From a virus (taxonomy: Duplodnaviria; Caudoviricetes), in the IMG/VR virus record IMGVR_UViG_3300007735_000750, positions 1 to 51,044 of that record: a DNA stretch of 51,044 nt; one strand, 5' to 3'. This document shows, piece after piece, positions 1 through 51,044 of the stretch. The translations under genes were made by a program, and so were the position numbers. Under the pieces are notes generated by a model. It saw only the letters and a list, made by a program, of their open reading frames with translations. It made no database searches and was not told where the DNA came from. How positions within the stretch are numbered: position 1 is the stretch's first letter; each line of letters opens with the position of its first letter.

Positions 1-3
1 CGT

Positions 4-110
4 ACTAGGACGCTGAGATGCTAGTGGAAAGCTTTCCGTATCAGATCACAGATTGGACGTTAGCATAAAGCGGAACCCTGTGCTAACCATATATCCTGTG
101 AGCGTTTTTT
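4..110 (+). ncRNA. possible 3' part of a structured ncRNA (truncated by window start)
   Basis: No ORF; GC-richer than flanks; pairings TCACAG 46-51/CTGTGA 96-101, GTTAGCA 59-65/TGCTAAC 81-87, ACGCT 10-14/AGCGT 101-105, followed by a T-run. Confidence 0.4.
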
Positions 111-153
111 GGTGTCGCTGAAACCATATTTTTTATCTTGTGTAATCTAAATA

Positions 154-342
154 GTGAAGCCAAAATATAAAATAGGCGATAAAGTATTATCTTTTTGTAA
201 ATATAAAAATGAACAAATGATTGGGGAAATAGTAGGTATAAGAGAGGCTAAATACAACTGGGATTATAATATTAGATATTTAATTTATATTGATTTATTA
301 TACTATCAATGGATAGAAGAAAAACATATTAGTAAATATTAA
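154..342 (+). CDS. hypothetical protein (SH3/KOW-like 'KYKIGDKV' start)
   Basis: ORF track; GTGTAA motif at 140-145 just upstream. Confidence 0.65.
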   Translation: MKPKYKIGDKVLSFCKYKNEQMIGEIVGIREAKYNWDYNIRYLIYIDLLYYQWIEEKHISKY

Positions 343-356
343 GTGTATATATTTAT

Positions 357-554
357 ATGAATATAGAATCAATAGTAGAATCAATTAAAAAACTTCCAGA
401 AGCTCAAAATTTATCTGGTGAGGAACTTACTAAATTTATTTCAGATAATTTAAGAATAGAAATGAATAAACTTATTCAGCAAAATCGCCCAGAAGTATTA
501 CAAAAAATATTACCTTCAGATATCTTAAATCAAGAACAAAAATATAAAGTATAA
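357..554 (+). CDS. hypothetical protein
   Basis: ORF track; GTGTAT at 343-348 upstream. Confidence 0.65.
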   Translation: MNIESIVESIKKLPEAQNLSGEELTKFISDNLRIEMNKLIQQNRPEVLQKILPSDILNQEQKYKV

Positions 555-563
555 AATAATTTA

Positions 564-591
564 TTGACACTTATTAAATTTCGCTTATAGT
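564..591 (+). promoter_or_regulatory. early sigma70-type promoter, leaderless
   Basis: TTGACA-N16-TATAGT, 6 nt before ATG 598. Confidence 0.8.
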
Positions 592-597
592 AGACCT

Positions 598-801
598 ATG
601 AGCGACACATTAAAAAAATATACCATCACAATTCAACGAAATCAAATTGCCGAGGCTGAGATCGAGGTCGAGGCAGAAACTCTAGCAGAAGCAGAGGAGC
701 TTGCACTTCAGCGAGCAGAAGATTGCGATGCTAACTTCGATGAAGTTGATTATAACTTTGATATTATTAATATTGAATCAGAGGACGAGGATGACGAATA
801 A
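598..801 (+). CDS. DpnD/PcfM-like small acidic protein
   Basis: KYTITI...IEVEAETLAEAEELA pattern resembles the DpnD/PcfM family. Confidence 0.55.
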   Translation: MSDTLKKYTITIQRNQIAEAEIEVEAETLAEAEELALQRAEDCDANFDEVDYNFDIINIESEDEDDE

Positions 802-1049
802 AACAGCAGATTATCTTATGTGGCTTGCCTTTGGGTTAGTTATTATAGGATTAATATTTGCTTTTGTAAAATGAAATTTGCTATTCAAATACTAAATAAT
901 ATTGATGTAATATGTAATGATATTCATCTAAATACAAGTTATTTCATAAAATCTTGCATTAAATATGATAACAGGTGATACAATAGTAGCTTTTCTTATT
1001 ATAGCTTTTGCGGCTATTTATATTTATTTGAATCACTATTGATAATAAT

Positions 1050-1316
1050 ATGAATCAATTTAGCGGAATTGCACCTGTAGATGAGATTGAAAGATTCCAG
1101 TATGGATATTCATTGACTAGACCAATGATGCTAGATCCTAAATACAATAATTGGAGAAACTATACAGGAGATTTTACTACTAATGCTAAAAAAACATATT
1201 ATGTTAAAGTAGAAAAAATGTGTTCTGCATATCTTCAAGTAGAAGCAGAAGATGAGCAAAAAGCAAAAGAATTAGCGGAAAATCTTAAAAATAATTTTGT
1301 ACTGGATTGGAAATAA
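1050..1316 (+). CDS. hypothetical protein with C-terminal DpnD/PcfM-like segment
   Basis: KTYYVKV...LQVEAEDEQKAKELA resembles 598..801. Confidence 0.55.
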   Translation: MNQFSGIAPVDEIERFQYGYSLTRPMMLDPKYNNWRNYTGDFTTNAKKTYYVKVEKMCSAYLQVEAEDEQKAKELAENLKNNFVLDWK

Positions 1317-1443
1317 TATGAGCTTTCGTTTTGGACATCAAGGTGACAAATTAAAAAACTATAAGATCTTTATGAAATGGGCGAAGGATTGGGCTAAAGC
1401 TAGTAGCAAAAAGAATCAAAAGAAAAAGATAAAGAAAAATAAA

Positions 1444-1471
1444 TTGACTAAATAAGAATTTAAGTTATAGT
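1444..1471 (+). promoter_or_regulatory. early promoter
   Basis: TTGACT-N16-TATAGT, 6 nt before ATG 1478. Confidence 0.75.
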
Positions 1472-1477
1472 AAATAT

Positions 1478-1693
1478 ATGACTCCAAATTTATTGTCCAG
1501 AAATGTTAAAATATCTTATGATTTCCAACTAGGTGATAATAAATACTATGTTGTGGAATCCTTTGATGGAAATAATGAAATATGTGGCAGAGAAATAAAG
1601 AAAATAGAATGGGGTGGAACAGTTATTGTTAAGAATGAGAGTATTAGAAAGAAATTAATTAAGGCGGCTAAACAATATAGGATATTTAATTGA
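1478..1693 (+). CDS. hypothetical protein
   Basis: ORF directly after promoter. Confidence 0.7.
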   Translation: MTPNLLSRNVKISYDFQLGDNKYYVVESFDGNNEICGREIKKIEWGGTVIVKNESIRKKLIKAAKQYRIFN

Positions 1694-1723
1694 CCTAATA
1701 AAAATTTAGATTATATTAAATAT

Positions 1724-1876
1724 ATGACCAAAAAAGAATGTATCGCCGCATTATCTCAATTAACTGATATTTGGTATGACTATGAGAATAGTATACTAAC
1801 AGACCTTCAATTAAAAGCTAAATTAAATGATCTTATTGAAGAGATTAATTGGGGCTTAATGAAAGAAGGAGTTTAA
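1724..1876 (+). CDS. hypothetical protein (50 aa, MTKKECIAALSQ..., below ORF-track cutoff)
   Basis: Promoter TTGACC-N16-TATATT (1690-1717) 6 nt before ATG. Confidence 0.65.
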   Translation: MTKKECIAALSQLTDIWYDYENSILTDLQLKAKLNDLIEEINWGLMKEGV

Positions 1877-1877
1877 T

Positions 1878-2057
1878 ATGACAAAGACCTATAAAGATCT
1901 ATTAAATAAACTTAAGAATATGAATGAGAGCCAATTAAATAGTGATATTACTATTATAGATACTGATAATGAATATCGTAGAGCCACTTTATTATTTACT
2001 GATGAATCCTGTGATGTTTTAGATGATGGACACCCAGTAATTACTGCCAGATATTAA
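1878..2057 (+). CDS. hypothetical protein (59 aa, MTKTYKDLLNKL...)
   Basis: AAGGAG upstream; open frame read by eye. Confidence 0.65.
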   Translation: MTKTYKDLLNKLKNMNESQLNSDITIIDTDNEYRRATLLFTDESCDVLDDGHPVITARY

Positions 2058-2092
2058 TTGACATAAAATTAATTTATATTATAGTTGAGAGT

Positions 2093-2548
2093 ATGAAGCT
2101 CATCAACACTACTAAATTATGTTCAACCAAATTAAAAGAAATAGTTAAATGGTGCTTGCCCCAAGGGTTAAACCTTAAAGATATTGGCAAGATTGATTTT
2201 GGCAACACTAGGTTAGGTTGGCATGGTAGAGCTTGGAGTGGTAGTATGAGAGCCCATATTGCTGTGCCAGAATATAAGAAGTATATTAAACCATATATTA
2301 GTGGTGGGTTCAGAGGATATTTACCAGTTAAAACATATAGCTGGGAAGAATCATTAATTGAATTAGTTGCCCATGAAATTAGACATATATGGCAATATAA
2401 GAAAAGGAAATTCTTCCATGGTATTAAGAAAATAAGAAAATATAACATGGGTACTAGAGCTAAATTAAGTGAAGTAGATGCTAGTTTATATGCTATGCGT
2501 AAGGTAAGAGAATACAGAAAGAATAATATTAAATTTGGTTTGATATAA
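2093..2548 (+). CDS. zincin-type (HExxH) metalloprotease-like protein
   Basis: LVAHEIRHIWQY motif, downstream E in SEVDA; promoter TTGACA-N16-TATAGT at 2058-2085. Confidence 0.65.
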   Translation: MKLINTTKLCSTKLKEIVKWCLPQGLNLKDIGKIDFGNTRLGWHGRAWSGSMRAHIAVPEYKKYIKPYISGGFRGYLPVKTYSWEESLIELVAHEIRHIWQYKKRKFFHGIKKIRKYNMGTRAKLSEVDASLYAMRKVREYRKNNIKFGLI

Positions 2549-2621
2549 GTTGTTGATTATTAAGGATTTATGTAGGGGCGCCTGGCCCCCCGCGCGCAAG
2601 TCGTTGATAATCAATGATTTA
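2546..2621. repeat. paired-palindrome element D1
   Basis: TAAGTTGTTG-ATTAT-TAAGGATTTA + 26-bp GC core + CAAGTCGTTG-ATAAT-CAATGATTTA. Confidence 0.9.
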
Positions 2622-2728
2622 CATATGATAGGATTATTTTTAGCAAAACGCCCAAACCTCTATGCTACAGAATCTTATGAGACGAAAAAAGATCTTGTCA
2701 GATTATAAAAGTGTGGTACTATTAATCT

Positions 2729-3586
2729 ATGGCTAGAACAACTAAACCCGCTCAAGATGTATACGATTTTGATGTGCATCAAGAGCCACTCCTCACAACT
2801 GACGGCAAGAGGACAGGATACTTCGGCATGGTGCGCCGTGACACCGCCGAACCCATTACGCTCGGAGTTTGCACCGAGCAGTATGGTGTGGTGAAGAATG
2901 CAGACCTCATCGAGATGGTGGAAAGCAACCTCGCCACTCATGGCAAGCTCTCGAATTACAATTCGAAGAAGTTCGTCGTGCGTGACGGTTCTCGTTTTTA
3001 CGCTTCCTATGACTTCCCCGATTTCAAAACGGAGTTGAAGCCTATGGGCAAGCGTGCCAAGGGAGACATTCTCGGCTTGCGATTGGTCGTTAACAATAGT
3101 TATGACCGCTCGTGCCGTGTTTCGTTGTCCCTCGGTTTCCTTCGTCTCGTTTGCACCAACGGCATGACCTCGCTCTCGAAGGAGTTCAGCATGACGAAGC
3201 GTCACACGCTTGCAGTCAATCTGGACTTCGTTGGCGATGCGTTGGCTCGTGCTACTGACAGCGTTGAGTCTCAAGCGCAAGTTTTTAACAAACTGGCGCA
3301 ACGGGCGCTCACTGACGAACAGGGCTTGAACCTGCTCACCAAGCTGGAAGAGAAAGACATTATCTCTGGCAAGGTGCGTGAGGGCATCGAGGCTGTTTGG
3401 CGCAACCCCGCTTATGAGGAGGATACGGATCGCAATCTGTACAACCTCTACAATGCGGCAACGCAATTCCTTACTCGCAATGTCTCGCAAGAGCGCTACG
3501 AGTACAGCGAGCGAGTCAACCGTGATCTGCTCAAAGTCTTCAGCGGCAAAACCCGTGACGAAGACCTCTTGAAACTGGTCGCCTAA
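2729..3586 (+). CDS. DUF932 family protein
   Basis: LGV...YGVVKN, LVVNNSYDRS, GFLRLVCTNGM, NLYNLYNAATQF motifs; promoter TTGTCA-N16-TACTAT at 2695-2722. Confidence 0.85.
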   Translation: MARTTKPAQDVYDFDVHQEPLLTTDGKRTGYFGMVRRDTAEPITLGVCTEQYGVVKNADLIEMVESNLATHGKLSNYNSKKFVVRDGSRFYASYDFPDFKTELKPMGKRAKGDILGLRLVVNNSYDRSCRVSLSLGFLRLVCTNGMTSLSKEFSMTKRHTLAVNLDFVGDALARATDSVESQAQVFNKLAQRALTDEQGLNLLTKLEEKDIISGKVREGIEAVWRNPAYEEDTDRNLYNLYNAATQFLTRNVSQERYEYSERVNRDLLKVFSGKTRDEDLLKLVA

Positions 3587-3609
3587 ACTAAAACCGCAAC
3601 TTTAACAAG

Positions 3610-3639
3610 TGCGAGGGGTAAACCCCCTCGCATTTTTTT
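3610..3639 (+). terminator. intrinsic terminator
   Basis: TGCGAGGGG-TAAAC-CCCCTCGCA followed by T7. Confidence 0.85.
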
Positions 3640-3658
3640 GCTCAAATTTGATGGATTA

Positions 3659-3734
3659 TAAGTCGTTGACTATTAAGTACTTACGTGGGGGCGGGGACAC
3701 CACCTTATGTAAACCTTTGATAGTTAAGTTTTTA
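3659..3734. repeat. paired-palindrome element D2
   Basis: TAAGTCGTTG-ACTAT-TAAGTACTTA ... TAAACCTTTG-ATAGT-TAAGTTTTTA, 51-bp offset. Confidence 0.85.
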
Positions 3735-3776
3735 TAAAAGCTTGACATTTTTAGAATTTATCTTATAGTTAAAAGA

Positions 3777-4118
3777 GTGAAGGCAAAACACAAAGTCTAT
3801 TACAATTTACATAAACATTGTTTAAGTATTATGCTCAAAGGAAAAGTATTAGAGCATAGTTCAGAGTTCTTTTTGAAAGATGTAGAGTTCAGAGTGAGCC
3901 AAGCAGGTAGATCCAGGGTCTTGAGAGAGAAGCGTAAGAATGTTCACGCATTTGTTTGTGGGCATCCAGACGATGGATGGCCAGTAGATCAGCCAGAGCG
4001 TAAAGTTACCTATAATCCTTATAAGTTTAATAGTTTTGTTTATGCAGACACCCTTGAGCCAGTATATAAAGCAAAGTGGGCTGGTGTGATTGGTCGTGAT
4101 ATTTTTGTCTTGAATTAA
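3777..4118 (+). CDS. conserved phage hypothetical protein
   Basis: VYYNLHK...VSQAGRSRVLREKRKNVHA...YNPYK motif set typical of a widespread phage family; promoter 3742-3769. Confidence 0.8.
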   Translation: MKAKHKVYYNLHKHCLSIMLKGKVLEHSSEFFLKDVEFRVSQAGRSRVLREKRKNVHAFVCGHPDDGWPVDQPERKVTYNPYKFNSFVYADTLEPVYKAKWAGVIGRDIFVLN

Positions 4119-4143
4119 ACTAAAAGTATAGTATAATCCTTTT

Positions 4144-4299
4144 ATGAACATAACAAAAGTAAAGAAGCTGGCTGAAGGTGGCTATGCTCTCTTTTCTATT
4201 GACCCTAAAACTAAACAAGAAACTCAAGTTGGCTATATGGGTGAAAACCTTGACCCTAAAGGCTGGCTTCCAGAAGGAGTGAAGATTGAAAATTCTTGA
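4144..4299 (+). CDS. hypothetical protein (51 aa, MNITKVKKLAEGG...)
   Basis: Promoter TTGAAT-N16-TATAAT (4110-4137) 6 nt before ATG. Confidence 0.7.
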   Translation: MNITKVKKLAEGGYALFSIDPKTKQETQVGYMGENLDPKGWLPEGVKIENS

Positions 4300-4645
4300 A
4301 GAATCTTTTACTAGCAAGGGATTCAAACTTCAGCAGGTAAAGCGTGATGGCGATGTCGCCATCTATAAGAAGCAACTCGATGATCCCGAAAGTCAAAACT
4401 ATCATTATGAAGTTGTCGCAATTAAGCGTCACAACGGATACGAGATTGCAGGCGTGAAGATGCCTCCCGCTGAAATGTATCCTAGCGATAGTCAATGGGG
4501 TGATTGGGCTTTCACTTGTAATTCAATCGAGGATGCTAACAAGCGTTTCGGTGAATTGCAGGAGAAACTAACAAACTACAATGCAACATCTATTCTGCCT
4601 AGTGGCGAAAAGCGTGGTCGTGGTCGTCCTCGCAAAATCGCTTGA
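4286..4645 (+). CDS. hypothetical protein with C-terminal AT-hook
   Basis: Ends KRGRGRPRKIA; AAGGAG upstream of TTG start. Confidence 0.75.
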   Translation: MKILEESFTSKGFKLQQVKRDGDVAIYKKQLDDPESQNYHYEVVAIKRHNGYEIAGVKMPPAEMYPSDSQWGDWAFTCNSIEDANKRFGELQEKLTNYNATSILPSGEKRGRGRPRKIA

Positions 4646-4676
4646 CAGAATATAAAAACCTATTACAATCACAACT

Positions 4677-4907
4677 ATGACCTATCATTGTGCAGTAAGT
4701 GGTGAGGCGATCCCTCCAGAGAGAGTCGAGGCTCTGCAAGTCCTTGGCGTTCCAGAGAGTCAATGGACTAAAAAAGAATATAGTCAAGTAAAGAAACTTC
4801 GTGCTGTGTATGCTGGTGATGATGGCAGTAATGACATCGTGATCTGCGACAAAGTTGATGGTGGCTCATTATTTGACAACGAAATCGTTGCGGAGGTAGA
4901 AGAATGA
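4677..4907 (+). CDS. degenerate TraR/DksA-like protein
   Basis: CAVSGEAIPPERVEAL resembles the CxxCGEPIPxxRLEAL zinc-finger start; promoter 4642-4669. Confidence 0.5.
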   Translation: MTYHCAVSGEAIPPERVEALQVLGVPESQWTKKEYSQVKKLRAVYAGDDGSNDIVICDKVDGGSLFDNEIVAEVEE

Positions 4908-5074
4908 ATGTAAGATATATCGTTTTGCGTGATGGTATTCGTGTTAGCGAGGATATGCACACCGATCTAAAAGAAGCTGAAGCAGAAGCTGACTTTTGGA
5001 AGAAGGTTATTCGTGCATGGCCAGACGGCACGAAGGTCGTGATTAAAAAGATTGGCTCGGATAGAAAAGCCTAA
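4904..5074 (+). CDS. hypothetical protein (56 aa, MNVRYIVLRDGIRVS...)
   Basis: ATGA overlap with upstream stop; GGAGG upstream. Confidence 0.7.
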   Translation: MNVRYIVLRDGIRVSEDMHTDLKEAEAEADFWKKVIRAWPDGTKVVIKKIGSDRKA

Positions 5075-5106
5075 AAGCGGAGGCCGATACTAGCTACGGA
5101 GCTGAT

Positions 5107-5200
5107 GCGAGGGTCGTCTAACTGGTTAAGACCCCACACTTATAATGTGGTCGCTCTAGATTTGGGCAAAATGCAGGTTCGAATCCTGCCCCTCGTACCA
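5107..5200 (+). tRNA. tRNA-Ile(UAU) with long variable arm
   Basis: Acceptor GCGAGGG/CCCTCGT, anticodon stem CCACA/TGTGG with loop CTTATAA, T arm GCAGG-TTCGAAT-CCTGC, encoded CCA, ~22-nt variable region. Confidence 0.9.
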
Positions 5201-5213
5201 ATCTTATTATATG

Positions 5214-5238
5214 TAAACCTTTGATGTTCAACCAATTA
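5214..5238. repeat. single copy of the 25-bp palindrome
   Basis: TAAACCTTTG-ATGTT-CAACCAATTA, 6 nt before -35 box TTGACT (5245). Confidence 0.7.
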
Positions 5239-5278
5239 TTTTTGTTGACTATTTAACAAACCATTGTATATTAAACCT

Positions 5279-5506
5279 ATGACAAACAACAAACCTCAAT
5301 GGGTAGCACCTAAGTGGACACCTTACTATACCAGAGTCGTCTTTGGTGAGCGTAGGGCTTACATTATGGATGCTAGTATTCGTGAAGCAACCAAGCAGAA
5401 CACTTATTCTTTACAAGACCTGTATCGAATCAGTAAAGCATTTAACCTTGCATTTAAGCTCGTTCCAGAGCCTAGTGAGTTTCCTACTGAGATTTGCTCT
5501 GCTTAA
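5279..5506 (+). CDS. hypothetical protein (start re-called to ATG 5279)
   Basis: Promoter TTGACT-N16-TATATT (5245-5272) 6 nt before ATG. Confidence 0.7.
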   Translation: MTNNKPQWVAPKWTPYYTRVVFGERRAYIMDASIREATKQNTYSLQDLYRISKAFNLAFKLVPEPSEFPTEICSA

Positions 5507-5513
5507 TTTTATT

Positions 5514-5585
5514 GGGCAAGTAGTTTAAAGGTGAAACCCTCGACTCATAATCGAGCTAGTGCTGGTTCGAGTCCAGCCTTGCCCA
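5514..5585 (+). tRNA. tRNA with CAU anticodon, probably tRNA-Ile2 (lysidine type) rather than Met
   Basis: GGGCAAG/CTTGCCC acceptor; CTCGA-CTCATAA-TCGAG; C4-G69 and C29-G41 pairs and GCTGG T-stem as in bacterial Ile2. Confidence 0.85.
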
Positions 5586-5599
5586 AGATTTAGAATAAA

Positions 5600-6112
5600 A
5601 TGAGAAATTGTTTAAAATGCGGGGATAAAATCCCTAATTCAATTAAAATTGGAGATAAGTATCATAATTTACAAAGGCGTAAATATTGTATAAAATGTTC
5701 ACCTTTTAAAGCTCACAATACAAAAAGAATTCACGAAAAAAGAGAATTAAGTCCATATGTAGCTAGAAACTATCAGAAACTAGATGAAGAAGGGAAGAAA
5801 ATCTTTAATAGATATTCTTATGAAAAAAGTTGTAAAAAGCGTAGAGATCAAAGGAAGAAAGATCTTGTGCTGATGTTTGGGGGTAAATGTATCACTTGTG
5901 GCTATGATAAAAATTTACATAATTTATGCTTTCATCATAGAGACCCAGAGGAAAAACTTTTTGAGGTTAATGTCCATAAACTAGCTAGTAAAAAATGGGA
6001 TACTCTAGTAGAAGAAGCTAAAAAATGTGATTTACTATGCTTTCATTGTCATAATGATTTACATTATCCAAATGGATTAAATTGGAAAAATGAAGAAGCT
6101 GGGGGTCGTTAA
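5600..6112 (+). CDS. HNH homing endonuclease
   Basis: CxxC pairs, GGKCITCGY, FHHRDP, CDLLCFHCHNDLH. Confidence 0.85.
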   Translation: MRNCLKCGDKIPNSIKIGDKYHNLQRRKYCIKCSPFKAHNTKRIHEKRELSPYVARNYQKLDEEGKKIFNRYSYEKSCKKRRDQRKKDLVLMFGGKCITCGYDKNLHNLCFHHRDPEEKLFEVNVHKLASKKWDTLVEEAKKCDLLCFHCHNDLHYPNGLNWKNEEAGGR

Positions 6113-6174
6113 CTCAATGGTAGAGTAGTTGCCTTTTAAGCAATAAGTTATAGGTTCGAGTCCTATACGACCCA
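6103..6174 (+). tRNA. tRNA-Lys(UUU)
   Basis: GGGTCGT/ACGACCC acceptor; GTTGC-CTTTTAA-GCAAT; ATAGG-TTCGAGT-CCTAT. Confidence 0.9.
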
Positions 6175-6220
6175 AAAAAAGATTTGACAAAAAAGCAAAT
6201 CCTGTTAAACTAAAAAAACT

Positions 6221-6616
6221 ATGAGACAAATCAAATTATACAAACAAAACCTCGGAGCAAATTGGGTTATTGGTATTGAAGGTTCCAAGGATAAAATTAT
6301 TCAATTTCACAACCGAGTATATAATTGGGGTGGAACAAATGGAAAACTAAAATGGATGTCTAAAGACTTTGCTTATTTTTGGATTACCCTTGATAGATTG
6401 GAGAGAGTGATGTTTAAGTATATTATGAATGGTATGACAGATAAACTTGGCAAAAAGTTTCGTGGAGCTAAAGGTGGTTTGAAAGAAGTTGTGTTAAATC
6501 GTGTGAGGAATACTATTAACAACATTCCTGTTGAAAATTTTGTTCGTACAGAGCAAGTTGAACCAACTTATTCTCTTGGACAAGTTTCGGCTGAAAAGCT
6601 GGACAGCGATAGTTGA
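6221..6616 (+). CDS. hypothetical protein, paralog family A
   Basis: FHNRVYNWGGTNGKL motif shared with 11229..11591 and 15032..15451; promoter 6184-6211. Confidence 0.8.
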   Translation: MRQIKLYKQNLGANWVIGIEGSKDKIIQFHNRVYNWGGTNGKLKWMSKDFAYFWITLDRLERVMFKYIMNGMTDKLGKKFRGAKGGLKEVVLNRVRNTINNIPVENFVRTEQVEPTYSLGQVSAEKLDSDS

Positions 6617-6622
6617 ACAATC

Positions 6623-6698
6623 CGCCTAGTAGTCCAATGGCAGAGACAAACGACTTAAAATCGTTCGAGTGTCGGTTCGAGTCCGACCTAGGCGACCA
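6623..6698 (+). tRNA. tRNA-Leu(UAA), short variable loop
   Basis: CGCCTAG/CTAGGCG acceptor; AACGA-CTTAAAA-TCGTT; GTCGG-TTCGAGT-CCGAC; A discriminator + CCA. Confidence 0.9.
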
Positions 6699-6705
6699 AT
6701 TTATC

Positions 6706-6778
6706 GCTCTCGTAGCATAGCGAATAATGCAATTGATTTCTAATCAATAGATCGCAGGTTTGAATCCTGCCGAGAGCG
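6706..6778 (+). tRNA. tRNA-Arg(UCU)
   Basis: GCTCTCG/CGAGAGC acceptor; ATTGA-TTTCTAA-TCAAT; GCAGG-TTTGAAT-CCTGC. Confidence 0.85.
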
Positions 6779-7005
6779 AGAATTTTTTCCCAAAAGATTT
6801 TTCTTTATGTAAGCTTTTATGTGAGATGGTATGAAAAGAATTTTATTTGGATTTTTATTTTGATGATGGCAGGAAGTATATCGTGGGGAGCAATAATCGA
6901 GTTAGTGAAAATTATAATTACACATATAAAATAATTTTTTCCTAAAATCACTTATCCCAAAAATAATAATTGAATTATTTCTCACTGCACTGTAAAATAC
7001 TATAT

Positions 7006-7167
7006 ATGAAGAGTGAAAATAGGATCAGCAAAATACTAGAGAAAAGAATTCTCAAAGATGAAGATCCTAAACTCATATCTCAAATAGATAAATATCTACA
7101 AAATTTAGAATTAGTTTTTGTTAAATGGGCCAAAGCTCATCCTAATTGGAAAGAATCAGAAGAATAA
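7006..7167 (+). CDS. hypothetical protein (start probably MKSENR...)
   Basis: C-terminal part of ORF-track 6970..7167; CTGTAA variant of the late motif upstream. Confidence 0.5.
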   Translation: MKSENRISKILEKRILKDEDPKLISQIDKYLQNLELVFVKWAKAHPNWKESEE

Positions 7168-7179
7168 TTTTAGCTTTTG

Positions 7180-7252
7180 TAAGTTGTTGATTATTAAGTA
7201 GTTAGGGCGGCGGGGACTCTCGCCGCGTAAGTCGTTGATAGACAACGAGATT
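7180..7252. repeat. paired-palindrome element D3 (48-bp offset)
   Basis: TAAGTTGTTG-ATTAT-TAAGTAGTTA + 23-bp GC core + TAAGTCGTTG-ATAGA-CAACGAGATT. Confidence 0.85.
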
Positions 7253-7292
7253 TATTTCTTGCAGAGAAACGAAACTATGGTATGATTATTCT

Positions 7293-7559
7293 ATGAACAA
7301 AATCAAAAACGCAATCATCTACGCAACCTCATTCATTAAGTATCTGTTCCTTTTCCTCGTAGGACAAAGGTATCTGATCGAATACAAACCCTACGGCGGT
7401 GAGCAGGTCTATACCTACATCATCGGCAAGCCTTCGTCTTATACGATCAGCAAGGCTGGCAACAAGTTGTTTACGACTTTTTGCTTCTCTGGTCGTATGG
7501 ATTCTGGCGTGAAGCAATTCCGCTATGATAGAATTACTGGTGGTCTCTCGCCAGTTTAA
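7293..7559 (+). CDS. hypothetical protein (C-terminal 'QFRYDRI' WYL-like signature)
   Basis: Promoter TTGCAG-N16-TATGAT (7259-7286) 6 nt before ATG. Confidence 0.7.
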   Translation: MNKIKNAIIYATSFIKYLFLFLVGQRYLIEYKPYGGEQVYTYIIGKPSSYTISKAGNKLFTTFCFSGRMDSGVKQFRYDRITGGLSPV

Positions 7560-7611
7560 CAACAGAGAGATTAGGGGGTTATTATTATCCTCCTAGTTTG
7601 ACATATAGAAA

Positions 7612-7638
7612 GGGCGAGGAGAAATCCTCGCCTTTTTT
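7612..7638 (+). terminator. intrinsic terminator
   Basis: GGCGAGGA-GAAA-TCCTCGCC followed by T-run. Confidence 0.85.
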
Positions 7639-7674
7639 ATTTGACAAATTATTAATTTATACTATAGTTATTAG

Positions 7675-8049
7675 ATGAAGGATATCGGCCCAAAATTAAG
7701 AGTTTATTTTAAAACTAAAGGTTATACCGATCTTTCTTTTTACAAATGGGACACCATAGAGAAACTATTTAATCTTCTTTGGGAAAATTCAACTTACTCA
7801 ATTACTATTGATTATTCTTATCTTGAAGAATCATTGAGGATACTGGATGTAAAAGGTTATAGAGGTAAAGATGGTTTATCTCTTGAAACATTCTTTCTTG
7901 CTAATAATGATTGGAACAGAATTATTACCATTTGGAGTTTTGTTTGTGATTTTATTCGAGATAATTCAGCATTAGAAGAAAAGGGCTCTGGTAGAATTCT
8001 AGTTAAATTAAGTAAAACTGATCGGATTGATTGCACTTTGATTGCTTGA
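7675..8049 (+). CDS. hypothetical protein
   Basis: Promoter TTGACA-N16-TATAGT (7641-7668) 6 nt before ATG. Confidence 0.75.
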   Translation: MKDIGPKLRVYFKTKGYTDLSFYKWDTIEKLFNLLWENSTYSITIDYSYLEESLRILDVKGYRGKDGLSLETFFLANNDWNRIITIWSFVCDFIRDNSALEEKGSGRILVKLSKTDRIDCTLIA

Positions 8050-8079
8050 CAATAAATTAGCATCTGATACTATTTAGAT

Positions 8080-8293
8080 AGTTCTTCGATATCAGAGAAG
8101 GTTGACCGTAAGGTTGCAGTTCTGGAAAGTTTCCAATGGCAACATTGGTTATATATAACGGAATGCCAATACTTCTCGCGCGAGTTTGACTAACTCCATA
8201 AGAGGATGAACCTGCCAACGCCCAGAGTCTGAGGCAAATTAAAAGAGCAGGGTATTTCCTTTACGAATCATGAGCGTAAAGGGTCGAAGAACT
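8080..8293 (+). ncRNA. unassigned ~214-nt structured ncRNA
   Basis: Own promoter TTGACA-N16-TACTAT (8046-8073); 10-bp closing stem AGTTCTTCGA/TCGAAGAACT then T7; several internal helices including two GNRA hairpins; no ORF. Confidence 0.75.
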
Positions 8294-8299
8294 ATTTTT

Positions 8300-8503
8300 T
8301 TAGAAGAAATTACTGTGTTCGCTTTTCCAACCTGTGCGGTGGTGAAAGTTCCAATCAAGAAGTGCCCATTCGAATCCTACATCTTTACCAGCTTTTTCAC
8401 TTTCAAGCCATTTGTGCTTTAATATTTCCTCACGCTCTTTGAGGAATTCTTGATATAACTTTGAGTTTTTGAATACTTGATCCATCTCGGTTTTACTTTT
8501 CAT
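8300..8503 (-). CDS. DUF4032-like small protein (host-like)
   Basis: LYQEFLKEREEILKHKWLESEKAGKDVGFEWALLDW motif, recalled from PVC bacteria; GTGTAA motif on - strand at 8525-8530. Confidence 0.7.
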   Translation of the reverse strand: MKSKTEMDQVFKNSKLYQEFLKEREEILKHKWLESEKAGKDVGFEWALLDWNFHHRTGWKSEHSNFF

Positions 8504-8589
8504 CAAATACAATTCTAAATTAGATTACACTAAATAGCAAATAGTAATTGATAAATAGATAAATATCTAATATAATAATACTACATATT

Positions 8590-8661
8590 GGGGCTATCGT
8601 CTAATGGTTAGGACGGAGGCCTTTCAAGCCTCTAGTATCGGTTCGAATCCGTTTAGCCCTA
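8590..8661 (+). tRNA. tRNA-Glu(UUC)
   Basis: GGGGCTA/TAGCCCT acceptor; GAGGC-CTTTCAA-GCCTC; TTCGAAT T-loop. Confidence 0.85.
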
Positions 8662-8735
8662 AGTATTTGATTATCAAGTATTTACAAAAGTGAGTGGACC
8701 TATGCTTCTATAAGTCGTTGATATTCAATGAGATT
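8660..8735. repeat. paired-palindrome element D4
   Basis: TAAGTATTTG-ATTAT-CAAGTATTTA ... TAAGTCGTTG-ATATT-CAATGAGATT, 51-bp offset. Confidence 0.9.
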
Positions 8736-8775
8736 CTTTTGTAGACAAAAAGAAAAATCCTGATATATTTATCTT

Positions 8776-9609
8776 ATGAAAGTTAACGAAATTATCACAG
8801 AAAAATTCATCGAAGCCCTCAACAATGGAACTTGCCCTTGGCAAAAGCCTTGGAAAGTTTTTGATCTCTGCAACGGTATTTCAAAAAAGAATTATAGGGG
8901 CATCAACCAATTTTTGCTGCGTATGGTTTCTTCTGACGACTTTTTCTTTACCTTTAACCAGATTAAAGAACTTGGAGGAAACATCAAGAAAGGTGCTAAA
9001 GCTCATCTCGTAGTTTATTACAAGCTGCTAAAGAATAAAGATGATGAAAGCACTGGTTTTCCTATGATGAGATATTACAAAGTCTTTGGGTTGAGTGATG
9101 TCGAGAACATCAAATGGAAACAGCCCGAAGTGAAAAAACTCGATTTTTCTCCAGTAGAAGAAGCAGAGAAGTTGATTAACAAGTGCATTATTAAGATCAA
9201 GCACGGCGGAAGTCGTGCCTGTTATTATCCGCAGGAGCATAAGATCGACCTACCTCCAAAAGAAAACTTCAACAGCGTTGAGGAGTATTACTCCACTGCG
9301 TTTCACGAGATTGGTCACGCTATGCACAAGGCGACCAACGATGAAGTGAAGAACGGATTCGGTTCACAGAATTATAGCAAAGAAGAATTAACAGCAGAGA
9401 TTTTTGCTAGTCTCTGTCTTAACTTCTGCGGAATTGATTCTGAAAAATGTTTCAACAATTCTGCGAGCTATCTTTCGAGCTGGCTCCAAGTATTAAAAAA
9501 GGATATGAATTTTATTATTTCAGCTTCTAGTAAAGCACAGAAAAGATTTGACGTTTTCCTTGGTAAAAAAGAAACTGAAGAAGTTATTGAAGAAGCTGTA
9601 ACTGCTTAA
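8776..9609 (+). CDS. ardC: ArdC-like antirestriction / ssDNA-binding protein (DUF1738 + zincin domain)
   Basis: PWQKPW, NYRGIN, TFNQIKELGG, YYSTAFHEIGH, YSKEELTAE, ASYLSSWL. Confidence 0.85.
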   Translation: MKVNEIITEKFIEALNNGTCPWQKPWKVFDLCNGISKKNYRGINQFLLRMVSSDDFFFTFNQIKELGGNIKKGAKAHLVVYYKLLKNKDDESTGFPMMRYYKVFGLSDVENIKWKQPEVKKLDFSPVEEAEKLINKCIIKIKHGGSRACYYPQEHKIDLPPKENFNSVEEYYSTAFHEIGHAMHKATNDEVKNGFGSQNYSKEELTAEIFASLCLNFCGIDSEKCFNNSASYLSSWLQVLKKDMNFIISASSKAQKRFDVFLGKKETEEVIEEAVTA

Positions 9610-9674
9610 GCATCAAAGAGTTACAGAAGGGGATCTCCTTCCGCTTCTCTAAGTCATTGATATTCAACGAGATT
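9599..9674. repeat. paired-palindrome element D5
   Basis: TAACTGCTTA-AGCAT-CAAAGAGTTA ... TAAGTCATTG-ATATT-CAACGAGATT, 51-bp offset. Confidence 0.8.
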
Positions 9675-9724
9675 TAAATGTAAAAAAAACTTGTCACAAG
9701 AAAAAAAAGTGTTAGAGTTTATTT

Positions 9725-10360
9725 ATGTTCAAAAACAAAAAGCAAGCCGAAGCTATTGTCGGCACACTATCTAAACCTTCGAAGATGCCAGGTTATGCCT
9801 ATTCAACGCCAGCCAAGCGTTGTCTTATCGGACAGAAAATGCGTAAGGTTGCGGGAAGTATTTGTGCGTTCTGCTACGCTCTCAAAGGGCGTTATGTTTT
9901 TAAGAATGTTCAAGAGGCGATGGAAAAGCGTTTTGCTTCTCTTACCAATGATCTTTGGGTTGAGGCGATGTCCTATTTGATCGGCAAAGTTAAGAATCCC
10001 CATTTCAGATGGCACGATTCGGGAGACATCCAAGGCGTATGGCATCTTCAAAAGATTGTGCAGGTTGCTAAAAACCTTCCGCATATTTCTTTTTGGTTGC
10101 CAACTCGGGAGTATGCTTTCGTTTCAGAGTATATTGAAAAGGGCGGTGAGGTTCCTTCTAATCTCACTATTCGTCTTTCTGCTCTTATGATGGACGGCCC
10201 TGCTCCTGTTGGCATCGCTCAACGCCTTGGCCTTGTTGTTAGTGGTGCGAGTAAAGTAGGAAACTTTAATTGCCCTAGCTCTAAGCAAGGTAACAAGTGC
10301 GCTGATTGTCGTGCGTGCTGGGACAAAAATCAGTTTGCAATTAACTACAAAAAGCATTAA
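9725..10360 (+). CDS. GP88-like (phage gene 88 family) Cys-rich protein
   Basis: LSKPSKMPG, CAFCYALKG, FRWHDSGD, FWLPTRE, CADCRACW. Confidence 0.8.
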   Translation: MFKNKKQAEAIVGTLSKPSKMPGYAYSTPAKRCLIGQKMRKVAGSICAFCYALKGRYVFKNVQEAMEKRFASLTNDLWVEAMSYLIGKVKNPHFRWHDSGDIQGVWHLQKIVQVAKNLPHISFWLPTREYAFVSEYIEKGGEVPSNLTIRLSALMMDGPAPVGIAQRLGLVVSGASKVGNFNCPSSKQGNKCADCRACWDKNQFAINYKKH

Positions 10361-10430
10361 GATGTCACCTTATGGACAACTTAACAATTTTAATCATCAT
10401 CGGTATTTTTGTATCATTCCTAATCTATAA

Positions 10431-10583
10431 ATGAAAACAATTAAAGACATCCTATCAGAAAACGAAGAAACTTTTTTTCCGTGGACTGATAGTGAAAATC
10501 CTCCACTCGATGCAAACAAAAATTTTGTTCAATGGGATAAAGAAATTGACGAAGTTTTTGAGGGTTGGCGAGCCTCGATGTAA
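10431..10583 (+). CDS. hypothetical acidic protein (50 aa, MKTIKDILSENEE...)
   Basis: Read by eye; its stop TAA is the first triplet of element D6. Confidence 0.6.
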   Translation: MKTIKDILSENEETFFPWTDSENPPLDANKNFVQWDKEIDEVFEGWRASM

Positions 10584-10656
10584 GTCTTTAATTATCAACT
10601 AGTTACGCAAGGGGGACCACCGCCCCCGCCGCAAGTTGTTGATAGTGAACTACTTA
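10581..10656. repeat. paired-palindrome element D6 (convergence point of the two early blocks)
   Basis: TAAGTCTTTA-ATTAT-CAACTAGTTA ... CAAGTTGTTG-ATAGT-GAACTACTTA, 51-bp offset. Confidence 0.9.
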
Positions 10657-10766
10657 CGCTTACGCTGATAAAGCCATACAGCAAAGTTGATAAGAGTTTC
10701 TAATGTCACGAGAGCGAGGAAAAAAATTCCAAGCCCAGCGATTGATAGCATATATTTTTCTATCAT
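10650..10766 (-). CDS. small membrane protein (MIEKYMLSIAGLG...)
   Basis: C-terminal part of ORF-track 10650..10979; one TM helix and basic tail; follows the stop of 10768..11037. Confidence 0.55.
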   Translation of the reverse strand: MIEKYMLSIAGLGIFFLALVTLETLINFAVWLYQRKRK

Positions 10767-10767
10767 A

Positions 10768-11037
10768 TTATTCTCCGCAGAAGTTTTCGTCACCTGCCCA
10801 GCCGAAGTCTTCCATCTGGTAGCACCCGCCACCATAGTCTTCGTCTGTGCCATGGCCAGCCGATGCCATAGCAGAATCAAAGTCGCCGTCCATCGAGTCG
10901 TCCACATCAGAAACATCTGATGATTTAGAGAGAGCGAGACGATCATCCTCACGCATCTCGTTGAGGATATCACGCACATCCTGCGAGCCCAACATATGTT
11001 GAGCCATCCACTCCTTGAGTGATGCTTTGTAGTCCAT
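10768..11037 (-). CDS. acidic hypothetical protein (MDYKAS...)
   Basis: DGDFDSAMASAGHGTDEDYG motif; GGAGG upstream. Confidence 0.7.
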   Translation of the reverse strand: MDYKASLKEWMAQHMLGSQDVRDILNEMREDDRLALSKSSDVSDVDDSMDGDFDSAMASAGHGTDEDYGGGCYQMEDFGWAGDENFCGE

Positions 11038-11038
11038 A

Positions 11039-11206
11039 TTATTTGACCTCCACGATGGTATCAGCTTCATCAAAGCTGGGAGCCATCTTATCCAGCATTT
11101 CGTTGATTACATCAGGGGAATTGATGTAGTCGAAAAAAGCCTCCGCATCAGAGAAGGCTTCGGTGCAGTTAATCGAGGCAAGGTATGAGATGTCGTTGTT
11201 GTTCAT
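11039..11206 (-). CDS. hypothetical protein (55 aa, MNNNDISYLASIN...)
   Basis: Promoter TTGACA-N16-TACATT (11240-11213) 6 nt before ATG. Confidence 0.7.
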   Translation of the reverse strand: MNNNDISYLASINCTEAFSDAEAFFDYINSPDVINEMLDKMAPSFDEADTIVEVK

Positions 11207-11228
11207 ACGACTAATGTATCACAGATTA

Positions 11229-11591
11229 CTATTCTGTCAAAGATTTTCTGCAGGAATATTCTATTGAATGACAACGCCTTACAAAAGTTGCTGGCTTTAT
11301 TTCTGAAATGATTTGATCTGCTAGAGCTTCGCCCTGAGAGTCCCAGTTGCCCTCACCCAAAGAGGATTCAAGATTGTTTGAGAGAGCGAGAGCTAAAGCT
11401 CTGCGAAACTTCTCTGGCTCTGCGTAAAAGTAAAATGCTTTTCCACTTCCTCTATCTTGCAATTTGTAATTCGTTCCGCCGAAATTATAAATAGCATTAT
11501 AAAATCTTTCAGCAGATAGGAAATCAGCCTCAATCAAATAGGCGAGGTTAGGGCCAAAGGGTTCGCTAAATATTTTTATTTTGTTTTGCAT
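11229..11591 (-). CDS. hypothetical protein, paralog family A
   Basis: FYNAIYNFGGTNYKL...FYFYAEPE; promoter 11625-11598. Confidence 0.8.
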   Translation of the reverse strand: MQNKIKIFSEPFGPNLAYLIEADFLSAERFYNAIYNFGGTNYKLQDRGSGKAFYFYAEPEKFRRALALALSNNLESSLGEGNWDSQGEALADQIISEIKPATFVRRCHSIEYSCRKSLTE

Positions 11592-11631
11592 AAAAAAAGG
11601 ATATCAGATTTTTTTATTTTGTCAAGCATTG

Positions 11632-11707
11632 TAAGTCGTTGATAGTCAAGGACTTGCGCGGGGGGCGGTCGGCGTGCTTGCGTAAGTCGTTGATAACCAA
11701 TTACTTA
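11632..11707. repeat. paired-palindrome element D7
   Basis: TAAGTCGTTG-ATAGT-CAAGGACTTG ... TAAGTCGTTG-ATAAC-CAATTACTTA, 51-bp offset. Confidence 0.9.
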
Positions 11708-12016
11708 GAAACCATACAGAAAAAACCTAGCGTCAAGAAAGAATTTCGAGAGAAAGTAGAAAAATTTTTCTGTCTTATAGTTTTTATTTTCGCCATTTGA
11801 AACGGCGAGAGAGTAGCAAACTTTTCCAGAGCGGAAAAGAAAGTTGCGGATTGTGTTTTTGTGTATTTTGTATTTGTTCATTTCGTAATTTATTTTTGTT
11901 ATAGTTTCTTCTAGTGTTCGCAGGATAGCCATAATCCTATAAAAAGAAAATGTATGCTCCCACCAACCTTTCTTTTTGGTGAGAGCAACCCGCAAGCCTT
12001 GCGGATAATTGTTCAA
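11705..12016 (-). CDS. hypothetical protein (start uncertain)
   Basis: ORF track; stop lies in the last triplet of D7. Confidence 0.5.
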   Translation of the reverse strand: MNNYPQGLRVALTKKKGWWEHTFSFYRIMAILRTLEETITKINYEMNKYKIHKNTIRNFLFRSGKVCYSLAVSNGENKNYKTEKFFYFLSKFFLDARFFLYGF

Positions 12017-12207
12017 TTATACGCCCACTCGCTTGCTTCTTCCTCAATCTCTGCTTCTATACTTGGCCACATATGGTCAGGAATCATATAGTTTCGGTTG
12101 AGGTGTTTAGTCTTTGCGATATGGAGAGCTTGCCCAAGACTTCCGAGAGCTTCACTCCCGAAGTAAATTTCTTCTTTTAACTTTTGGATGTTTTCAGTTA
12201 AGTCCAT
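12013..12207 (-). CDS. hypothetical protein (MDLTENIQ...)
   Basis: AAGGAG upstream; C-terminal part of ORF-track 12013..12312. Confidence 0.6.
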   Translation of the reverse strand: MDLTENIQKLKEEIYFGSEALGSLGQALHIAKTKHLNRNYMIPDHMWPSIEAEIEEEASEWAYN

Positions 12208-12208
12208 T

Positions 12209-12628
12209 TTAGTCTCCTTTGTATTGTCCACCGCTGTTATACGCTTCGTGGATTCCATTTGAGATTCTTTTAGAATCCGAAACTCTTTCCAGAAGCTCTT
12301 GAGTTGCTTCAACTTTTTTGATGTCGAAGTATTTTCCAGCAGAGGTCAAGAGAGTATATCCTCCGTTGAGATTCCAAAACATTAGTTTCTTGAGGAAAGG
12401 AAGGTTTGAGTAGTGATCGTTTTCGGTAGCATCAGCATACCAAATTTCCGTTTCGATTGTCTCACCAGTTATTCTCCAGTAAGACTTGTAAGAGAGTTGG
12501 ATAAAGTCTCCAGCTTCTATGTTGAGGGAACGAAAAGTCTCAATGGCTTCTGCTTCCTTGCGAGCCGATTCTGCTCTGCGTTGTTCGAGTTCTTGTTTCA
12601 GTTGTTTCATTTGTTCTTTCTTTGTCAT
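12209..12628 (-). CDS. hypothetical protein
   Basis: Promoter TTGACA-N16-TAGATT (12662-12635) 6 nt before ATG. Confidence 0.75.
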   Translation of the reverse strand: MTKKEQMKQLKQELEQRRAESARKEAEAIETFRSLNIEAGDFIQLSYKSYWRITGETIETEIWYADATENDHYSNLPFLKKLMFWNLNGGYTLLTSAGKYFDIKKVEATQELLERVSDSKRISNGIHEAYNSGGQYKGD

Positions 12629-12650
12629 ACCTTTAATCTATCACACTTTC

Positions 12651-12839
12651 CTATTTTGTCAATGATTTAAATTTCGTTGATTTCAACAACTTAGGACTTT
12701 TTCCATTTAATTTTGCTTTGAGTAGAGCGTGAGCCCTAGCTTTTTCTGGATTATTTTTTTTCCATTCAGCCCAACGCTTGCGAAGAGTTGCCCACTTGCG
12801 TTGATTGCTTTCGATTCTTTTGATATCGTCTTGATTCAT
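12651..12839 (-). CDS. basic hypothetical protein
   Basis: ORF track, co-oriented with neighbours. Confidence 0.6.
   Translation of the reverse strand: MNQDDIKRIESNQRKWATLRKRWAEWKKNNPEKARAHALLKAKLNGKSPKLLKSTKFKSLTK
12670..12693. repeat. single variant copy of the palindrome
   Basis: AATTTCGTTG-ATTT-CAACAACTTA next to the -35 box at 12657-12662. Confidence 0.65.
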
Positions 12840-12859
12840 TTTATTTACTTTCTTTCTGT

Positions 12860-13108
12860 TCAGGTTGCATTGGCAAGGTTGATAGTTCCAACCTTTCCTT
12901 TGTCCTCACCTTCGAGGATTTCACCAACCGCAATCAAAGGATACGGATTGATTGAATTTACTTGAGAAACTTTGACCAAGTTTCCTTCGTAGGAATAAAT
13001 TTTTCCTACGATTTCTTTATTTTGTTTATCGAGCTTTTCAGCGTAAGCACGCATATTTTCACGCATTTGTCTGCGGTGAAAGTTCCAGTTTATCATTCTA
13101 TGTGTCAT
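12860..13108 (-). CDS. hypothetical protein, paralog family B
   Basis: HRMINWNFHRRQMRENMRAYAEK shared with 14056..14187. Confidence 0.7.
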   Translation of the reverse strand: MTHRMINWNFHRRQMRENMRAYAEKLDKQNKEIVGKIYSYEGNLVKVSQVNSINPYPLIAVGEILEGEDKGKVGTINLANAT

Positions 13109-13236
13109 TTTCTATTACCTTTCTTATTTTCTTTCTTATCTTTCATACCTTTAATCTATCACACTTTACAAAAAAGTCAAGAGCGGAAAATGAGGTAGAA
13201 GATTTTCTTATTTTATTATAAGATTTTATTATGAGA

Positions 13237-13312
13237 TAAGTATTTGAATATCAAGGGGTTACACAAGGAAAGCGGGGGGCGCTTACGTAAGCTGTTGGTA
13301 TTCAACAACTTA
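13237..13312. repeat. paired-palindrome element D8
   Basis: TAAGTATTTG-AATAT-CAAGGGGTTA ... TAAGCTGTTG-GTATT-CAACAACTTA, 51-bp offset. Confidence 0.9.
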
Positions 13313-13324
13313 CTCAAGCTAAGT

Positions 13325-13702
13325 TCAGAATGGAATAAACTTTATTTCTTTGGATTGTTCTAGATATTTTTCAGAAGGTTTGAAAAAGATTACTTTCTCA
13401 AAAACTTTTTCTGTCGTCACATCATCTGGAAGCGAAGCGAAGTCTCCGTCTGGAGTCGCACCAACTAGCAGAGCTTTTCCAGCATAAGGCTGTGAGTCGA
13501 TTCCAACCTTGAAGTATCTTTGAGATTCTGAGTCTTTTAAGAGTCCCTCATCATCAAGAATCATATCAACACCAAATGCTGAAGTGATTGTGATGAGGTC
13601 GCACCCCAAAAGTCCATAGATGGTTTGGAGTTTTGTGTCCACAAGCATAACCTGTGAGACTGTTTCGGTGAATGGGTCGATGAGGATAGCTCGCACCATC
13701 AT
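13325..13702 (-). CDS. DUF3846-like protein
   Basis: AILIDP, LQTIYGLLGC, LDDEGLL, PYAGKALLVG. Confidence 0.7.
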   Translation of the reverse strand: MMVRAILIDPFTETVSQVMLVDTKLQTIYGLLGCDLITITSAFGVDMILDDEGLLKDSESQRYFKVGIDSQPYAGKALLVGATPDGDFASLPDDVTTEKVFEKVIFFKPSEKYLEQSKEIKFIPF

Positions 13703-13876
13703 TAGATCTTCCTCGTTTCGAGTAGGTTGCTCAACTCTGCGAGGTAAACTCCAGCGGTGAGGTTGTATTGTTTAGCGTTTAGGTCTTTGATGATATTCAC
13801 CAAGTTGGACGCCAACTCGATGATCTTGTCATTGGTATTGTTCATTGGTTTAGATTATCTCCTTTTGTAGTTTTTG

Positions 13877-14059
13877 TCAAACACCAAATTTGTTTCGGTA
13901 TTGATTGTAGAGGTTTTGGTATTCTTCGCCATTTTGGGCGATGATTTCGTGAATCTCGTTATATTCTTGCTGACCTTTTCGGTAGTAGTAAGAATCATCA
14001 CTCATCATATAAGTCCAATCGTGAGCTTTTAAGAGTTGTTCGAATTGTTCTAGGTTCAT
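13877..14059 (-). CDS. hypothetical protein (HDWTYMMSDD motif)
   Basis: ORF track; ATGA-coupled to upstream ORF. Confidence 0.7.
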   Translation of the reverse strand: MNLEQFEQLLKAHDWTYMMSDDSYYYRKGQQEYNEIHEIIAQNGEEYQNLYNQYRNKFGV

Positions 14060-14187
14060 TTCTTTTCTTCTTTCTTTTCTGATTGTTTCTTTTCTTGTTC
14101 GCGTTTAGCTTGTTGCTTTTCAGCATAAGCGCGCATTTGTTCGCGCATTTGTTTTCTCTGGAAGTTCCAGTATACCATTCTGTGCAT
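14056..14187 (-). CDS. hypothetical protein, paralog family B (43 aa)
   Basis: MHRMVYWNFQRKQMREQMRAYAEK... read by eye. Confidence 0.65.
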   Translation of the reverse strand: MHRMVYWNFQRKQMREQMRAYAEKQQAKREQEKKQSEKKEEKK

Positions 14188-14408
14188 TGTCTTATCCTTT
14201 CTTAAGAGTTTCGATTTCGTCCATTTTGACGATGATTTTTTCCATCCGCTTTGCGGATTCTTGATAACCCTTGGTAATTTCTTCCAAGCGTTTAATTGTT
14301 TCGTTGAGGTCGAATTTAATTTTGATTTTTGTTTTCATTTTTTTTCTTCTTTCTTTCTACCTATAATCTATCACATTTTTTATTTTTTGCAAGATATTTT
14401 TTCATTTA

Positions 14409-14484
14409 AATTTCATTGACCATCAACGATTTACAAAAGCAGAGAGGGCGTAGCTTGTCTAAGTCTTTGATATAGAATGATTTA
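14409..14484. repeat. paired-palindrome element D9
   Basis: AATTTCATTG-ACCAT-CAACGATTTA ... TAAGTCTTTG-ATATA-GAATGATTTA, 51-bp offset. Confidence 0.85.
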
Positions 14485-14562
14485 GATCTTTTGCTTTCCA
14501 TCAGGTTTTGTTGGAAGATCGGATTCGATCTTTTGCCTTCGTTCAGGTTTTGTCTAAAGATC
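14485..14562. repeat. 36-bp imperfect direct repeat x2
   Basis: GATCTTTTGCTTTCCATCAGGTTTTGTTGGAAGATC (14485-14520) and GATCTTTTGCCTTCGTTCAGGTTTTGTCTAAAGATC (14527-14562). Confidence 0.85.
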
Positions 14563-14573
14563 ACGAACTTTTA

Positions 14574-14649
14574 TAACCATTTATCTATTAAGTATTTACA
14601 TACGCACTGGCCCACGCCCTTGCGTAAATCGTTGGTACTTAACGACTTA
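14574..14649. repeat. paired-palindrome element D10
   Basis: TAACCATTTA-TCTAT-TAAGTATTTA ... TAAATCGTTG-GTACT-TAACGACTTA, 51-bp offset. Confidence 0.8.
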
Positions 14650-14654
14650 CAGAT

Positions 14655-15032
14655 TCACAAACGATAAAACTTGTGATTGCGAATTATCGCAACAGTCACT
14701 TCGCCCTTTGACCATTTAGGCGATACTTGGAATGTGTGATAATGATTCGCACCATTTACAACATCGGGCATTCGTTTCTCTGCTACAAGTTTGGCAAGAC
14801 GGATCGCGTTGCTTGCTTGTGGGTTCTTTAGAAGTTCCTGCTTTTTCGCTTCACTCACACCACCATTCCAGAAGCTGAATTGTTTTGGTGCAAGACAGAC
14901 TTCCGTGGCTGTTTGCTTGCGTTCAATGGCTCGTGTCTGAATAACAGAGGCAACGCCCGCCATTCCCTCAAAACCTTCGCCCCTAGCCTCACCTAGTAGC
15001 GTTAATGCTATAACAAGTATTTCGGCTGTCAT
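14655..15032 (-). CDS. SleB-like cell wall hydrolase (Hydrolase_2)
   Basis: TLLGEARGE, VASVI..R, KQFSFWN, GANHYH, PKWS, HKFY. Confidence 0.85.
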   Translation of the reverse strand: MTAEILVIALTLLGEARGEGFEGMAGVASVIQTRAIERKQTATEVCLAPKQFSFWNGGVSEAKKQELLKNPQASNAIRLAKLVAEKRMPDVVNGANHYHTFQVSPKWSKGEVTVAIIRNHKFYRL

Positions 15033-15451
15033 TAGTCTCTCCCCGCGCTAATCGCCCCGCAGTAGTCGCTAGGCTTTTCTGCTGTGATGCTTCCAAGGTT
15101 ATAGGTATCGCCAGCTTCCGCTGTGCGAAGAAAGCGTCCTTCCTTGAAGGTGTCGAACTTGTCCCGCGCTTTCCGCTTCGCAAGGTTGAGCAATCCGCCT
15201 TTCATTCCCTTTGCTTTAATCTTATTGCATAGGGCATAGAGAGCGACCTTGACCATAGCTTCTAGCACCGCTTCGGGCTGTGCATAGAAGTAAAAAGATT
15301 TACCATTACCCATATCGTGTAACTCGCCATTAGTTGCGGAGTAGTTATACATCGCATTGTGGAAGTTTTCGATCTGTGCCTTGTCGCCTTCCAAGAGGAA
15401 AGCGGTAGTGTTGCCGAAGGGTTGAGTGGTGATTGTGATTTGGTTTTTCAT
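15032..15451 (-). CDS. hypothetical protein, paralog family A
   Basis: FHNAMYNYSATNGEL...FYFYAQPE. Confidence 0.8.
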   Translation of the reverse strand: MKNQITITTQPFGNTTAFLLEGDKAQIENFHNAMYNYSATNGELHDMGNGKSFYFYAQPEAVLEAMVKVALYALCNKIKAKGMKGGLLNLAKRKARDKFDTFKEGRFLRTAEAGDTYNLGSITAEKPSDYCGAISAGRD

Positions 15452-15575
15452 ATTGTTTATAGTTTGCCTTTTGGTTTATGTTTCGTCAAGTGCTAGTTTT
15501 TAGCGGTAGCCATTGCGTAGATTCCGATTAAGAGACTGCCGATAGTAAGGGCAAAAATGATTTCGCTAGGGTTCA

Positions 15576-15731
15576 TTATTTGTTCTCCATATATTTTTGA
15601 TTGATGGCCTCGATCTTCTCGGCGTGAGCTTCGAGGGTTGCGACAGCGTGAGCCGAAGCATCCTTGAGGTCTTGGGCTGCTTTGTCGAGGTTTGCGATCA
15701 GTTGTTCGAACTTGTTTAATTTCTTCTTCAT
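15576..15731 (-). CDS. coiled-coil hypothetical protein (51 aa), first gene of the leftward block
   Basis: Promoter TTGTGC-N16-TAGATT (15765-15738) 6 nt before ATG. Confidence 0.65.
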   Translation of the reverse strand: MKKKLNKFEQLIANLDKAAQDLKDASAHAVATLEAHAEKIEAINQKYMENK

Positions 15732-15782
15732 GCTCTTAATCTATCACAGATTAGGATTAGCACAAGGGTTTTTTTGCATTTA

Positions 15783-15807
15783 AATTTCATTGATAGTCAA
15801 CGACTTA
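15783..15807. repeat. single copy of the palindrome (rightmost)
   Basis: AATTTCATTG-ATAGT-CAACGACTTA. Confidence 0.8.
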
Positions 15808-16148
15808 GGACTTTTGGGCTACCCTATCCCCTTTTATTTTGCAGATGACCACCCCATTTTTGAAAAAATCAGACGAACAGAGATTGCAAAACCGTCGAGG
15901 GGGTACTATCTTCAATCTCCATCAAATATTATACTATTTATATTACTTATTTATCTTATCTATATCTTATCTCTATATATAACCTTATTTAAATAATACA
16001 ATAAACAGCTTAATATCTATCTTATCTAACTTATACTATATACCCCTACTCCTTTTTTAGAAATCTATAAAAAATCAATAATAAGAAATATCCTTAAAGG
16101 TCAAAATTTCCAGGGGGCTATTTTTGCTAATAGGTCTTTTATATTTAC

Positions 16149-16358
16149 TTATTGTGAATATACTGACCAATAATTAGTATCTGTTGGTAAATTTCCTGCG
16201 CCCGAGCTATTTATTCTGATGTAAAAATTGCTTTCATATCGGACAATATCTCCAACATTATAAGTTGTTGAATTATTATATATACCTTTATAAACTGTAA
16301 AGATATTTAAACCTTCTACTGTTCTACCTATTAATGTATGTTGTTTTCCTACTGGCAT
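16149..16358 (-). CDS. small protein with CBM5/12-like carbohydrate-binding motif
   Basis: YNNSTTYNVGDIVRY...P.....YW; GTGTAA on - strand at 16372-16377. Confidence 0.6.
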   Translation of the reverse strand: MPVGKQHTLIGRTVEGLNIFTVYKGIYNNSTTYNVGDIVRYESNFYIRINSSGAGNLPTDTNYWSVYSQ

Positions 16359-16371
16359 AATATAAAATACA

Positions 16372-16392
16372 TTACACTCTAAAAAGGTGTAA
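16372..16392. promoter_or_regulatory. back-to-back GTGTAA late-type motifs
   Basis: TTACAC (16372-16377) and GTGTAA (16387-16392) precede divergent ATGs. Confidence 0.65.
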
Positions 16393-16401
16393 ATTTTAAA
16401 A

Positions 16402-17052
16402 ATGGCTTTTCTTAATGCAAATATACCTCCTATTGAATGTTACGTAAGAGGCAACTATCTTAGAAATCAAAAAGATTCTCATGATAAATATTTTTCAGTT
16501 TTAATATTTGGAGTAACGTCATTACCATCTCAAGTGCCACTTTTTAATTTTATTATGGAAGATGGTGGAATTTGGTGGCACGCACCAATTAGCGCATTTT
16601 GCTCAAAAGAAGGAACTCCAGAACAAGATATTCACGAATTAGAATTATGGGACAGTTTTAGTTATCATATAGCAGTAACTAAATTTTCTATATTTCAAAA
16701 TAAAAAATTAAAATTCTTATCTAGAACTGGTAAAAAACATTTTGGAACATACTTGTTCACACTTGATTGGGCTCACAGCGATTATAATGAACTTAATTTT
16801 GGATTTAGTGAAAATCCAGGTCAGCATAAGTGTGGTCATGTGCTTCAATTAGATAATGGAAATTTTGCTATACAACCAAACAATAGATTAAGATTATATG
16901 ACCCAAACTTTGTTACAAAACAAGGTCAAAATCTTATTGAACGCAAAGTCAATAGTCATATTTATAGTGTCGAAAACTGTCCTAAGTGGGTCACAGAAGA
17001 TTCTGACAATTATGAATATGGTGTAAATGAAATAAATGGAGAAACCAAATGA
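16402..17052 (+). CDS. conserved phage hypothetical protein
   Basis: FLNANIPP, LELWD, YLFTLDW, QHKCGHV, GNFAIQPNNR motifs. Confidence 0.8.
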   Translation: MAFLNANIPPIECYVRGNYLRNQKDSHDKYFSVLIFGVTSLPSQVPLFNFIMEDGGIWWHAPISAFCSKEGTPEQDIHELELWDSFSYHIAVTKFSIFQNKKLKFLSRTGKKHFGTYLFTLDWAHSDYNELNFGFSENPGQHKCGHVLQLDNGNFAIQPNNRLRLYDPNFVTKQGQNLIERKVNSHIYSVENCPKWVTEDSDNYEYGVNEINGETK

Positions 17053-17330
17053 AACAAAACCTAAAGATAACAGATAAAAATATTCTCGAAGGCGAAAAAG
17101 CTAATCCACAAAATTGTGCAATCGCCAGAGCAATCAAAAGTAAAATGAAGAAAAAAATTAGTAACGTTTCTGTATTACCATCTCAAGTAATTCTAGAAAT
17201 TGATAAAAAAATGTTTATAGCTGAAATGCCAAAGAAAGGTAAAGACTTTATCAAAAGATTTGATCATGGTTTAGCTGTAAATGCATTTGAATTAAATTTA
17301 AAATTTAAAAAAGGTTACGCTTTAGTTTAA
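17049..17330 (+). CDS. hypothetical protein
   Basis: ATGA coupling; CAIARAI motif. Confidence 0.75.
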   Translation: MKQNLKITDKNILEGEKANPQNCAIARAIKSKMKKKISNVSVLPSQVILEIDKKMFIAEMPKKGKDFIKRFDHGLAVNAFELNLKFKKGYALV

Positions 17331-17398
17331 TTTTTTAATAAAAATTAAAATTAATTAAAATTAACATAATACGGGTGTAATTAAATAGGTAAGATAGA

Positions 17399-18127
17399 AT
17401 GTTGAAAAAACATAAACAAAAAGAAGATAAGTCGGTCCCAGTTCCTCAAAGAGATAAAATTGAAGGTTTCTTAACTATTCGCGAATTACAATGGACAGAG
17501 AATCAAAAGAAATTTATTCAATTGCTTCAAGATAAAAATACTAAAATGGTATTTTGCAAAGGTCCAGCAGGAACAGCTAAAAGTTTACTTAGTGTATATG
17601 CAGCTCTAAATGCTATAAATCAGAAAAAAATTGGTGAAATATTCTATGTTAGAAATCCAGTAGAAAGCTCTACTCATAACCTTGGATTCCTTAAGGGCGA
17701 TCTTCATAGCAAGCTTGATCCATATCTTCAACCATTAATGGATAAACTTCATGAATTATTACCAAAAGGGCAAGTCGAAATGCTATTAAAGCAAGAGAGA
17801 GTTAAAGGTTTACCAGTAGGCTTTTTAAGGGGACTTAGTATTAATGCTAGTTATATTATATGTGACGAAGCTCAAAATTTAAGCGTACACGATCTTCTTC
17901 TTATCGCGACTAGAATGGGTAAATTTAGTAAACTTATATTAATTGGAGATATACGTCAATCAGATATTAAAAATAGTGGATTTGAAAAAATATATAATCT
18001 TTTTGATGATAAGAAAAGCTCTGATAAAGGGATAATGACTTTTAAATTCGGGACAGATGATATTATGAGAAATGATATATTAGCTTATATTATTGAAAAA
18101 TTTGAAGAATTAGATAATAAGAAATAA
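17399..18127 (+). CDS. phoH: PhoH-like ATPase
   Basis: GPAGTAKS, LGFLKGDL, FLRGLS, DEAQN, TRMG, GDIRQSD. Confidence 0.92.
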   Translation: MLKKHKQKEDKSVPVPQRDKIEGFLTIRELQWTENQKKFIQLLQDKNTKMVFCKGPAGTAKSLLSVYAALNAINQKKIGEIFYVRNPVESSTHNLGFLKGDLHSKLDPYLQPLMDKLHELLPKGQVEMLLKQERVKGLPVGFLRGLSINASYIICDEAQNLSVHDLLLIATRMGKFSKLILIGDIRQSDIKNSGFEKIYNLFDDKKSSDKGIMTFKFGTDDIMRNDILAYIIEKFEELDNKK

Positions 18128-18142
18128 AGTGTAATACTTAAT

Positions 18143-18430
18143 ATGTCAAAGTATTTTTTTAGAGACACAGGATTTGAAGCTGAAGCCCTCTCCGCAAGCA
18201 GAAGTGGAAATGGTGTTATTTTAAGTTCTCCAGGAAATGATAAAAATATTTATCTTCTTGGAGTTAGTTGCACGGCAAACTCTACATTTAAAATAAAAGA
18301 TGCATCTGGCGCAGTAATATTATATGTTGGAGTAGGTAATTATAATCTTCCAGCAACAGTAAATTGTGGAGGAGATGATCTTTATGTAGAAACTTCAGGA
18401 TTGGTTTCTATTATTTATCATACAAATTAA
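18143..18430 (+). CDS. hypothetical (probable virion) protein
   Basis: ORF with GTGTAA at 18129. Confidence 0.7.
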   Translation: MSKYFFRDTGFEAEALSASRSGNGVILSSPGNDKNIYLLGVSCTANSTFKIKDASGAVILYVGVGNYNLPATVNCGGDDLYVETSGLVSIIYHTN

Positions 18431-18435
18431 TCTAT

Positions 18436-20034
18436 ATGTCTAATATCTACGATCCAAATTTTAATAAAAATGTTGTTGAGGTTTATACAGAAGAACCAGG
18501 TTTTACTGGATTCAAAGGTCTAGATTGGAATAAATTAGATGATGTTGAAAATATTTTAAGACAAGGAGTAGTAATCTCTGGTCTTGATGTAAATCTTACT
18601 ACCACAAATTCAATTTTAAGTGGTATTAAAAGTGATACAAATAGTGTTGATGGTAAACTATTTATCACTGGCGATCCTTATCCTGCTGGTGTCCAAGGTA
18701 CAATTGTTTTTCAAGCAGACTTAACAGCTCAATTTGATAATGTAGATGTTAGTGGTCAAGCTGGAAACAATATTAATGAAATTAAAAATTTATTATCAAC
18801 TCAGGTTGCTAGAGATCAAGTGATTTCTGATGCTTTTGGAAGACTAAGAGTATCAGAGCCATATACTCTTGCAGATTATTCTCATGTTTATGGAGAAGAA
18901 ACAGAGCTTTTAACAAAAAAGAATGGAACAAATTCTAGTATAACTTTTGATATTAATCAAGCAAAAGCAATACTTACTGTAGGAGCTGGAGCAGGTGATT
19001 ATGTAATTCATCAAAGTAGAATGTATCATCATTATATGCCAGGAAAAAGCCAATTAACTTTTCAAAGCTTTAATTTTACAGGACATAGAAATGGCACAAA
19101 TAAAAGAGTTGGTCTTTTTGATGATTATAATGGAATATTTTTTGAGCAAAGTGGTGATGGTGCTTTAGCTATTGTTCTAAGAAGTGATGTCTCTGGATAT
19201 ATATACGATCAAAGAGTAACTCAAAATAATTGGAATATTGATAAATGTAATGGAAGTGGAATTTCTGAATTTAATTTAGATATTACAAAAACACAATTGT
19301 TTACTGCAGATTTTCAATGGTTAGGAGTAGGAAGAGTACGAGCTGGATTTGTTCATAATGGACAAGCAGTTGTTGCTCATGAATTTTATAATAGTAATTA
19401 TAAGCCATCAGTATATTGGAGCAATCCTAACCTTCCAGTTCGTTGTGAAATTTCAAATTACTCTGCAGCACTTGGTACAGACTCAATGGATCAAATTTGT
19501 TCTACAGTAATAAGCGAAGGTGGATATAAAGAAGCTGGAGTTGATTTTAGTGCAATAAGAGGATCTCCATTATCAATAGATAATACAAGCATAAAACCTT
19601 TAATAGCAATTCGCTTAAAGACTGGATATTATGGAAAACCAAATAGAAGTGTTGTTAGATTAGGTCAAGCATCTGTTTTTTCTGTAACAAAACCAGTAGC
19701 ATTTGAATTTTGGAGACTTACTGGAAATGCTAATATAGTTGGCGGTTCTTGGAATAGCGCAAATAATGAAAGCGTTGTAGAGTATAACGTTTCAGCAACA
19801 AGCGCCACAATTACTAGCGGGCTTATGATAAATGCTGGATTTATTAGCGCTGGTGGGCCAGCAGGAAATCCAATAGGTACTGCAACTAATATTGAAAATG
19901 TGACTACTGCTAAAAGAGGATATATTAGTCAAAATATTGATAGCACAGAAAGTAATATTTTTGCAATTCTTGTTTCTGGATTAGATACAACTACAAATAC
20001 ATACGGCTCACTTCAATGGCGGGAAACTAGATAA
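18436..20034 (+). CDS. virion structural protein
   Basis: DAFGRLRVSEP, YMPGKSQ, FQWLGVGRVR, NLPVRCEI, QICSTVISEGG motifs of a common phage structural family. Confidence 0.7.
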   Translation: MSNIYDPNFNKNVVEVYTEEPGFTGFKGLDWNKLDDVENILRQGVVISGLDVNLTTTNSILSGIKSDTNSVDGKLFITGDPYPAGVQGTIVFQADLTAQFDNVDVSGQAGNNINEIKNLLSTQVARDQVISDAFGRLRVSEPYTLADYSHVYGEETELLTKKNGTNSSITFDINQAKAILTVGAGAGDYVIHQSRMYHHYMPGKSQLTFQSFNFTGHRNGTNKRVGLFDDYNGIFFEQSGDGALAIVLRSDVSGYIYDQRVTQNNWNIDKCNGSGISEFNLDITKTQLFTADFQWLGVGRVRAGFVHNGQAVVAHEFYNSNYKPSVYWSNPNLPVRCEISNYSAALGTDSMDQICSTVISEGGYKEAGVDFSAIRGSPLSIDNTSIKPLIAIRLKTGYYGKPNRSVVRLGQASVFSVTKPVAFEFWRLTGNANIVGGSWNSANNESVVEYNVSATSATITSGLMINAGFISAGGPAGNPIGTATNIENVTTAKRGYISQNIDSTESNIFAILVSGLDTTTNTYGSLQWRETR

Positions 20035-20074
20035 TTTATAATATATTTTTTATTTTTAAAGTGTAATAATATTT

Positions 20075-20677
20075 ATGGCAAATATTTATGACCCAAATTT
20101 TAATAAAAATGTAGTTGAAGTCTACACAGAAGAGCCTGGATTTACAGGATTCAAGGGTTTGGATTGGAATAAATTAGATGATGTTGAAAATATTCTTAGA
20201 CAAGGCGTTGTAGTATCTGGTTCTATTGCAGATAGTGCATACATTAGTGGAATTAAATTTGATACAAATAGTATAAATAATAAATTATTTATTACTGGAG
20301 ATCCATTTCCAGCGGGAGTTCAAGGAACAATAGTATTCCAAGCAGATTTAAATCCTCAATTTGATGGAGTTATGACTTACCAAGCAGATACAGCAGGAAA
20401 TGGAAAAGTAGTATTCAATAATACATTTGTGACACTACCAAATACAGGATACATTAAAAATGTAACTTTTATTAATGCTTCAAATTCTACAATAGAAGTC
20501 AAACAAGATGATACTTTTGATTGGGGAGTACCAGTTCCAGCTAATACGACTTTAGTATTTAATGGTATCACTGGTTTACAACAACTTTCAGCTAGAAGAT
20601 TTGATCAAGCCGCGCAACCTCCATTAACAGGTTATTTTAGATGGGAAGCTTGGCGTAAGAATTCAATTCTAAATTAA
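20075..20677 (+). CDS. virion protein, N-terminal paralog of 18436..20034
   Basis: First ~46 aa nearly identical; GDP.PAGVQGTIVFQADL also shared. Confidence 0.75.
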   Translation: MANIYDPNFNKNVVEVYTEEPGFTGFKGLDWNKLDDVENILRQGVVVSGSIADSAYISGIKFDTNSINNKLFITGDPFPAGVQGTIVFQADLNPQFDGVMTYQADTAGNGKVVFNNTFVTLPNTGYIKNVTFINASNSTIEVKQDDTFDWGVPVPANTTLVFNGITGLQQLSARRFDQAAQPPLTGYFRWEAWRKNSILN

Positions 20678-20684
20678 TTATATA

Positions 20685-22004
20685 ATGAAAAAGTTAGAAA
20701 TTGACTTTAGTTCTAGTATAGCTGAAAAGAAAAAAGGCAAAGCTCCACTTAATAAACCATTTCGTCTTCCCTCTGGAAGTAAAAAGAAATTTGGCGTTTA
20801 CGTTAAGAATGATAAAGGCAATATTGTAATGGTTAAATTTGGCGATCCAAATATGGAGATTCGTCGCGATGATCCTGCAAGACGTAAAGCTTATAGATCA
20901 AGACATGGTTGTGATACAGGGCGTAAAGGTCCAAAATGGAAAGCGAATTTTTGGAGCTGTTTGATGTGGAGCAAAAACCCAGTAAGTAAAATAACTGGAT
21001 CTTGCGGAAAACCAAATTGTGGCTCTGTTCAAAATTTAGAAGACGAAGTTACGCTTGAAGTCGATGTTCAAGCCAAAGGAAAAGGTCTCTGGTATAATAT
21101 TCAACAAAAAAAGAAAAGAATGGGTAAAAACTATCGTCCAGCACCAGAAGGCTCTAAAGATCGCCCAACTCAAGAAGCTCTTAAAAAAGCGCAAGCTAGT
21201 GATTATTTAAATGAAGATTATGAATGGGATGGTGAAACAGAATTTGATCAAGCTGAACTTTTAAAAATGGACACTTCATTAGCTCAAGTTGAAGAAGTTG
21301 AAGATCCAGAAACAGAATTAGAAGAATACAAAGATGATTTTTATGGAATGATTATTGGTTCAATTAATTCAATATATCAACACGCAAAGAATGTAATGGA
21401 CAAAGTTAATGATCCAATGGTAAAAGAAAATCTTACTGAACCATTTTTACAATCAATGGCTGCACTAGCAGAAGATTATATGATTACAATTCATAATTAT
21501 GTGATGTTTAATAAAGAAGATGAAGAAACTGAAGAAATGGAAGAGATGGAAGGCGCAACAATGTTTAAAGTTGGAGATAAAGTAAAAAATGTTAATGCTC
21601 AATGCAAGCACTATGGTAGCGAAGGTATCGTCAAAGAAATTCGTGAACTTCCAGAAGATATGGGTTACGCAGTAGTTTATGAATGTACAAATGATGGTGC
21701 TACTTGGAAAAAAGGTGATATGCTAGGTAAAACAGAGATCCAATTAGAAAAAATTGAAGCAGCTTGGAGTATGAAATATAAAAAGAGCATAGATTGCAAG
21801 AATCCAAAAGGTTTCAGTCAAAAACAATATTGTCAAAATAAAGCTTCTGATTGTGGATATGAAGATGAAGAAGAATATAAAAATATGATGGTTGCGGAAG
21901 GTCAAAAATTTAATGATTTCTTAAAACAATGCATTCCCACGAAGCAAGGCGACGATAAAGCGAAGTTTAAGTCTTGTTTGCAAGATTATAAAAACAAGAA
22001 ATAA
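20685..22004 (+). CDS. multi-module protein, probable internal head protein
   Basis: LNKPFR...KKFGVYVKN...VKFGDP, KGLWYNI, FKVGDKVKN and WSMKYKKSIDCKNPKGFSQK modules with acidic linkers. Confidence 0.65.
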   Translation: MKKLEIDFSSSIAEKKKGKAPLNKPFRLPSGSKKKFGVYVKNDKGNIVMVKFGDPNMEIRRDDPARRKAYRSRHGCDTGRKGPKWKANFWSCLMWSKNPVSKITGSCGKPNCGSVQNLEDEVTLEVDVQAKGKGLWYNIQQKKKRMGKNYRPAPEGSKDRPTQEALKKAQASDYLNEDYEWDGETEFDQAELLKMDTSLAQVEEVEDPETELEEYKDDFYGMIIGSINSIYQHAKNVMDKVNDPMVKENLTEPFLQSMAALAEDYMITIHNYVMFNKEDEETEEMEEMEGATMFKVGDKVKNVNAQCKHYGSEGIVKEIRELPEDMGYAVVYECTNDGATWKKGDMLGKTEIQLEKIEAAWSMKYKKSIDCKNPKGFSQKQYCQNKASDCGYEDEEEYKNMMVAEGQKFNDFLKQCIPTKQGDDKAKFKSCLQDYKNKK

Positions 22005-22008
22005 TTTT

Positions 22009-22389
22009 ATGCCAAATGAAGGCCTAATCTTTCCAAAACTTACAGAAAGACAAAAAGATCTTTATCTTAAGGTTATTACTAATCTTCAAACTTATGGTTA
22101 TTTTGATCGCTCATCTGGTTCTAATGGTGTTCAATATATAGATTCAGCAAATAATCCATTTAAAGATCAAGGACAAGAATGTTATCATTGCGTATTTTAT
22201 TATCTTGAAGGTGATCAACCAAGATGTGAACTTATTGAAGGGCCAATCGAAGAGGAAGCATGGTGTAAATTTTGGATTATATCAGATCAAGATATTAAAA
22301 AAGAATCTCAAGCAGCTTTCAGAGTTTTAAATAGAAAGAATAAGATTTTTGAAATAAGATATAATATTGAAGATAAGAAAAAAAATTAA
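22009..22389 (+). CDS. HiPIP-like 4-Cys domain protein
   Basis: QECYHCVFY...CELIEGPIEEEAWCKFW. Confidence 0.55.
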   Translation: MPNEGLIFPKLTERQKDLYLKVITNLQTYGYFDRSSGSNGVQYIDSANNPFKDQGQECYHCVFYYLEGDQPRCELIEGPIEEEAWCKFWIISDQDIKKESQAAFRVLNRKNKIFEIRYNIEDKKKN

Positions 22390-22900
22390 AAAATGGTTTG
22401 GTAAATTTAAACTAGTTTTAGTTTTAGCTGCGGTAATATTATCTTGGTGGGTCTTTTTTAAATGGGGATTTAATTTTAAACATTATACATCTATAACAAA
22501 TATACCTAATTCTTGTTTTGTTGATTCTTTAATCTGGGCATCTAAATGTAATTTTTATTTAAAAACTCATACAGATGTTTGGAATAGTATATATTGTTTT
22601 GTTTATTATTATAGCGATGATCCAGAGCTAATAGTTGGTCATGCAGTTACAGTTTTTGAACATGCCAATAGTTTATGGATGTATGATCCAAATTGGGGTA
22701 CAATGCCAATTGCTTTAGTTGGTAATAGAGAACAGTATGAAGAACAAATTAAATTGTATATTACTAAAACTTACAATATAATAATAATAGAAGGATTTTT
22801 TGCTGATGATTGGATATATGTTCAACGTCTCAAAGAAAAAAGAATGAACGAAACTAAACCTCAAGTGTCTATACATTTAAATGAAAACAAAAAGGAGTAA
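22367..22900 (+). CDS. membrane-anchored transglutaminase/papain-like protein
   Basis: N-terminal TM; NSC...GHAVTVF...MYDPN candidate Cys-His-Asp triad. Confidence 0.5.
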   Translation: MKIRKKIKKWFGKFKLVLVLAAVILSWWVFFKWGFNFKHYTSITNIPNSCFVDSLIWASKCNFYLKTHTDVWNSIYCFVYYYSDDPELIVGHAVTVFEHANSLWMYDPNWGTMPIALVGNREQYEEQIKLYITKTYNIIIIEGFFADDWIYVQRLKEKRMNETKPQVSIHLNENKKE

Positions 22901-22906
22901 GGAAAT

Positions 22907-24568
22907 ATGAAAATAAACCTATTAAAAAGGTTACTAAAAAACACAGCCGCAATTTTGCTTGCGGTTTTTTTATGCAATAATACATCCATAGCTAACTCTT
23001 TTGGTCTTTGGATCAACGCCAATTCGACCAACAGTTACAGCGATGCTTCAAAATGGATCCCCATCGATGGTTCCTTGCCAGGAGGCATCCCTGGCCCTGG
23101 CAACGACGCTTATATTTTTGACGGCACCCTTTTGGTGGAGGGAAGTGGAAATTTCAACCCGCAACAACTGATCATGGGCTGGGAAAATTCTCATGTGGGC
23201 GAATATTTACAGACGGGCGGAAGCACCAGAACTGAATATTGGACAAAAGTAGGGAACGCAGGCAACCAAATATTCAATCAAAGTGGAGGCATTTATTCAA
23301 CAGGTGACATGGCAGTGGGATGGAAAAGAGATGCTAATATAGGTTTGGGCGTGATGAACTTGAATGGCGGTACTTTTGAAAGCCGTGCAGCAACTTTCAT
23401 AGGTTTGGAAGGAGCTACGGGTGTTATGAACATTAACGGAGGGGTTTACAATGCCGTGGGCAATAGCTGGGGATCTTTCAGAATTGCTGATTATGGCACT
23501 GGCACAGGAACATTGAATTTAAGTGACAGTGGAGTAGTCAATGCCAGTCAGTATACGGCGGTGGGAGGTTGGGGTAATGGAACACTCAATATCACTGGAG
23601 GCACTTGGAATCAGACCTCGGGGGGAATTGTGGTAGGAGATTTTGCAGATACCAATTGGACAGGTCGCGGGATCGTGAACCAGGCTGGCGGCCAGGTTAA
23701 CGCGGATATGATTTTACTGCAGCAAGGCACTTATAACCTCAACGGAGGCAATCTATCCGCGTTTGGTATTGCAGATACATCTGCTAGTGGCATGGGTATT
23801 TTTAATTTTAATGGCGGCGTACTACTTGCTCGTGATAATAATACGAACTTCATAGAAGCTAATACAGTGGATATTAAGTCTGGAGGGGCAACTATTGACA
23901 CCTCAAACAAAGAAGTATGGGTATCCAAAGATATATCAGGTACAGGAGGCTTAGTCAAGACGGGATTAGGCACTCTAAAGCTAACTGGTGCTAACTCTTA
24001 CACAGGTGCAACCGCTGTGAATGCAGGCACTTTGATTGTGAATGGTTCTTTGCAAAGTTCAGATGTTATTGTTGCCACAGGAACCACATTGGCAGGTTCT
24101 GGATCTTTGCAATCAGTAACATTGCAAGGAGGTACTCTATCTCCAGGAAATAGTCCAGGTTTACTAACGGCCTCTAGTTTAGATGCATCTAATGGAAATT
24201 TTATTTTTGAATTAGGCGCACCTACAACAAGAGGAGTTACTTATGATGCAATTGATGTGGCTAATTTATTAAAATTAGGATCTGGAACAAGTTGGCAATT
24301 TCAAATTAATAACGGATATGCTTTTCAAATGAATGATTCTTATGATTTATTTAATTTTGGAAGTATTGATACAACTGGATTTGATATATCAACATTTCAA
24401 GCCTCATTACCAAATTTAGATACAGCAAACTCTGGATTACAATGGAGCGTAGATATATTTACTACTGATGGAGTAGTTTCTGTTATTCCAGAACCATCTT
24501 CACTTGGGCTTTTAATTATTGGCGGAAGTATGTTATATGGTCTTAGGAGATTAAGAAGAAATGGATGA
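22907..24568 (+). CDS. PEP-CTERM surface protein with autotransporter passenger-associated beta-strand repeat
   Basis: Signal peptide; GTGGLVKTGLGTLKLTGANSYTGATAVNAGTL; LSPGNSPG; C-terminal VIPEPSS + TM + RRLRR. Confidence 0.9.
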   Translation: MKINLLKRLLKNTAAILLAVFLCNNTSIANSFGLWINANSTNSYSDASKWIPIDGSLPGGIPGPGNDAYIFDGTLLVEGSGNFNPQQLIMGWENSHVGEYLQTGGSTRTEYWTKVGNAGNQIFNQSGGIYSTGDMAVGWKRDANIGLGVMNLNGGTFESRAATFIGLEGATGVMNINGGVYNAVGNSWGSFRIADYGTGTGTLNLSDSGVVNASQYTAVGGWGNGTLNITGGTWNQTSGGIVVGDFADTNWTGRGIVNQAGGQVNADMILLQQGTYNLNGGNLSAFGIADTSASGMGIFNFNGGVLLARDNNTNFIEANTVDIKSGGATIDTSNKEVWVSKDISGTGGLVKTGLGTLKLTGANSYTGATAVNAGTLIVNGSLQSSDVIVATGTTLAGSGSLQSVTLQGGTLSPGNSPGLLTASSLDASNGNFIFELGAPTTRGVTYDAIDVANLLKLGSGTSWQFQINNGYAFQMNDSYDLFNFGSIDTTGFDISTFQASLPNLDTANSGLQWSVDIFTTDGVVSVIPEPSSLGLLIIGGSMLYGLRRLRRNG

Positions 24569-24797
24569 ACAATTGAAAACCTTATTAAAAGAAAATTATT
24601 ATAGTCCAACCCCCGAACAAACAGAAAAATTTATATATAATTTTCATCAATATAGAACTAAAAAGAAAGCAGAAGAAAAAACTTATTATTCATTAATACT
24701 AATTGGTTTTTTAATCTTGACATTATTAGGATCAATAGCCATAAAAGAAACAACAAATAAACTAGATATACAAACAGCCGCAGGAGTTCAAAAATGA
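24561..24797 (+). CDS. single-TM membrane protein
   Basis: Overlaps upstream stop; one hydrophobic helix. Confidence 0.7.
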   Translation: MDEQLKTLLKENYYSPTPEQTEKFIYNFHQYRTKKKAEEKTYYSLILIGFLILTLLGSIAIKETTNKLDIQTAAGVQK

Positions 24798-25111
24798 AAA
24801 AATTAATTTATATTGTACTAGGTGCAATTGCTTTAACAGCTTATGCTTATACAGAAAATCAAATTAAAATAAGTTTAAAAAGAAATATTAAAGGAGAAAT
24901 ATTATTAAATATAACTGGGCATACTACTCCAATAATAGTCGAAATGGATGGTAAGACTACTATTTTTAATGTCGGAGACAAAGAGACTAATATAGATGAA
25001 GCAATTAGCTTAGAAGTTGAAACTACAAGTGGTAAAGAACAATCTAATGTTGATTCTCAAATTCCTCCAGTAATGAGTAATTTTAATCCACCTCTAGCGA
25101 CGCCATACTAG
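24794..25111 (+). CDS. secreted hypothetical protein
   Basis: MKKLIYIVLGAIALTAYA signal peptide; ATGA coupling. Confidence 0.7.
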   Translation: MKKLIYIVLGAIALTAYAYTENQIKISLKRNIKGEILLNITGHTTPIIVEMDGKTTIFNVGDKETNIDEAISLEVETTSGKEQSNVDSQIPPVMSNFNPPLATPY

Positions 25112-25126
25112 TGTAAAGACTATGTT

Positions 25127-25393
25127 ATGCTTAATAAAATTATAAAATGGTGGAATGATTTAGCTTATTATAATAAATTCTTTTTTCTAGTTTTTACTCC
25201 AGCAATGCTCTTTACTCTTTGGGGCATGAGCGATCTTTATATTAATTACTTTGATGAATTAACTAAAGAAGATCATATGCAATTTTTTCTTAGAATATTT
25301 TTTCCTATATCTTTGGGATTATTTATAACAGCATTAGAGCGTAAGAAAAGAAATAAATTAATAAAAGATATAAAAAATTACCTAGATACTTAA
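25127..25393 (+). CDS. two-TM membrane protein
   Basis: Two hydrophobic segments; GTGTAA at 25111. Confidence 0.7.
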   Translation: MLNKIIKWWNDLAYYNKFFFLVFTPAMLFTLWGMSDLYINYFDELTKEDHMQFFLRIFFPISLGLFITALERKKRNKLIKDIKNYLDT

Positions 25394-25409
25394 AGGTGTA
25401 GATAGTAAT

Positions 25410-25919
25410 ATGATCAAAATTAATGGAACAAAAAATGTTCGTAGAATTAATAATTTAGGTCATTTTTTTGATAGAACAAAAAGAATAATTCCAAATACCT
25501 TTCCCGTAGCAACGACAAATGCTGTAGTTGTTAGTATGTATGCTGGTATAGGTTTTCACGATGGCTTATATGTTAAAGCTAGAAAAGGAGATTTTATGAT
25601 GGATCTCCTGGATTATCGATATATTTATGTAGGTGATGGGGTTGTGTACGTGAAAGCTAATCGTTTCGCGGGTAGGGCCGCTATTATTGGGCCTTATTCA
25701 AATATATATTACTTAAATATATTAGATAATACTTCAGGTATATTTTATTCAAATAATGATAATATTTGGAAACTGGTATATCTTTTTGAAGACGAGATAT
25801 TATATATGGAGACAGAATTAATTAATAATAGCATAAATCAATATTCAAATTATATTCCAGTAAATAATTGGAAAGTTTTCGGCGCCGACATTCCAGTCAA
25901 CCCTTTGCTTCTTCCTTAA
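25410..25919 (+). CDS. hypothetical protein
   Basis: ORF; GTGTAG at 25396. Confidence 0.7.
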   Translation: MIKINGTKNVRRINNLGHFFDRTKRIIPNTFPVATTNAVVVSMYAGIGFHDGLYVKARKGDFMMDLLDYRYIYVGDGVVYVKANRFAGRAAIIGPYSNIYYLNILDNTSGIFYSNNDNIWKLVYLFEDEILYMETELINNSINQYSNYIPVNNWKVFGADIPVNPLLLP

Positions 25920-26091
25920 TTTTTTATTTAATTCTCTCTTTTAAATAAAGTATATAAACTAAAACTGCACCACAAATTAACCAAGAAGCTAGTGTCATAT
26001 AAAAGCATTACACTAAGTTTAAATATCAGGATTATAGAGACAAAATGACTCTATTTCTACTTTAAATTATTTTATGTGTATATAATTATAT

Positions 26092-26520
26092 ATGCCTATA
26101 CCAAAGCCAAAAAAGAAAGAAAAAGAGAGCGATTATATGGGTCGCTGTATGCCAGCAATCAAAGAAGAATTCACAAGTCAAGATCAAAGAGTTGCTGTAT
26201 GTTTAACTACTTTTCGTAAAGGTAAGAAACAAAAAGTTAAAGCTATGGAAGTAGATATTTGTGATAGTGAAGCTTATCAAAAAACTTATAAAGGCAAAAC
26301 AAGAAGTGAATTAAAAGATAGTGACTTTCTTTTTCCAGAAGATAGAAGTTTCCCCTTAACTACGAACAAGGACGTGCGTGATGCCATTAATAATTTTGGT
26401 CGAATGAAAAAAGCCATGAGCTACGAATCATTTATAAAGAAACTTTGGCAAAAAGCAAAATCAAAAGGATTAGAATCTGGCGTGCCAGAAAGTACTAGAG
26501 AAAAATATAATCTTAAATAA
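26092..26520 (+). CDS. two-module basic protein, probable internal head protein
   Basis: MPIPKP...YMGRCM...QRVAVC plus RSELKDSDFLFP..RSFPL...VRDAI modules. Confidence 0.65.
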   Translation: MPIPKPKKKEKESDYMGRCMPAIKEEFTSQDQRVAVCLTTFRKGKKQKVKAMEVDICDSEAYQKTYKGKTRSELKDSDFLFPEDRSFPLTTNKDVRDAINNFGRMKKAMSYESFIKKLWQKAKSKGLESGVPESTREKYNLK

Positions 26521-26523
26521 TTC

Positions 26524-27159
26524 TTATTTATTATTTATATAATTTAAAATTTTTTCTATTTCTTCTTTTGTTGCATCATTTTTTAGTTTATTTGCGCGCA
26601 AAGAAATAACTCTCACGTTATCTTTAGTATAACCCTTGGAATTGTCAACGCGGTCTAAAGATGGTGATCTTGGGCAAGATTGACTTCCACTTGCGAATTC
26701 ATATTTAATTCCTAATATTGGGCAAAATTCTCCCATATTATTTTTTATAAATTCTTTATTTATATTTATTTGTAATTTCTTTTGTTTTGCTCGCATTTTC
26801 GCGTTATTAAGAAGATTATCAATAGATAATTTTTTTCTTCCTTCTTCTGTTGATCTAAATTTATTTAAATAATCATGTTTATATTCGCTCTTGCATTTTT
26901 TACAATAAGTTTGATAATTATCTTTTTTACATTTACCAAAATTTTCAATTTTTAATTCTTTTAAACATCGGCAACATTTTTTATAACCTTCTGCACATTT
27001 ATAAAAAAGTTTATAAATATTTAATGAATTTGCTTTTACTTGTATAGATCTATAATTTCTATTTAATTTTTCAGCACAATATCTACATCCATATTTAGGA
27101 TAATTTTCTATTAAAAAATCAATCTCTTGTTTTGAATAACTTTTTTTCTTGCGTCTCAT
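26524..27159 (-). CDS. HNH-like homing endonuclease
   Basis: CxxC pairs, CPILG, PSLDRVDNSKGYTKDNVRVIS..ANKLKND; GTGTAA on - strand at 27169-27174. Confidence 0.8.
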   Translation of the reverse strand: MRRKKKSYSKQEIDFLIENYPKYGCRYCAEKLNRNYRSIQVKANSLNIYKLFYKCAEGYKKCCRCLKELKIENFGKCKKDNYQTYCKKCKSEYKHDYLNKFRSTEEGRKKLSIDNLLNNAKMRAKQKKLQININKEFIKNNMGEFCPILGIKYEFASGSQSCPRSPSLDRVDNSKGYTKDNVRVISLRANKLKNDATKEEIEKILNYINNK

Positions 27160-27306
27160 ATATCTTTATTACACAAAAAAGATGAATATGATGCAAAATA
27201 AAACTTAAATTTTATAGCTGCAATTCCAGAATCCACCAAAAAAGAACATAATCTCTCCTAATTTAAAATTAGATTAAATTATTCATTTAGTATATAATAA
27301 TATTAA

Positions 27307-27732
27307 ATGAAAAGATATTGTTTAGATTGTGGCGCGCCTACAGAATATAGTTTAAAAAAACCAGTATTTTGTTCAAATTGTGGAAATTCTTTTGAAAAGA
27401 ATATTCAAGTTTCTCAACCAGTAGTTCAAAAAGTACAGCTTCAAAAACCAACTATTGCTAAGAAAACATATATTCCAGAGGTAGATATTGATGATGATCA
27501 AGATTTTGATGATAACGAAGAAAATATTACAAGCGTCCCTCAAATATCAAAGATTCAAGTTGAAACCGCTACGGAAAGACCAAATAGAGGAGTAAAATTA
27601 AAAGATTTAATGGGAACAGGAGAAAATACAAAAAGAAATAAAATAAAAACAAGAGGCAAAAAAATTTCAAAAAAACAAATTTTAGAAGATTTTGCCAAAG
27701 AAGCAGGTTCTTTAAGAAAAAGTAAAAAATAA
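27307..27732 (+). CDS. zinc-ribbon protein
   Basis: YCLDCG...FCSNCG. Confidence 0.75.
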   Translation: MKRYCLDCGAPTEYSLKKPVFCSNCGNSFEKNIQVSQPVVQKVQLQKPTIAKKTYIPEVDIDDDQDFDDNEENITSVPQISKIQVETATERPNRGVKLKDLMGTGENTKRNKIKTRGKKISKKQILEDFAKEAGSLRKSKK

Positions 27733-27734
27733 TA

Positions 27735-28418
27735 ATGAAGTCTTCGAAAGCAAGTTTCGAGAGTAAAATTTCGGAGATTAACCAAGAAATAAATAAAAGA
27801 AAACACAAGTGGAATTTAACCACGCTTGCTTGGATGGATTTTTATGATGTCGCACAAATATTAAGAATACATATTTATAAAAAATGGAATATGTATGATC
27901 AAAAACAACCGTTAGCACCATGGATTAATAGAATTGTTAGTAATCAAATAAAGAATCTTATAAGAAATAACTATGGAAATTATTCTAGACCTTGTTTAAA
28001 ATGTGCAGCTGCAGAAAATGAAGATGGATGTAATATTTATGCAACTCAATGTAATAAGTGTCCATTATATGCAAAATGGGAAAAAAGTAAAAAATCTGCG
28101 CACGATATTAAACTGCCAGTTACGTTAGAGAATCATACTCAAGAAGTTCATAATATCATAGAAGATGAAATTGATATAGAGAAAGCGGCAAAAAATATTC
28201 ATACAAAAATGCGTCAAATTTTAAAACCGATTGAATGGAAGTTTTATGAGTTGCATTACATTCAGCATAAATCTGAAGAAGATTCGGCTAAACTCATGGG
28301 ATATAAAACAAGTGAAAAAAATCGTAAAATAGGATACAAACAAGTAAAAAATTTGAAAAAAGCTATAATGGTAAAAGTAAAAAAACATCTTTATAATGGA
28401 GATATAGACATTCATTAA
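27735..28418 (+). CDS. phage sigma70/ECF-like factor with Cys-rich insertion
   Basis: Region-2-like DFYDVAQILRIHIYKKWNMYDQKQPLAPWINRIVSNQIKNLIR; region-4-like LKPIEWKFYELHYIQHKSEEDSAKLMG. Confidence 0.7.
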   Translation: MKSSKASFESKISEINQEINKRKHKWNLTTLAWMDFYDVAQILRIHIYKKWNMYDQKQPLAPWINRIVSNQIKNLIRNNYGNYSRPCLKCAAAENEDGCNIYATQCNKCPLYAKWEKSKKSAHDIKLPVTLENHTQEVHNIIEDEIDIEKAAKNIHTKMRQILKPIEWKFYELHYIQHKSEEDSAKLMGYKTSEKNRKIGYKQVKNLKKAIMVKVKKHLYNGDIDIH

Positions 28419-28419
28419 T

Positions 28420-29514
28420 ATGAACGAAAATTTACCAGAACTATCTCAAGAACAGCAGTTAAAGCTATTAGAAGAATGGAATAATAGGCCAGATAATCCA
28501 CCCTCTTTAGTTGAACTTGTAAAATTAGCTTTTAATAGAGACGATCTCGATGGGAGAAGCAAAGAAGGAAAAGCTGTAAAAAATTTTCTTGCTTCTAGAC
28601 AAATAAAACCAAGAAAAAGTCACGAATATCAAGCTAAAGGATTAATAGAGCTTAATGATGAGCAAAAAGAATACATAAGTAATAATTGTTCCACAATGAC
28701 GGGATTAGAGATAGCCAAGATTTTATTTAAAAATGAATCTTTAACAAATTTATCTCAAGAAACAAGAAGCATATTAGAATATATGAAGGTCGTGCCATCA
28801 AATGTTAAATATTCTGATACAACCAATCAAAATGCTTCAACCGAGGAATATCGCGCTCCAAAAAGTGAAGAAAGAATGATAGCGAAAGTCAATAGATATA
28901 TTCTTGATGGAATAGATAAAGAAAAGATTACGCCAAAGCAAAAGAAGGAAGTAAATTCATTAATTGGCTACATGAATACTTTTAGATTTGGACACCAAAT
29001 TAATCTTTATGATGATGAAAGAGATCGCGAGCTTTTTGAAAGTAGTTTTGTTAGATATACTCATGATAAAAGCGATTTGACACAAGAAGAGGTAGATCAA
29101 TATATTGTTCTTTCCACAGAGGTTGTTATATCGTCAAATATTCAACAAACAATTAATGTTTTACAAAACCAAATTGATATAGCAATTCAAGAGGACGGCA
29201 AGATTCCAATGGCGCTTGTAGAAGCAAGTAATACTGCTAGAAAAGAATACAATGACTGCGTAAATCGTCAGCAAAAACTTCTTAATGATCTGAAAGTCAA
29301 AAGAAGTGAAAGACTTAGCAAACAAGTAAAAGAAAATGCTAGCATATTAAATCTTGTTGAAATGTGGAAACAGGAAGAATCTAGACAAAAGTTAATCAAA
29401 ATGGCAGAGCTTAGAAAATCTGTACTTAAAAAAGAAATCGAAAGACTTGGTACAATGGATGAACTAAAATCAAAAATTCTGGGGATATCAGAAGAAGATA
29501 TTTTAAATGGATGA
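28420..29514 (+). CDS. coiled-coil protein upstream of terminase (possible small terminase subunit)
   Basis: Position; HTH-like segment and long helical C-terminus. Confidence 0.45.
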   Translation: MNENLPELSQEQQLKLLEEWNNRPDNPPSLVELVKLAFNRDDLDGRSKEGKAVKNFLASRQIKPRKSHEYQAKGLIELNDEQKEYISNNCSTMTGLEIAKILFKNESLTNLSQETRSILEYMKVVPSNVKYSDTTNQNASTEEYRAPKSEERMIAKVNRYILDGIDKEKITPKQKKEVNSLIGYMNTFRFGHQINLYDDERDRELFESSFVRYTHDKSDLTQEEVDQYIVLSTEVVISSNIQQTINVLQNQIDIAIQEDGKIPMALVEASNTARKEYNDCVNRQQKLLNDLKVKRSERLSKQVKENASILNLVEMWKQEESRQKLIKMAELRKSVLKKEIERLGTMDELKSKILGISEEDILNG

Positions 29515-30446
29515 GTGTTATATGTAAAATTGATGGCAAAGAATTTAAAGATGAAAAAAGTCTTCATTTCGCGTTAAAGGGTTATGGTTTAAATAAAGTA
29601 AAATATTATCAAACTTATTATGAGCGTAGAGATCTACTTACAAATGAACTAATTAATTTTAAAACAAAAGAACAATATCTTAATAGCGATTTTAATGATA
29701 AAAATAATATGAAAAAATGGTTGAAGGAACAGCCGCTAGATAAAGCTCAAGAATATTGTAAAAACTTACTTATTAAGAGAAAAGAAATGAAAAATCTAAT
29801 CTACTCACCAACCCAAGTAGAATTAAGAACTATAATGGCTCCTTCTATTATATTTTATAATAAGATATTTAAAGATTACTATGATACTTGCTCATCAATT
29901 GGTTTAGAGAATAAATATATACATCCAAAATTAATAGAAGACAATTTTAAAAACAAGCTAACACAAAAAGATACAATCTTTGTGGACACTAGAGAGCAAA
30001 GCTGGTTAAAGTTTGATATTCCATTTGAGATTAAAACATTAAGTTTTGGCGACTATGCTTGTTCGAATAATAATTGTGGATGTTTTATTGAAAGAAAAAG
30101 TTTAAGTGACTTTATCAGTACTTTAAGCGTAAAAAACTATGATCGTTTTAAAAATGAAATAGAGAAAGCTCTTAAAAATAATTGCTATATCATAGTTATG
30201 GTAGAAGAGTCTTTGAGTAATGCTTTGAGCTTTCAATATCTACCGCATATTAGTAAGAAAATTAAAGCTACTCCAGAATACATATTTCATAATGTCCGCG
30301 AGCTTTTACAAAATTATTCAAATCTTCAATTTCTTTTTGTTGATGGAAGAAAAGAAATGACAAGAATTATAGAAAGTATTTTTGCTAGCAATTGTTTCTA
30401 TAAGAAAATAGATCTTCAGCTGGCTTATGATATGAAAGCTTTATGA
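29511..30446 (+). CDS. ERCC4-domain nuclease
   Basis: VDTREQ, LSFGDY, IERKSLSDF motifs. Confidence 0.8.
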   Translation: MSVICKIDGKEFKDEKSLHFALKGYGLNKVKYYQTYYERRDLLTNELINFKTKEQYLNSDFNDKNNMKKWLKEQPLDKAQEYCKNLLIKRKEMKNLIYSPTQVELRTIMAPSIIFYNKIFKDYYDTCSSIGLENKYIHPKLIEDNFKNKLTQKDTIFVDTREQSWLKFDIPFEIKTLSFGDYACSNNNCGCFIERKSLSDFISTLSVKNYDRFKNEIEKALKNNCYIIVMVEESLSNALSFQYLPHISKKIKATPEYIFHNVRELLQNYSNLQFLFVDGRKEMTRIIESIFASNCFYKKIDLQLAYDMKAL

Positions 30447-32287
30447 TATATTCCCCAGATAAATATAAGAAAAATTATACAGATATTAATTTTGAGCTTT
30501 CTCAATTAAAAGGAATACTTAATGATAAAGAGGCTAAGATTACATTAGCAAAATTTTTGAGAGCAAATCTAGGTTTTACTACTGAATTAATTAGTGGAAT
30601 TAAACTAGCTCCTTATCAAGAAATACATCTAAAAGGTTTACTTAATAGAAATTTTAATATGTGCGTTTTTGGTCGTGGATGTGGTAAATCATTTATGGCT
30701 TCAGTTTTTTGTTTCTTACAATGTATTTTTGAACCAAATACTAAAATCCTGATTGCTGGCCCTACATTTAGAACTGCTAGATTTATATTTAATAATTTAG
30801 AAAAGATTGTAGATAGTAAAGGTGGAGAATTATTAAAACAAGCTTTTGGCGCAAAAAGTAAAAGAAATGATCAATATGAATGGCAAATAAACGGAGGAAG
30901 TATTGTAGCAATTCCATTAAGTGGTGAAAAGATTCGAGGCTTTCGAGCCAATGTACTCGTACTTGATGAGTTTCTACTTTTATCGGAAGATATAGTTAAA
31001 ACAGTTCTTATGCCATTCTTAGTTGCTCCTCAAAATATGAAAGAGCGAATGGAGATAAGAGAAATAGAAGATAATCTTATTAAAGAAGGAGTAATGAAAG
31101 AAGAAGATAGAATGGTATTTCCAAATAATAGTAAAATGATTGCTCTCTCATCTGCAAGCTATACTTTTGAAAACCTTTACAAGACTTACAACGAATGGAC
31201 AGAAAAAATTTATTCTAAAGAAGAGAACGAAGCGACATATTTTGTTTCTCAGATGAGCTATGAAGCGCTTCCAGAAGAAATGATTGATAAAACAATTATT
31301 GAAGAAGCTCAAGCAGGTGGATCAAGTCATAGTAGTTTCCTTAGAGAATATTGCGCTAGATTTATTGATGGTAGTGATAGTTATTTTAGTGCTAAAAAAA
31401 TGGAAGAATGTACAATACCAAATGGCCAAGCTCCACATACTCTTATGAAAGGTTTAGCTAACAAAAAATATATTTTAGGAATTGATCCTAACATGAGCGA
31501 TAGTCCTAATGCGGATTATTTTGCTATGGCAGTTATAGAAATTGATGACGAAACAAAAACAGGCACATTAGTTCATACATACGCAGGACTTGGGAACCTA
31601 AAAAATCACGTACAATATTTATATTATATAATGACTAATTTTAATATTGTATTTATGATTCTTGATAATGCTGGCGCAGACATATTTCTTTCTGCTTGTA
31701 ATGAATCAGAGTTATTTAAAAATAATAATTTTAAAATTAATTCTTTTGAATTCAATTCTGATTTAGAGGGTTTAGATTATGACCATGAAGTCAAAAAGGC
31801 TAGAAATTCTTATAATTTAGAAGCAAAAAAGATAGCTTTTAATCAAGTATTTACTAGCAGCTTTATAAGAAAATCTAATGAACATTTACAAGCATCTATT
31901 GATTATAAAAAAATATGGTTTGCTAGCAAAACATGTGCAAATGATAGTTTTTTTGAAGGTCAATTTAATCAAAATATACCTATAGATCTCATGAAATCAG
32001 AAGAGAAGAAAGACTGGTCTACTTTAGATTTTATAGAAAATCAAGATGATTTTATCTATCAAACAAAAAAACAATGTACTCTTATAGAACATTCTTCTAC
32101 AGCAAGAGGCACTCAATCATTTGATTTACCTCAACACCTTAAAAGAAGCTCATCTGCTAATAAAGCTAGAAAAGATAATTATTCTGCACTTTTATTAGCA
32201 AATTGGGGTTTGAAGTGTTATAATGATATAATAAACGCACCAAAAGAGGAGATATCTAACACATTTACGCCAATAATGATAAAATAA
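30443..32287 (+). CDS. terL: terminase large subunit
   Basis: LAPYQ, Walker A GRGCGKS, IRGFRAN, Walker B VLVLDE, REYCARF, RNase H-like LGIDP, KDNYSA. Confidence 0.9.
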   Translation: MIYSPDKYKKNYTDINFELSQLKGILNDKEAKITLAKFLRANLGFTTELISGIKLAPYQEIHLKGLLNRNFNMCVFGRGCGKSFMASVFCFLQCIFEPNTKILIAGPTFRTARFIFNNLEKIVDSKGGELLKQAFGAKSKRNDQYEWQINGGSIVAIPLSGEKIRGFRANVLVLDEFLLLSEDIVKTVLMPFLVAPQNMKERMEIREIEDNLIKEGVMKEEDRMVFPNNSKMIALSSASYTFENLYKTYNEWTEKIYSKEENEATYFVSQMSYEALPEEMIDKTIIEEAQAGGSSHSSFLREYCARFIDGSDSYFSAKKMEECTIPNGQAPHTLMKGLANKKYILGIDPNMSDSPNADYFAMAVIEIDDETKTGTLVHTYAGLGNLKNHVQYLYYIMTNFNIVFMILDNAGADIFLSACNESELFKNNNFKINSFEFNSDLEGLDYDHEVKKARNSYNLEAKKIAFNQVFTSSFIRKSNEHLQASIDYKKIWFASKTCANDSFFEGQFNQNIPIDLMKSEEKKDWSTLDFIENQDDFIYQTKKQCTLIEHSSTARGTQSFDLPQHLKRSSSANKARKDNYSALLLANWGLKCYNDIINAPKEEISNTFTPIMIK

Positions 32288-32305
32288 GTGTAATATTTAC
32301 GTTAA

Positions 32306-34228
32306 ATGAGCAAAAAAACCAAGAAAATAGAAGAAGTACAAGCCTCTTTCGCAGTCCCAATATCAGAAGCTACACCATTAATGGTATATGGTAGTGATGT
32401 TAATAAACCAAAAATTAAAATGTCGGAAGCCAGAGCTGCTGCCACTGGACTTCGTAGAAACGCAGCCTCTACAGTAGAAAGAACTAATAGATTTACTAAT
32501 ATTGATACTGGATTAATTCCTTTTAGATACTCAACATATGTTAAAAATCTTTCGACTTTAGATGTTCGTGATGCAATTATCCTCTGTCAAAAAGCCTATT
32601 ATAATGTTGCAATTTTTAGGAACACAATTGATTTAATGACAGAATTTTCTAGTAGTCCAATATATCTAAGTGGTGGAAGTCAAAAAGCTAGAGAGTTTTT
32701 TGAAGCTTATTTTAAGAAAATTAATCTTGCTAGTTTCCAAGATCAATTCTTCCGCGAATATTATCGTAGTGGGAATGTCTTTACTTATAGATTTGATACA
32801 TCTTTAAATCCAGAACAATTACTTAGAGTAACTCAAACATTTGGATCAAAATTAAAATCAATTGCTCAAGATGGAAGCGTTAAATTACCAGCTCGCTATA
32901 CAATTGTTAATCCAGCGGATGTTTATGTTGGCGGAACAGTAAATTATTCATTTAATACATACTATAAACTTCTTAGTGATTATGAATTAGAAAGATTAAG
33001 AGATCCCAAGACGGATGAAGATAAAGAGGTTTATGAATCACTCCCAGAAGAAGTAAAAAATCAAATTAAAAGTAAGAACAATTCTTATATACTACTTCCA
33101 TTAGACACTAAAAGATTAGCGGCAGTATTTTATAAAAAACAAGATTATGAGCCACTTTCTATCCCAATGGGTTTTCCAGTCCTTGATGATATCAATTGGA
33201 AACTTGAGATGAAAAAAATGGATATGGCTGTAACTAGAACTATGCAACAAGCTGTTCTTCTCGTCACGATGGGAACTGATCCAGATAAAGGTGGCGTTAA
33301 TCAAAAGAACTTACAAGCTATGCAAGCTCTTTTTGAAAATCAAAGCGTTGGTAGAGTTCTTATTGCTGATTATACAACAAAAGCTCAATTTGTAATTCCA
33401 GATATTGGCAATTTAATTGGCCCACAAAAATATGAAGTTGTTGATCGTGATATTCAAATTGGTCTTAATAATGTTCTTATTGGTAGTGAGAAATTTGCTA
33501 ATCAAAGTATTAAGGTTCAAGTATTTGTAGAAAGATTAAAGCAAGCTCGTGAAGTTTTCTTAAATGAATTTTTGATTCCAGAAATTCGCAGAATGAGCAA
33601 AGATCTTGGATTTAAAAATTTTCCAACACCATCTTTTGAAGAAATGAATCTTAAAGATGACGTACAATATTCTCGTATATTTAATCGTCTTATTGAACTC
33701 GGAGTTCTTACTCCAGAAGAAGGTTTGCAAGCGATTGATAGTGGCAGACTTCCAACAAATCAAGAATCTGTTGAATCACAAATTAAATTTAGACAACTTA
33801 AAGATCAAGGTCTTTATCAACCAATTATTGGTGGAGGAGCTGCTCCAGCAGGTAGACCATCTGGATCAACAGGTATTCCTCAATCAACAAAGAATATATC
33901 TCCAATTGGCGCAAGCTCTAATTTCTCTGTTACTAAAATTAAAGAGAATATATTAGCTAGTCAAGACTTAGAAGAAGAAGTTAAATCTGCTGTAAGAAAG
34001 AAATTTAATGTTAAAAAATTAAGCAATCAACAAAAAGAAGATGCTGAAAACATTTCTGAAATAATTATAGCTAATGAATCTCCAGAAAATTGGAAATCCA
34101 AGATTGAAGAATATCTAGAAAAACCATTTGATCAAAATCAAGATCAAGTTAAGAATATACAAGAAATAGCCTCAGAACATCAAGTAACAAACTACCTAGC
34201 AAGTCTATTATATCATAGTAAATCTTAA
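32306..34228 (+). CDS. portal protein
   Basis: Follows terminase; AYYNVAIFRNTIDLM, FREYYRSGNVF and size typical of portals. Confidence 0.75.
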   Translation: MSKKTKKIEEVQASFAVPISEATPLMVYGSDVNKPKIKMSEARAAATGLRRNAASTVERTNRFTNIDTGLIPFRYSTYVKNLSTLDVRDAIILCQKAYYNVAIFRNTIDLMTEFSSSPIYLSGGSQKAREFFEAYFKKINLASFQDQFFREYYRSGNVFTYRFDTSLNPEQLLRVTQTFGSKLKSIAQDGSVKLPARYTIVNPADVYVGGTVNYSFNTYYKLLSDYELERLRDPKTDEDKEVYESLPEEVKNQIKSKNNSYILLPLDTKRLAAVFYKKQDYEPLSIPMGFPVLDDINWKLEMKKMDMAVTRTMQQAVLLVTMGTDPDKGGVNQKNLQAMQALFENQSVGRVLIADYTTKAQFVIPDIGNLIGPQKYEVVDRDIQIGLNNVLIGSEKFANQSIKVQVFVERLKQAREVFLNEFLIPEIRRMSKDLGFKNFPTPSFEEMNLKDDVQYSRIFNRLIELGVLTPEEGLQAIDSGRLPTNQESVESQIKFRQLKDQGLYQPIIGGGAAPAGRPSGSTGIPQSTKNISPIGASSNFSVTKIKENILASQDLEEEVKSAVRKKFNVKKLSNQQKEDAENISEIIIANESPENWKSKIEEYLEKPFDQNQDQVKNIQEIASEHQVTNYLASLLYHSKS

Positions 34229-34249
34229 TTTAAGAGTGTAAATCGTTAT

Positions 34250-34516
34250 ATGCGCACATTTAATGGTTTACAAATATTCACGGAACAACTAACAAACAGT
34301 GGTCAATTGGATCTCAGATACGTAAGAATTACTGGAAATAATTCTATAGTAAATCTAAATCAAGGAGCTATAGTTACTGGTCAAAATTTAACTGTAAATA
34401 GTTCTGGAATATTTAATAACGGTATATCAGTAAATGGAAACTTTTTTTTAAATGGACGACAGGTTTTGATTTCTTCTGCTGGAGCTTTATTTTCTCCAAC
34501 TGTAACCGCAGGATAG
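34250..34516 (+). CDS. short tail/virion fibre module
   Basis: MRTFNGLQIFTEQLTNSGQLDLRYVRI shared with 35248..35688. Confidence 0.65.
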   Translation: MRTFNGLQIFTEQLTNSGQLDLRYVRITGNNSIVNLNQGAIVTGQNLTVNSSGIFNNGISVNGNFFLNGRQVLISSAGALFSPTVTAG

Positions 34517-34520
34517 TTTT

Positions 34521-35210
34521 ATGGCAGACATTACAATAATAACTGGTAATTTAAATGTAAGTGGAACAACAACGCTAGCTGGAACCTCTTATATTCCATC
34601 TGGATATACAAATAATTCATTTGTTCCATTTAATCCATCAACCAACGCTGGAATTTATACAGTAAGATTTTTAAATACAGCAGGGCAAGAAAATCAATTT
34701 CCAATTGGAACAATCACAGGAGTTAGAGCATTTTTTGATTTTGCTCGATCAAGCGAAGATCAATTAAGTCGTCATATTAGAACACAAAAATGGATACTTA
34801 GAACAGGTCAATCGCTAGGTGGAAGAACCGAAGGAAATAATACTATACAGATAAATTCAACAGGAGTAATTATACCAGTAAATAATCCACCAAGTTTTTT
34901 CACTCAGGCACGCTTAACAGCTTATACTATAGATGAAAGATTTAATCACATCGAACAAAGCGGAGTATTTGCTTTAGAATCTCATGAAAAAATTGGATTT
35001 GGTACTTATCAACCACAAGAAAAAGTAGACATTGCTGGTAATTTAAATGTAAGACAAACAGGCATATTTAGAGGTATATTTTTAACAAATAATTATATAC
35101 CATCCTCTTCTAGTTCTTTTGGAGTCTCGGGGCAGATAGCTACGGATTCTAATTATATTTATTCTCATAATGGCATAAAATGGCGCAGAACAGCTTTAGC
35201 AGAATGGTAA
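34521..35210 (+). CDS. tail fibre-like protein
   Basis: IGFGTYQPQEKVDIAGN and C-terminal GQIATDSNYIY...WRRTALAEW module. Confidence 0.65.
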   Translation: MADITIITGNLNVSGTTTLAGTSYIPSGYTNNSFVPFNPSTNAGIYTVRFLNTAGQENQFPIGTITGVRAFFDFARSSEDQLSRHIRTQKWILRTGQSLGGRTEGNNTIQINSTGVIIPVNNPPSFFTQARLTAYTIDERFNHIEQSGVFALESHEKIGFGTYQPQEKVDIAGNLNVRQTGIFRGIFLTNNYIPSSSSSFGVSGQIATDSNYIYSHNGIKWRRTALAEW

Positions 35211-35247
35211 TTTGATATTTTTTTAAATTTTTGTGTAATATTATTAA

Positions 35248-35688
35248 ATGCGCACATTTAATGGTTTACAAATATTTACAAAACAGTTAACAAATTCTGG
35301 TCAATTAGACCTTAGATATGTTCGTATTAGTGGCAATGATCAACCTGCTAACATATTTTTAGGAAATTTACAACAAGATTATGATTTTTATAAAAATACA
35401 AATTTTAATATAAATAAATCGGTTAATATTTTTTATTCTGATGATAATCGTCAGTATTCTGGTTATTTACCAGATGTTGTAGATAAAACACTTATAATAA
35501 TTAAAAACCTTACCTTAAATTCACCATTCACATTAACAATTTCTGGCTATTCACCTAATCAACAGTTTGATCAATCTAACTCAGAACTTTTAACTATTGG
35601 AAATTTAAATGGTGGAACTTTTCTTGGCGTAAAGAATCAGTATTATACTGGATGGATAAGTGTAAATAAAACAAATGGAGTTTTATAA
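35248..35688 (+). CDS. tail/virion fibre module
   Basis: N-terminal paralog of 34250..34516. Confidence 0.65.
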   Translation: MRTFNGLQIFTKQLTNSGQLDLRYVRISGNDQPANIFLGNLQQDYDFYKNTNFNINKSVNIFYSDDNRQYSGYLPDVVDKTLIIIKNLTLNSPFTLTISGYSPNQQFDQSNSELLTIGNLNGGTFLGVKNQYYTGWISVNKTNGVL

Positions 35689-35690
35689 CT

Positions 35691-36911
35691 ATGGCATCAC
35701 TTAATCAAATCTTTTATCAAGCTCCAGGTAAATTAATTCAAGTAAATGATGCGACAAATGAATTTATTGTTTCTGGATATAGATTAATTGTAGATAAAAA
35801 TTTAAATAGAGATTTATTAATTGTTGAAACTCCTTCAAGCACAGGAGATTATGGAGAAAAAGGTAATATATCTTTTGATGATCACCATATATACTATTGC
35901 AAAGCTAAAAATACTTGGGTTAGAGGAAAATTAGCATCATGGTTAGACAACGAGCCAGATCAATTAATTACAAATATTCCAAATTTAAATGTTACAAATC
36001 CAACAAATTGGTGGAAAATGGCTCCTACTTCTGGTCAACCACTTACTGATTTGGGAAATTATAATTTTAATTCATATGGAACGATAACATCGTTTCCTTA
36101 TCTCTATCCAGCGACTAACACTCTTGCGAGTGGATATATTAATCCTAGCACTAACCTTTATTACATAAACTATTCTACTAACCTTGTAGATCTTGCAGGT
36201 TTAAATCAAGATTTTTCAATTAGTTTTGAAACTTCAAGAAGGCCTTATACTCCTTACCCTAGTACTATGATAAATTCATCTAATGCATCTAGTTTCATAT
36301 TAGGAAATTTATTTGGAGGAGTAGGTTTTCATTTTAGATTTGCAGATAAAAATACTCTAAACTCTGGTAATTATTTAAGTGGTCAAAACATAGTATTTGG
36401 ATTAAATGCTCATACATCTGGATTTAAAACTCAATATGCTTTTCAAGATGTAGAAGCTATATATTGGGCGGCGCCTGGGTTTGGTAATGGATCAGGTATA
36501 CCAGGTAAAGGAAATGGAAATCGATGGATTAACGTAGCATCTACAACTTCTTTTCTAGTAGGCGATACTCTAAAACAAGTTGTAGTAACAAATAATGCAT
36601 CATCAAAAGAATTAAAATTATATGTAAATGGACAATTAGAAGATACAAAATCTTATGTAGGAATTCCAATTACTAATGTAAGAAAAATTACTCAAAATCA
36701 ATGTGTTGGCATGGGAATAGGAGGAACTCCAGTTGGAGGCGTAGGAAACAATCCAGTTCTTGGAACAATGAGCAGTTCGGTTGCTAGTATAGCTGCAAAA
36801 AGTTTAGTCACTGTTAAAAATTTAGGTTTTTGGAAAAATATAATATTAGATCAAGAGCAAATTACTGCATTGTATAATGCTGGAAACTTTAAAACTTATC
36901 CATTTGTATGA
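35691..36911 (+). CDS. fibre protein with C-terminal LamG/concanavalin-like domain
   Basis: GEKGNISFDDHHIYYC...W module; VVVT...LKLYVNGQL...EQITALYN. Confidence 0.65.
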   Translation: MASLNQIFYQAPGKLIQVNDATNEFIVSGYRLIVDKNLNRDLLIVETPSSTGDYGEKGNISFDDHHIYYCKAKNTWVRGKLASWLDNEPDQLITNIPNLNVTNPTNWWKMAPTSGQPLTDLGNYNFNSYGTITSFPYLYPATNTLASGYINPSTNLYYINYSTNLVDLAGLNQDFSISFETSRRPYTPYPSTMINSSNASSFILGNLFGGVGFHFRFADKNTLNSGNYLSGQNIVFGLNAHTSGFKTQYAFQDVEAIYWAAPGFGNGSGIPGKGNGNRWINVASTTSFLVGDTLKQVVVTNNASSKELKLYVNGQLEDTKSYVGIPITNVRKITQNQCVGMGIGGTPVGGVGNNPVLGTMSSSVASIAAKSLVTVKNLGFWKNIILDQEQITALYNAGNFKTYPFV

Positions 36912-37366
36912 TTAATAACTCAGAGATAATTTTTAGAATATTAAACCCAGATGGAACTCTTGCGGGATATACTGAATTTAATAATAATAATTATGGACTT
37001 TTTGATAGTCAAGGTATATTTGCAGGAAAGAACAATACTGTTTCTGGAGATTATGCTATAGTTTTAGCGGGTAGTAATAATTCAAGTAGGGCATCTAATT
37101 CCACTATTCTTGCAGGTAATAATGTAAATATCCCTTCTACTCATTCTGGAGCAGTATTTATAGGAGATTATAAACAAACTAGCCGTACATCCTCCGGACC
37201 AAATACATTAACACTAGATTTTAGTAGTGGCGTCTTTATAAAATTAAATACTATAATCACTTCATCAAATTCTCCAGGAACAAGTGGCCAGATTTCTTTT
37301 GACTCTAATTATTTTTACAGACACAACGGATTAAATTGGACGAGAACAGCTTTATCTACTTGGTAA
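36908..37366 (+). CDS. tail fibre-like protein
   Basis: Short beta-helix repeats plus GQISFDSNYFY...WTRTALSTW module. Confidence 0.65.
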   Translation: MINNSEIIFRILNPDGTLAGYTEFNNNNYGLFDSQGIFAGKNNTVSGDYAIVLAGSNNSSRASNSTILAGNNVNIPSTHSGAVFIGDYKQTSRTSSGPNTLTLDFSSGVFIKLNTIITSSNSPGTSGQISFDSNYFYRHNGLNWTRTALSTW

Positions 37367-37411
37367 AATATTTCAAAATAAAAGTGTAATCCTACTTAAG
37401 GATTAAGGTAA

Positions 37412-38704
37412 ATGGCTAGAAATAGGATAATTTATAATGCAGAAGGATTATTTGTTGCTCCATATTCTGGAGAACAATATTTTTCTTCAGTCTATGATCT
37501 TGTTCCTTATAAAATTCTAAAAAAAATAGAAAAAATACAATCATTTAATTACTCTATTCAAAAAAATGAATTAAATGCTCAAGGCTTTGGTCAAAAACAA
37601 AACATCTTTAGAGGTCAAGGATTAGCTCCAGAAGTTACATTTAACTTTTCTTATATTCCAGACGGAGTTACGAATGAAAATAGATTAAATTTTGATGTAG
37701 CAAATTTTAGTAATTCACATACTTTACCAATGTTTTCTGGATTATGCACAAATAATACTCTTTTAAATAAAAGAGATTTCTATCTCATTGTAAATAAAAA
37801 TAACGATGATCTTTTGACAAATCAACCATTAACATATGATTCAATATATCCAACAGGATTGAATTATATTGTTGATCCTAATTCAAAAGATTATGGAGTT
37901 TTACATTTTCAAAATGCTTATTTAAATGAATATTCTTTTAGTATATCAATAAATAATTTACCAGAAGTCAACCAAAGTTATACCGCGGATAATATAACAT
38001 ATTATTCTAGTGGATCAAATATTCCATATTCTATACTAAATTTAAGATCTGGATTTGCAGAAAATCAATCGGATAAAATATTAATCCCAAAAACTTTTAG
38101 TTATAATGACCCTAATATTTATGGCCAAAACATTCTTTTACCAGGAGACGCAAATGTAACATTCTATACAAATAATAATGGGGTTGCTTTCTATACAGAT
38201 ACAATTCAAAGTTTAGATTTTAGTTTAAACTTTAATAGAAAAGCATATCGCGCAGTAAATTATAAACTACCCCTTTTAAGAAAGATAGAGTTTCCAATCA
38301 ATGGTACATTAAATACAAGTTTTACAATAAAAGAAACCTTAACTGGTTCATTTTTAGAAACTTTAAATGCAAATGATGACTATAATATTGTAGTTAATTT
38401 TAATAAATGTAATAATACTAATGGTATTTATCCTACAAGATTTATATTTAGTGGTTGTAAATTTAATAATATAAATTATGATTCTTCAATTGGTAGTAAT
38501 AAAACTGCAAATCTAAGTTTTAATTTTGATCTAGATCCAGACTTTGGAACAAGAGGAATATTTGCTAGTGGTAATGTACTCTATGCTTCTATTGGAAATA
38601 TATTAGAAGGAGACGATCTTGGCCAATTATATACTTTACTTGGAACAGAAACTTCTACTGAATATCAATTAATTGCCACGACAACAAGTACAAATATACT
38701 GTAA
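37412..38704 (+). CDS. probable tail tube / major tail-like protein
   Basis: Beta-rich, internally duplicated QSFNYS/QSLDFS pattern; late-cluster position. Confidence 0.45.
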   Translation: MARNRIIYNAEGLFVAPYSGEQYFSSVYDLVPYKILKKIEKIQSFNYSIQKNELNAQGFGQKQNIFRGQGLAPEVTFNFSYIPDGVTNENRLNFDVANFSNSHTLPMFSGLCTNNTLLNKRDFYLIVNKNNDDLLTNQPLTYDSIYPTGLNYIVDPNSKDYGVLHFQNAYLNEYSFSISINNLPEVNQSYTADNITYYSSGSNIPYSILNLRSGFAENQSDKILIPKTFSYNDPNIYGQNILLPGDANVTFYTNNNGVAFYTDTIQSLDFSLNFNRKAYRAVNYKLPLLRKIEFPINGTLNTSFTIKETLTGSFLETLNANDDYNIVVNFNKCNNTNGIYPTRFIFSGCKFNNINYDSSIGSNKTANLSFNFDLDPDFGTRGIFASGNVLYASIGNILEGDDLGQLYTLLGTETSTEYQLIATTTSTNIL

Positions 38705-38724
38705 ATTAGGTGTAAAAATAATAT

Positions 38725-39540
38725 ATGTCATCAAAAAATGTAAAAGATTTCGCTTCAGTAAATATCTTAAATTTAAACTCAGATTCAATCTTATCTGTTT
38801 CTAGTAATGAATTAAAAAGATTAAATGGTGCCAATTCAACTTTATTAATATCTAATATATCTGGCCAAAATATTTCTGGTCATAATCTTTATGTTACAAA
38901 TTTTAGCGGTACAGTTTTGGCTAATCAAATATCTAACAGCACATCAGCAGGTAGAGCATTATTAACTGGATCATCAGTTCAATCTCAAAGAGAAACCTTA
39001 AGTTTTTTCCCTTCATATAGTAACTTTCCTGATCTTGTCGCTAATGGACCTCAACAAGTTCAAAGAGCATATACAACAACAGATTATTGGAAAATATATA
39101 CATGGGTACCAAGTCTAGCCGAATATAAAGAAATAGCAGGAACAAATACCTATCCCGCATTTTCTGTTACTAATATAAATAATCCTGCCGGTAGAATAAA
39201 TGCAGGAAGCACTATTACTTATAATACAATAATATCTAATAGAGGAAGTACCATTAATACTGGAAATGGTATATTTACCGCACCAATAAGTGGGTTTTAT
39301 AACGTAAGTTTTGATGGAATTACTGATTCTGCCGTATCTCCGCCACATGAAGTATTACTATTTAAAAATACCAGTACTTATACTAATGTTAGAGCTTATG
39401 GAGGATATAATGGATATCAATCAATAGGATTCAAAACTATTATTAATTTAAATACAAACGAAACATTAAACTTATATATAAATGCTGGAGCTATTCATAA
39501 TAATGCTGCTTCAGTTTTTTCAGTAAACTTCTTAGGTTAA
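38725..39540 (+). CDS. fibre protein with C-terminal C1q-like domain
   Basis: YNTIISNRG...GIFTAPISGFYNVSF...LNTNETL...FS. Confidence 0.7.
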   Translation: MSSKNVKDFASVNILNLNSDSILSVSSNELKRLNGANSTLLISNISGQNISGHNLYVTNFSGTVLANQISNSTSAGRALLTGSSVQSQRETLSFFPSYSNFPDLVANGPQQVQRAYTTTDYWKIYTWVPSLAEYKEIAGTNTYPAFSVTNINNPAGRINAGSTITYNTIISNRGSTINTGNGIFTAPISGFYNVSFDGITDSAVSPPHEVLLFKNTSTYTNVRAYGGYNGYQSIGFKTIINLNTNETLNLYINAGAIHNNAASVFSVNFLG

Positions 39541-39619
39541 TTTTTCAATCTACCAAATTATTTTGTAATTAAAAGTTTTGATATACTATTAATTTTATAA
39601 TATAATAGTGTAATATATT

Positions 39620-39919
39620 ATGAAGAATATGCTATTTAAATTATTTGGCCCAAATTGGCGTTCTAGTTCATCTGGAATTATTACAGTTATCGCAGTGGCG
39701 ACGGCATTTGCAATTCATGGAGATAATTCGCTAGTAGCTTTTTTGCCAGATAAAGCGGAAGAATATATAATTGGAATTTCTAAGCTAATAGCTGTTGTTA
39801 GCGGTATAGTTTTTGCGCTTACTGTTAAAGATGCTGCTGTTACCGGTGGTAAAGTAGCTCAAACAAAAGAGGCAAAGAAAAGAGTAAAAAAAGAAATTGG
39901 ACATGGAGAAAATATATGA
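39620..39919 (+). CDS. holin-like membrane protein
   Basis: Two TMs, NWRSS..G and KDAAVTGG motifs, basic tail, heads lysis cluster. Confidence 0.6.
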   Translation: MKNMLFKLFGPNWRSSSSGIITVIAVATAFAIHGDNSLVAFLPDKAEEYIIGISKLIAVVSGIVFALTVKDAAVTGGKVAQTKEAKKRVKKEIGHGENI

Positions 39920-40374
39920 ATAAATTAAATTTGATTGCTATTGCCCTTATGGGTATTTTTGTGATTGGTTGCACCACAACTAATAATGGTGGCGATAATC
40001 AAATTGGCGGAACTACTGCAGTAGAAAATGCTCTTCCTTATATCAAGCCTGCTACGATTTTAATTTGTACAGTAGTACTAGAGCAAGCTCTTTCGGTTGA
40101 AGATAGAAAAGAAAAAGCTAAGATGATTAATAATGTTGCCGCAATTGTTGAAAGTCTAACGATAGGATCTACTCCAACTCCAGATCAATTACAAAAAGCT
40201 CTTATGGACTATCTTCCAGCAGAAAAAACTCATTGGGCAAAATATATAACCGCAGTAAAAGATATTTACGCCGCACAATTTGCAAAACTAAATGGAGACG
40301 CAGCTCTAGCCGTCAAAGTACTTAATGCTATCGCAGCAGGATGTAAAGACGCAACGGCAGAATACGTAGAATAA
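39916..40374 (+). CDS. lipoprotein
   Basis: Lipobox VIGC after hydrophobic stretch. Confidence 0.7.
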   Translation: MNKLNLIAIALMGIFVIGCTTTNNGGDNQIGGTTAVENALPYIKPATILICTVVLEQALSVEDRKEKAKMINNVAAIVESLTIGSTPTPDQLQKALMDYLPAEKTHWAKYITAVKDIYAAQFAKLNGDAALAVKVLNAIAAGCKDATAEYVE

Positions 40375-40572
40375 GTGACAGAATTTGTTGGTGCATTAAT
40401 AAGGCTTGTCGGTGGAATATTTGATGCAATAAATAATGTTTTTGGCGCAAAGAATACAAAAGAAATGAAAGAGCGACAAGTAGCTCAAAAAGAAGTAGAT
40501 CATCAAAGTAAAATAGAAGAAGCCGTTAAGGAAAAAAACATTGAAGAACTTCGTAAACATATTGGCACTTAA
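40375..40572 (+). CDS. possible i-spanin-like protein
   Basis: Hydrophobic N-terminus + coiled coil, overlaps downstream lipoprotein. Confidence 0.45.
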   Translation: MTEFVGALIRLVGGIFDAINNVFGAKNTKEMKERQVAQKEVDHQSKIEEAVKEKNIEELRKHIGT

Positions 40573-40957
40573 TTTTATTCTCGTAGGTTGCGCAACAGTA
40601 ACTCCAGATAAGATACAAGATGACATCGCTTCTTATGACGCTTCTACTCCAGATAATTACAGTAAAGATAATGGTGGTTTAATTGCAGTACTTGATAATG
40701 GAGTAGTAATTACTTCGGCTGCAAAAGAACGTTATAATAAATTAATTGAAATGTATAAAATAAAGTTTAAAAAAGAAAAAGCTATTGAACTTGCTGAGAA
40801 TTCGGGAATAACACCATATAAAGATAGACATGGTAATGATCTTTTCTTAATTGATAATGAACATCTTGTTTATTTTGGCGTAATGAATAGTTGGTTAAAA
40901 GAAAAAGTCCCAGCAGATAACATCATAGATAAAACAATAGATAAAATAAATAATTAA
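40541..40957 (+). CDS. lipoprotein (possible o-spanin)
   Basis: Lipobox LVGC; next to endolysin. Confidence 0.55.
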   Translation: MKNFVNILALNFILVGCATVTPDKIQDDIASYDASTPDNYSKDNGGLIAVLDNGVVITSAAKERYNKLIEMYKIKFKKEKAIELAENSGITPYKDRHGNDLFLIDNEHLVYFGVMNSWLKEKVPADNIIDKTIDKINN

Positions 40958-40963
40958 TAATCA

Positions 40964-41659
40964 ATGTTAAACGATAAATCTCTTAAACTCATATTTGATT
41001 TTGAAGTCGGCGGTGGAGAAAGTTATTATAATAAATTTTTAAAAAATCCTACATGGCCAGGAGAACAAAGTGGAGTTACTATTGGAGTTGGTTATGATGC
41101 TGGCTATGTAAATAAAACTGAATTTACTAATGATTGGAAAGATTTACCTAAAGAAACTTTTGATAGACTTTATCGAGTCGTTGGAATAAAAGGTTATCAA
41201 GCTAAAGAGCTAGCTCGTAGGCTAAAAGATATAGTTATACCTTGGGAGTTATCGGTTAAAGTATTTATGAATAAGACGGTAAAGAAATTTTATGATTTAA
41301 CACAAAAAACTTTCCCCAATTTTGATAAGCTTCCAGAGGATGCGAAAGGTGGATTAGTTAGTTTGGTATTTAATAGAGGAGCAGCTCTTGAAGGCGATAG
41401 AAGAAGAGAAATGAAAGCTATTCGAGATATTATGGCAAAAGCGCAAATCTTTGATGAAAAAAATCTGTTTCAAATCGCAGAGCAAATAAGAAAAATGAAA
41501 AGAATATGGATGGGTGGAAGTATAGAAAAAGGCATGAGTCGTAGAAGAGACGCTGAAGCTAAAATAATTGAAGAGGCATTAGCAAATGTAATAATTAATC
41601 CTAAAGATAATATAAAAGAAACAGATAAGATTATTTCAGAAAAATTTAAAAATCAATAA
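40964..41659 (+). CDS. endolysin, lysozyme-fold (pesticin C-terminal-like muramidase)
   Basis: FEVGG, SGVTIGVGYDAG, LVSLVFNRG, RRRDAEA. Confidence 0.85.
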   Translation: MLNDKSLKLIFDFEVGGGESYYNKFLKNPTWPGEQSGVTIGVGYDAGYVNKTEFTNDWKDLPKETFDRLYRVVGIKGYQAKELARRLKDIVIPWELSVKVFMNKTVKKFYDLTQKTFPNFDKLPEDAKGGLVSLVFNRGAALEGDRRREMKAIRDIMAKAQIFDEKNLFQIAEQIRKMKRIWMGGSIEKGMSRRRDAEAKIIEEALANVIINPKDNIKETDKIISEKFKNQ

Positions 41660-41671
41660 GTGTAATATTTT

Positions 41672-41821
41672 ATGGTGAAATATATTGTATTATCATTATT
41701 ATTTATATTGACTTCCTGTTCAGACTCAAGTTACCAAAGCAGAGAATTACCTACTAAATATCCAGATACTGCTACAATGGGATCTGCGGCTGATGCTACA
41801 GAAGAATTAAAGAAAAAATAA
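41672..41821 (+). CDS. small lipoprotein (49 aa)
   Basis: MVKYIVLSLLFILTSC lipobox; GTGTAA at 41660. Confidence 0.65.
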   Translation: MVKYIVLSLLFILTSCSDSSYQSRELPTKYPDTATMGSAADATEELKKK

Positions 41822-41860
41822 TTTAAATTAATTAAATTAAAGTGTAATATTAATAAATAT

Positions 41861-42445
41861 ATGAATTATGATTCAGAACAATATGGTTTTGATTTTATTC
41901 AAGCCAAAAGACGTGGCCCAAAATCATCAGCTCAGACTCCAGCAAAACCAAGCGAAAGACGCAAAGGTTCAAACCGTAATAAACCAGAAAGTGCTGGTAC
42001 AAAAAGCGATAAAGCTATTGAATTTTCTAAAAAAGTTATAGAAGCTCTTAAAAATAAAGTTAAAGAACATAATAGTAAAAATAAGAAAAAAGTTACTCTT
42101 GGACAATTAAAGAAAGTATTTCGTAGAGGCGCTGGCGCATTCTCATCTTCTCATAGACCAGGACAATCAAGAGTTTCTTGGGCCATGGCCCGCGTGAATA
42201 TGTTTCTTAAAATGGTAAGAGGCGGAAAAGTAAAAGATTCTTACAGAAAAGCAGATAGTGATATAGCAAAAGCTTCAACTAATAATTATATTGTAGAAGC
42301 TAATTTGGATCCAGATGACGAAGATTTTAATCAAGCAGAAATAGATATTAAAGAATATAATCTAAATGGTTTTGATTTTACTAATGTAGATGAACTTTAT
42401 CTAGATGATGAAGACGAAGGTTTTTATTTTACTTTTGAGGTATAA
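41861..42445 (+). CDS. basic/acidic head-associated protein (DUF5824-like motif)
   Basis: LKKVFRRGAGAFSSSHRPG...WAMARVNMFL; next to protease. Confidence 0.6.
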   Translation: MNYDSEQYGFDFIQAKRRGPKSSAQTPAKPSERRKGSNRNKPESAGTKSDKAIEFSKKVIEALKNKVKEHNSKNKKKVTLGQLKKVFRRGAGAFSSSHRPGQSRVSWAMARVNMFLKMVRGGKVKDSYRKADSDIAKASTNNYIVEANLDPDDEDFNQAEIDIKEYNLNGFDFTNVDELYLDDEDEGFYFTFEV

Positions 42446-42447
42446 TC

Positions 42448-43974
42448 ATGGAATTCAAGTATAACACAACATTTGCAAATATTCATATTAAACCAGTAGT
42501 TAGTGAAGAAAAAGACAAATATCTATCTTTGGCTTCAATCGCAAATTTAAAAAAGTTTTTACCAGATATTGACACAGAAAAAAATATTGATTTATTGCCT
42601 ATAGCTTTTGATGCTTGTGTTGTTAATAGAGTAAATAAAAATGGTGATGTTATAAATTCAACCACAGCCGCTGAAATGATGAAAAATTTTATTAATAAAC
42701 CAATTAATATTGAACATGATCGTTCAAGAGTAGTTGGTTGTATTTTAACAGCTAGTTTTAGTAAATTTGGATCAAATGAATCTCTTGCTGAATTAGATGT
42801 TAAATCTATGAAAGAACCATTTTATATTACTCTTGGTGGAGTAATGTGGAAAATTATTAATCCTCAACTTGCTAATTTAATTGAAGAAAGTAATGATCCA
42901 TCTAGTGAAAATTACATGAAAGTAAGTGCTTCTTGGGAACTTGGATTTAGTGAATATGATTTAGTATTATTAGATAATAATAATAAAAACCTAGAAGATG
43001 CCAAATTTGTAACAGATGAAGAAGAAAAAGACAAATTAAGTAAAAATTTAAAAGCTTTTGGAGGAACAGGTAAAATCAATAATAATACCTATGTTTATCG
43101 TCAAGTAATAGGGGATGTTATTCCTTTAGGTATAGGATTAACATCAAATCCTGCCGCTGATGTACAAGGTGTAGCTGTAAAAGATGAGGAAAAAATAGCA
43201 GTTATTGAATTTAAACCTAAAGAAGAAGAATCTGAATCCTCTAATAATGGTGAAAATAACATTTCACAAAATACAGAAAATACTGTAAATCAAGAAGGAG
43301 TTATAAACAGAATAATTATGAAAATAGAAAATATCAATCAAATTACTGACGAGCTACTAAAGCAAGTCACAGCCTCTAGCGTAACCGATTTCATTCAAGA
43401 AGAGCTAAAGAAAGCTTCAGAAGCTTTCGTAGCTGAAAAGAGTGAAAAAGATGTTGCTATTAAAGCTGCTCAGGAAAAATACGAAGCACTTTCTACAGAG
43501 AGTGAAAAAGTAAAAGAAGAACTTGAAAAACTCAAGGCTGCTCTTGCTAAACTCGAAGAAGAAAAAGTAGCTAAAGCTAAAGAAGAAGCATTCAATCTAA
43601 GAATGGCTGCTCTTGATGAAGAATTCGATCTATCTGACGAAGATCGTCAAATTTTAGCTAGTGATATTAAAGATTTAGATGAAGAAGCATTTGCTGGATA
43701 TAAAAAGAAAATGGCAGTTCTTATGAAAGAAAAAAATAAAGCTGCTAAAAAAACTAAGATGGAAGAAGACATGAAAGCAAAAGCTTCTGAAGTTAAAGAG
43801 GAAGTAAAAGCCTCGACATCTTCTGAACAATCTGCAACCGAAGTTGTAGATGAAGTTCTCGACAACTCAAATGTTGAAAAGACTTCAATCCCAAATTCAA
43901 CAACAACCGCTGAAGTTTCGTTACGCGAAAAGTATAGCAAAGCTTTCGGTTTTGAAGGATTTGATATAAATTAA
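42448..43974 (+). CDS. prohead protease with C-terminal scaffold
   Basis: NKNGD, KPINIEHDR, SASWELGF, GIGLTSNPAA; long E/K/A coiled coil; upstream of capsid genes. Confidence 0.8.
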   Translation: MEFKYNTTFANIHIKPVVSEEKDKYLSLASIANLKKFLPDIDTEKNIDLLPIAFDACVVNRVNKNGDVINSTTAAEMMKNFINKPINIEHDRSRVVGCILTASFSKFGSNESLAELDVKSMKEPFYITLGGVMWKIINPQLANLIEESNDPSSENYMKVSASWELGFSEYDLVLLDNNNKNLEDAKFVTDEEEKDKLSKNLKAFGGTGKINNNTYVYRQVIGDVIPLGIGLTSNPAADVQGVAVKDEEKIAVIEFKPKEEESESSNNGENNISQNTENTVNQEGVINRIIMKIENINQITDELLKQVTASSVTDFIQEELKKASEAFVAEKSEKDVAIKAAQEKYEALSTESEKVKEELEKLKAALAKLEEEKVAKAKEEAFNLRMAALDEEFDLSDEDRQILASDIKDLDEEAFAGYKKKMAVLMKEKNKAAKKTKMEEDMKAKASEVKEEVKASTSSEQSATEVVDEVLDNSNVEKTSIPNSTTTAEVSLREKYSKAFGFEGFDIN

Positions 43975-43992
43975 TAAATAAGGAGAAATAAT

Positions 43993-44589
43993 ATGGCACA
44001 TACACTAAGACCATTCAGAGACTACAGCGAACATGATGTAGTCAACCTATTTGCCGTAGAAGCTCAGCAAGACGCCAATGGTGTTATTGCAACAGCTGGC
44101 ACAGTAGTAAAAGTAACAGGAAATGGTTTTCAACCAGTAGCTGATAATACAGCTCTTGGTGGAACAGGATTTCTTGGAGCAGTACCTGTTGAACTCGGAG
44201 CAACCCTCGGAATTCCAGGACTAAGCAACGTTGTTTCAAATCGTTATGTTGTAAATGCTAAAGTAGCACCAGCAACAAATACAGATTTGAATGCCCTTGG
44301 CATTACTCTTATGAGTACCCAAGAATTAGATGAAAATGGCGAGAAACTAGTTTTCAATCCACGTAAAGCCGCTGAAAAAGGCGTAGTTATTAGTGGACAA
44401 GCCGTTCCAGTTCTAACTAAAGGCGTAGTTGTCTATAGCGGAAGTGATATTTCTAATTCCGCAAACGTAGGCGCTCCAGTTTATGTTAGTGCTACCGCTG
44501 GTTTAACCACAACCGCTGGTAATGCTACAGTTGGTCGTCTTCTAAGCAAGCCAGTTAATGGCATAGCTTTAATCAAACTCAGCTTCTAA
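43993..44589 (+). CDS. capsid decoration/cement protein
   Basis: Between scaffold and MCP; AGGAG SD; V/A/G/T-rich. Confidence 0.65.
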   Translation: MAHTLRPFRDYSEHDVVNLFAVEAQQDANGVIATAGTVVKVTGNGFQPVADNTALGGTGFLGAVPVELGATLGIPGLSNVVSNRYVVNAKVAPATNTDLNALGITLMSTQELDENGEKLVFNPRKAAEKGVVISGQAVPVLTKGVVVYSGSDISNSANVGAPVYVSATAGLTTTAGNATVGRLLSKPVNGIALIKLSF

Positions 44590-44607
44590 GCAAGGAGATT
44601 ATAAAAA

Positions 44608-45696
44608 ATGAAAATCAAACTAAAAAATACCCCAGAACAAGTTGAGCTTGTAAAAGCTATGGGTAGCAGAGATGTTACTGTAGCTCGCGAAGCTTCTGAG
44701 GCTTTTGCCGCTTTCATTGGACCAGTAGTTAGTAAGGTTCTAATGCAAGCTGGTACAGCTAGTGCAATTTATGCTGATGCACCATATGATGAAGACGATA
44801 ATCCCAGTCTTCCTCTAGATCTATGGAATGATCAAAGTCAAGACTATGTTACAGTTTGGAGTCAAAGTGTAGCAGGTGGTCTTCCTTCTTCTTCCGTAGA
44901 AGGCTTTAGCGAATTAAAAGTTTCAACCTATCGTCTAGATAGCGCTGTAAGCTTTCTAAAACGCTATGCTCGTCGTGGCCGCCTAGACGTAATTAGTAAG
45001 GCTGTCGAAAGAATGAGCAATGAAGTTCTCGTAAAACAAGAACGTAATGCTTGGGCAGTAGTCCTAAAAGCTCTAGCTGAAGCTCGCACTCCAGCAGTTG
45101 GAACAAACACTGGTGTAACTGGTGGCCATATCGCCTCCGCAACAACAGCTGGCACATTCCAACTTTCTGATCTCAACAGTTTAATGACATTAGTAAAAAG
45201 AATTAATACTTCTTATGCTGGTGGTACTACAACTGATTCTTATGGACTAACAGATCTATTTGTTAGCCCCGAGATCAAAGCTGACATCCGTGCATTTGCT
45301 TACCAACCATTCACAGTTTCCTCTGGAACTGGAACAAATCTTCCAGATAATGTCCGTGAAGAAATTTATCGCGGAGCTGGCACAGAATCTCTATATGGAG
45401 TAACAATCCATGAGCTAGTCGAACTAGGCGTTGGTGCGAAATATAACGCTCTATTTGGCGCTCTAAGAGGATCTTATGCATTTGATGCTTCTAATCAAGA
45501 AATTGCTATCGGTCTCGACCTTAGCAAGGAAGCATTCATTCGTCCAGTTGCTCGTCAATCTGAAACTGGTGGAACATTCACTGTTCTTCCAGACGATCAA
45601 TTCGTTTCCCGTTCTGAGAAAACTGGTTTCTACGGTTCTCTCGAAGAGGGTCGCGTTTGCATCGATGGTCGCGCAATTGTCGGCATCAAAATCTAA
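44608..45696 (+). CDS. major capsid protein
   Basis: Position, size, strong SD, biased codons, C-terminal GFYGSLEEGRVCIDGRAI, downstream terminator. Confidence 0.8.
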   Translation: MKIKLKNTPEQVELVKAMGSRDVTVAREASEAFAAFIGPVVSKVLMQAGTASAIYADAPYDEDDNPSLPLDLWNDQSQDYVTVWSQSVAGGLPSSSVEGFSELKVSTYRLDSAVSFLKRYARRGRLDVISKAVERMSNEVLVKQERNAWAVVLKALAEARTPAVGTNTGVTGGHIASATTAGTFQLSDLNSLMTLVKRINTSYAGGTTTDSYGLTDLFVSPEIKADIRAFAYQPFTVSSGTGTNLPDNVREEIYRGAGTESLYGVTIHELVELGVGAKYNALFGALRGSYAFDASNQEIAIGLDLSKEAFIRPVARQSETGGTFTVLPDDQFVSRSEKTGFYGSLEEGRVCIDGRAIVGIKI

Positions 45697-45716
45697 ATTT
45701 AATTAGATTAAATCTA

Positions 45717-45756
45717 AAGGCCCAGCAGGTTAATCCCTGCTGGGTCTTTTCTTTTT
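45717..45756 (+). terminator. intrinsic terminator after MCP
   Basis: GGCCCAGCAGG-TTAATC-CCTGCTGGGTC followed by T-runs. Confidence 0.85.
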
Positions 45757-45811
45757 ATAAATACTTTAGATTTTTAGTTATCTAAATTTATAATATATTA
45801 AGGAGAATATT

Positions 45812-46159
45812 ATGCCAAAACAAAAGAAAAAATTAGAGAATCTTTCACAAACTCATGGAAAACTAGAGAATATAGAATATAAGACATTGGACCAAATTTG
45901 GGGAGATACTGGTTTGAGTAAATATAAAACTACAAATTTAAAAGAATATATCGACTATATAAGCGAAATGAATAAAAGTGATCTTCAAGCGCATGCTAAT
46001 AAAGTTGGCCTTGTGCCAATTGATAATAGAGATATGTTAACTAAAAGGCTTATTTCTGAATTTAAAAAATTTATTTCTACATTTAATGTTCCAAAGAATA
46101 CAGATAATTCTGTAGGATTAGATAAAAGATCAAAAGATGTTCTTGCTGAGGGTAAATGA
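45812..46159 (+). CDS. hypothetical protein (Rho-N-like helical motif)
   Basis: AAGGAG SD; EMNKSDLQAHA..VGL......DMLTKRL. Confidence 0.7.
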   Translation: MPKQKKKLENLSQTHGKLENIEYKTLDQIWGDTGLSKYKTTNLKEYIDYISEMNKSDLQAHANKVGLVPIDNRDMLTKRLISEFKKFISTFNVPKNTDNSVGLDKRSKDVLAEGK

Positions 46160-46209
46160 TATAAAATGTTTTTGACTTTTTTTATTTAAAAAAAGTGTAA
46201 TAATTTTAG

Positions 46210-48579
46210 ATGAGCGCTACAACTGGCCAAGTATATCTACAAATATACAATAACAATCTTAATAAATTTACAGAATTTCCGTCAGGATTGGCAAAACTAA
46301 ATTTAGTTATTAGGCCCACTGGAGTTGGAATCTTTCCATTCTCTGGGTTAAGTATTTCTAATATCAATATTGATAAAATTGATACTGATGCAGTAAATAT
46401 AGGTAAAACAAATATCATCTTTGATAAAGGGGTATCTATTGGAAGATTAAACTCGTCTTTTCCAAGAGCAAACATTTTAAACGCTGATAATATAAATATA
46501 GGTGCATCTAATTCTGCATCGGGATCTAATTTAATAAACATTGGAGCAGGAAATAGTTTAGATGATGTAAGTTCAAGTTTAAACATTGGAAGAACTTCAA
46601 AAGTATATAAAAGTTCATTAGTAAATAATATAGGATCTTTTAATAATGTTTCTGGAATAAATACTTTATTTAATCTAGGATCTTATAATATTTTCGTTCG
46701 GTCTAAATCTGCCGAACAAGCAAAAGCCTCAGATGTATGGGAAGTATATACTTTTGGCGATTACAATAGTTTTATATCAGGAGCAAGAAATATAATCAAT
46801 ATTGGAGACGGAAATTATTTTCAAGTAGCTAGAAATGCTACACTTTTGGGAAATAATAATTCTATTTATGATTCAAATATTACAGGATATTCAAGTATAA
46901 CCATTGGAGATGATAACAGCTCTTCGGAATCAACTCAGTATATTGTCTTTGGTATAGGAAATAATATTTATTCTTCACAACAACAAATTGTTATTGGAAT
47001 GAATAATTCTAATATAAATCAAAATCCTACTACAGGAAATTTAATTGTTGGTTTTGAAAATGCTACTAGCGGAAACAATAATTACATCCTTGGTGAAAAT
47101 AATTTTATTCTTGGAAATCAGGCTTTTATATTGGGCGATGGAAATACTACTTTACTAAATGGAAATTCTGATGTCATTATTGGAAGCACTAATCTCGTTA
47201 GTGGAACATATAATAACTACATATTCGGTGATAATAATAATATAGGTAGGTATAATACTGGCACACTGCATAATTTCTATATTGGTCAAAGTAATTTGAG
47301 TAATTCTGGAAGTAATAATTATGTTGTTGGTTATTCTAATGACAGCTCAATAATAAATGATTCATATATTATTGGAAAAGAAAATATTATAAAAAATACA
47401 AATGAAAATTATATTTTTGGTACAAATAATGAAATTTCTGGTCTTGGGACTTTTGTAATTGGTAGAGACAATACAATTAAAACAGGTGATTATAATTCTA
47501 TATTAATAGGTTATGATTATCAAGAAACAGGAAGAAATAAAAATAATACTATAATGCTATATTCCTCAAATGGATCTTTTGAAATTAGTCAAGATGGAAT
47601 AAATATGTATTCAGATATAAGGCCCAAATATAATAATTCAGAAATTATAATGGGAGAAGATTTACAAGGATATGCAAAAGAAGAATATGTTCTTGGTCAA
47701 AGTGGTTTTTACAATAATACTATATTTCAAGATCCAAGTTATAACTTTAACGCAGACGAAATACAATTACAAACATTTAATTATTCTGGTAGAGGTGAAA
47801 GGTATAAAACTTCTGGTATCTTATCTTTTACTGGATTAAATTATGATGGAAGTTTATATACATTTGGATATAATAATTATTTTAATAAAATCCCTTCCAT
47901 ATTATTCACTGGACAAAATAAAAATATTGTAGGACCATATTTTTACGAATCCAAAGATAAAGATTTATTTATATCATATACAAGTGATTTAATTCCTGAT
48001 CCACTTCCATTTAATTTTAGCGCACAAACATTATGGACAATAAGAAGATATCAAGGTAATGGAGCATTTTACATAAATAGAAATCAAGATTATAATACTC
48101 TCCCATTAACAGGATGGATTGCTACCGGTCTAAATGGTTTCAGTGGAGGAAATCCAGCTCCAGCTTTAGAATTAATTACAGAATTTACTGGTGTTTTTTA
48201 TCAACAAAAAATTAAACAAGGGTTTAATAAAGCTTATAATTTTAATTCAATCGTTAGTTATCCATCAGATGATATTTCTGTGATTTATGGAAATCATACA
48301 AATCCTCAATTTGAACCAACATGGTTGATCGTAGATAATCTTTCAAGTGGTGTTTATTATATTAATAATAATTATAGCGAAAATCAGACTCCACAAACTG
48401 GATGGTCTATTACTGGATTTAGAGGAGCCTCTGGATTTTATACAAATCCAGATTCTGCACCAATAGTTAAACTCCAAGGTAGAACTGGTATAAATTTAAG
48501 CATGGGAACAAGAGTTGGCGTTATTTCTACTAATGTAGAATCTGCGGGCGGTAGAATTTATATTCCTTATTTTTATTAA
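46210..48579 (+). CDS. tail fibre/spike with beta-helical (YadA-head-like) repeats
   Basis: Many N-x-x-[IF]G-x-x-N repeats; GTGTAA at 46195. Confidence 0.75.
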   Translation: MSATTGQVYLQIYNNNLNKFTEFPSGLAKLNLVIRPTGVGIFPFSGLSISNINIDKIDTDAVNIGKTNIIFDKGVSIGRLNSSFPRANILNADNINIGASNSASGSNLINIGAGNSLDDVSSSLNIGRTSKVYKSSLVNNIGSFNNVSGINTLFNLGSYNIFVRSKSAEQAKASDVWEVYTFGDYNSFISGARNIINIGDGNYFQVARNATLLGNNNSIYDSNITGYSSITIGDDNSSSESTQYIVFGIGNNIYSSQQQIVIGMNNSNINQNPTTGNLIVGFENATSGNNNYILGENNFILGNQAFILGDGNTTLLNGNSDVIIGSTNLVSGTYNNYIFGDNNNIGRYNTGTLHNFYIGQSNLSNSGSNNYVVGYSNDSSIINDSYIIGKENIIKNTNENYIFGTNNEISGLGTFVIGRDNTIKTGDYNSILIGYDYQETGRNKNNTIMLYSSNGSFEISQDGINMYSDIRPKYNNSEIIMGEDLQGYAKEEYVLGQSGFYNNTIFQDPSYNFNADEIQLQTFNYSGRGERYKTSGILSFTGLNYDGSLYTFGYNNYFNKIPSILFTGQNKNIVGPYFYESKDKDLFISYTSDLIPDPLPFNFSAQTLWTIRRYQGNGAFYINRNQDYNTLPLTGWIATGLNGFSGGNPAPALELITEFTGVFYQQKIKQGFNKAYNFNSIVSYPSDDISVIYGNHTNPQFEPTWLIVDNLSSGVYYINNNYSENQTPQTGWSITGFRGASGFYTNPDSAPIVKLQGRTGINLSMGTRVGVISTNVESAGGRIYIPYFY

Positions 48580-48616
48580 TTAAGAAATTAATTTATTTGT
48601 TTGTGTAATTTATTAT

Positions 48617-49018
48617 ATGGCAACCTCATATAATATAAATACTCTTCAAGGCGATAATCTTCAAATTACTCTTTCAGTAAAAGATCAATATAATGTTCCA
48701 GTTAATTTAAGTGGTTATGACGTTAGAGGTGCAGTTAAATATGCTTATTTTGGCTCCCCACCAGCTTTAGATTCTTCTGGAAATTATATTTCTGGAATAC
48801 TTCTAAATCTTAACCCAACGATTTATAGTGGTGAAAATGGTTCCTATTATGCTTCTGGATTAGTTAATATTAATGTATCTTCACATGCAATGGCTTATAT
48901 GCCAGTTGGTTCTTTTGTATATGATATAGAAAGATTTCCTTATAATGTTCCCACTGGAAATTCTATTAAATTACTCAGAGGTAAATTTATTGTTAGTCCA
49001 GAAGTTACAACATTCTAA
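48617..49018 (+). CDS. tail fibre adaptor / BppU-like protein
   Basis: QGD..QITL, PVNLSGY, VYDIE, LLRGKFIVSPEVT. Confidence 0.6.
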   Translation: MATSYNINTLQGDNLQITLSVKDQYNVPVNLSGYDVRGAVKYAYFGSPPALDSSGNYISGILLNLNPTIYSGENGSYYASGLVNINVSSHAMAYMPVGSFVYDIERFPYNVPTGNSIKLLRGKFIVSPEVTTF

Positions 49019-49021
49019 TTT

Positions 49022-51044
49022 ATGGATGAAATCAATGTTGATGTTATTGTTTCAAATGGGACAAATGTTGAGGTTAGTTCGCCATCAACATCTGTTGCAG
49101 CTCGTGTAAATTTACCATCTCCATTACAATCAACTACAGATTCTCCATCAATAGATTATAATACTCATATTATTCTGCCTGGTCCTCAAGGCCCAGCCGG
49201 CCCTATTGGGCCATCTGGTAATGTTGGTCCTAGCGGTGCCACAGGACCAAGTGGAGCGGTTGGTCCTATCGGTCCAACTGGCCCAACTGGTCCTAGTGGT
49301 GCAACAGGAATAATTAATACTGGAGAATTAGATAAAAGATATGTTTCTTTAACTGGATTTAATATATATACTGGAAATGTACAAAATCAAATAATCGCAT
49401 TTAGTGGTTATACAAATAATACTTTCGCAACAATATCTAATGTTTATCTTACCGGTAGTAATCTTGATAATAAAATTAATTTTTTAAGTGGATATTGTAA
49501 TAATACTTTTAGTACAATAAATAATTTATATTTAACTGGAAGCAATTTAAGTTCACAGATTAATACTTTAACGATAAATTTAAATTCTACTGGAAGTATT
49601 TTATCTAATAGCATAAATAATATTTCCTCAAATCTGATTATTACTGGAAATAATCTTCAATCTCAAATTAATATTTTAAATTTAAATTTATACAATACTG
49701 GATCATATTTAAATAACAGAATAACTTCATTAAGTGGGAATTCAGTTTTATTATTTGGTGATCAAGTAATTGATGGAATAAAAACTTTTTCTCAAAGACC
49801 AAACGTAAATGGAACTGGATTTTTACTTAGTGGCGAAGCTGCTTCATTACCAAATACAATTGTATATACAACAGGAAATCAAAGTATATCTGGTCAAAAA
49901 AACTTTTTTGAAATACCTACAGTAAGTGGAATTCCATTACTTTTAAGTGGACAGATTAGTGGATTAATTGGGCCAAGTGGAGCTCCTGGTTTATCTGGAG
50001 CAACTGGTCCAAGTGGTGCAGTTGGCCCAAGTGGTGCGGTCGGCCCTCAAGGACCAAAAGGTGATCCTGGTACAGCTTCAGATAGAATATATATTTATGA
50101 TAGTATTGGTAATACAAATTTCGGGTTCTCACCAGTAACAATTAATTTAAATTATATCGCAGTAAATTCTAATCCATCAGTCTTTGTATTATTACCAAAT
50201 AGTGAAATAGAAATTAATGCAAATGATCAGTATTTATTTACTTACGAAGCTTCTATTTCAGCTTATGGTGGTTATTATTCTACTTTTAGAACTTACTTAG
50301 AGAAAAGTATAGATCATGGAATTACATTTAGTGAAATATCTAATTCTCAAGCTTTTGATTCAATATTAGATTCTACAACAAAGTCAAGCGTTTCATCATC
50401 TATAGTTTTAAATGCAAATATTGGCGATATCTTTAGGTTGAGAGCGGAGAAAACTTATGGTCTAAATACTTTTTATACATTACCAAATGCCTCTAATTTA
50501 GTTATTTATACTTTAAGAGGAGGAGAAGTAGGTCCAACTGGTGCAACTGGACCAGCATTTTCATTAAATAATATTACTGGTAGCGGAATTCTTACTGGAC
50601 AAGATGGAATCACGGTTGTTCCAAATGTAGCTACAAATATTATAGTAATTTCTGGTTCAAATCAATACCTAATATCTCAAATTAATGGAGCTAGTGGAAT
50701 ATTAAGAAATGATCTTACTAATGTTCAAAATTCATTACAAAGTCAGGTAAATACATTAACATTAAACCTATTTGAAACAGGTAGTATTTTAAATACTAGA
50801 CAAGTAGACTATAGTGGTTGGGCAAATAACCAATTTGCTACAAATGCAAATCTATTAACTACTGGTAGTTTACTTCAAGGACAAATTAATACGTTAGGAT
50901 TGAATCTTGCTTCGACTGGCAATTCGTTGCAAACGCAAGTTAATACGCTTACTACGAATCTATTTACGACTGGTAGTAATTTAGCGTATAACCTTTACGT
51001 TACTGGTAGCGGTTTGCAAACGCAAGTTAATACGCTTACTACGA
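49022..51044 (+). CDS. collagen-like tail fibre protein (partial, runs off window; absent from ORF track)
   Basis: ATG 49022; [13 protein letters not shown]-type G-X-Y tracts near 49180, 49970 and 50520; repeated L..TGS.LQ.Q.NTL coiled-coil units. Confidence 0.85.

Follow-up and report, generated by a model that had tools for sequence, protein, structure and literature searches.

What do the ten two-palindrome units that set apart the early genes of an uncultured lake phage do: do they serve as joints for moving gene cassettes, or as sites where proteins organise and regulate the early DNA? The window analysed here is a stretch of 51,044 nucleotides (positions 1 to 51,044 of IMG/VR record IMGVR_UViG_3300007735_000750), and each unit (element) in it surrounds a GC-rich core. 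All ten elements listed in the preliminary description were recovered at the same starts (2546, 3659, 7180, 8660, 9599, 10581, 11632, 13237, 14409 and 14574). The palindromes start 51 bp apart in nine of the ten; in the element at 7180 the second palindrome follows 48 bp on (at 7228), so this element measures 73 bp. Three solo half-sites had also been described: those at 5214 and 15783 are full 25-mers, but at 12670 the palindrome is a variant of only 24 bp, with 2 bases instead of 3 in its middle (PWM score 7.7 bits). The features of the array are as follows.

2546..2621, no strand: element 1, palindrome, 26-bp core and palindrome at 51-bp spacing; overlaps the stop of the ORF at 2093-2548, with the -35 box of the DUF932 gene 73 bp downstream
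2729..3586, + strand: DUF932 gene, flanked by elements 1 and 2 with no other gene between them; does not vary with spacing type
3659..3734, no strand: element 2, 51-bp spacing; TTGACA 7 bp downstream
5214..5238, no strand: solo palindrome; -35 box 6 bp beyond
7180..7252, no strand: element 3, the sole copy of the 48-bp type; core like those of 48-type relatives and probably imported
8660..8735, no strand: element 4, 51-bp spacing; adjoins tRNA-Glu, with the promoter of the ArdC-like gene 6 bp on
8776..9609, + strand: ArdC-like antirestriction gene, the single gene of its cassette; missing from relatives L169-L171 or replaced there
9599..9674, no strand: element 5, 51-bp spacing; overlaps the ArdC stop, with the promoter of the GP88 gene 16 bp on
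9725..10360, + strand: GP88 family gene, the anchor for fetching relatives
10581..10656, no strand: element 6, 51-bp spacing; lies where + and - strand gene units converge, with no evident promoter role
11632..11707, no strand: element 7, 51-bp spacing; - strand -35 box 6 bp off
12670..12693, no strand: solo 24-bp variant palindrome; directly before a - strand promoter whose -35 box starts at 12662
13237..13312, no strand: element 8, 51-bp spacing; - strand -35 box 56 bp off
14409..14484, no strand: element 9, 51-bp spacing; weak - strand -35 box 16 bp off
14485..14573, no strand: conserved unit, 89 bp here and 77-126 bp in relatives, with two GATCTT...AAGATC repeats; lies between closely paired elements in relatives
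14574..14649, no strand: element 10, 51-bp spacing; weak left palindrome
15783..15807, no strand: terminal solo palindrome; weak - strand promoter 17 bp on, then a conserved non-coding block

When the window was searched with a degenerate palindrome pattern allowing up to two mismatches, 19 of the 21 matches fell within 2546-15807 and two weak ones in the late region, which bears out the described confinement to the early region; 0.52 matches were expected, and the largest number in 100 shuffles was 3. Relatives have the same array, and in a complete relative (G001, 171,916 bp) every paired element lay within 124.8-136.4 kb, while four unpaired sites exceeded the PWM threshold outside this interval. 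We estimate that about 470 viral stretches carry paired palindromes of this kind. The element was undescribed in the literature searched (subscription journals lay outside its coverage, and supplements are set aside), where the motif was found in a paper on phage DLP6 and in a primer of an ICEclc paper. A BLAST search of one element against cultured phages gave chance matches only, and an Rfam scan matched tRNAs and nothing else.

The layout of an element is a 36-bp arm, a variable centre and a second 36-bp arm. The C-n-n-AAG frame ascribed to the core was counted on both strands of 25 51-type cores and held at C1 (82%), A4 (82%) and G6 (96%), but A5 was present in only 62%. Likewise, the geometry agrees with the idea that the whole element is one imperfect inverted repeat, but complementarity between the arms is lower than for arms paired at random (0.569 vs 0.612). 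The 51-bp spacing holds in the window but not family-wide, as 263 of 357 elements of relatives have 48 bp.

Each palindrome fits the IHF consensus in both directions. WATCAANNNNTTR was matched toward the core within one mismatch in 334 of 400 half-sites, position 25 was A (333) or G (67) and nothing else in the same 400, and A2, T9, A17, T23 and T24 were present in 399-400 of them; these half-sites were chosen with a PWM built on this window, so the conservation counts are inflated. TT/AA steps at positions 8-9 and 17-18, which include T9 and A17, are separated by 9 bp and placed symmetrically around the centre of the palindrome; the IHF kinks would be expected at these steps. IHF itself has a consensus, a footprint of ~35 bp and two kinks 9 bp apart (PMC9519438, PMC5829579; articles are cited here and below from the available parts of their text). 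IHF sites (WATCARNNNNTTR; lambda H') share with the palindromes the consensus, the A/G last base, the phased position upstream of promoters and, putatively, the 9-bp step pair at the kinks (PMC9519438, PMC5829579). However, the upstream A-tract is absent from the palindromes and a mirrored second consensus stands in its place; the sites here are symmetrised, and two of them face each other head to head across a coded GC core at a constant distance. They make up an array of 10-14, and the complete relative of this phage lacks an integrase match. A search of three relatives for an IHF/HU gene found none, so the bending protein would have to be the host's. A Verrucomicrobiota-like PEP-CTERM/PATR protein gives a hint at this host. 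The palindrome occurs in 12 of 151 genomes of the phylum of an Opitutales MAG (reversed control, 0). The same palindrome is found in bacterial chromosomes, mostly of Bacteroidota, where it is paired and lies between housekeeping genes, with one integrase and one transposase among 112 neighbouring ORFs.

The elements are also phased with promoters. In 92 of 111 scored cases (224 examined), the distance from the palindrome to the -35 box beyond it was 6-7 or 16-17 bp, and all 11 flank families that have a promoter showed the same phase. As in PeSL-type units, a sigma70-type early promoter stands directly downstream of the elements, except at elements 6 and 10; an adjacent promoter is missing at these two and at many upstream halves. 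The 6-bp gap between palindrome and promoter may partly reflect common descent of element-plus-promoter units.

The preliminary description held that an architectural role would fall if spacing were not conserved in homologues. Spacing does vary between strains (46-52 bp), yet it is uniform within each strain: after duplicate contigs were taken out (L172 had no element), elements of one contig shared the same spacing in 156 of 252 pairs, compared to a null of 3.9%. Core length and middle letters change together across the whole genome between strains, and the centre CWG was present in 20 of 27 50-type cores but in only 1 of 247 48-type cores. Within-genome likeness was greater for cores, not for palindromes (0.578 vs 0.550, 0 of 2000 permutations), and the signal sits at positions 34-36 and 41-42. 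L176 has one element with the core of L150/L158 and a single additional A in the centre (the flanks are 98-100% identical), and two distant relatives (G009 and G010) have core motifs of their own, CCAGG in G009. A genome-specific motif at many dispersed sites, as in stoperator arrays, is therefore what was found. A putative strain-specific protein likely reads the length and letters of the core. The gene-association test, expressed as AUC over 60 contigs with a 70% majority rule that dropped L157 and other mixed contigs, gave values near 0.5 for well-sampled genes within about 10 kb of the elements. A Mantel-type scan, whole-contig comparisons and four late-gene trees gave no clean type-tracking gene among those listed. 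A structure model of the DUF932 protein (pLDDT 87) had no PDB fold match (TM below 0.2), and the paralogous 139-aa ORF had no Atlas match. A second sigma-70-like gene, which sits in a generally alike block, was 87% identical between two 50-type contigs and at most 68% identical to 48-types (n = 2).

On the sequence evidence, the reading that we favour, and to which we give about an even chance, is that bends made by a host protein of the IHF/HU type enclose an operator specific to the strain, that this operator likely governs the early promoters, and that shuffling is secondary. IHF bends its sites by ~160 degrees; here each palindrome would be bent by an IHF/HU-type dimer of the host, and a putative protein peculiar to the strain would recognise the GC-rich centre that lies between the bends. 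The DNA would take a zig-zag path, its two U-turns separated by about 4.5-5 turns, and the complex may shut down early units or insulate them, much as an operator or a stoperator array does. Competition between co-infecting relatives would diversify its specificity. If so, our results suggest that large phages without an integrase have co-opted a host DNA-bending protein to organise an anti-defence and early island. The change of core length and letters throughout a strain amounts to a natural lock-and-key series (47 to 51 bp), which points to a putative, rapidly evolving DNA-binding or DNA-cutting factor and gives ready controls for finding it.

Cassettes are gained, lost and moved between elements among relatives, and the swaps join half-elements near the core centre, usually with microhomology. 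The proposal of an architectural or regulatory system accordingly survives in the IHF-type consensus, the promoter phase and the array kept in relatives, but its integron-like side does not: hairpins are not selected, breakpoints are not enriched and no recombinase was found in the complete relative. Gene adjacencies were broken at 0.50 of elements compared to 0.56 of promoter-only and 0.52 of unmarked junctions (noisy ORF calls), contrary to the expectation that breakpoints would fall at elements. The tyrosine or serine recombinase that had been sought elsewhere in the genome was not found in the complete relative; PF00589 was matched in 0 of 3 relatives, one of them complete, PF00239 in 0 of 5, and no transposase was found among 180 ORF scans of G001; an enzyme of some other family, or one supplied by the host, may act instead. 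Joints such as 2616-9650 were considered as excisions and rejected, as 28 other letters assign them to elements of other strains (assembled contigs). Under the operator reading, exchange would fall at the centre mostly because the shared central motif provides short GC-rich homology, and shuffling would therefore be a by-product.

The centre-focused joins fit a cutting enzyme equally well, and the elements could instead be site-specific cassette joints, which we consider possible but rather unlikely. The 36-bp inverted arms, with their IHF-type site, would present the central code on host bends to an unrecognised phage enzyme, whose cutting and rejoining at the centre would have a stagger peculiar to the strain; strains would rewrite all junctions with their own 0-4-base centre, and the array would be a shuffling machine plus a self/non-self mark against co-infecting relatives. 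Of 13 junction types, 6 had their switch point at the centre, against 1.18 expected (P = 0.00036); relaxed thresholds gave 8 of 19. Pooled votes flip between positions 36 and 37, bases 33-36 still follow their own flank (+0.141, CI 0.077-0.206), the centre is where the additional bases of longer types are best placed, and the junction of L169:9396 with L170:13360 switches without any base in common. IS minicircle junctions (IS2/IS3/IS30/IS21/IS256) similarly abut inverted arms of ~36-42 bp around a short element-specific spacer, of 1-2 bp in IS2 (PMC3299598), but no transposase was found here, and neither target duplications nor circles were seen (assembled contigs). When parents were picked blind to the core, however, only 7 of 23 junction types split in the core, while 9 took the whole core and 7 were ambiguous. 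Most splits share GCAGGG or TCCCTGC microhomology, the one case informative on both sides fails to settle split against whole core, and the absent recombinase and transposase matches and the unenriched breakpoints speak against cutting.

A purely host-based architecture, in which early promoters are insulated or strengthened by IHF/HU bends (supercoil pinning, anti-silencing) and the core serves only as a stiff GC-rich ruler with its length tuned to the host species, appears less probable still. The failure to find a phage gene that tracks spacing type, the pinning of plectonemes by IHF in simulations (PMC9519438) and the faster divergence of cores than of flanks (0.82 vs 0.96) are all consistent with it. 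Yet the central letters are type-specific (CWG; CCAGG in G009) and one half-core pairing is depleted (2 observed vs 18 expected), which implies that the core sequence is read, not only measured. A role in DNA entry, packaging or replication, with bending that compacts or paces the first-injected DNA beside a possible genome end, is quite improbable. The array is limited to about 12 kb of 172 kb, right-arm transcription begins beside the conserved non-coding block, and the first-step region of T5 is repeat-rich (bioRxiv 10.1101/866236), but contig ends did not cluster at that block, spacing is independent of terminase and portal (L171 is 95-97% identical there yet 48-type), and promoter phasing is left unexplained. 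Single-strand hairpins acting as recombination or terminator signals, as in integron attC or PeSL, are hardly credible and already largely refuted: although the single strands of 7 of 10 elements fold better than shuffled versions (z below -2.3), complementarity of arms, core and palindromes is at or below random pairing, the folding z of the core averages -0.2, an integrase was not found in three relatives and Rfam returned only tRNAs.

Integron attC sites are repeats between cassettes, as here, but in these elements hairpins are not selected, no GTTRRRY boxes were noted and no integrase was found. BIME-1/RIP of E. coli is likewise a composite repeat that contains an IHF site, but there a single such site is flanked by two REP hairpins, the opposite of the layout found here. 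Stoperators are 13-bp asymmetric sites. Those of Cluster A mycobacteriophages resemble the elements in being many and dispersed, with a motif that differs between related genomes and follows a trans-acting factor (PMC6550527), but they serve a known repressor in temperate phages, whereas no repressor or integrase was found here, and in the elements the coded part is framed by IHF-type sites and also changes in length. T4-type PeSL cassettes, in which a terminator stem-loop is joined to a promoter and crossovers lie close to that promoter, are likewise dispersed intergenic units that precede early promoters in a variable region where small cassettes are exchanged (PMC2839356, PMC4122927). In contrast, the elements had no terminator-like stem-loop or concentration of indels, protein sites dominate over hairpins that are not selected, and joins cluster at the core.

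Stenotrophomonas phage DLP6 has 'phage promoters in groups of two', in which the same AATCAACGACTTA box is paired and stands in helical phase with the sigma70 promoter downstream (PMC5349666). The paper names these boxes promoters, and IHF has 0 occurrences in the available part of its text. DLP6 offers a culturable phage-host pair with a simpler tandem version: its boxes are direct repeats, one-sided and followed by a GC hairpin. We located 15 clusters of tandem AAATCAACGACTTA boxes 25-26 bp apart in DLP6, and 13 of them lie 11-12, 21-22 or 32 bp before the -35 box; six box positions agree with the available part of the published list (PMC5349666).

Re-scanning the window recovered the ten elements, each two 25-bp palindromes around a GC-rich core, and the three solo sites that the preliminary description had listed, with the single 48-bp copy at 7180; of the solo sites, the one at 12670 is a 24-bp variant and not full-length. 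The proposed confinement to the early region also held, as 19 of the 21 matches to a degenerate palindrome pattern (0.52 expected in the window) lie there. The array was carried by 31/32 loci fetched with the GP88 protein, and all paired elements of G001, a complete relative of 172 kb, fall inside a single 12-kb interval. When viral contigs were scanned with a pattern, at least 147 stretches were listed, of a total estimated at ~470; the 129 distinct pairs among those listed had spacings clustered at 36-39, 41-42, 46-53, 57-60 and 64-66 bp. Two relatives at ~40% protein identity showed an equal layout with their own core motifs, and the cores of one distant relative (G009, L601 2000-13700) were built around CCAGG/CCTGG words, which we take to be a Dcm-type site. 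Separately, a family with 58-bp spacing (L002-L006, L061-L065 and others) has the core GACCCC-GAA/TTC-GGGGTC, a strong mini-hairpin unlike the window's clade.

The spacing between palindrome starts was then compared over 357 elements from 68 contigs, giving 48 (263), 49 (31), 50 (26), 51 (24), 47 (11), 46 (1) and 52 bp (1). Among same-contig pairs with a non-48 member, 156/252 had equal spacing, vs 3.9% in shuffles. Likeness within genomes exceeded expectation for cores but not for palindromes, and the core signal lay within 5 bases of the centre. The 48-type motif is GCAGGG-W-CCCTGC or CC-T-CCCTGC, whereas a central CWG occurred in 20/27 50-type cores vs 1/247 48-type cores. In longer types (72 elements) the extra bases were best placed at the centre; for example, one element of L176 (49/50-type) has the L150/L158 core lengthened by a single A in the middle, and its flanks are 98-100% identical. 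Non-48 types emerge on several branches. L171, nearest to the window in terminase and portal (95-97%), is 48-type, although two other 51-type contigs are also near the window in late genes. Genes between elements move freely among spacing types (AUC ~0.5). A trans-acting selector of this strain code is thus implied. Association tests and whole-contig comparisons among relatives found no selector gene; a weak lead for the strain factor, from sequence comparison, is the following gene, whose identity is 87% between two 50-type contigs but does not exceed 68% when these are compared with 48-type contigs:
L580:6807-7397 (minus strand), second sigma-70-like gene.

Read toward the core, WATCAANNNNTTR matched 334/400 half-sites, chosen by a PWM derived from the window, with at most one mismatch. 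The final base is A or G only, and A2, T9, A17, T23 and T24 are essentially invariant. If, as we assume, IHF kinks DNA at an AA step, kinks fall between positions 8 and 9 and between 17 and 18 in either binding orientation; each palindrome would then serve an IHF/HU-type dimer as a single symmetric site, not as two. Published work on IHF describes a consensus, a footprint of 35-40 bp and a pair of kinks separated by 9 bp (PMC9519438, PMC5829579). In bacterial chromosomes, mostly of Bacteroidota, the motif was paired at 44-46 or 62-66 bp around AT-rich cores, and these pairs adjoin ordinary genes: of 112 ORFs scanned, one was an integrase and one a transposase. Single palindromes occurred in 12/151 genomes of the phylum of an Opitutales MAG vs 0 for a reversed control, one chromosomal copy lying immediately after an apparent tRNA 3' end. 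Two genomes of that phylum, G116 and G121, hold 11-12 exact single palindromes each, a possible clue to host lineage. Given the chromosomal motif, and that three relatives yielded no PF00216 gene, the binder is likely a host chromosomal protein.

Using a model built from element-free promoters only, we found the -35 box 6-7 bp past the palindrome in 73 and 16-17 bp in 19 of 111 scored sites (224 in total). One of these gaps was present in 11/11 flank families with a promoter within 50 bp (71 families in total), and the gap was constant across spacing types. Early promoters (window 564-15765) have a 16-bp spacer (TTGACA-16-TATAGT/TAGATT), not 17, and promoters of the cultured Stenotrophomonas phage DLP6 likewise have 16 bp. 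In DLP6, tandem AAATCAACGACTTA boxes form 15 clusters, and 13 of these precede a -35 box by 11-12, 21-22 or 32 bp. Six cluster positions equal paired 'phage promoters' in PMC5349666, from which we infer that the boxes are identical to those promoters.

We favour a regulatory reading, for which we infer binders, fold and function, although at no better than even odds: host IHF/HU-type bends and a strain-specific core-binding protein would control early genes. Host dimers would bend both palindromes, and their 35-bp footprints would leave ~13 bp of a 48-type core exposed, the size of the GCA-N7-TGC motif, for the strain-specific protein to bind. The complex would abut the -35 box, or act as a roadblock between units, and would likely shut off or insulate early genes. 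Strains able to evade a co-infecting relative's factor would gain from diversifying specificity, much as the motif and repressor of Cluster A stoperators diverge together (PMC6550527).

Element-bounded cassettes were indeed gained, lost and moved, as first suggested: ArdC is missing or substituted in L169-L171, single-gene insertions occur in L160, L168 and L157, and L170 and L174 show a relocated block of four to five genes. Breakpoints were not enriched at elements, however, with adjacency breaks of 0.50 vs 0.56 at promoter-only and 0.52 at unmarked junctions in noisy data. A recombinase cutting at the core centre is an unlikely explanation. Triplets of recombinant and parents showed a centre switch in 6/13 junction types (1.18 expected), or 8/19 (1.68 expected) at relaxed thresholds, and core bases 33-36 still track their own flank. 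Counter to centre joins, when parents were picked blind to the core, 7/23 types split in the core, 9 kept a whole core and 7 were ambiguous; in most splits the microhomology shared was the central motif. Neither a tyrosine nor a serine recombinase was recognised, nor any transposase, with 150 + 30 Pfam and 80 PHROG scans run on ORFs of G001; RecA, a PD-(D/E)XK exonuclease, endonuclease VII and ligase are present.

A host-only ruler, with the core as a length spacer between host-bound sites, is quite improbable, and a role of the array in entry or packaging very improbable. Hairpins as the functional unit are scarcely credible: arm complementarity was no better than in random pairings, so hairpins are not the conserved feature. 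The literature searched held no description of the element. Because it does not pass the tests that define attC and PeSL, both raised earlier, and is assembled from known parts, we file the element as a variant of IHF-assisted operator arrays.

The window covers 51 kb of a large phage genome. Small genes, DUF932, ArdC, GP88 and six tRNAs occupy its early part, followed by PhoH, a sigma factor, terminase and head genes. A PEP-CTERM/PATR protein hints, as a lead only, at a Verrucomicrobiota or Planctomycetota host. Two features accompany the array:
14485-14573, two GATCTT...AAGATC repeats, conserved unit 77-126 bp.
15850-16130, non-coding block whose conserved motifs are CCCCATTTTTGAAAA, GGGGGTA 47 bp further along and additional C/G runs after that.
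The repeat unit, a possible small RNA or protein site, lies in relatives between two elements 152-199 bp apart, in varying places, like a gene-less cassette. The block follows the last solo site on its right side in the relatives compared and is a candidate for an origin, a pac site or a genome end, but contig ends did not cluster there. Further features of the window were:
6221-6616, 11229-11591 (minus strand) and 15032-15451 (minus strand), three paralogous ORFs inside the array; 0/3 matched Pfam, and the single one searched had no Atlas match.
4286-4645, 119-aa ORF with C-terminal AT-hook-like KRGRGRPRK, which falls short of the Pfam cut-off for PF02178 (E 0.08).
8300-8512 (minus strand), small conserved antisense ORF within the plus-strand arm, found in most relatives.
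12860-13108 and 14056-14187, duplicated short ORF or promoter units (D1, D10), right arm.
5600-6112 and 26524-27159, two HNH/endonuclease genes.
27307-27732, Zn-ribbon-like ORF preceding the late sigma factor; at 28-85% identity it is far more variable than its neighbours.

Follow-up and report, generated by a model that had tools for sequence, protein, structure and literature searches.

ROOL and GOLLD are phage-encoded structured RNAs, often found near tRNA islands, in which conserved loops sit on variable stems and copies are joined by kissing-loop contacts (accessible text of bioRxiv 2024.12.08.627333 and PMC12990946). The short cyanophage RNA manA (RF01745) forms oligomers through kissing loops and GNRA loops, has variable peripheral helices, and is described as a putative 5'-UTR element in the accessible part of its report (bioRxiv 2026.07.01.735769). 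The pRNA of phage phi29 is likewise small and builds oligomers with two complementary four-pair loops, and the HIV-1 DIS presents a six-base palindrome with short flanks in a 2+6+1 apical loop (accessible text of PMC7357161 and, for DIS, also PMC11567899). In the VS ribozyme, loop V (U696-G697-A698-C699-U700) makes a three-base pairing with stem-loop I, and cleavage takes place in the internal loop of stem-loop I between G620 and A621; the three-pair kiss is unusually stable (PMC4138328, accessible text). T4 rnaC (139 nt) and rnaD (119 nt) are small stable RNAs of the phage tRNA cluster, the former ending in a T-arm-like hairpin and the latter in CCA.

Here, we describe an RNA family of 130 to 214 nt that, by analogy, may work like ROOL, GOLLD, and manA but by model score and size is a member of none of them. 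ROOL and GOLLD are longer (~550 to 830 nt), and the family has no Rfam match; unlike manA, it bears a palindromic loop and is followed by no fixed gene. The likeness to DIS is a motif analogy between unrelated RNAs: the DIS-type spelling GUGCAC (PMC7357161, accessible text) occurs in 2 of 90 family members, most family palindromes are AU-richer, and the hexamer is not flanked by purines throughout. With the VS I/V kissing loop (PMC4138328, accessible text) the family shares the UGACU pentaloop and a complementary GUC loop, but its overall fold differs, it has no recognized counterpart of the A730 loop, and, by eye, a C instead of a G occupies the place matching the cleavage site. It differs from phi29 pRNA in lacking an Rfam match and any tie of the window RNA to packaging genes. 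Identity with T4 rnaC or rnaD was rejected, as these gave no match to model R1 and the family has neither the T-arm nor the CCA end.

No published description of the family was found in our literature search, in which four sequence words occurred in no paper. The candidates of Fremin 2023 (PMC10690425, accessible tables; 8,495 DNA-virus models), compared by tables only, gave no match, and an anonymous earlier prediction among them is possible. As judged by sequence comparison, the RNA family is real and uncatalogued.

A predicted structured RNA in a phage tRNA region

The window, the whole stretch of 51,044 nt that we analyzed, is part of a large phage and carries terminase, PhoH, and HNH genes and six tRNAs. 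The closest relatives of its terminase are at just ~25%, with none close among cultured phages. In a blastn search with the RNA element, cultured phages gave chance matches of 20 to 25 nt only. The element is covered with 0 letter differences by contigs of two DNA studies (one of which may be the source sample), and a contig from a freshwater run spans most of it with 7 differences. One relative (G003) is a complete record of 172 kb. A tRNA called Ile with anticodon UAU (91 to 94 nt; window positions 5107 to 5200) is found in most related loci; in bacteria, such a length and such an anticodon are uncommon. Between tRNA-Met and tRNA-Lys lies an HNH endonuclease gene (5600 to 6112), in a position like that of segB in the T4 tRNA cluster.

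The element lies within the tRNA region, as the original prediction had it, between tRNA-Arg (6705 to 6779) and tRNA-Glu (8589 to 8662) and 22 kb from the terminase. The features of the locus are as follows.

8046 to 8073 (+): sigma-70-type promoter, TTGACA, 16 nt, and TACTAT with TG before the -10
8080 to 8293 (+): predicted ncRNA, long form, ~214 nt, closed by P1 (8080-8089/8284-8293)
8091 to 8207 (+): P2 arm; base helix P2a (8091-8093/8205-8207) assigned from the short forms
8095 to 8177 (+): optional long-form domain with two GNRA-capped hairpins (8105-8114 and 8133-8148) and an AU-only palindrome (8149-8158)
8182 to 8196 (+): P2b hairpin; loop UGACU (8187-8191), candidate kissing partner
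8208 to 8254 (+): P3 arm with GAA junction, P3a (8211-8215/8247-8251), CAA internal loop (8216-8218), and P3b (8220-8222/8233-8235)
8258 to 8282 (+): P4 hairpin; 9-nt loop of 2 nt, the palindrome UCAUGA (8268-8273), and 1 nt; predicted dimerization site
8295 to 8301 (+): U-run after P1, likely 3' end
8776 to 9609 (+): ArdC-like anti-restriction gene (Pfam ArdcN and MPTase-PolyVal; PHROG 7245), context only

Positions 8080 to 8293 fold with a minimum free energy of -66.1 kcal/mol (z = -3.55; 1 of 200 shuffles was equally stable). All helices of the original prediction were recovered, and two details were redrawn. Pair probabilities are 0.85 to 1.0 for P1 and the helices at 8095/8177, 8105/8114, 8133/8148, 8182/8196, 8211/8251, 8220/8235, and 8258/8282. 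The perfect P1 stem stands, but the T7 run does not follow it directly, since an A (8294) intervenes. The GACC-GTAA-GGTT tetraloop hairpin placed at 8104 to 8115 is present, with a stem better drawn as ACC/GGU at 8105 to 8114. The statement that no ATG follows the promoter was incorrect: ATGs occur at 8136, 8163, 8206, and 8270. Their ORFs are only 17, 8, 8, and 50 amino acids long, respectively, and a coding role was rejected. The ATGs at 8136 and 8163 fall in an insert that is absent from the short forms described below, and the one at 8270 exists only with the UCAUGA spelling of the palindrome.

The core of the RNA is a four-arm junction of the closing stem P1, P2, P3, and a variable P4 hairpin. 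P2 has an asymmetric bulge and the UGACU loop; the letters of its P2b stem vary across the family while pairing is kept. P2a has a pair probability of 0.0 in the window sequence, and its place in the long form comes from homology, not from energy prediction; both sides change in 4 of its 5 pairs among short forms, and it is invariant in long forms. P3 is the most conserved part of the family. Its 10-nt loop holds AGUC (8226 to 8229); four pairs away from this loop, an invariant CAA faces an invariant G. A Y-R pair beside P3b covaries (U-A in 20, C-G in 14, and unpaired in 3 of 37 short forms).

Homologues and covariation

Pattern scans of viral and metagenome contigs yielded at least 220 matches, of which at least 192 were complete and at least 90 distinct. 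The distinct complete homologues comprise at least 73 short forms (~130 nt) and at least 17 long forms (~214 nt), so the length of ~214 nt originally given is right for the window RNA, which is a minority version of a 130-nt core. Fifteen of the 220 matches were omitted as cut or unparsed, including L151 and L207, which have a different P1, and L317, in which the P4 arm runs out at the contig end and the palindrome is not visible. The flank filter excluded another 13, namely two with AAA for GAA (L278 and L330), two that were cut, and nine chance matches; L278 scores 145 bits with model R1. A looser viral pattern gave 86 loci and one added member (L243), and a 15-mer scan gave 104 loci, of which 5 were confirmed by nhmmer, all on contigs already collected.

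Pattern-based collection is blind to members that have diverged in the P3 loop. We also used the ArdC-like gene as a handle for fetching syntenic loci. Upstream DNA was available for 25 of the 26 loci fetched, and 20 of these 25 carried the main RNA, all 20 with the same P3 motif although found without the pattern. The conservation of the P3 loop is therefore not merely a product of the pattern scan.

Short and long forms share one core: against a model made from 37 short forms, the window RNA scores 71.7 bits over its 3' part. These 37 of 73 short forms were chosen by eye for diversity, leaving aside L023 and L361, which were misaligned by MAFFT. Both sides change in 16 of 38 pairs of this alignment, 93.5% of cells pair, and the stems retain G-U pairs; none of 500 shuffles, which ignore kinship, reached 16 of 38, and slid controls were 40 to 53% paired. 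In the 17 long forms, which are 94% identical, 5 of 69 pairs change on both sides, and 96.3% pair (5 of 500 shuffles). The homologue collection and covariation test suggested with the original prediction thus bore it out. We consider it very likely that the element is a functional structured RNA.

The long form differs by the extra segment 8095 to 8177, placed on the 5' side of the P2 internal loop. This domain is present in 17 of the 90 collected sequences, with both loops GNRA in 17 of 17; in hairpin 8133-8148, 3 of 6 pairs change on both sides among long forms. All 13 viral contigs that match the insert pattern also carry the core pattern. The original prediction had missed the 130-nt core, the palindromic loop, and the GACU and AGUC loops. 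A third size class of ~155 nt (L023:2057-2211 and L361:234-387) has an AGACU loop and, at the 3' side of the P2 bulge, an added hairpin.

The original prediction had found no match to tmRNA, RNase P, 6S, SRP, or a riboswitch, and the covariance models of Rfam 15 gave none. At gathering score, the element had no Rfam match, and the only matches in the window were tRNAs. With E values up to 10, neither the long form, the short form, nor the insert had a credible match, and the hits were chance-level matches on the reverse strand. Likenesses to the hairpin ribozyme, SRP, RNase P, 5S, and T-box were dropped by eye and on Rfam results. In GTDB genomes, scanned for exact pattern matches and thus blind to distant cellular relatives, the strict pattern gave 0 matches. 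A loose pattern gave 93 cellular loci, none of which scored with model R1 (best, 17.2 bits; E = 0.069).

Promoter and genomic context

Upstream of the RNA, the original prediction placed a promoter at 8046 to 8073. It reads TTGACA-16-TACTAT, and its -35 overlaps the stop of ORF 7675-8049. Counted in the window alone, the promoter pattern is not above chance (8 found versus 5.0 expected; 15 of 100 shuffles). Among homologues, a promoter-like pattern stands in register in 90 of 101 contexts, versus 0 to 3 at shifted positions; a first, stricter pattern gave 35 of 101 and was widened afterwards. Ten of the 11 contexts that fail the widened pattern still carry TTGACA. The window promoter is thus supported by the register held across homologues and not by the window-alone count.

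A U-rich run follows the element in 98 of 102 contexts, a count made without a control in AT-rich DNA. The DNA upstream varies: of 100 contexts, 52 have a terminator hairpin, 9 the end of a tRNA, 12 an ORF of one type, and 27 other DNA. No terminator was found in the window between ORF 7675-8049 and the RNA, and read-through from this ORF into the RNA is also possible. Identity in the RNA is 91 to 97% among 14 long forms, versus 39 to 47% upstream and 40 to 65% downstream, and no protein gene stays linked to the RNA across contexts. Because the register of the promoter is fixed while the neighboring genes change, we predict a stand-alone unit. The fold is also more stable on the promoter strand (-66.1 versus -58.7 kcal/mol). 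The 23 sequencing runs listed for the element include no RNA run. The RNA would be a free molecule made from its own promoter, its transcription being deduced from sequence. The original description of an independently transcribed multi-helix ncRNA of unknown class is supported by the covariation, the fixed promoter register amid changing neighbors, and the lack of an Rfam match.

On the minus strand, a small ORF (8300 to 8512) converges on the 3' end of the RNA; its last codons look conserved in many relatives, and it has a weak match to DUF4032 that is below the cutoff. By eye, twin-palindrome modules precede early promoters at window positions ~7180 to 7255, 8660 to 8735, and 9600 to 9680.

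The palindromic P4 loop

A 6-nt palindrome is present in the P4 loop of 89 of 90 RNAs (33 of 34 distinct arms). It has five spellings, UCUAGA (68), UCAUGA (10), GUCGAC (7), UCCGGA (2), and GUGCAC (2), and the one exception, UCUAGG, is still able to pair with G-U. Of all window positions, palindromic hexamers account for 1.8%. The window palindrome is predicted to be exposed, with an unpaired probability of 0.95 to 1.0.

Two members (L003 and L293) differ solely in the two central bases of the palindrome. When the loop is excluded from tree building, the two central columns change jointly in 7 of 7 cases, while flanking loop bases change 3 to 15 times. This tree omitted nine sequences with another P4 layout and is poorly resolved, and recombination may inflate the 7; the floor is three independent double changes, each of which keeps the palindrome with a chance of 1/15. 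Being neighbors, the central bases could not pair with each other in a single loop, and their changes are accompanied by none elsewhere in the RNA. Pairing between copies is therefore the simplest reading of their coupled change. The exposed palindrome is kept by compensatory change, as in a DIS-type kissing loop.

The loop is asymmetric around the hexamer in 81 of 81 sequences, and its flanks change freely (13 to 15 changes). The 3' flank is a purine in 81 of 81 and position -2 in 75 of 81, but 62 of 81 have U at position -1; in the window sequence, all three sites are purines. The most frequent palindromes form weak duplexes (-5.2 and -5.0 kcal/mol versus -7.9 for GUGCAC). The comparative evidence for self-pairing is unusually direct, and RNA copies probably pair with each other through P4.

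The GACU and AGUC loops

The P2b loop contains GACU in 90 of 90 members, as UGACU in 88. This loop and the AGUC loop of P3 are complementary and are predicted to be mostly unpaired; by analogy with the VS ribozyme, they could kiss. Both are invariant, and for this reason covariation cannot support their pairing.

Distribution and a second RNA in the same slot

Three phage lineages, defined by terminase (77 to 80%, 29%, and no match), carry the family, with one RNA match per record in each of the six records that had a match. The RNA is placed among cassettes of a promoter plus a small gene and, in the window, near ArdC. In a 66-kb phage of another lineage with PolA and rIIA/rIIB (G004; L151, positions 119 to 249, minus strand), the core is nearly unchanged, and the closing stem is much longer and written in different letters with its pairing kept. 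This extended stem is possibly an excision signal. By eye, no promoter of the sigma-70-like type is adjacent to the G004 RNA. It lies opposite a terminase-small-subunit-like ORF (weak; E = 6.5e-4), a neighbor seen only in G004.

In the other 5 of the 25 syntenic loci, the slot holds an unrelated structured RNA preceded by a promoter of like kind. This second RNA is multi-helix and ~170 nt long (L018:7459-7640 and the contigs of L019, L020, L021, and L022; five contigs in all). It has a z score of -4.07, 2 compensated pairs in three sequences, and UUGCAA across one stem-loop tip, and it has no credible Rfam match. The second RNA was not found in four records carrying the main family, nor the main family in the second RNA's two partial records.

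A model for the RNA and its alternatives

We propose that the RNA is made early, stays free, forms a homodimer via P4, and offers a host protein a two-headed decoy or scaffold; we put the probability of this whole model, protein partner included, at about 0.45. The element would be a conserved four-arm ncRNA gene of lake-type phages, its RNA likely made early from a host-type promoter. P2 and P3 would pack side by side via the GACU/AGUC contact into a rigid, invariant core, while P4 would point away and kiss the P4 of another molecule. The GNRA-tipped helices of the long form would add further contacts. More speculatively, the invariant core may bind and titrate a host defense or RNA-binding protein in early infection. 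This last step draws on the neighborhood and is suggested by the host-type promoter, the cassette-like mobility, the ArdC island, and the exchange with another RNA; the putative host-protein partner is speculative. Of the four functions guessed originally (decoy, antitoxin mimic, scaffold, and ribozyme), scaffold or decoy fits best, and ribozyme fits less well.

The choice between a dimer and a cage turns on whether GACU would pair with the AGUC of its own molecule or of another. If the two loops paired between molecules, with the palindrome linking rings, the RNA could build an RNA-only cage or ring, a miniature ROOL-, GOLLD-, or manA-like store or sequestering particle with no dedicated protein. 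Two separate loop-loop modules and the optional GNRA loops would suit such an assembly, and there are precedents: manA (<200 nt) forms 8-, 10-, and 60-mers by kissing loops, with peripheral helices that alter assembly (bioRxiv 2026.07.01.735769, accessible text), and ROOL and GOLLD lie near phage tRNA islands (bioRxiv 2024.12.08.627333, accessible text). However, the P2 and P3 arms are similar in length and joined by three bases, which would favor contact within one molecule; a single palindrome tends to yield dimers (PMC7357161, accessible text); and the family has no sequence match to ROOL, GOLLD, or manA. We regard a cage as unlikely. Also unlikely is a 130-nt RNA that builds a defined RNA-only particle from two orthogonal kissing modules, the palindromic dimer loop and a VS-type GACU/AGUC contact. 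Such an RNA would travel among unrelated phages on a promoter cassette, be swappable with the second RNA, and shut down a host defense system by titrating the sensor. The UGACU loop, seen in 88 of 90 members as in loop V, and the invariant CAA/G near the AGUC loop also bring to mind a VS-like ribozyme, in which UGACU would dock a GUC-bearing stem-loop and the adjacent CAA/G internal loop would be a cleavage or ligation site. This is improbable: no counterpart of helices II to VI or the A730 loop was recognized by eye, the AGUC loop has no U before GUC for the second U-turn described in the accessible text of PMC4138328, and the closing stem is in the same place in every member, with nothing flanking for a cut to release.

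The tRNAs nearby could point to a tRNA-processing leader or a tRNA-like stable RNA of the rnaC/rnaD kind, as 41 of the 54 fully flanked contexts have a tRNA within 1.2 kb and 12 of 102 have one that starts immediately downstream. Yet 90 of 102 contexts have none there, the 24 kb examined of G004 (12 kb from either contig end) contain no tRNA, and in G006 the nearest is 3.5 kb away in 16 kb examined, so linkage to tRNAs is not obligatory. The 90 sequences have no T-loop motif and no CCA end, and the T4 tRNA region gives no match to model R1, which makes a tRNA-related role very improbable. We hold the same view of a metabolite sponge, a riboswitch-like four-way junction that would capture a small molecule in trans, such as SAM, thereby weakening restriction enzymes. 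Its appeal lies in the four-arm junction, which we take to be SAM-I-like in layout, the bent P2, the conserved CAA bulge in P3, and the anti-restriction neighbor. SAM-I riboswitches have an L2-J3/4 pseudoknot and a fixed downstream gene. Here, L2 is complementary to L3 instead of J3/4, short and long forms have different bases opposite CAA, and neither form matched a riboswitch family at E values up to 10. SAM-I itself was rejected on the lack of a model match, of L2-J3/4 complementarity, and of a fixed downstream gene. Finally, the palindrome or the whole element might have no function as RNA, being a passenger cassette whose palindrome is repaired by template switching at a DNA hairpin; template-switch mutation can produce coupled changes in inverted repeats. 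It would not, however, leave the loop asymmetric in 81 of 81 sequences with freely changing flanks, and the G-U pairs kept in stems, the identity of the RNA far above that of its flanks, and the better fold on the promoter strand also speak against this reading, which we find the hardest to credit.

Implications

The function of oligomer-forming phage RNAs such as ROOL, GOLLD, and manA is an open question in the field. The present family is small and therefore easy to make and mutate, and it comes in natural short and long forms. Natural palindrome variants predict which copies should and should not pair, and the coupled change of adjacent loop bases is comparative evidence of selection for contact between copies. 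The occurrence of two unrelated structured RNAs as alternatives in one early-island slot suggests that RNAs serve phages as exchangeable accessory genes.
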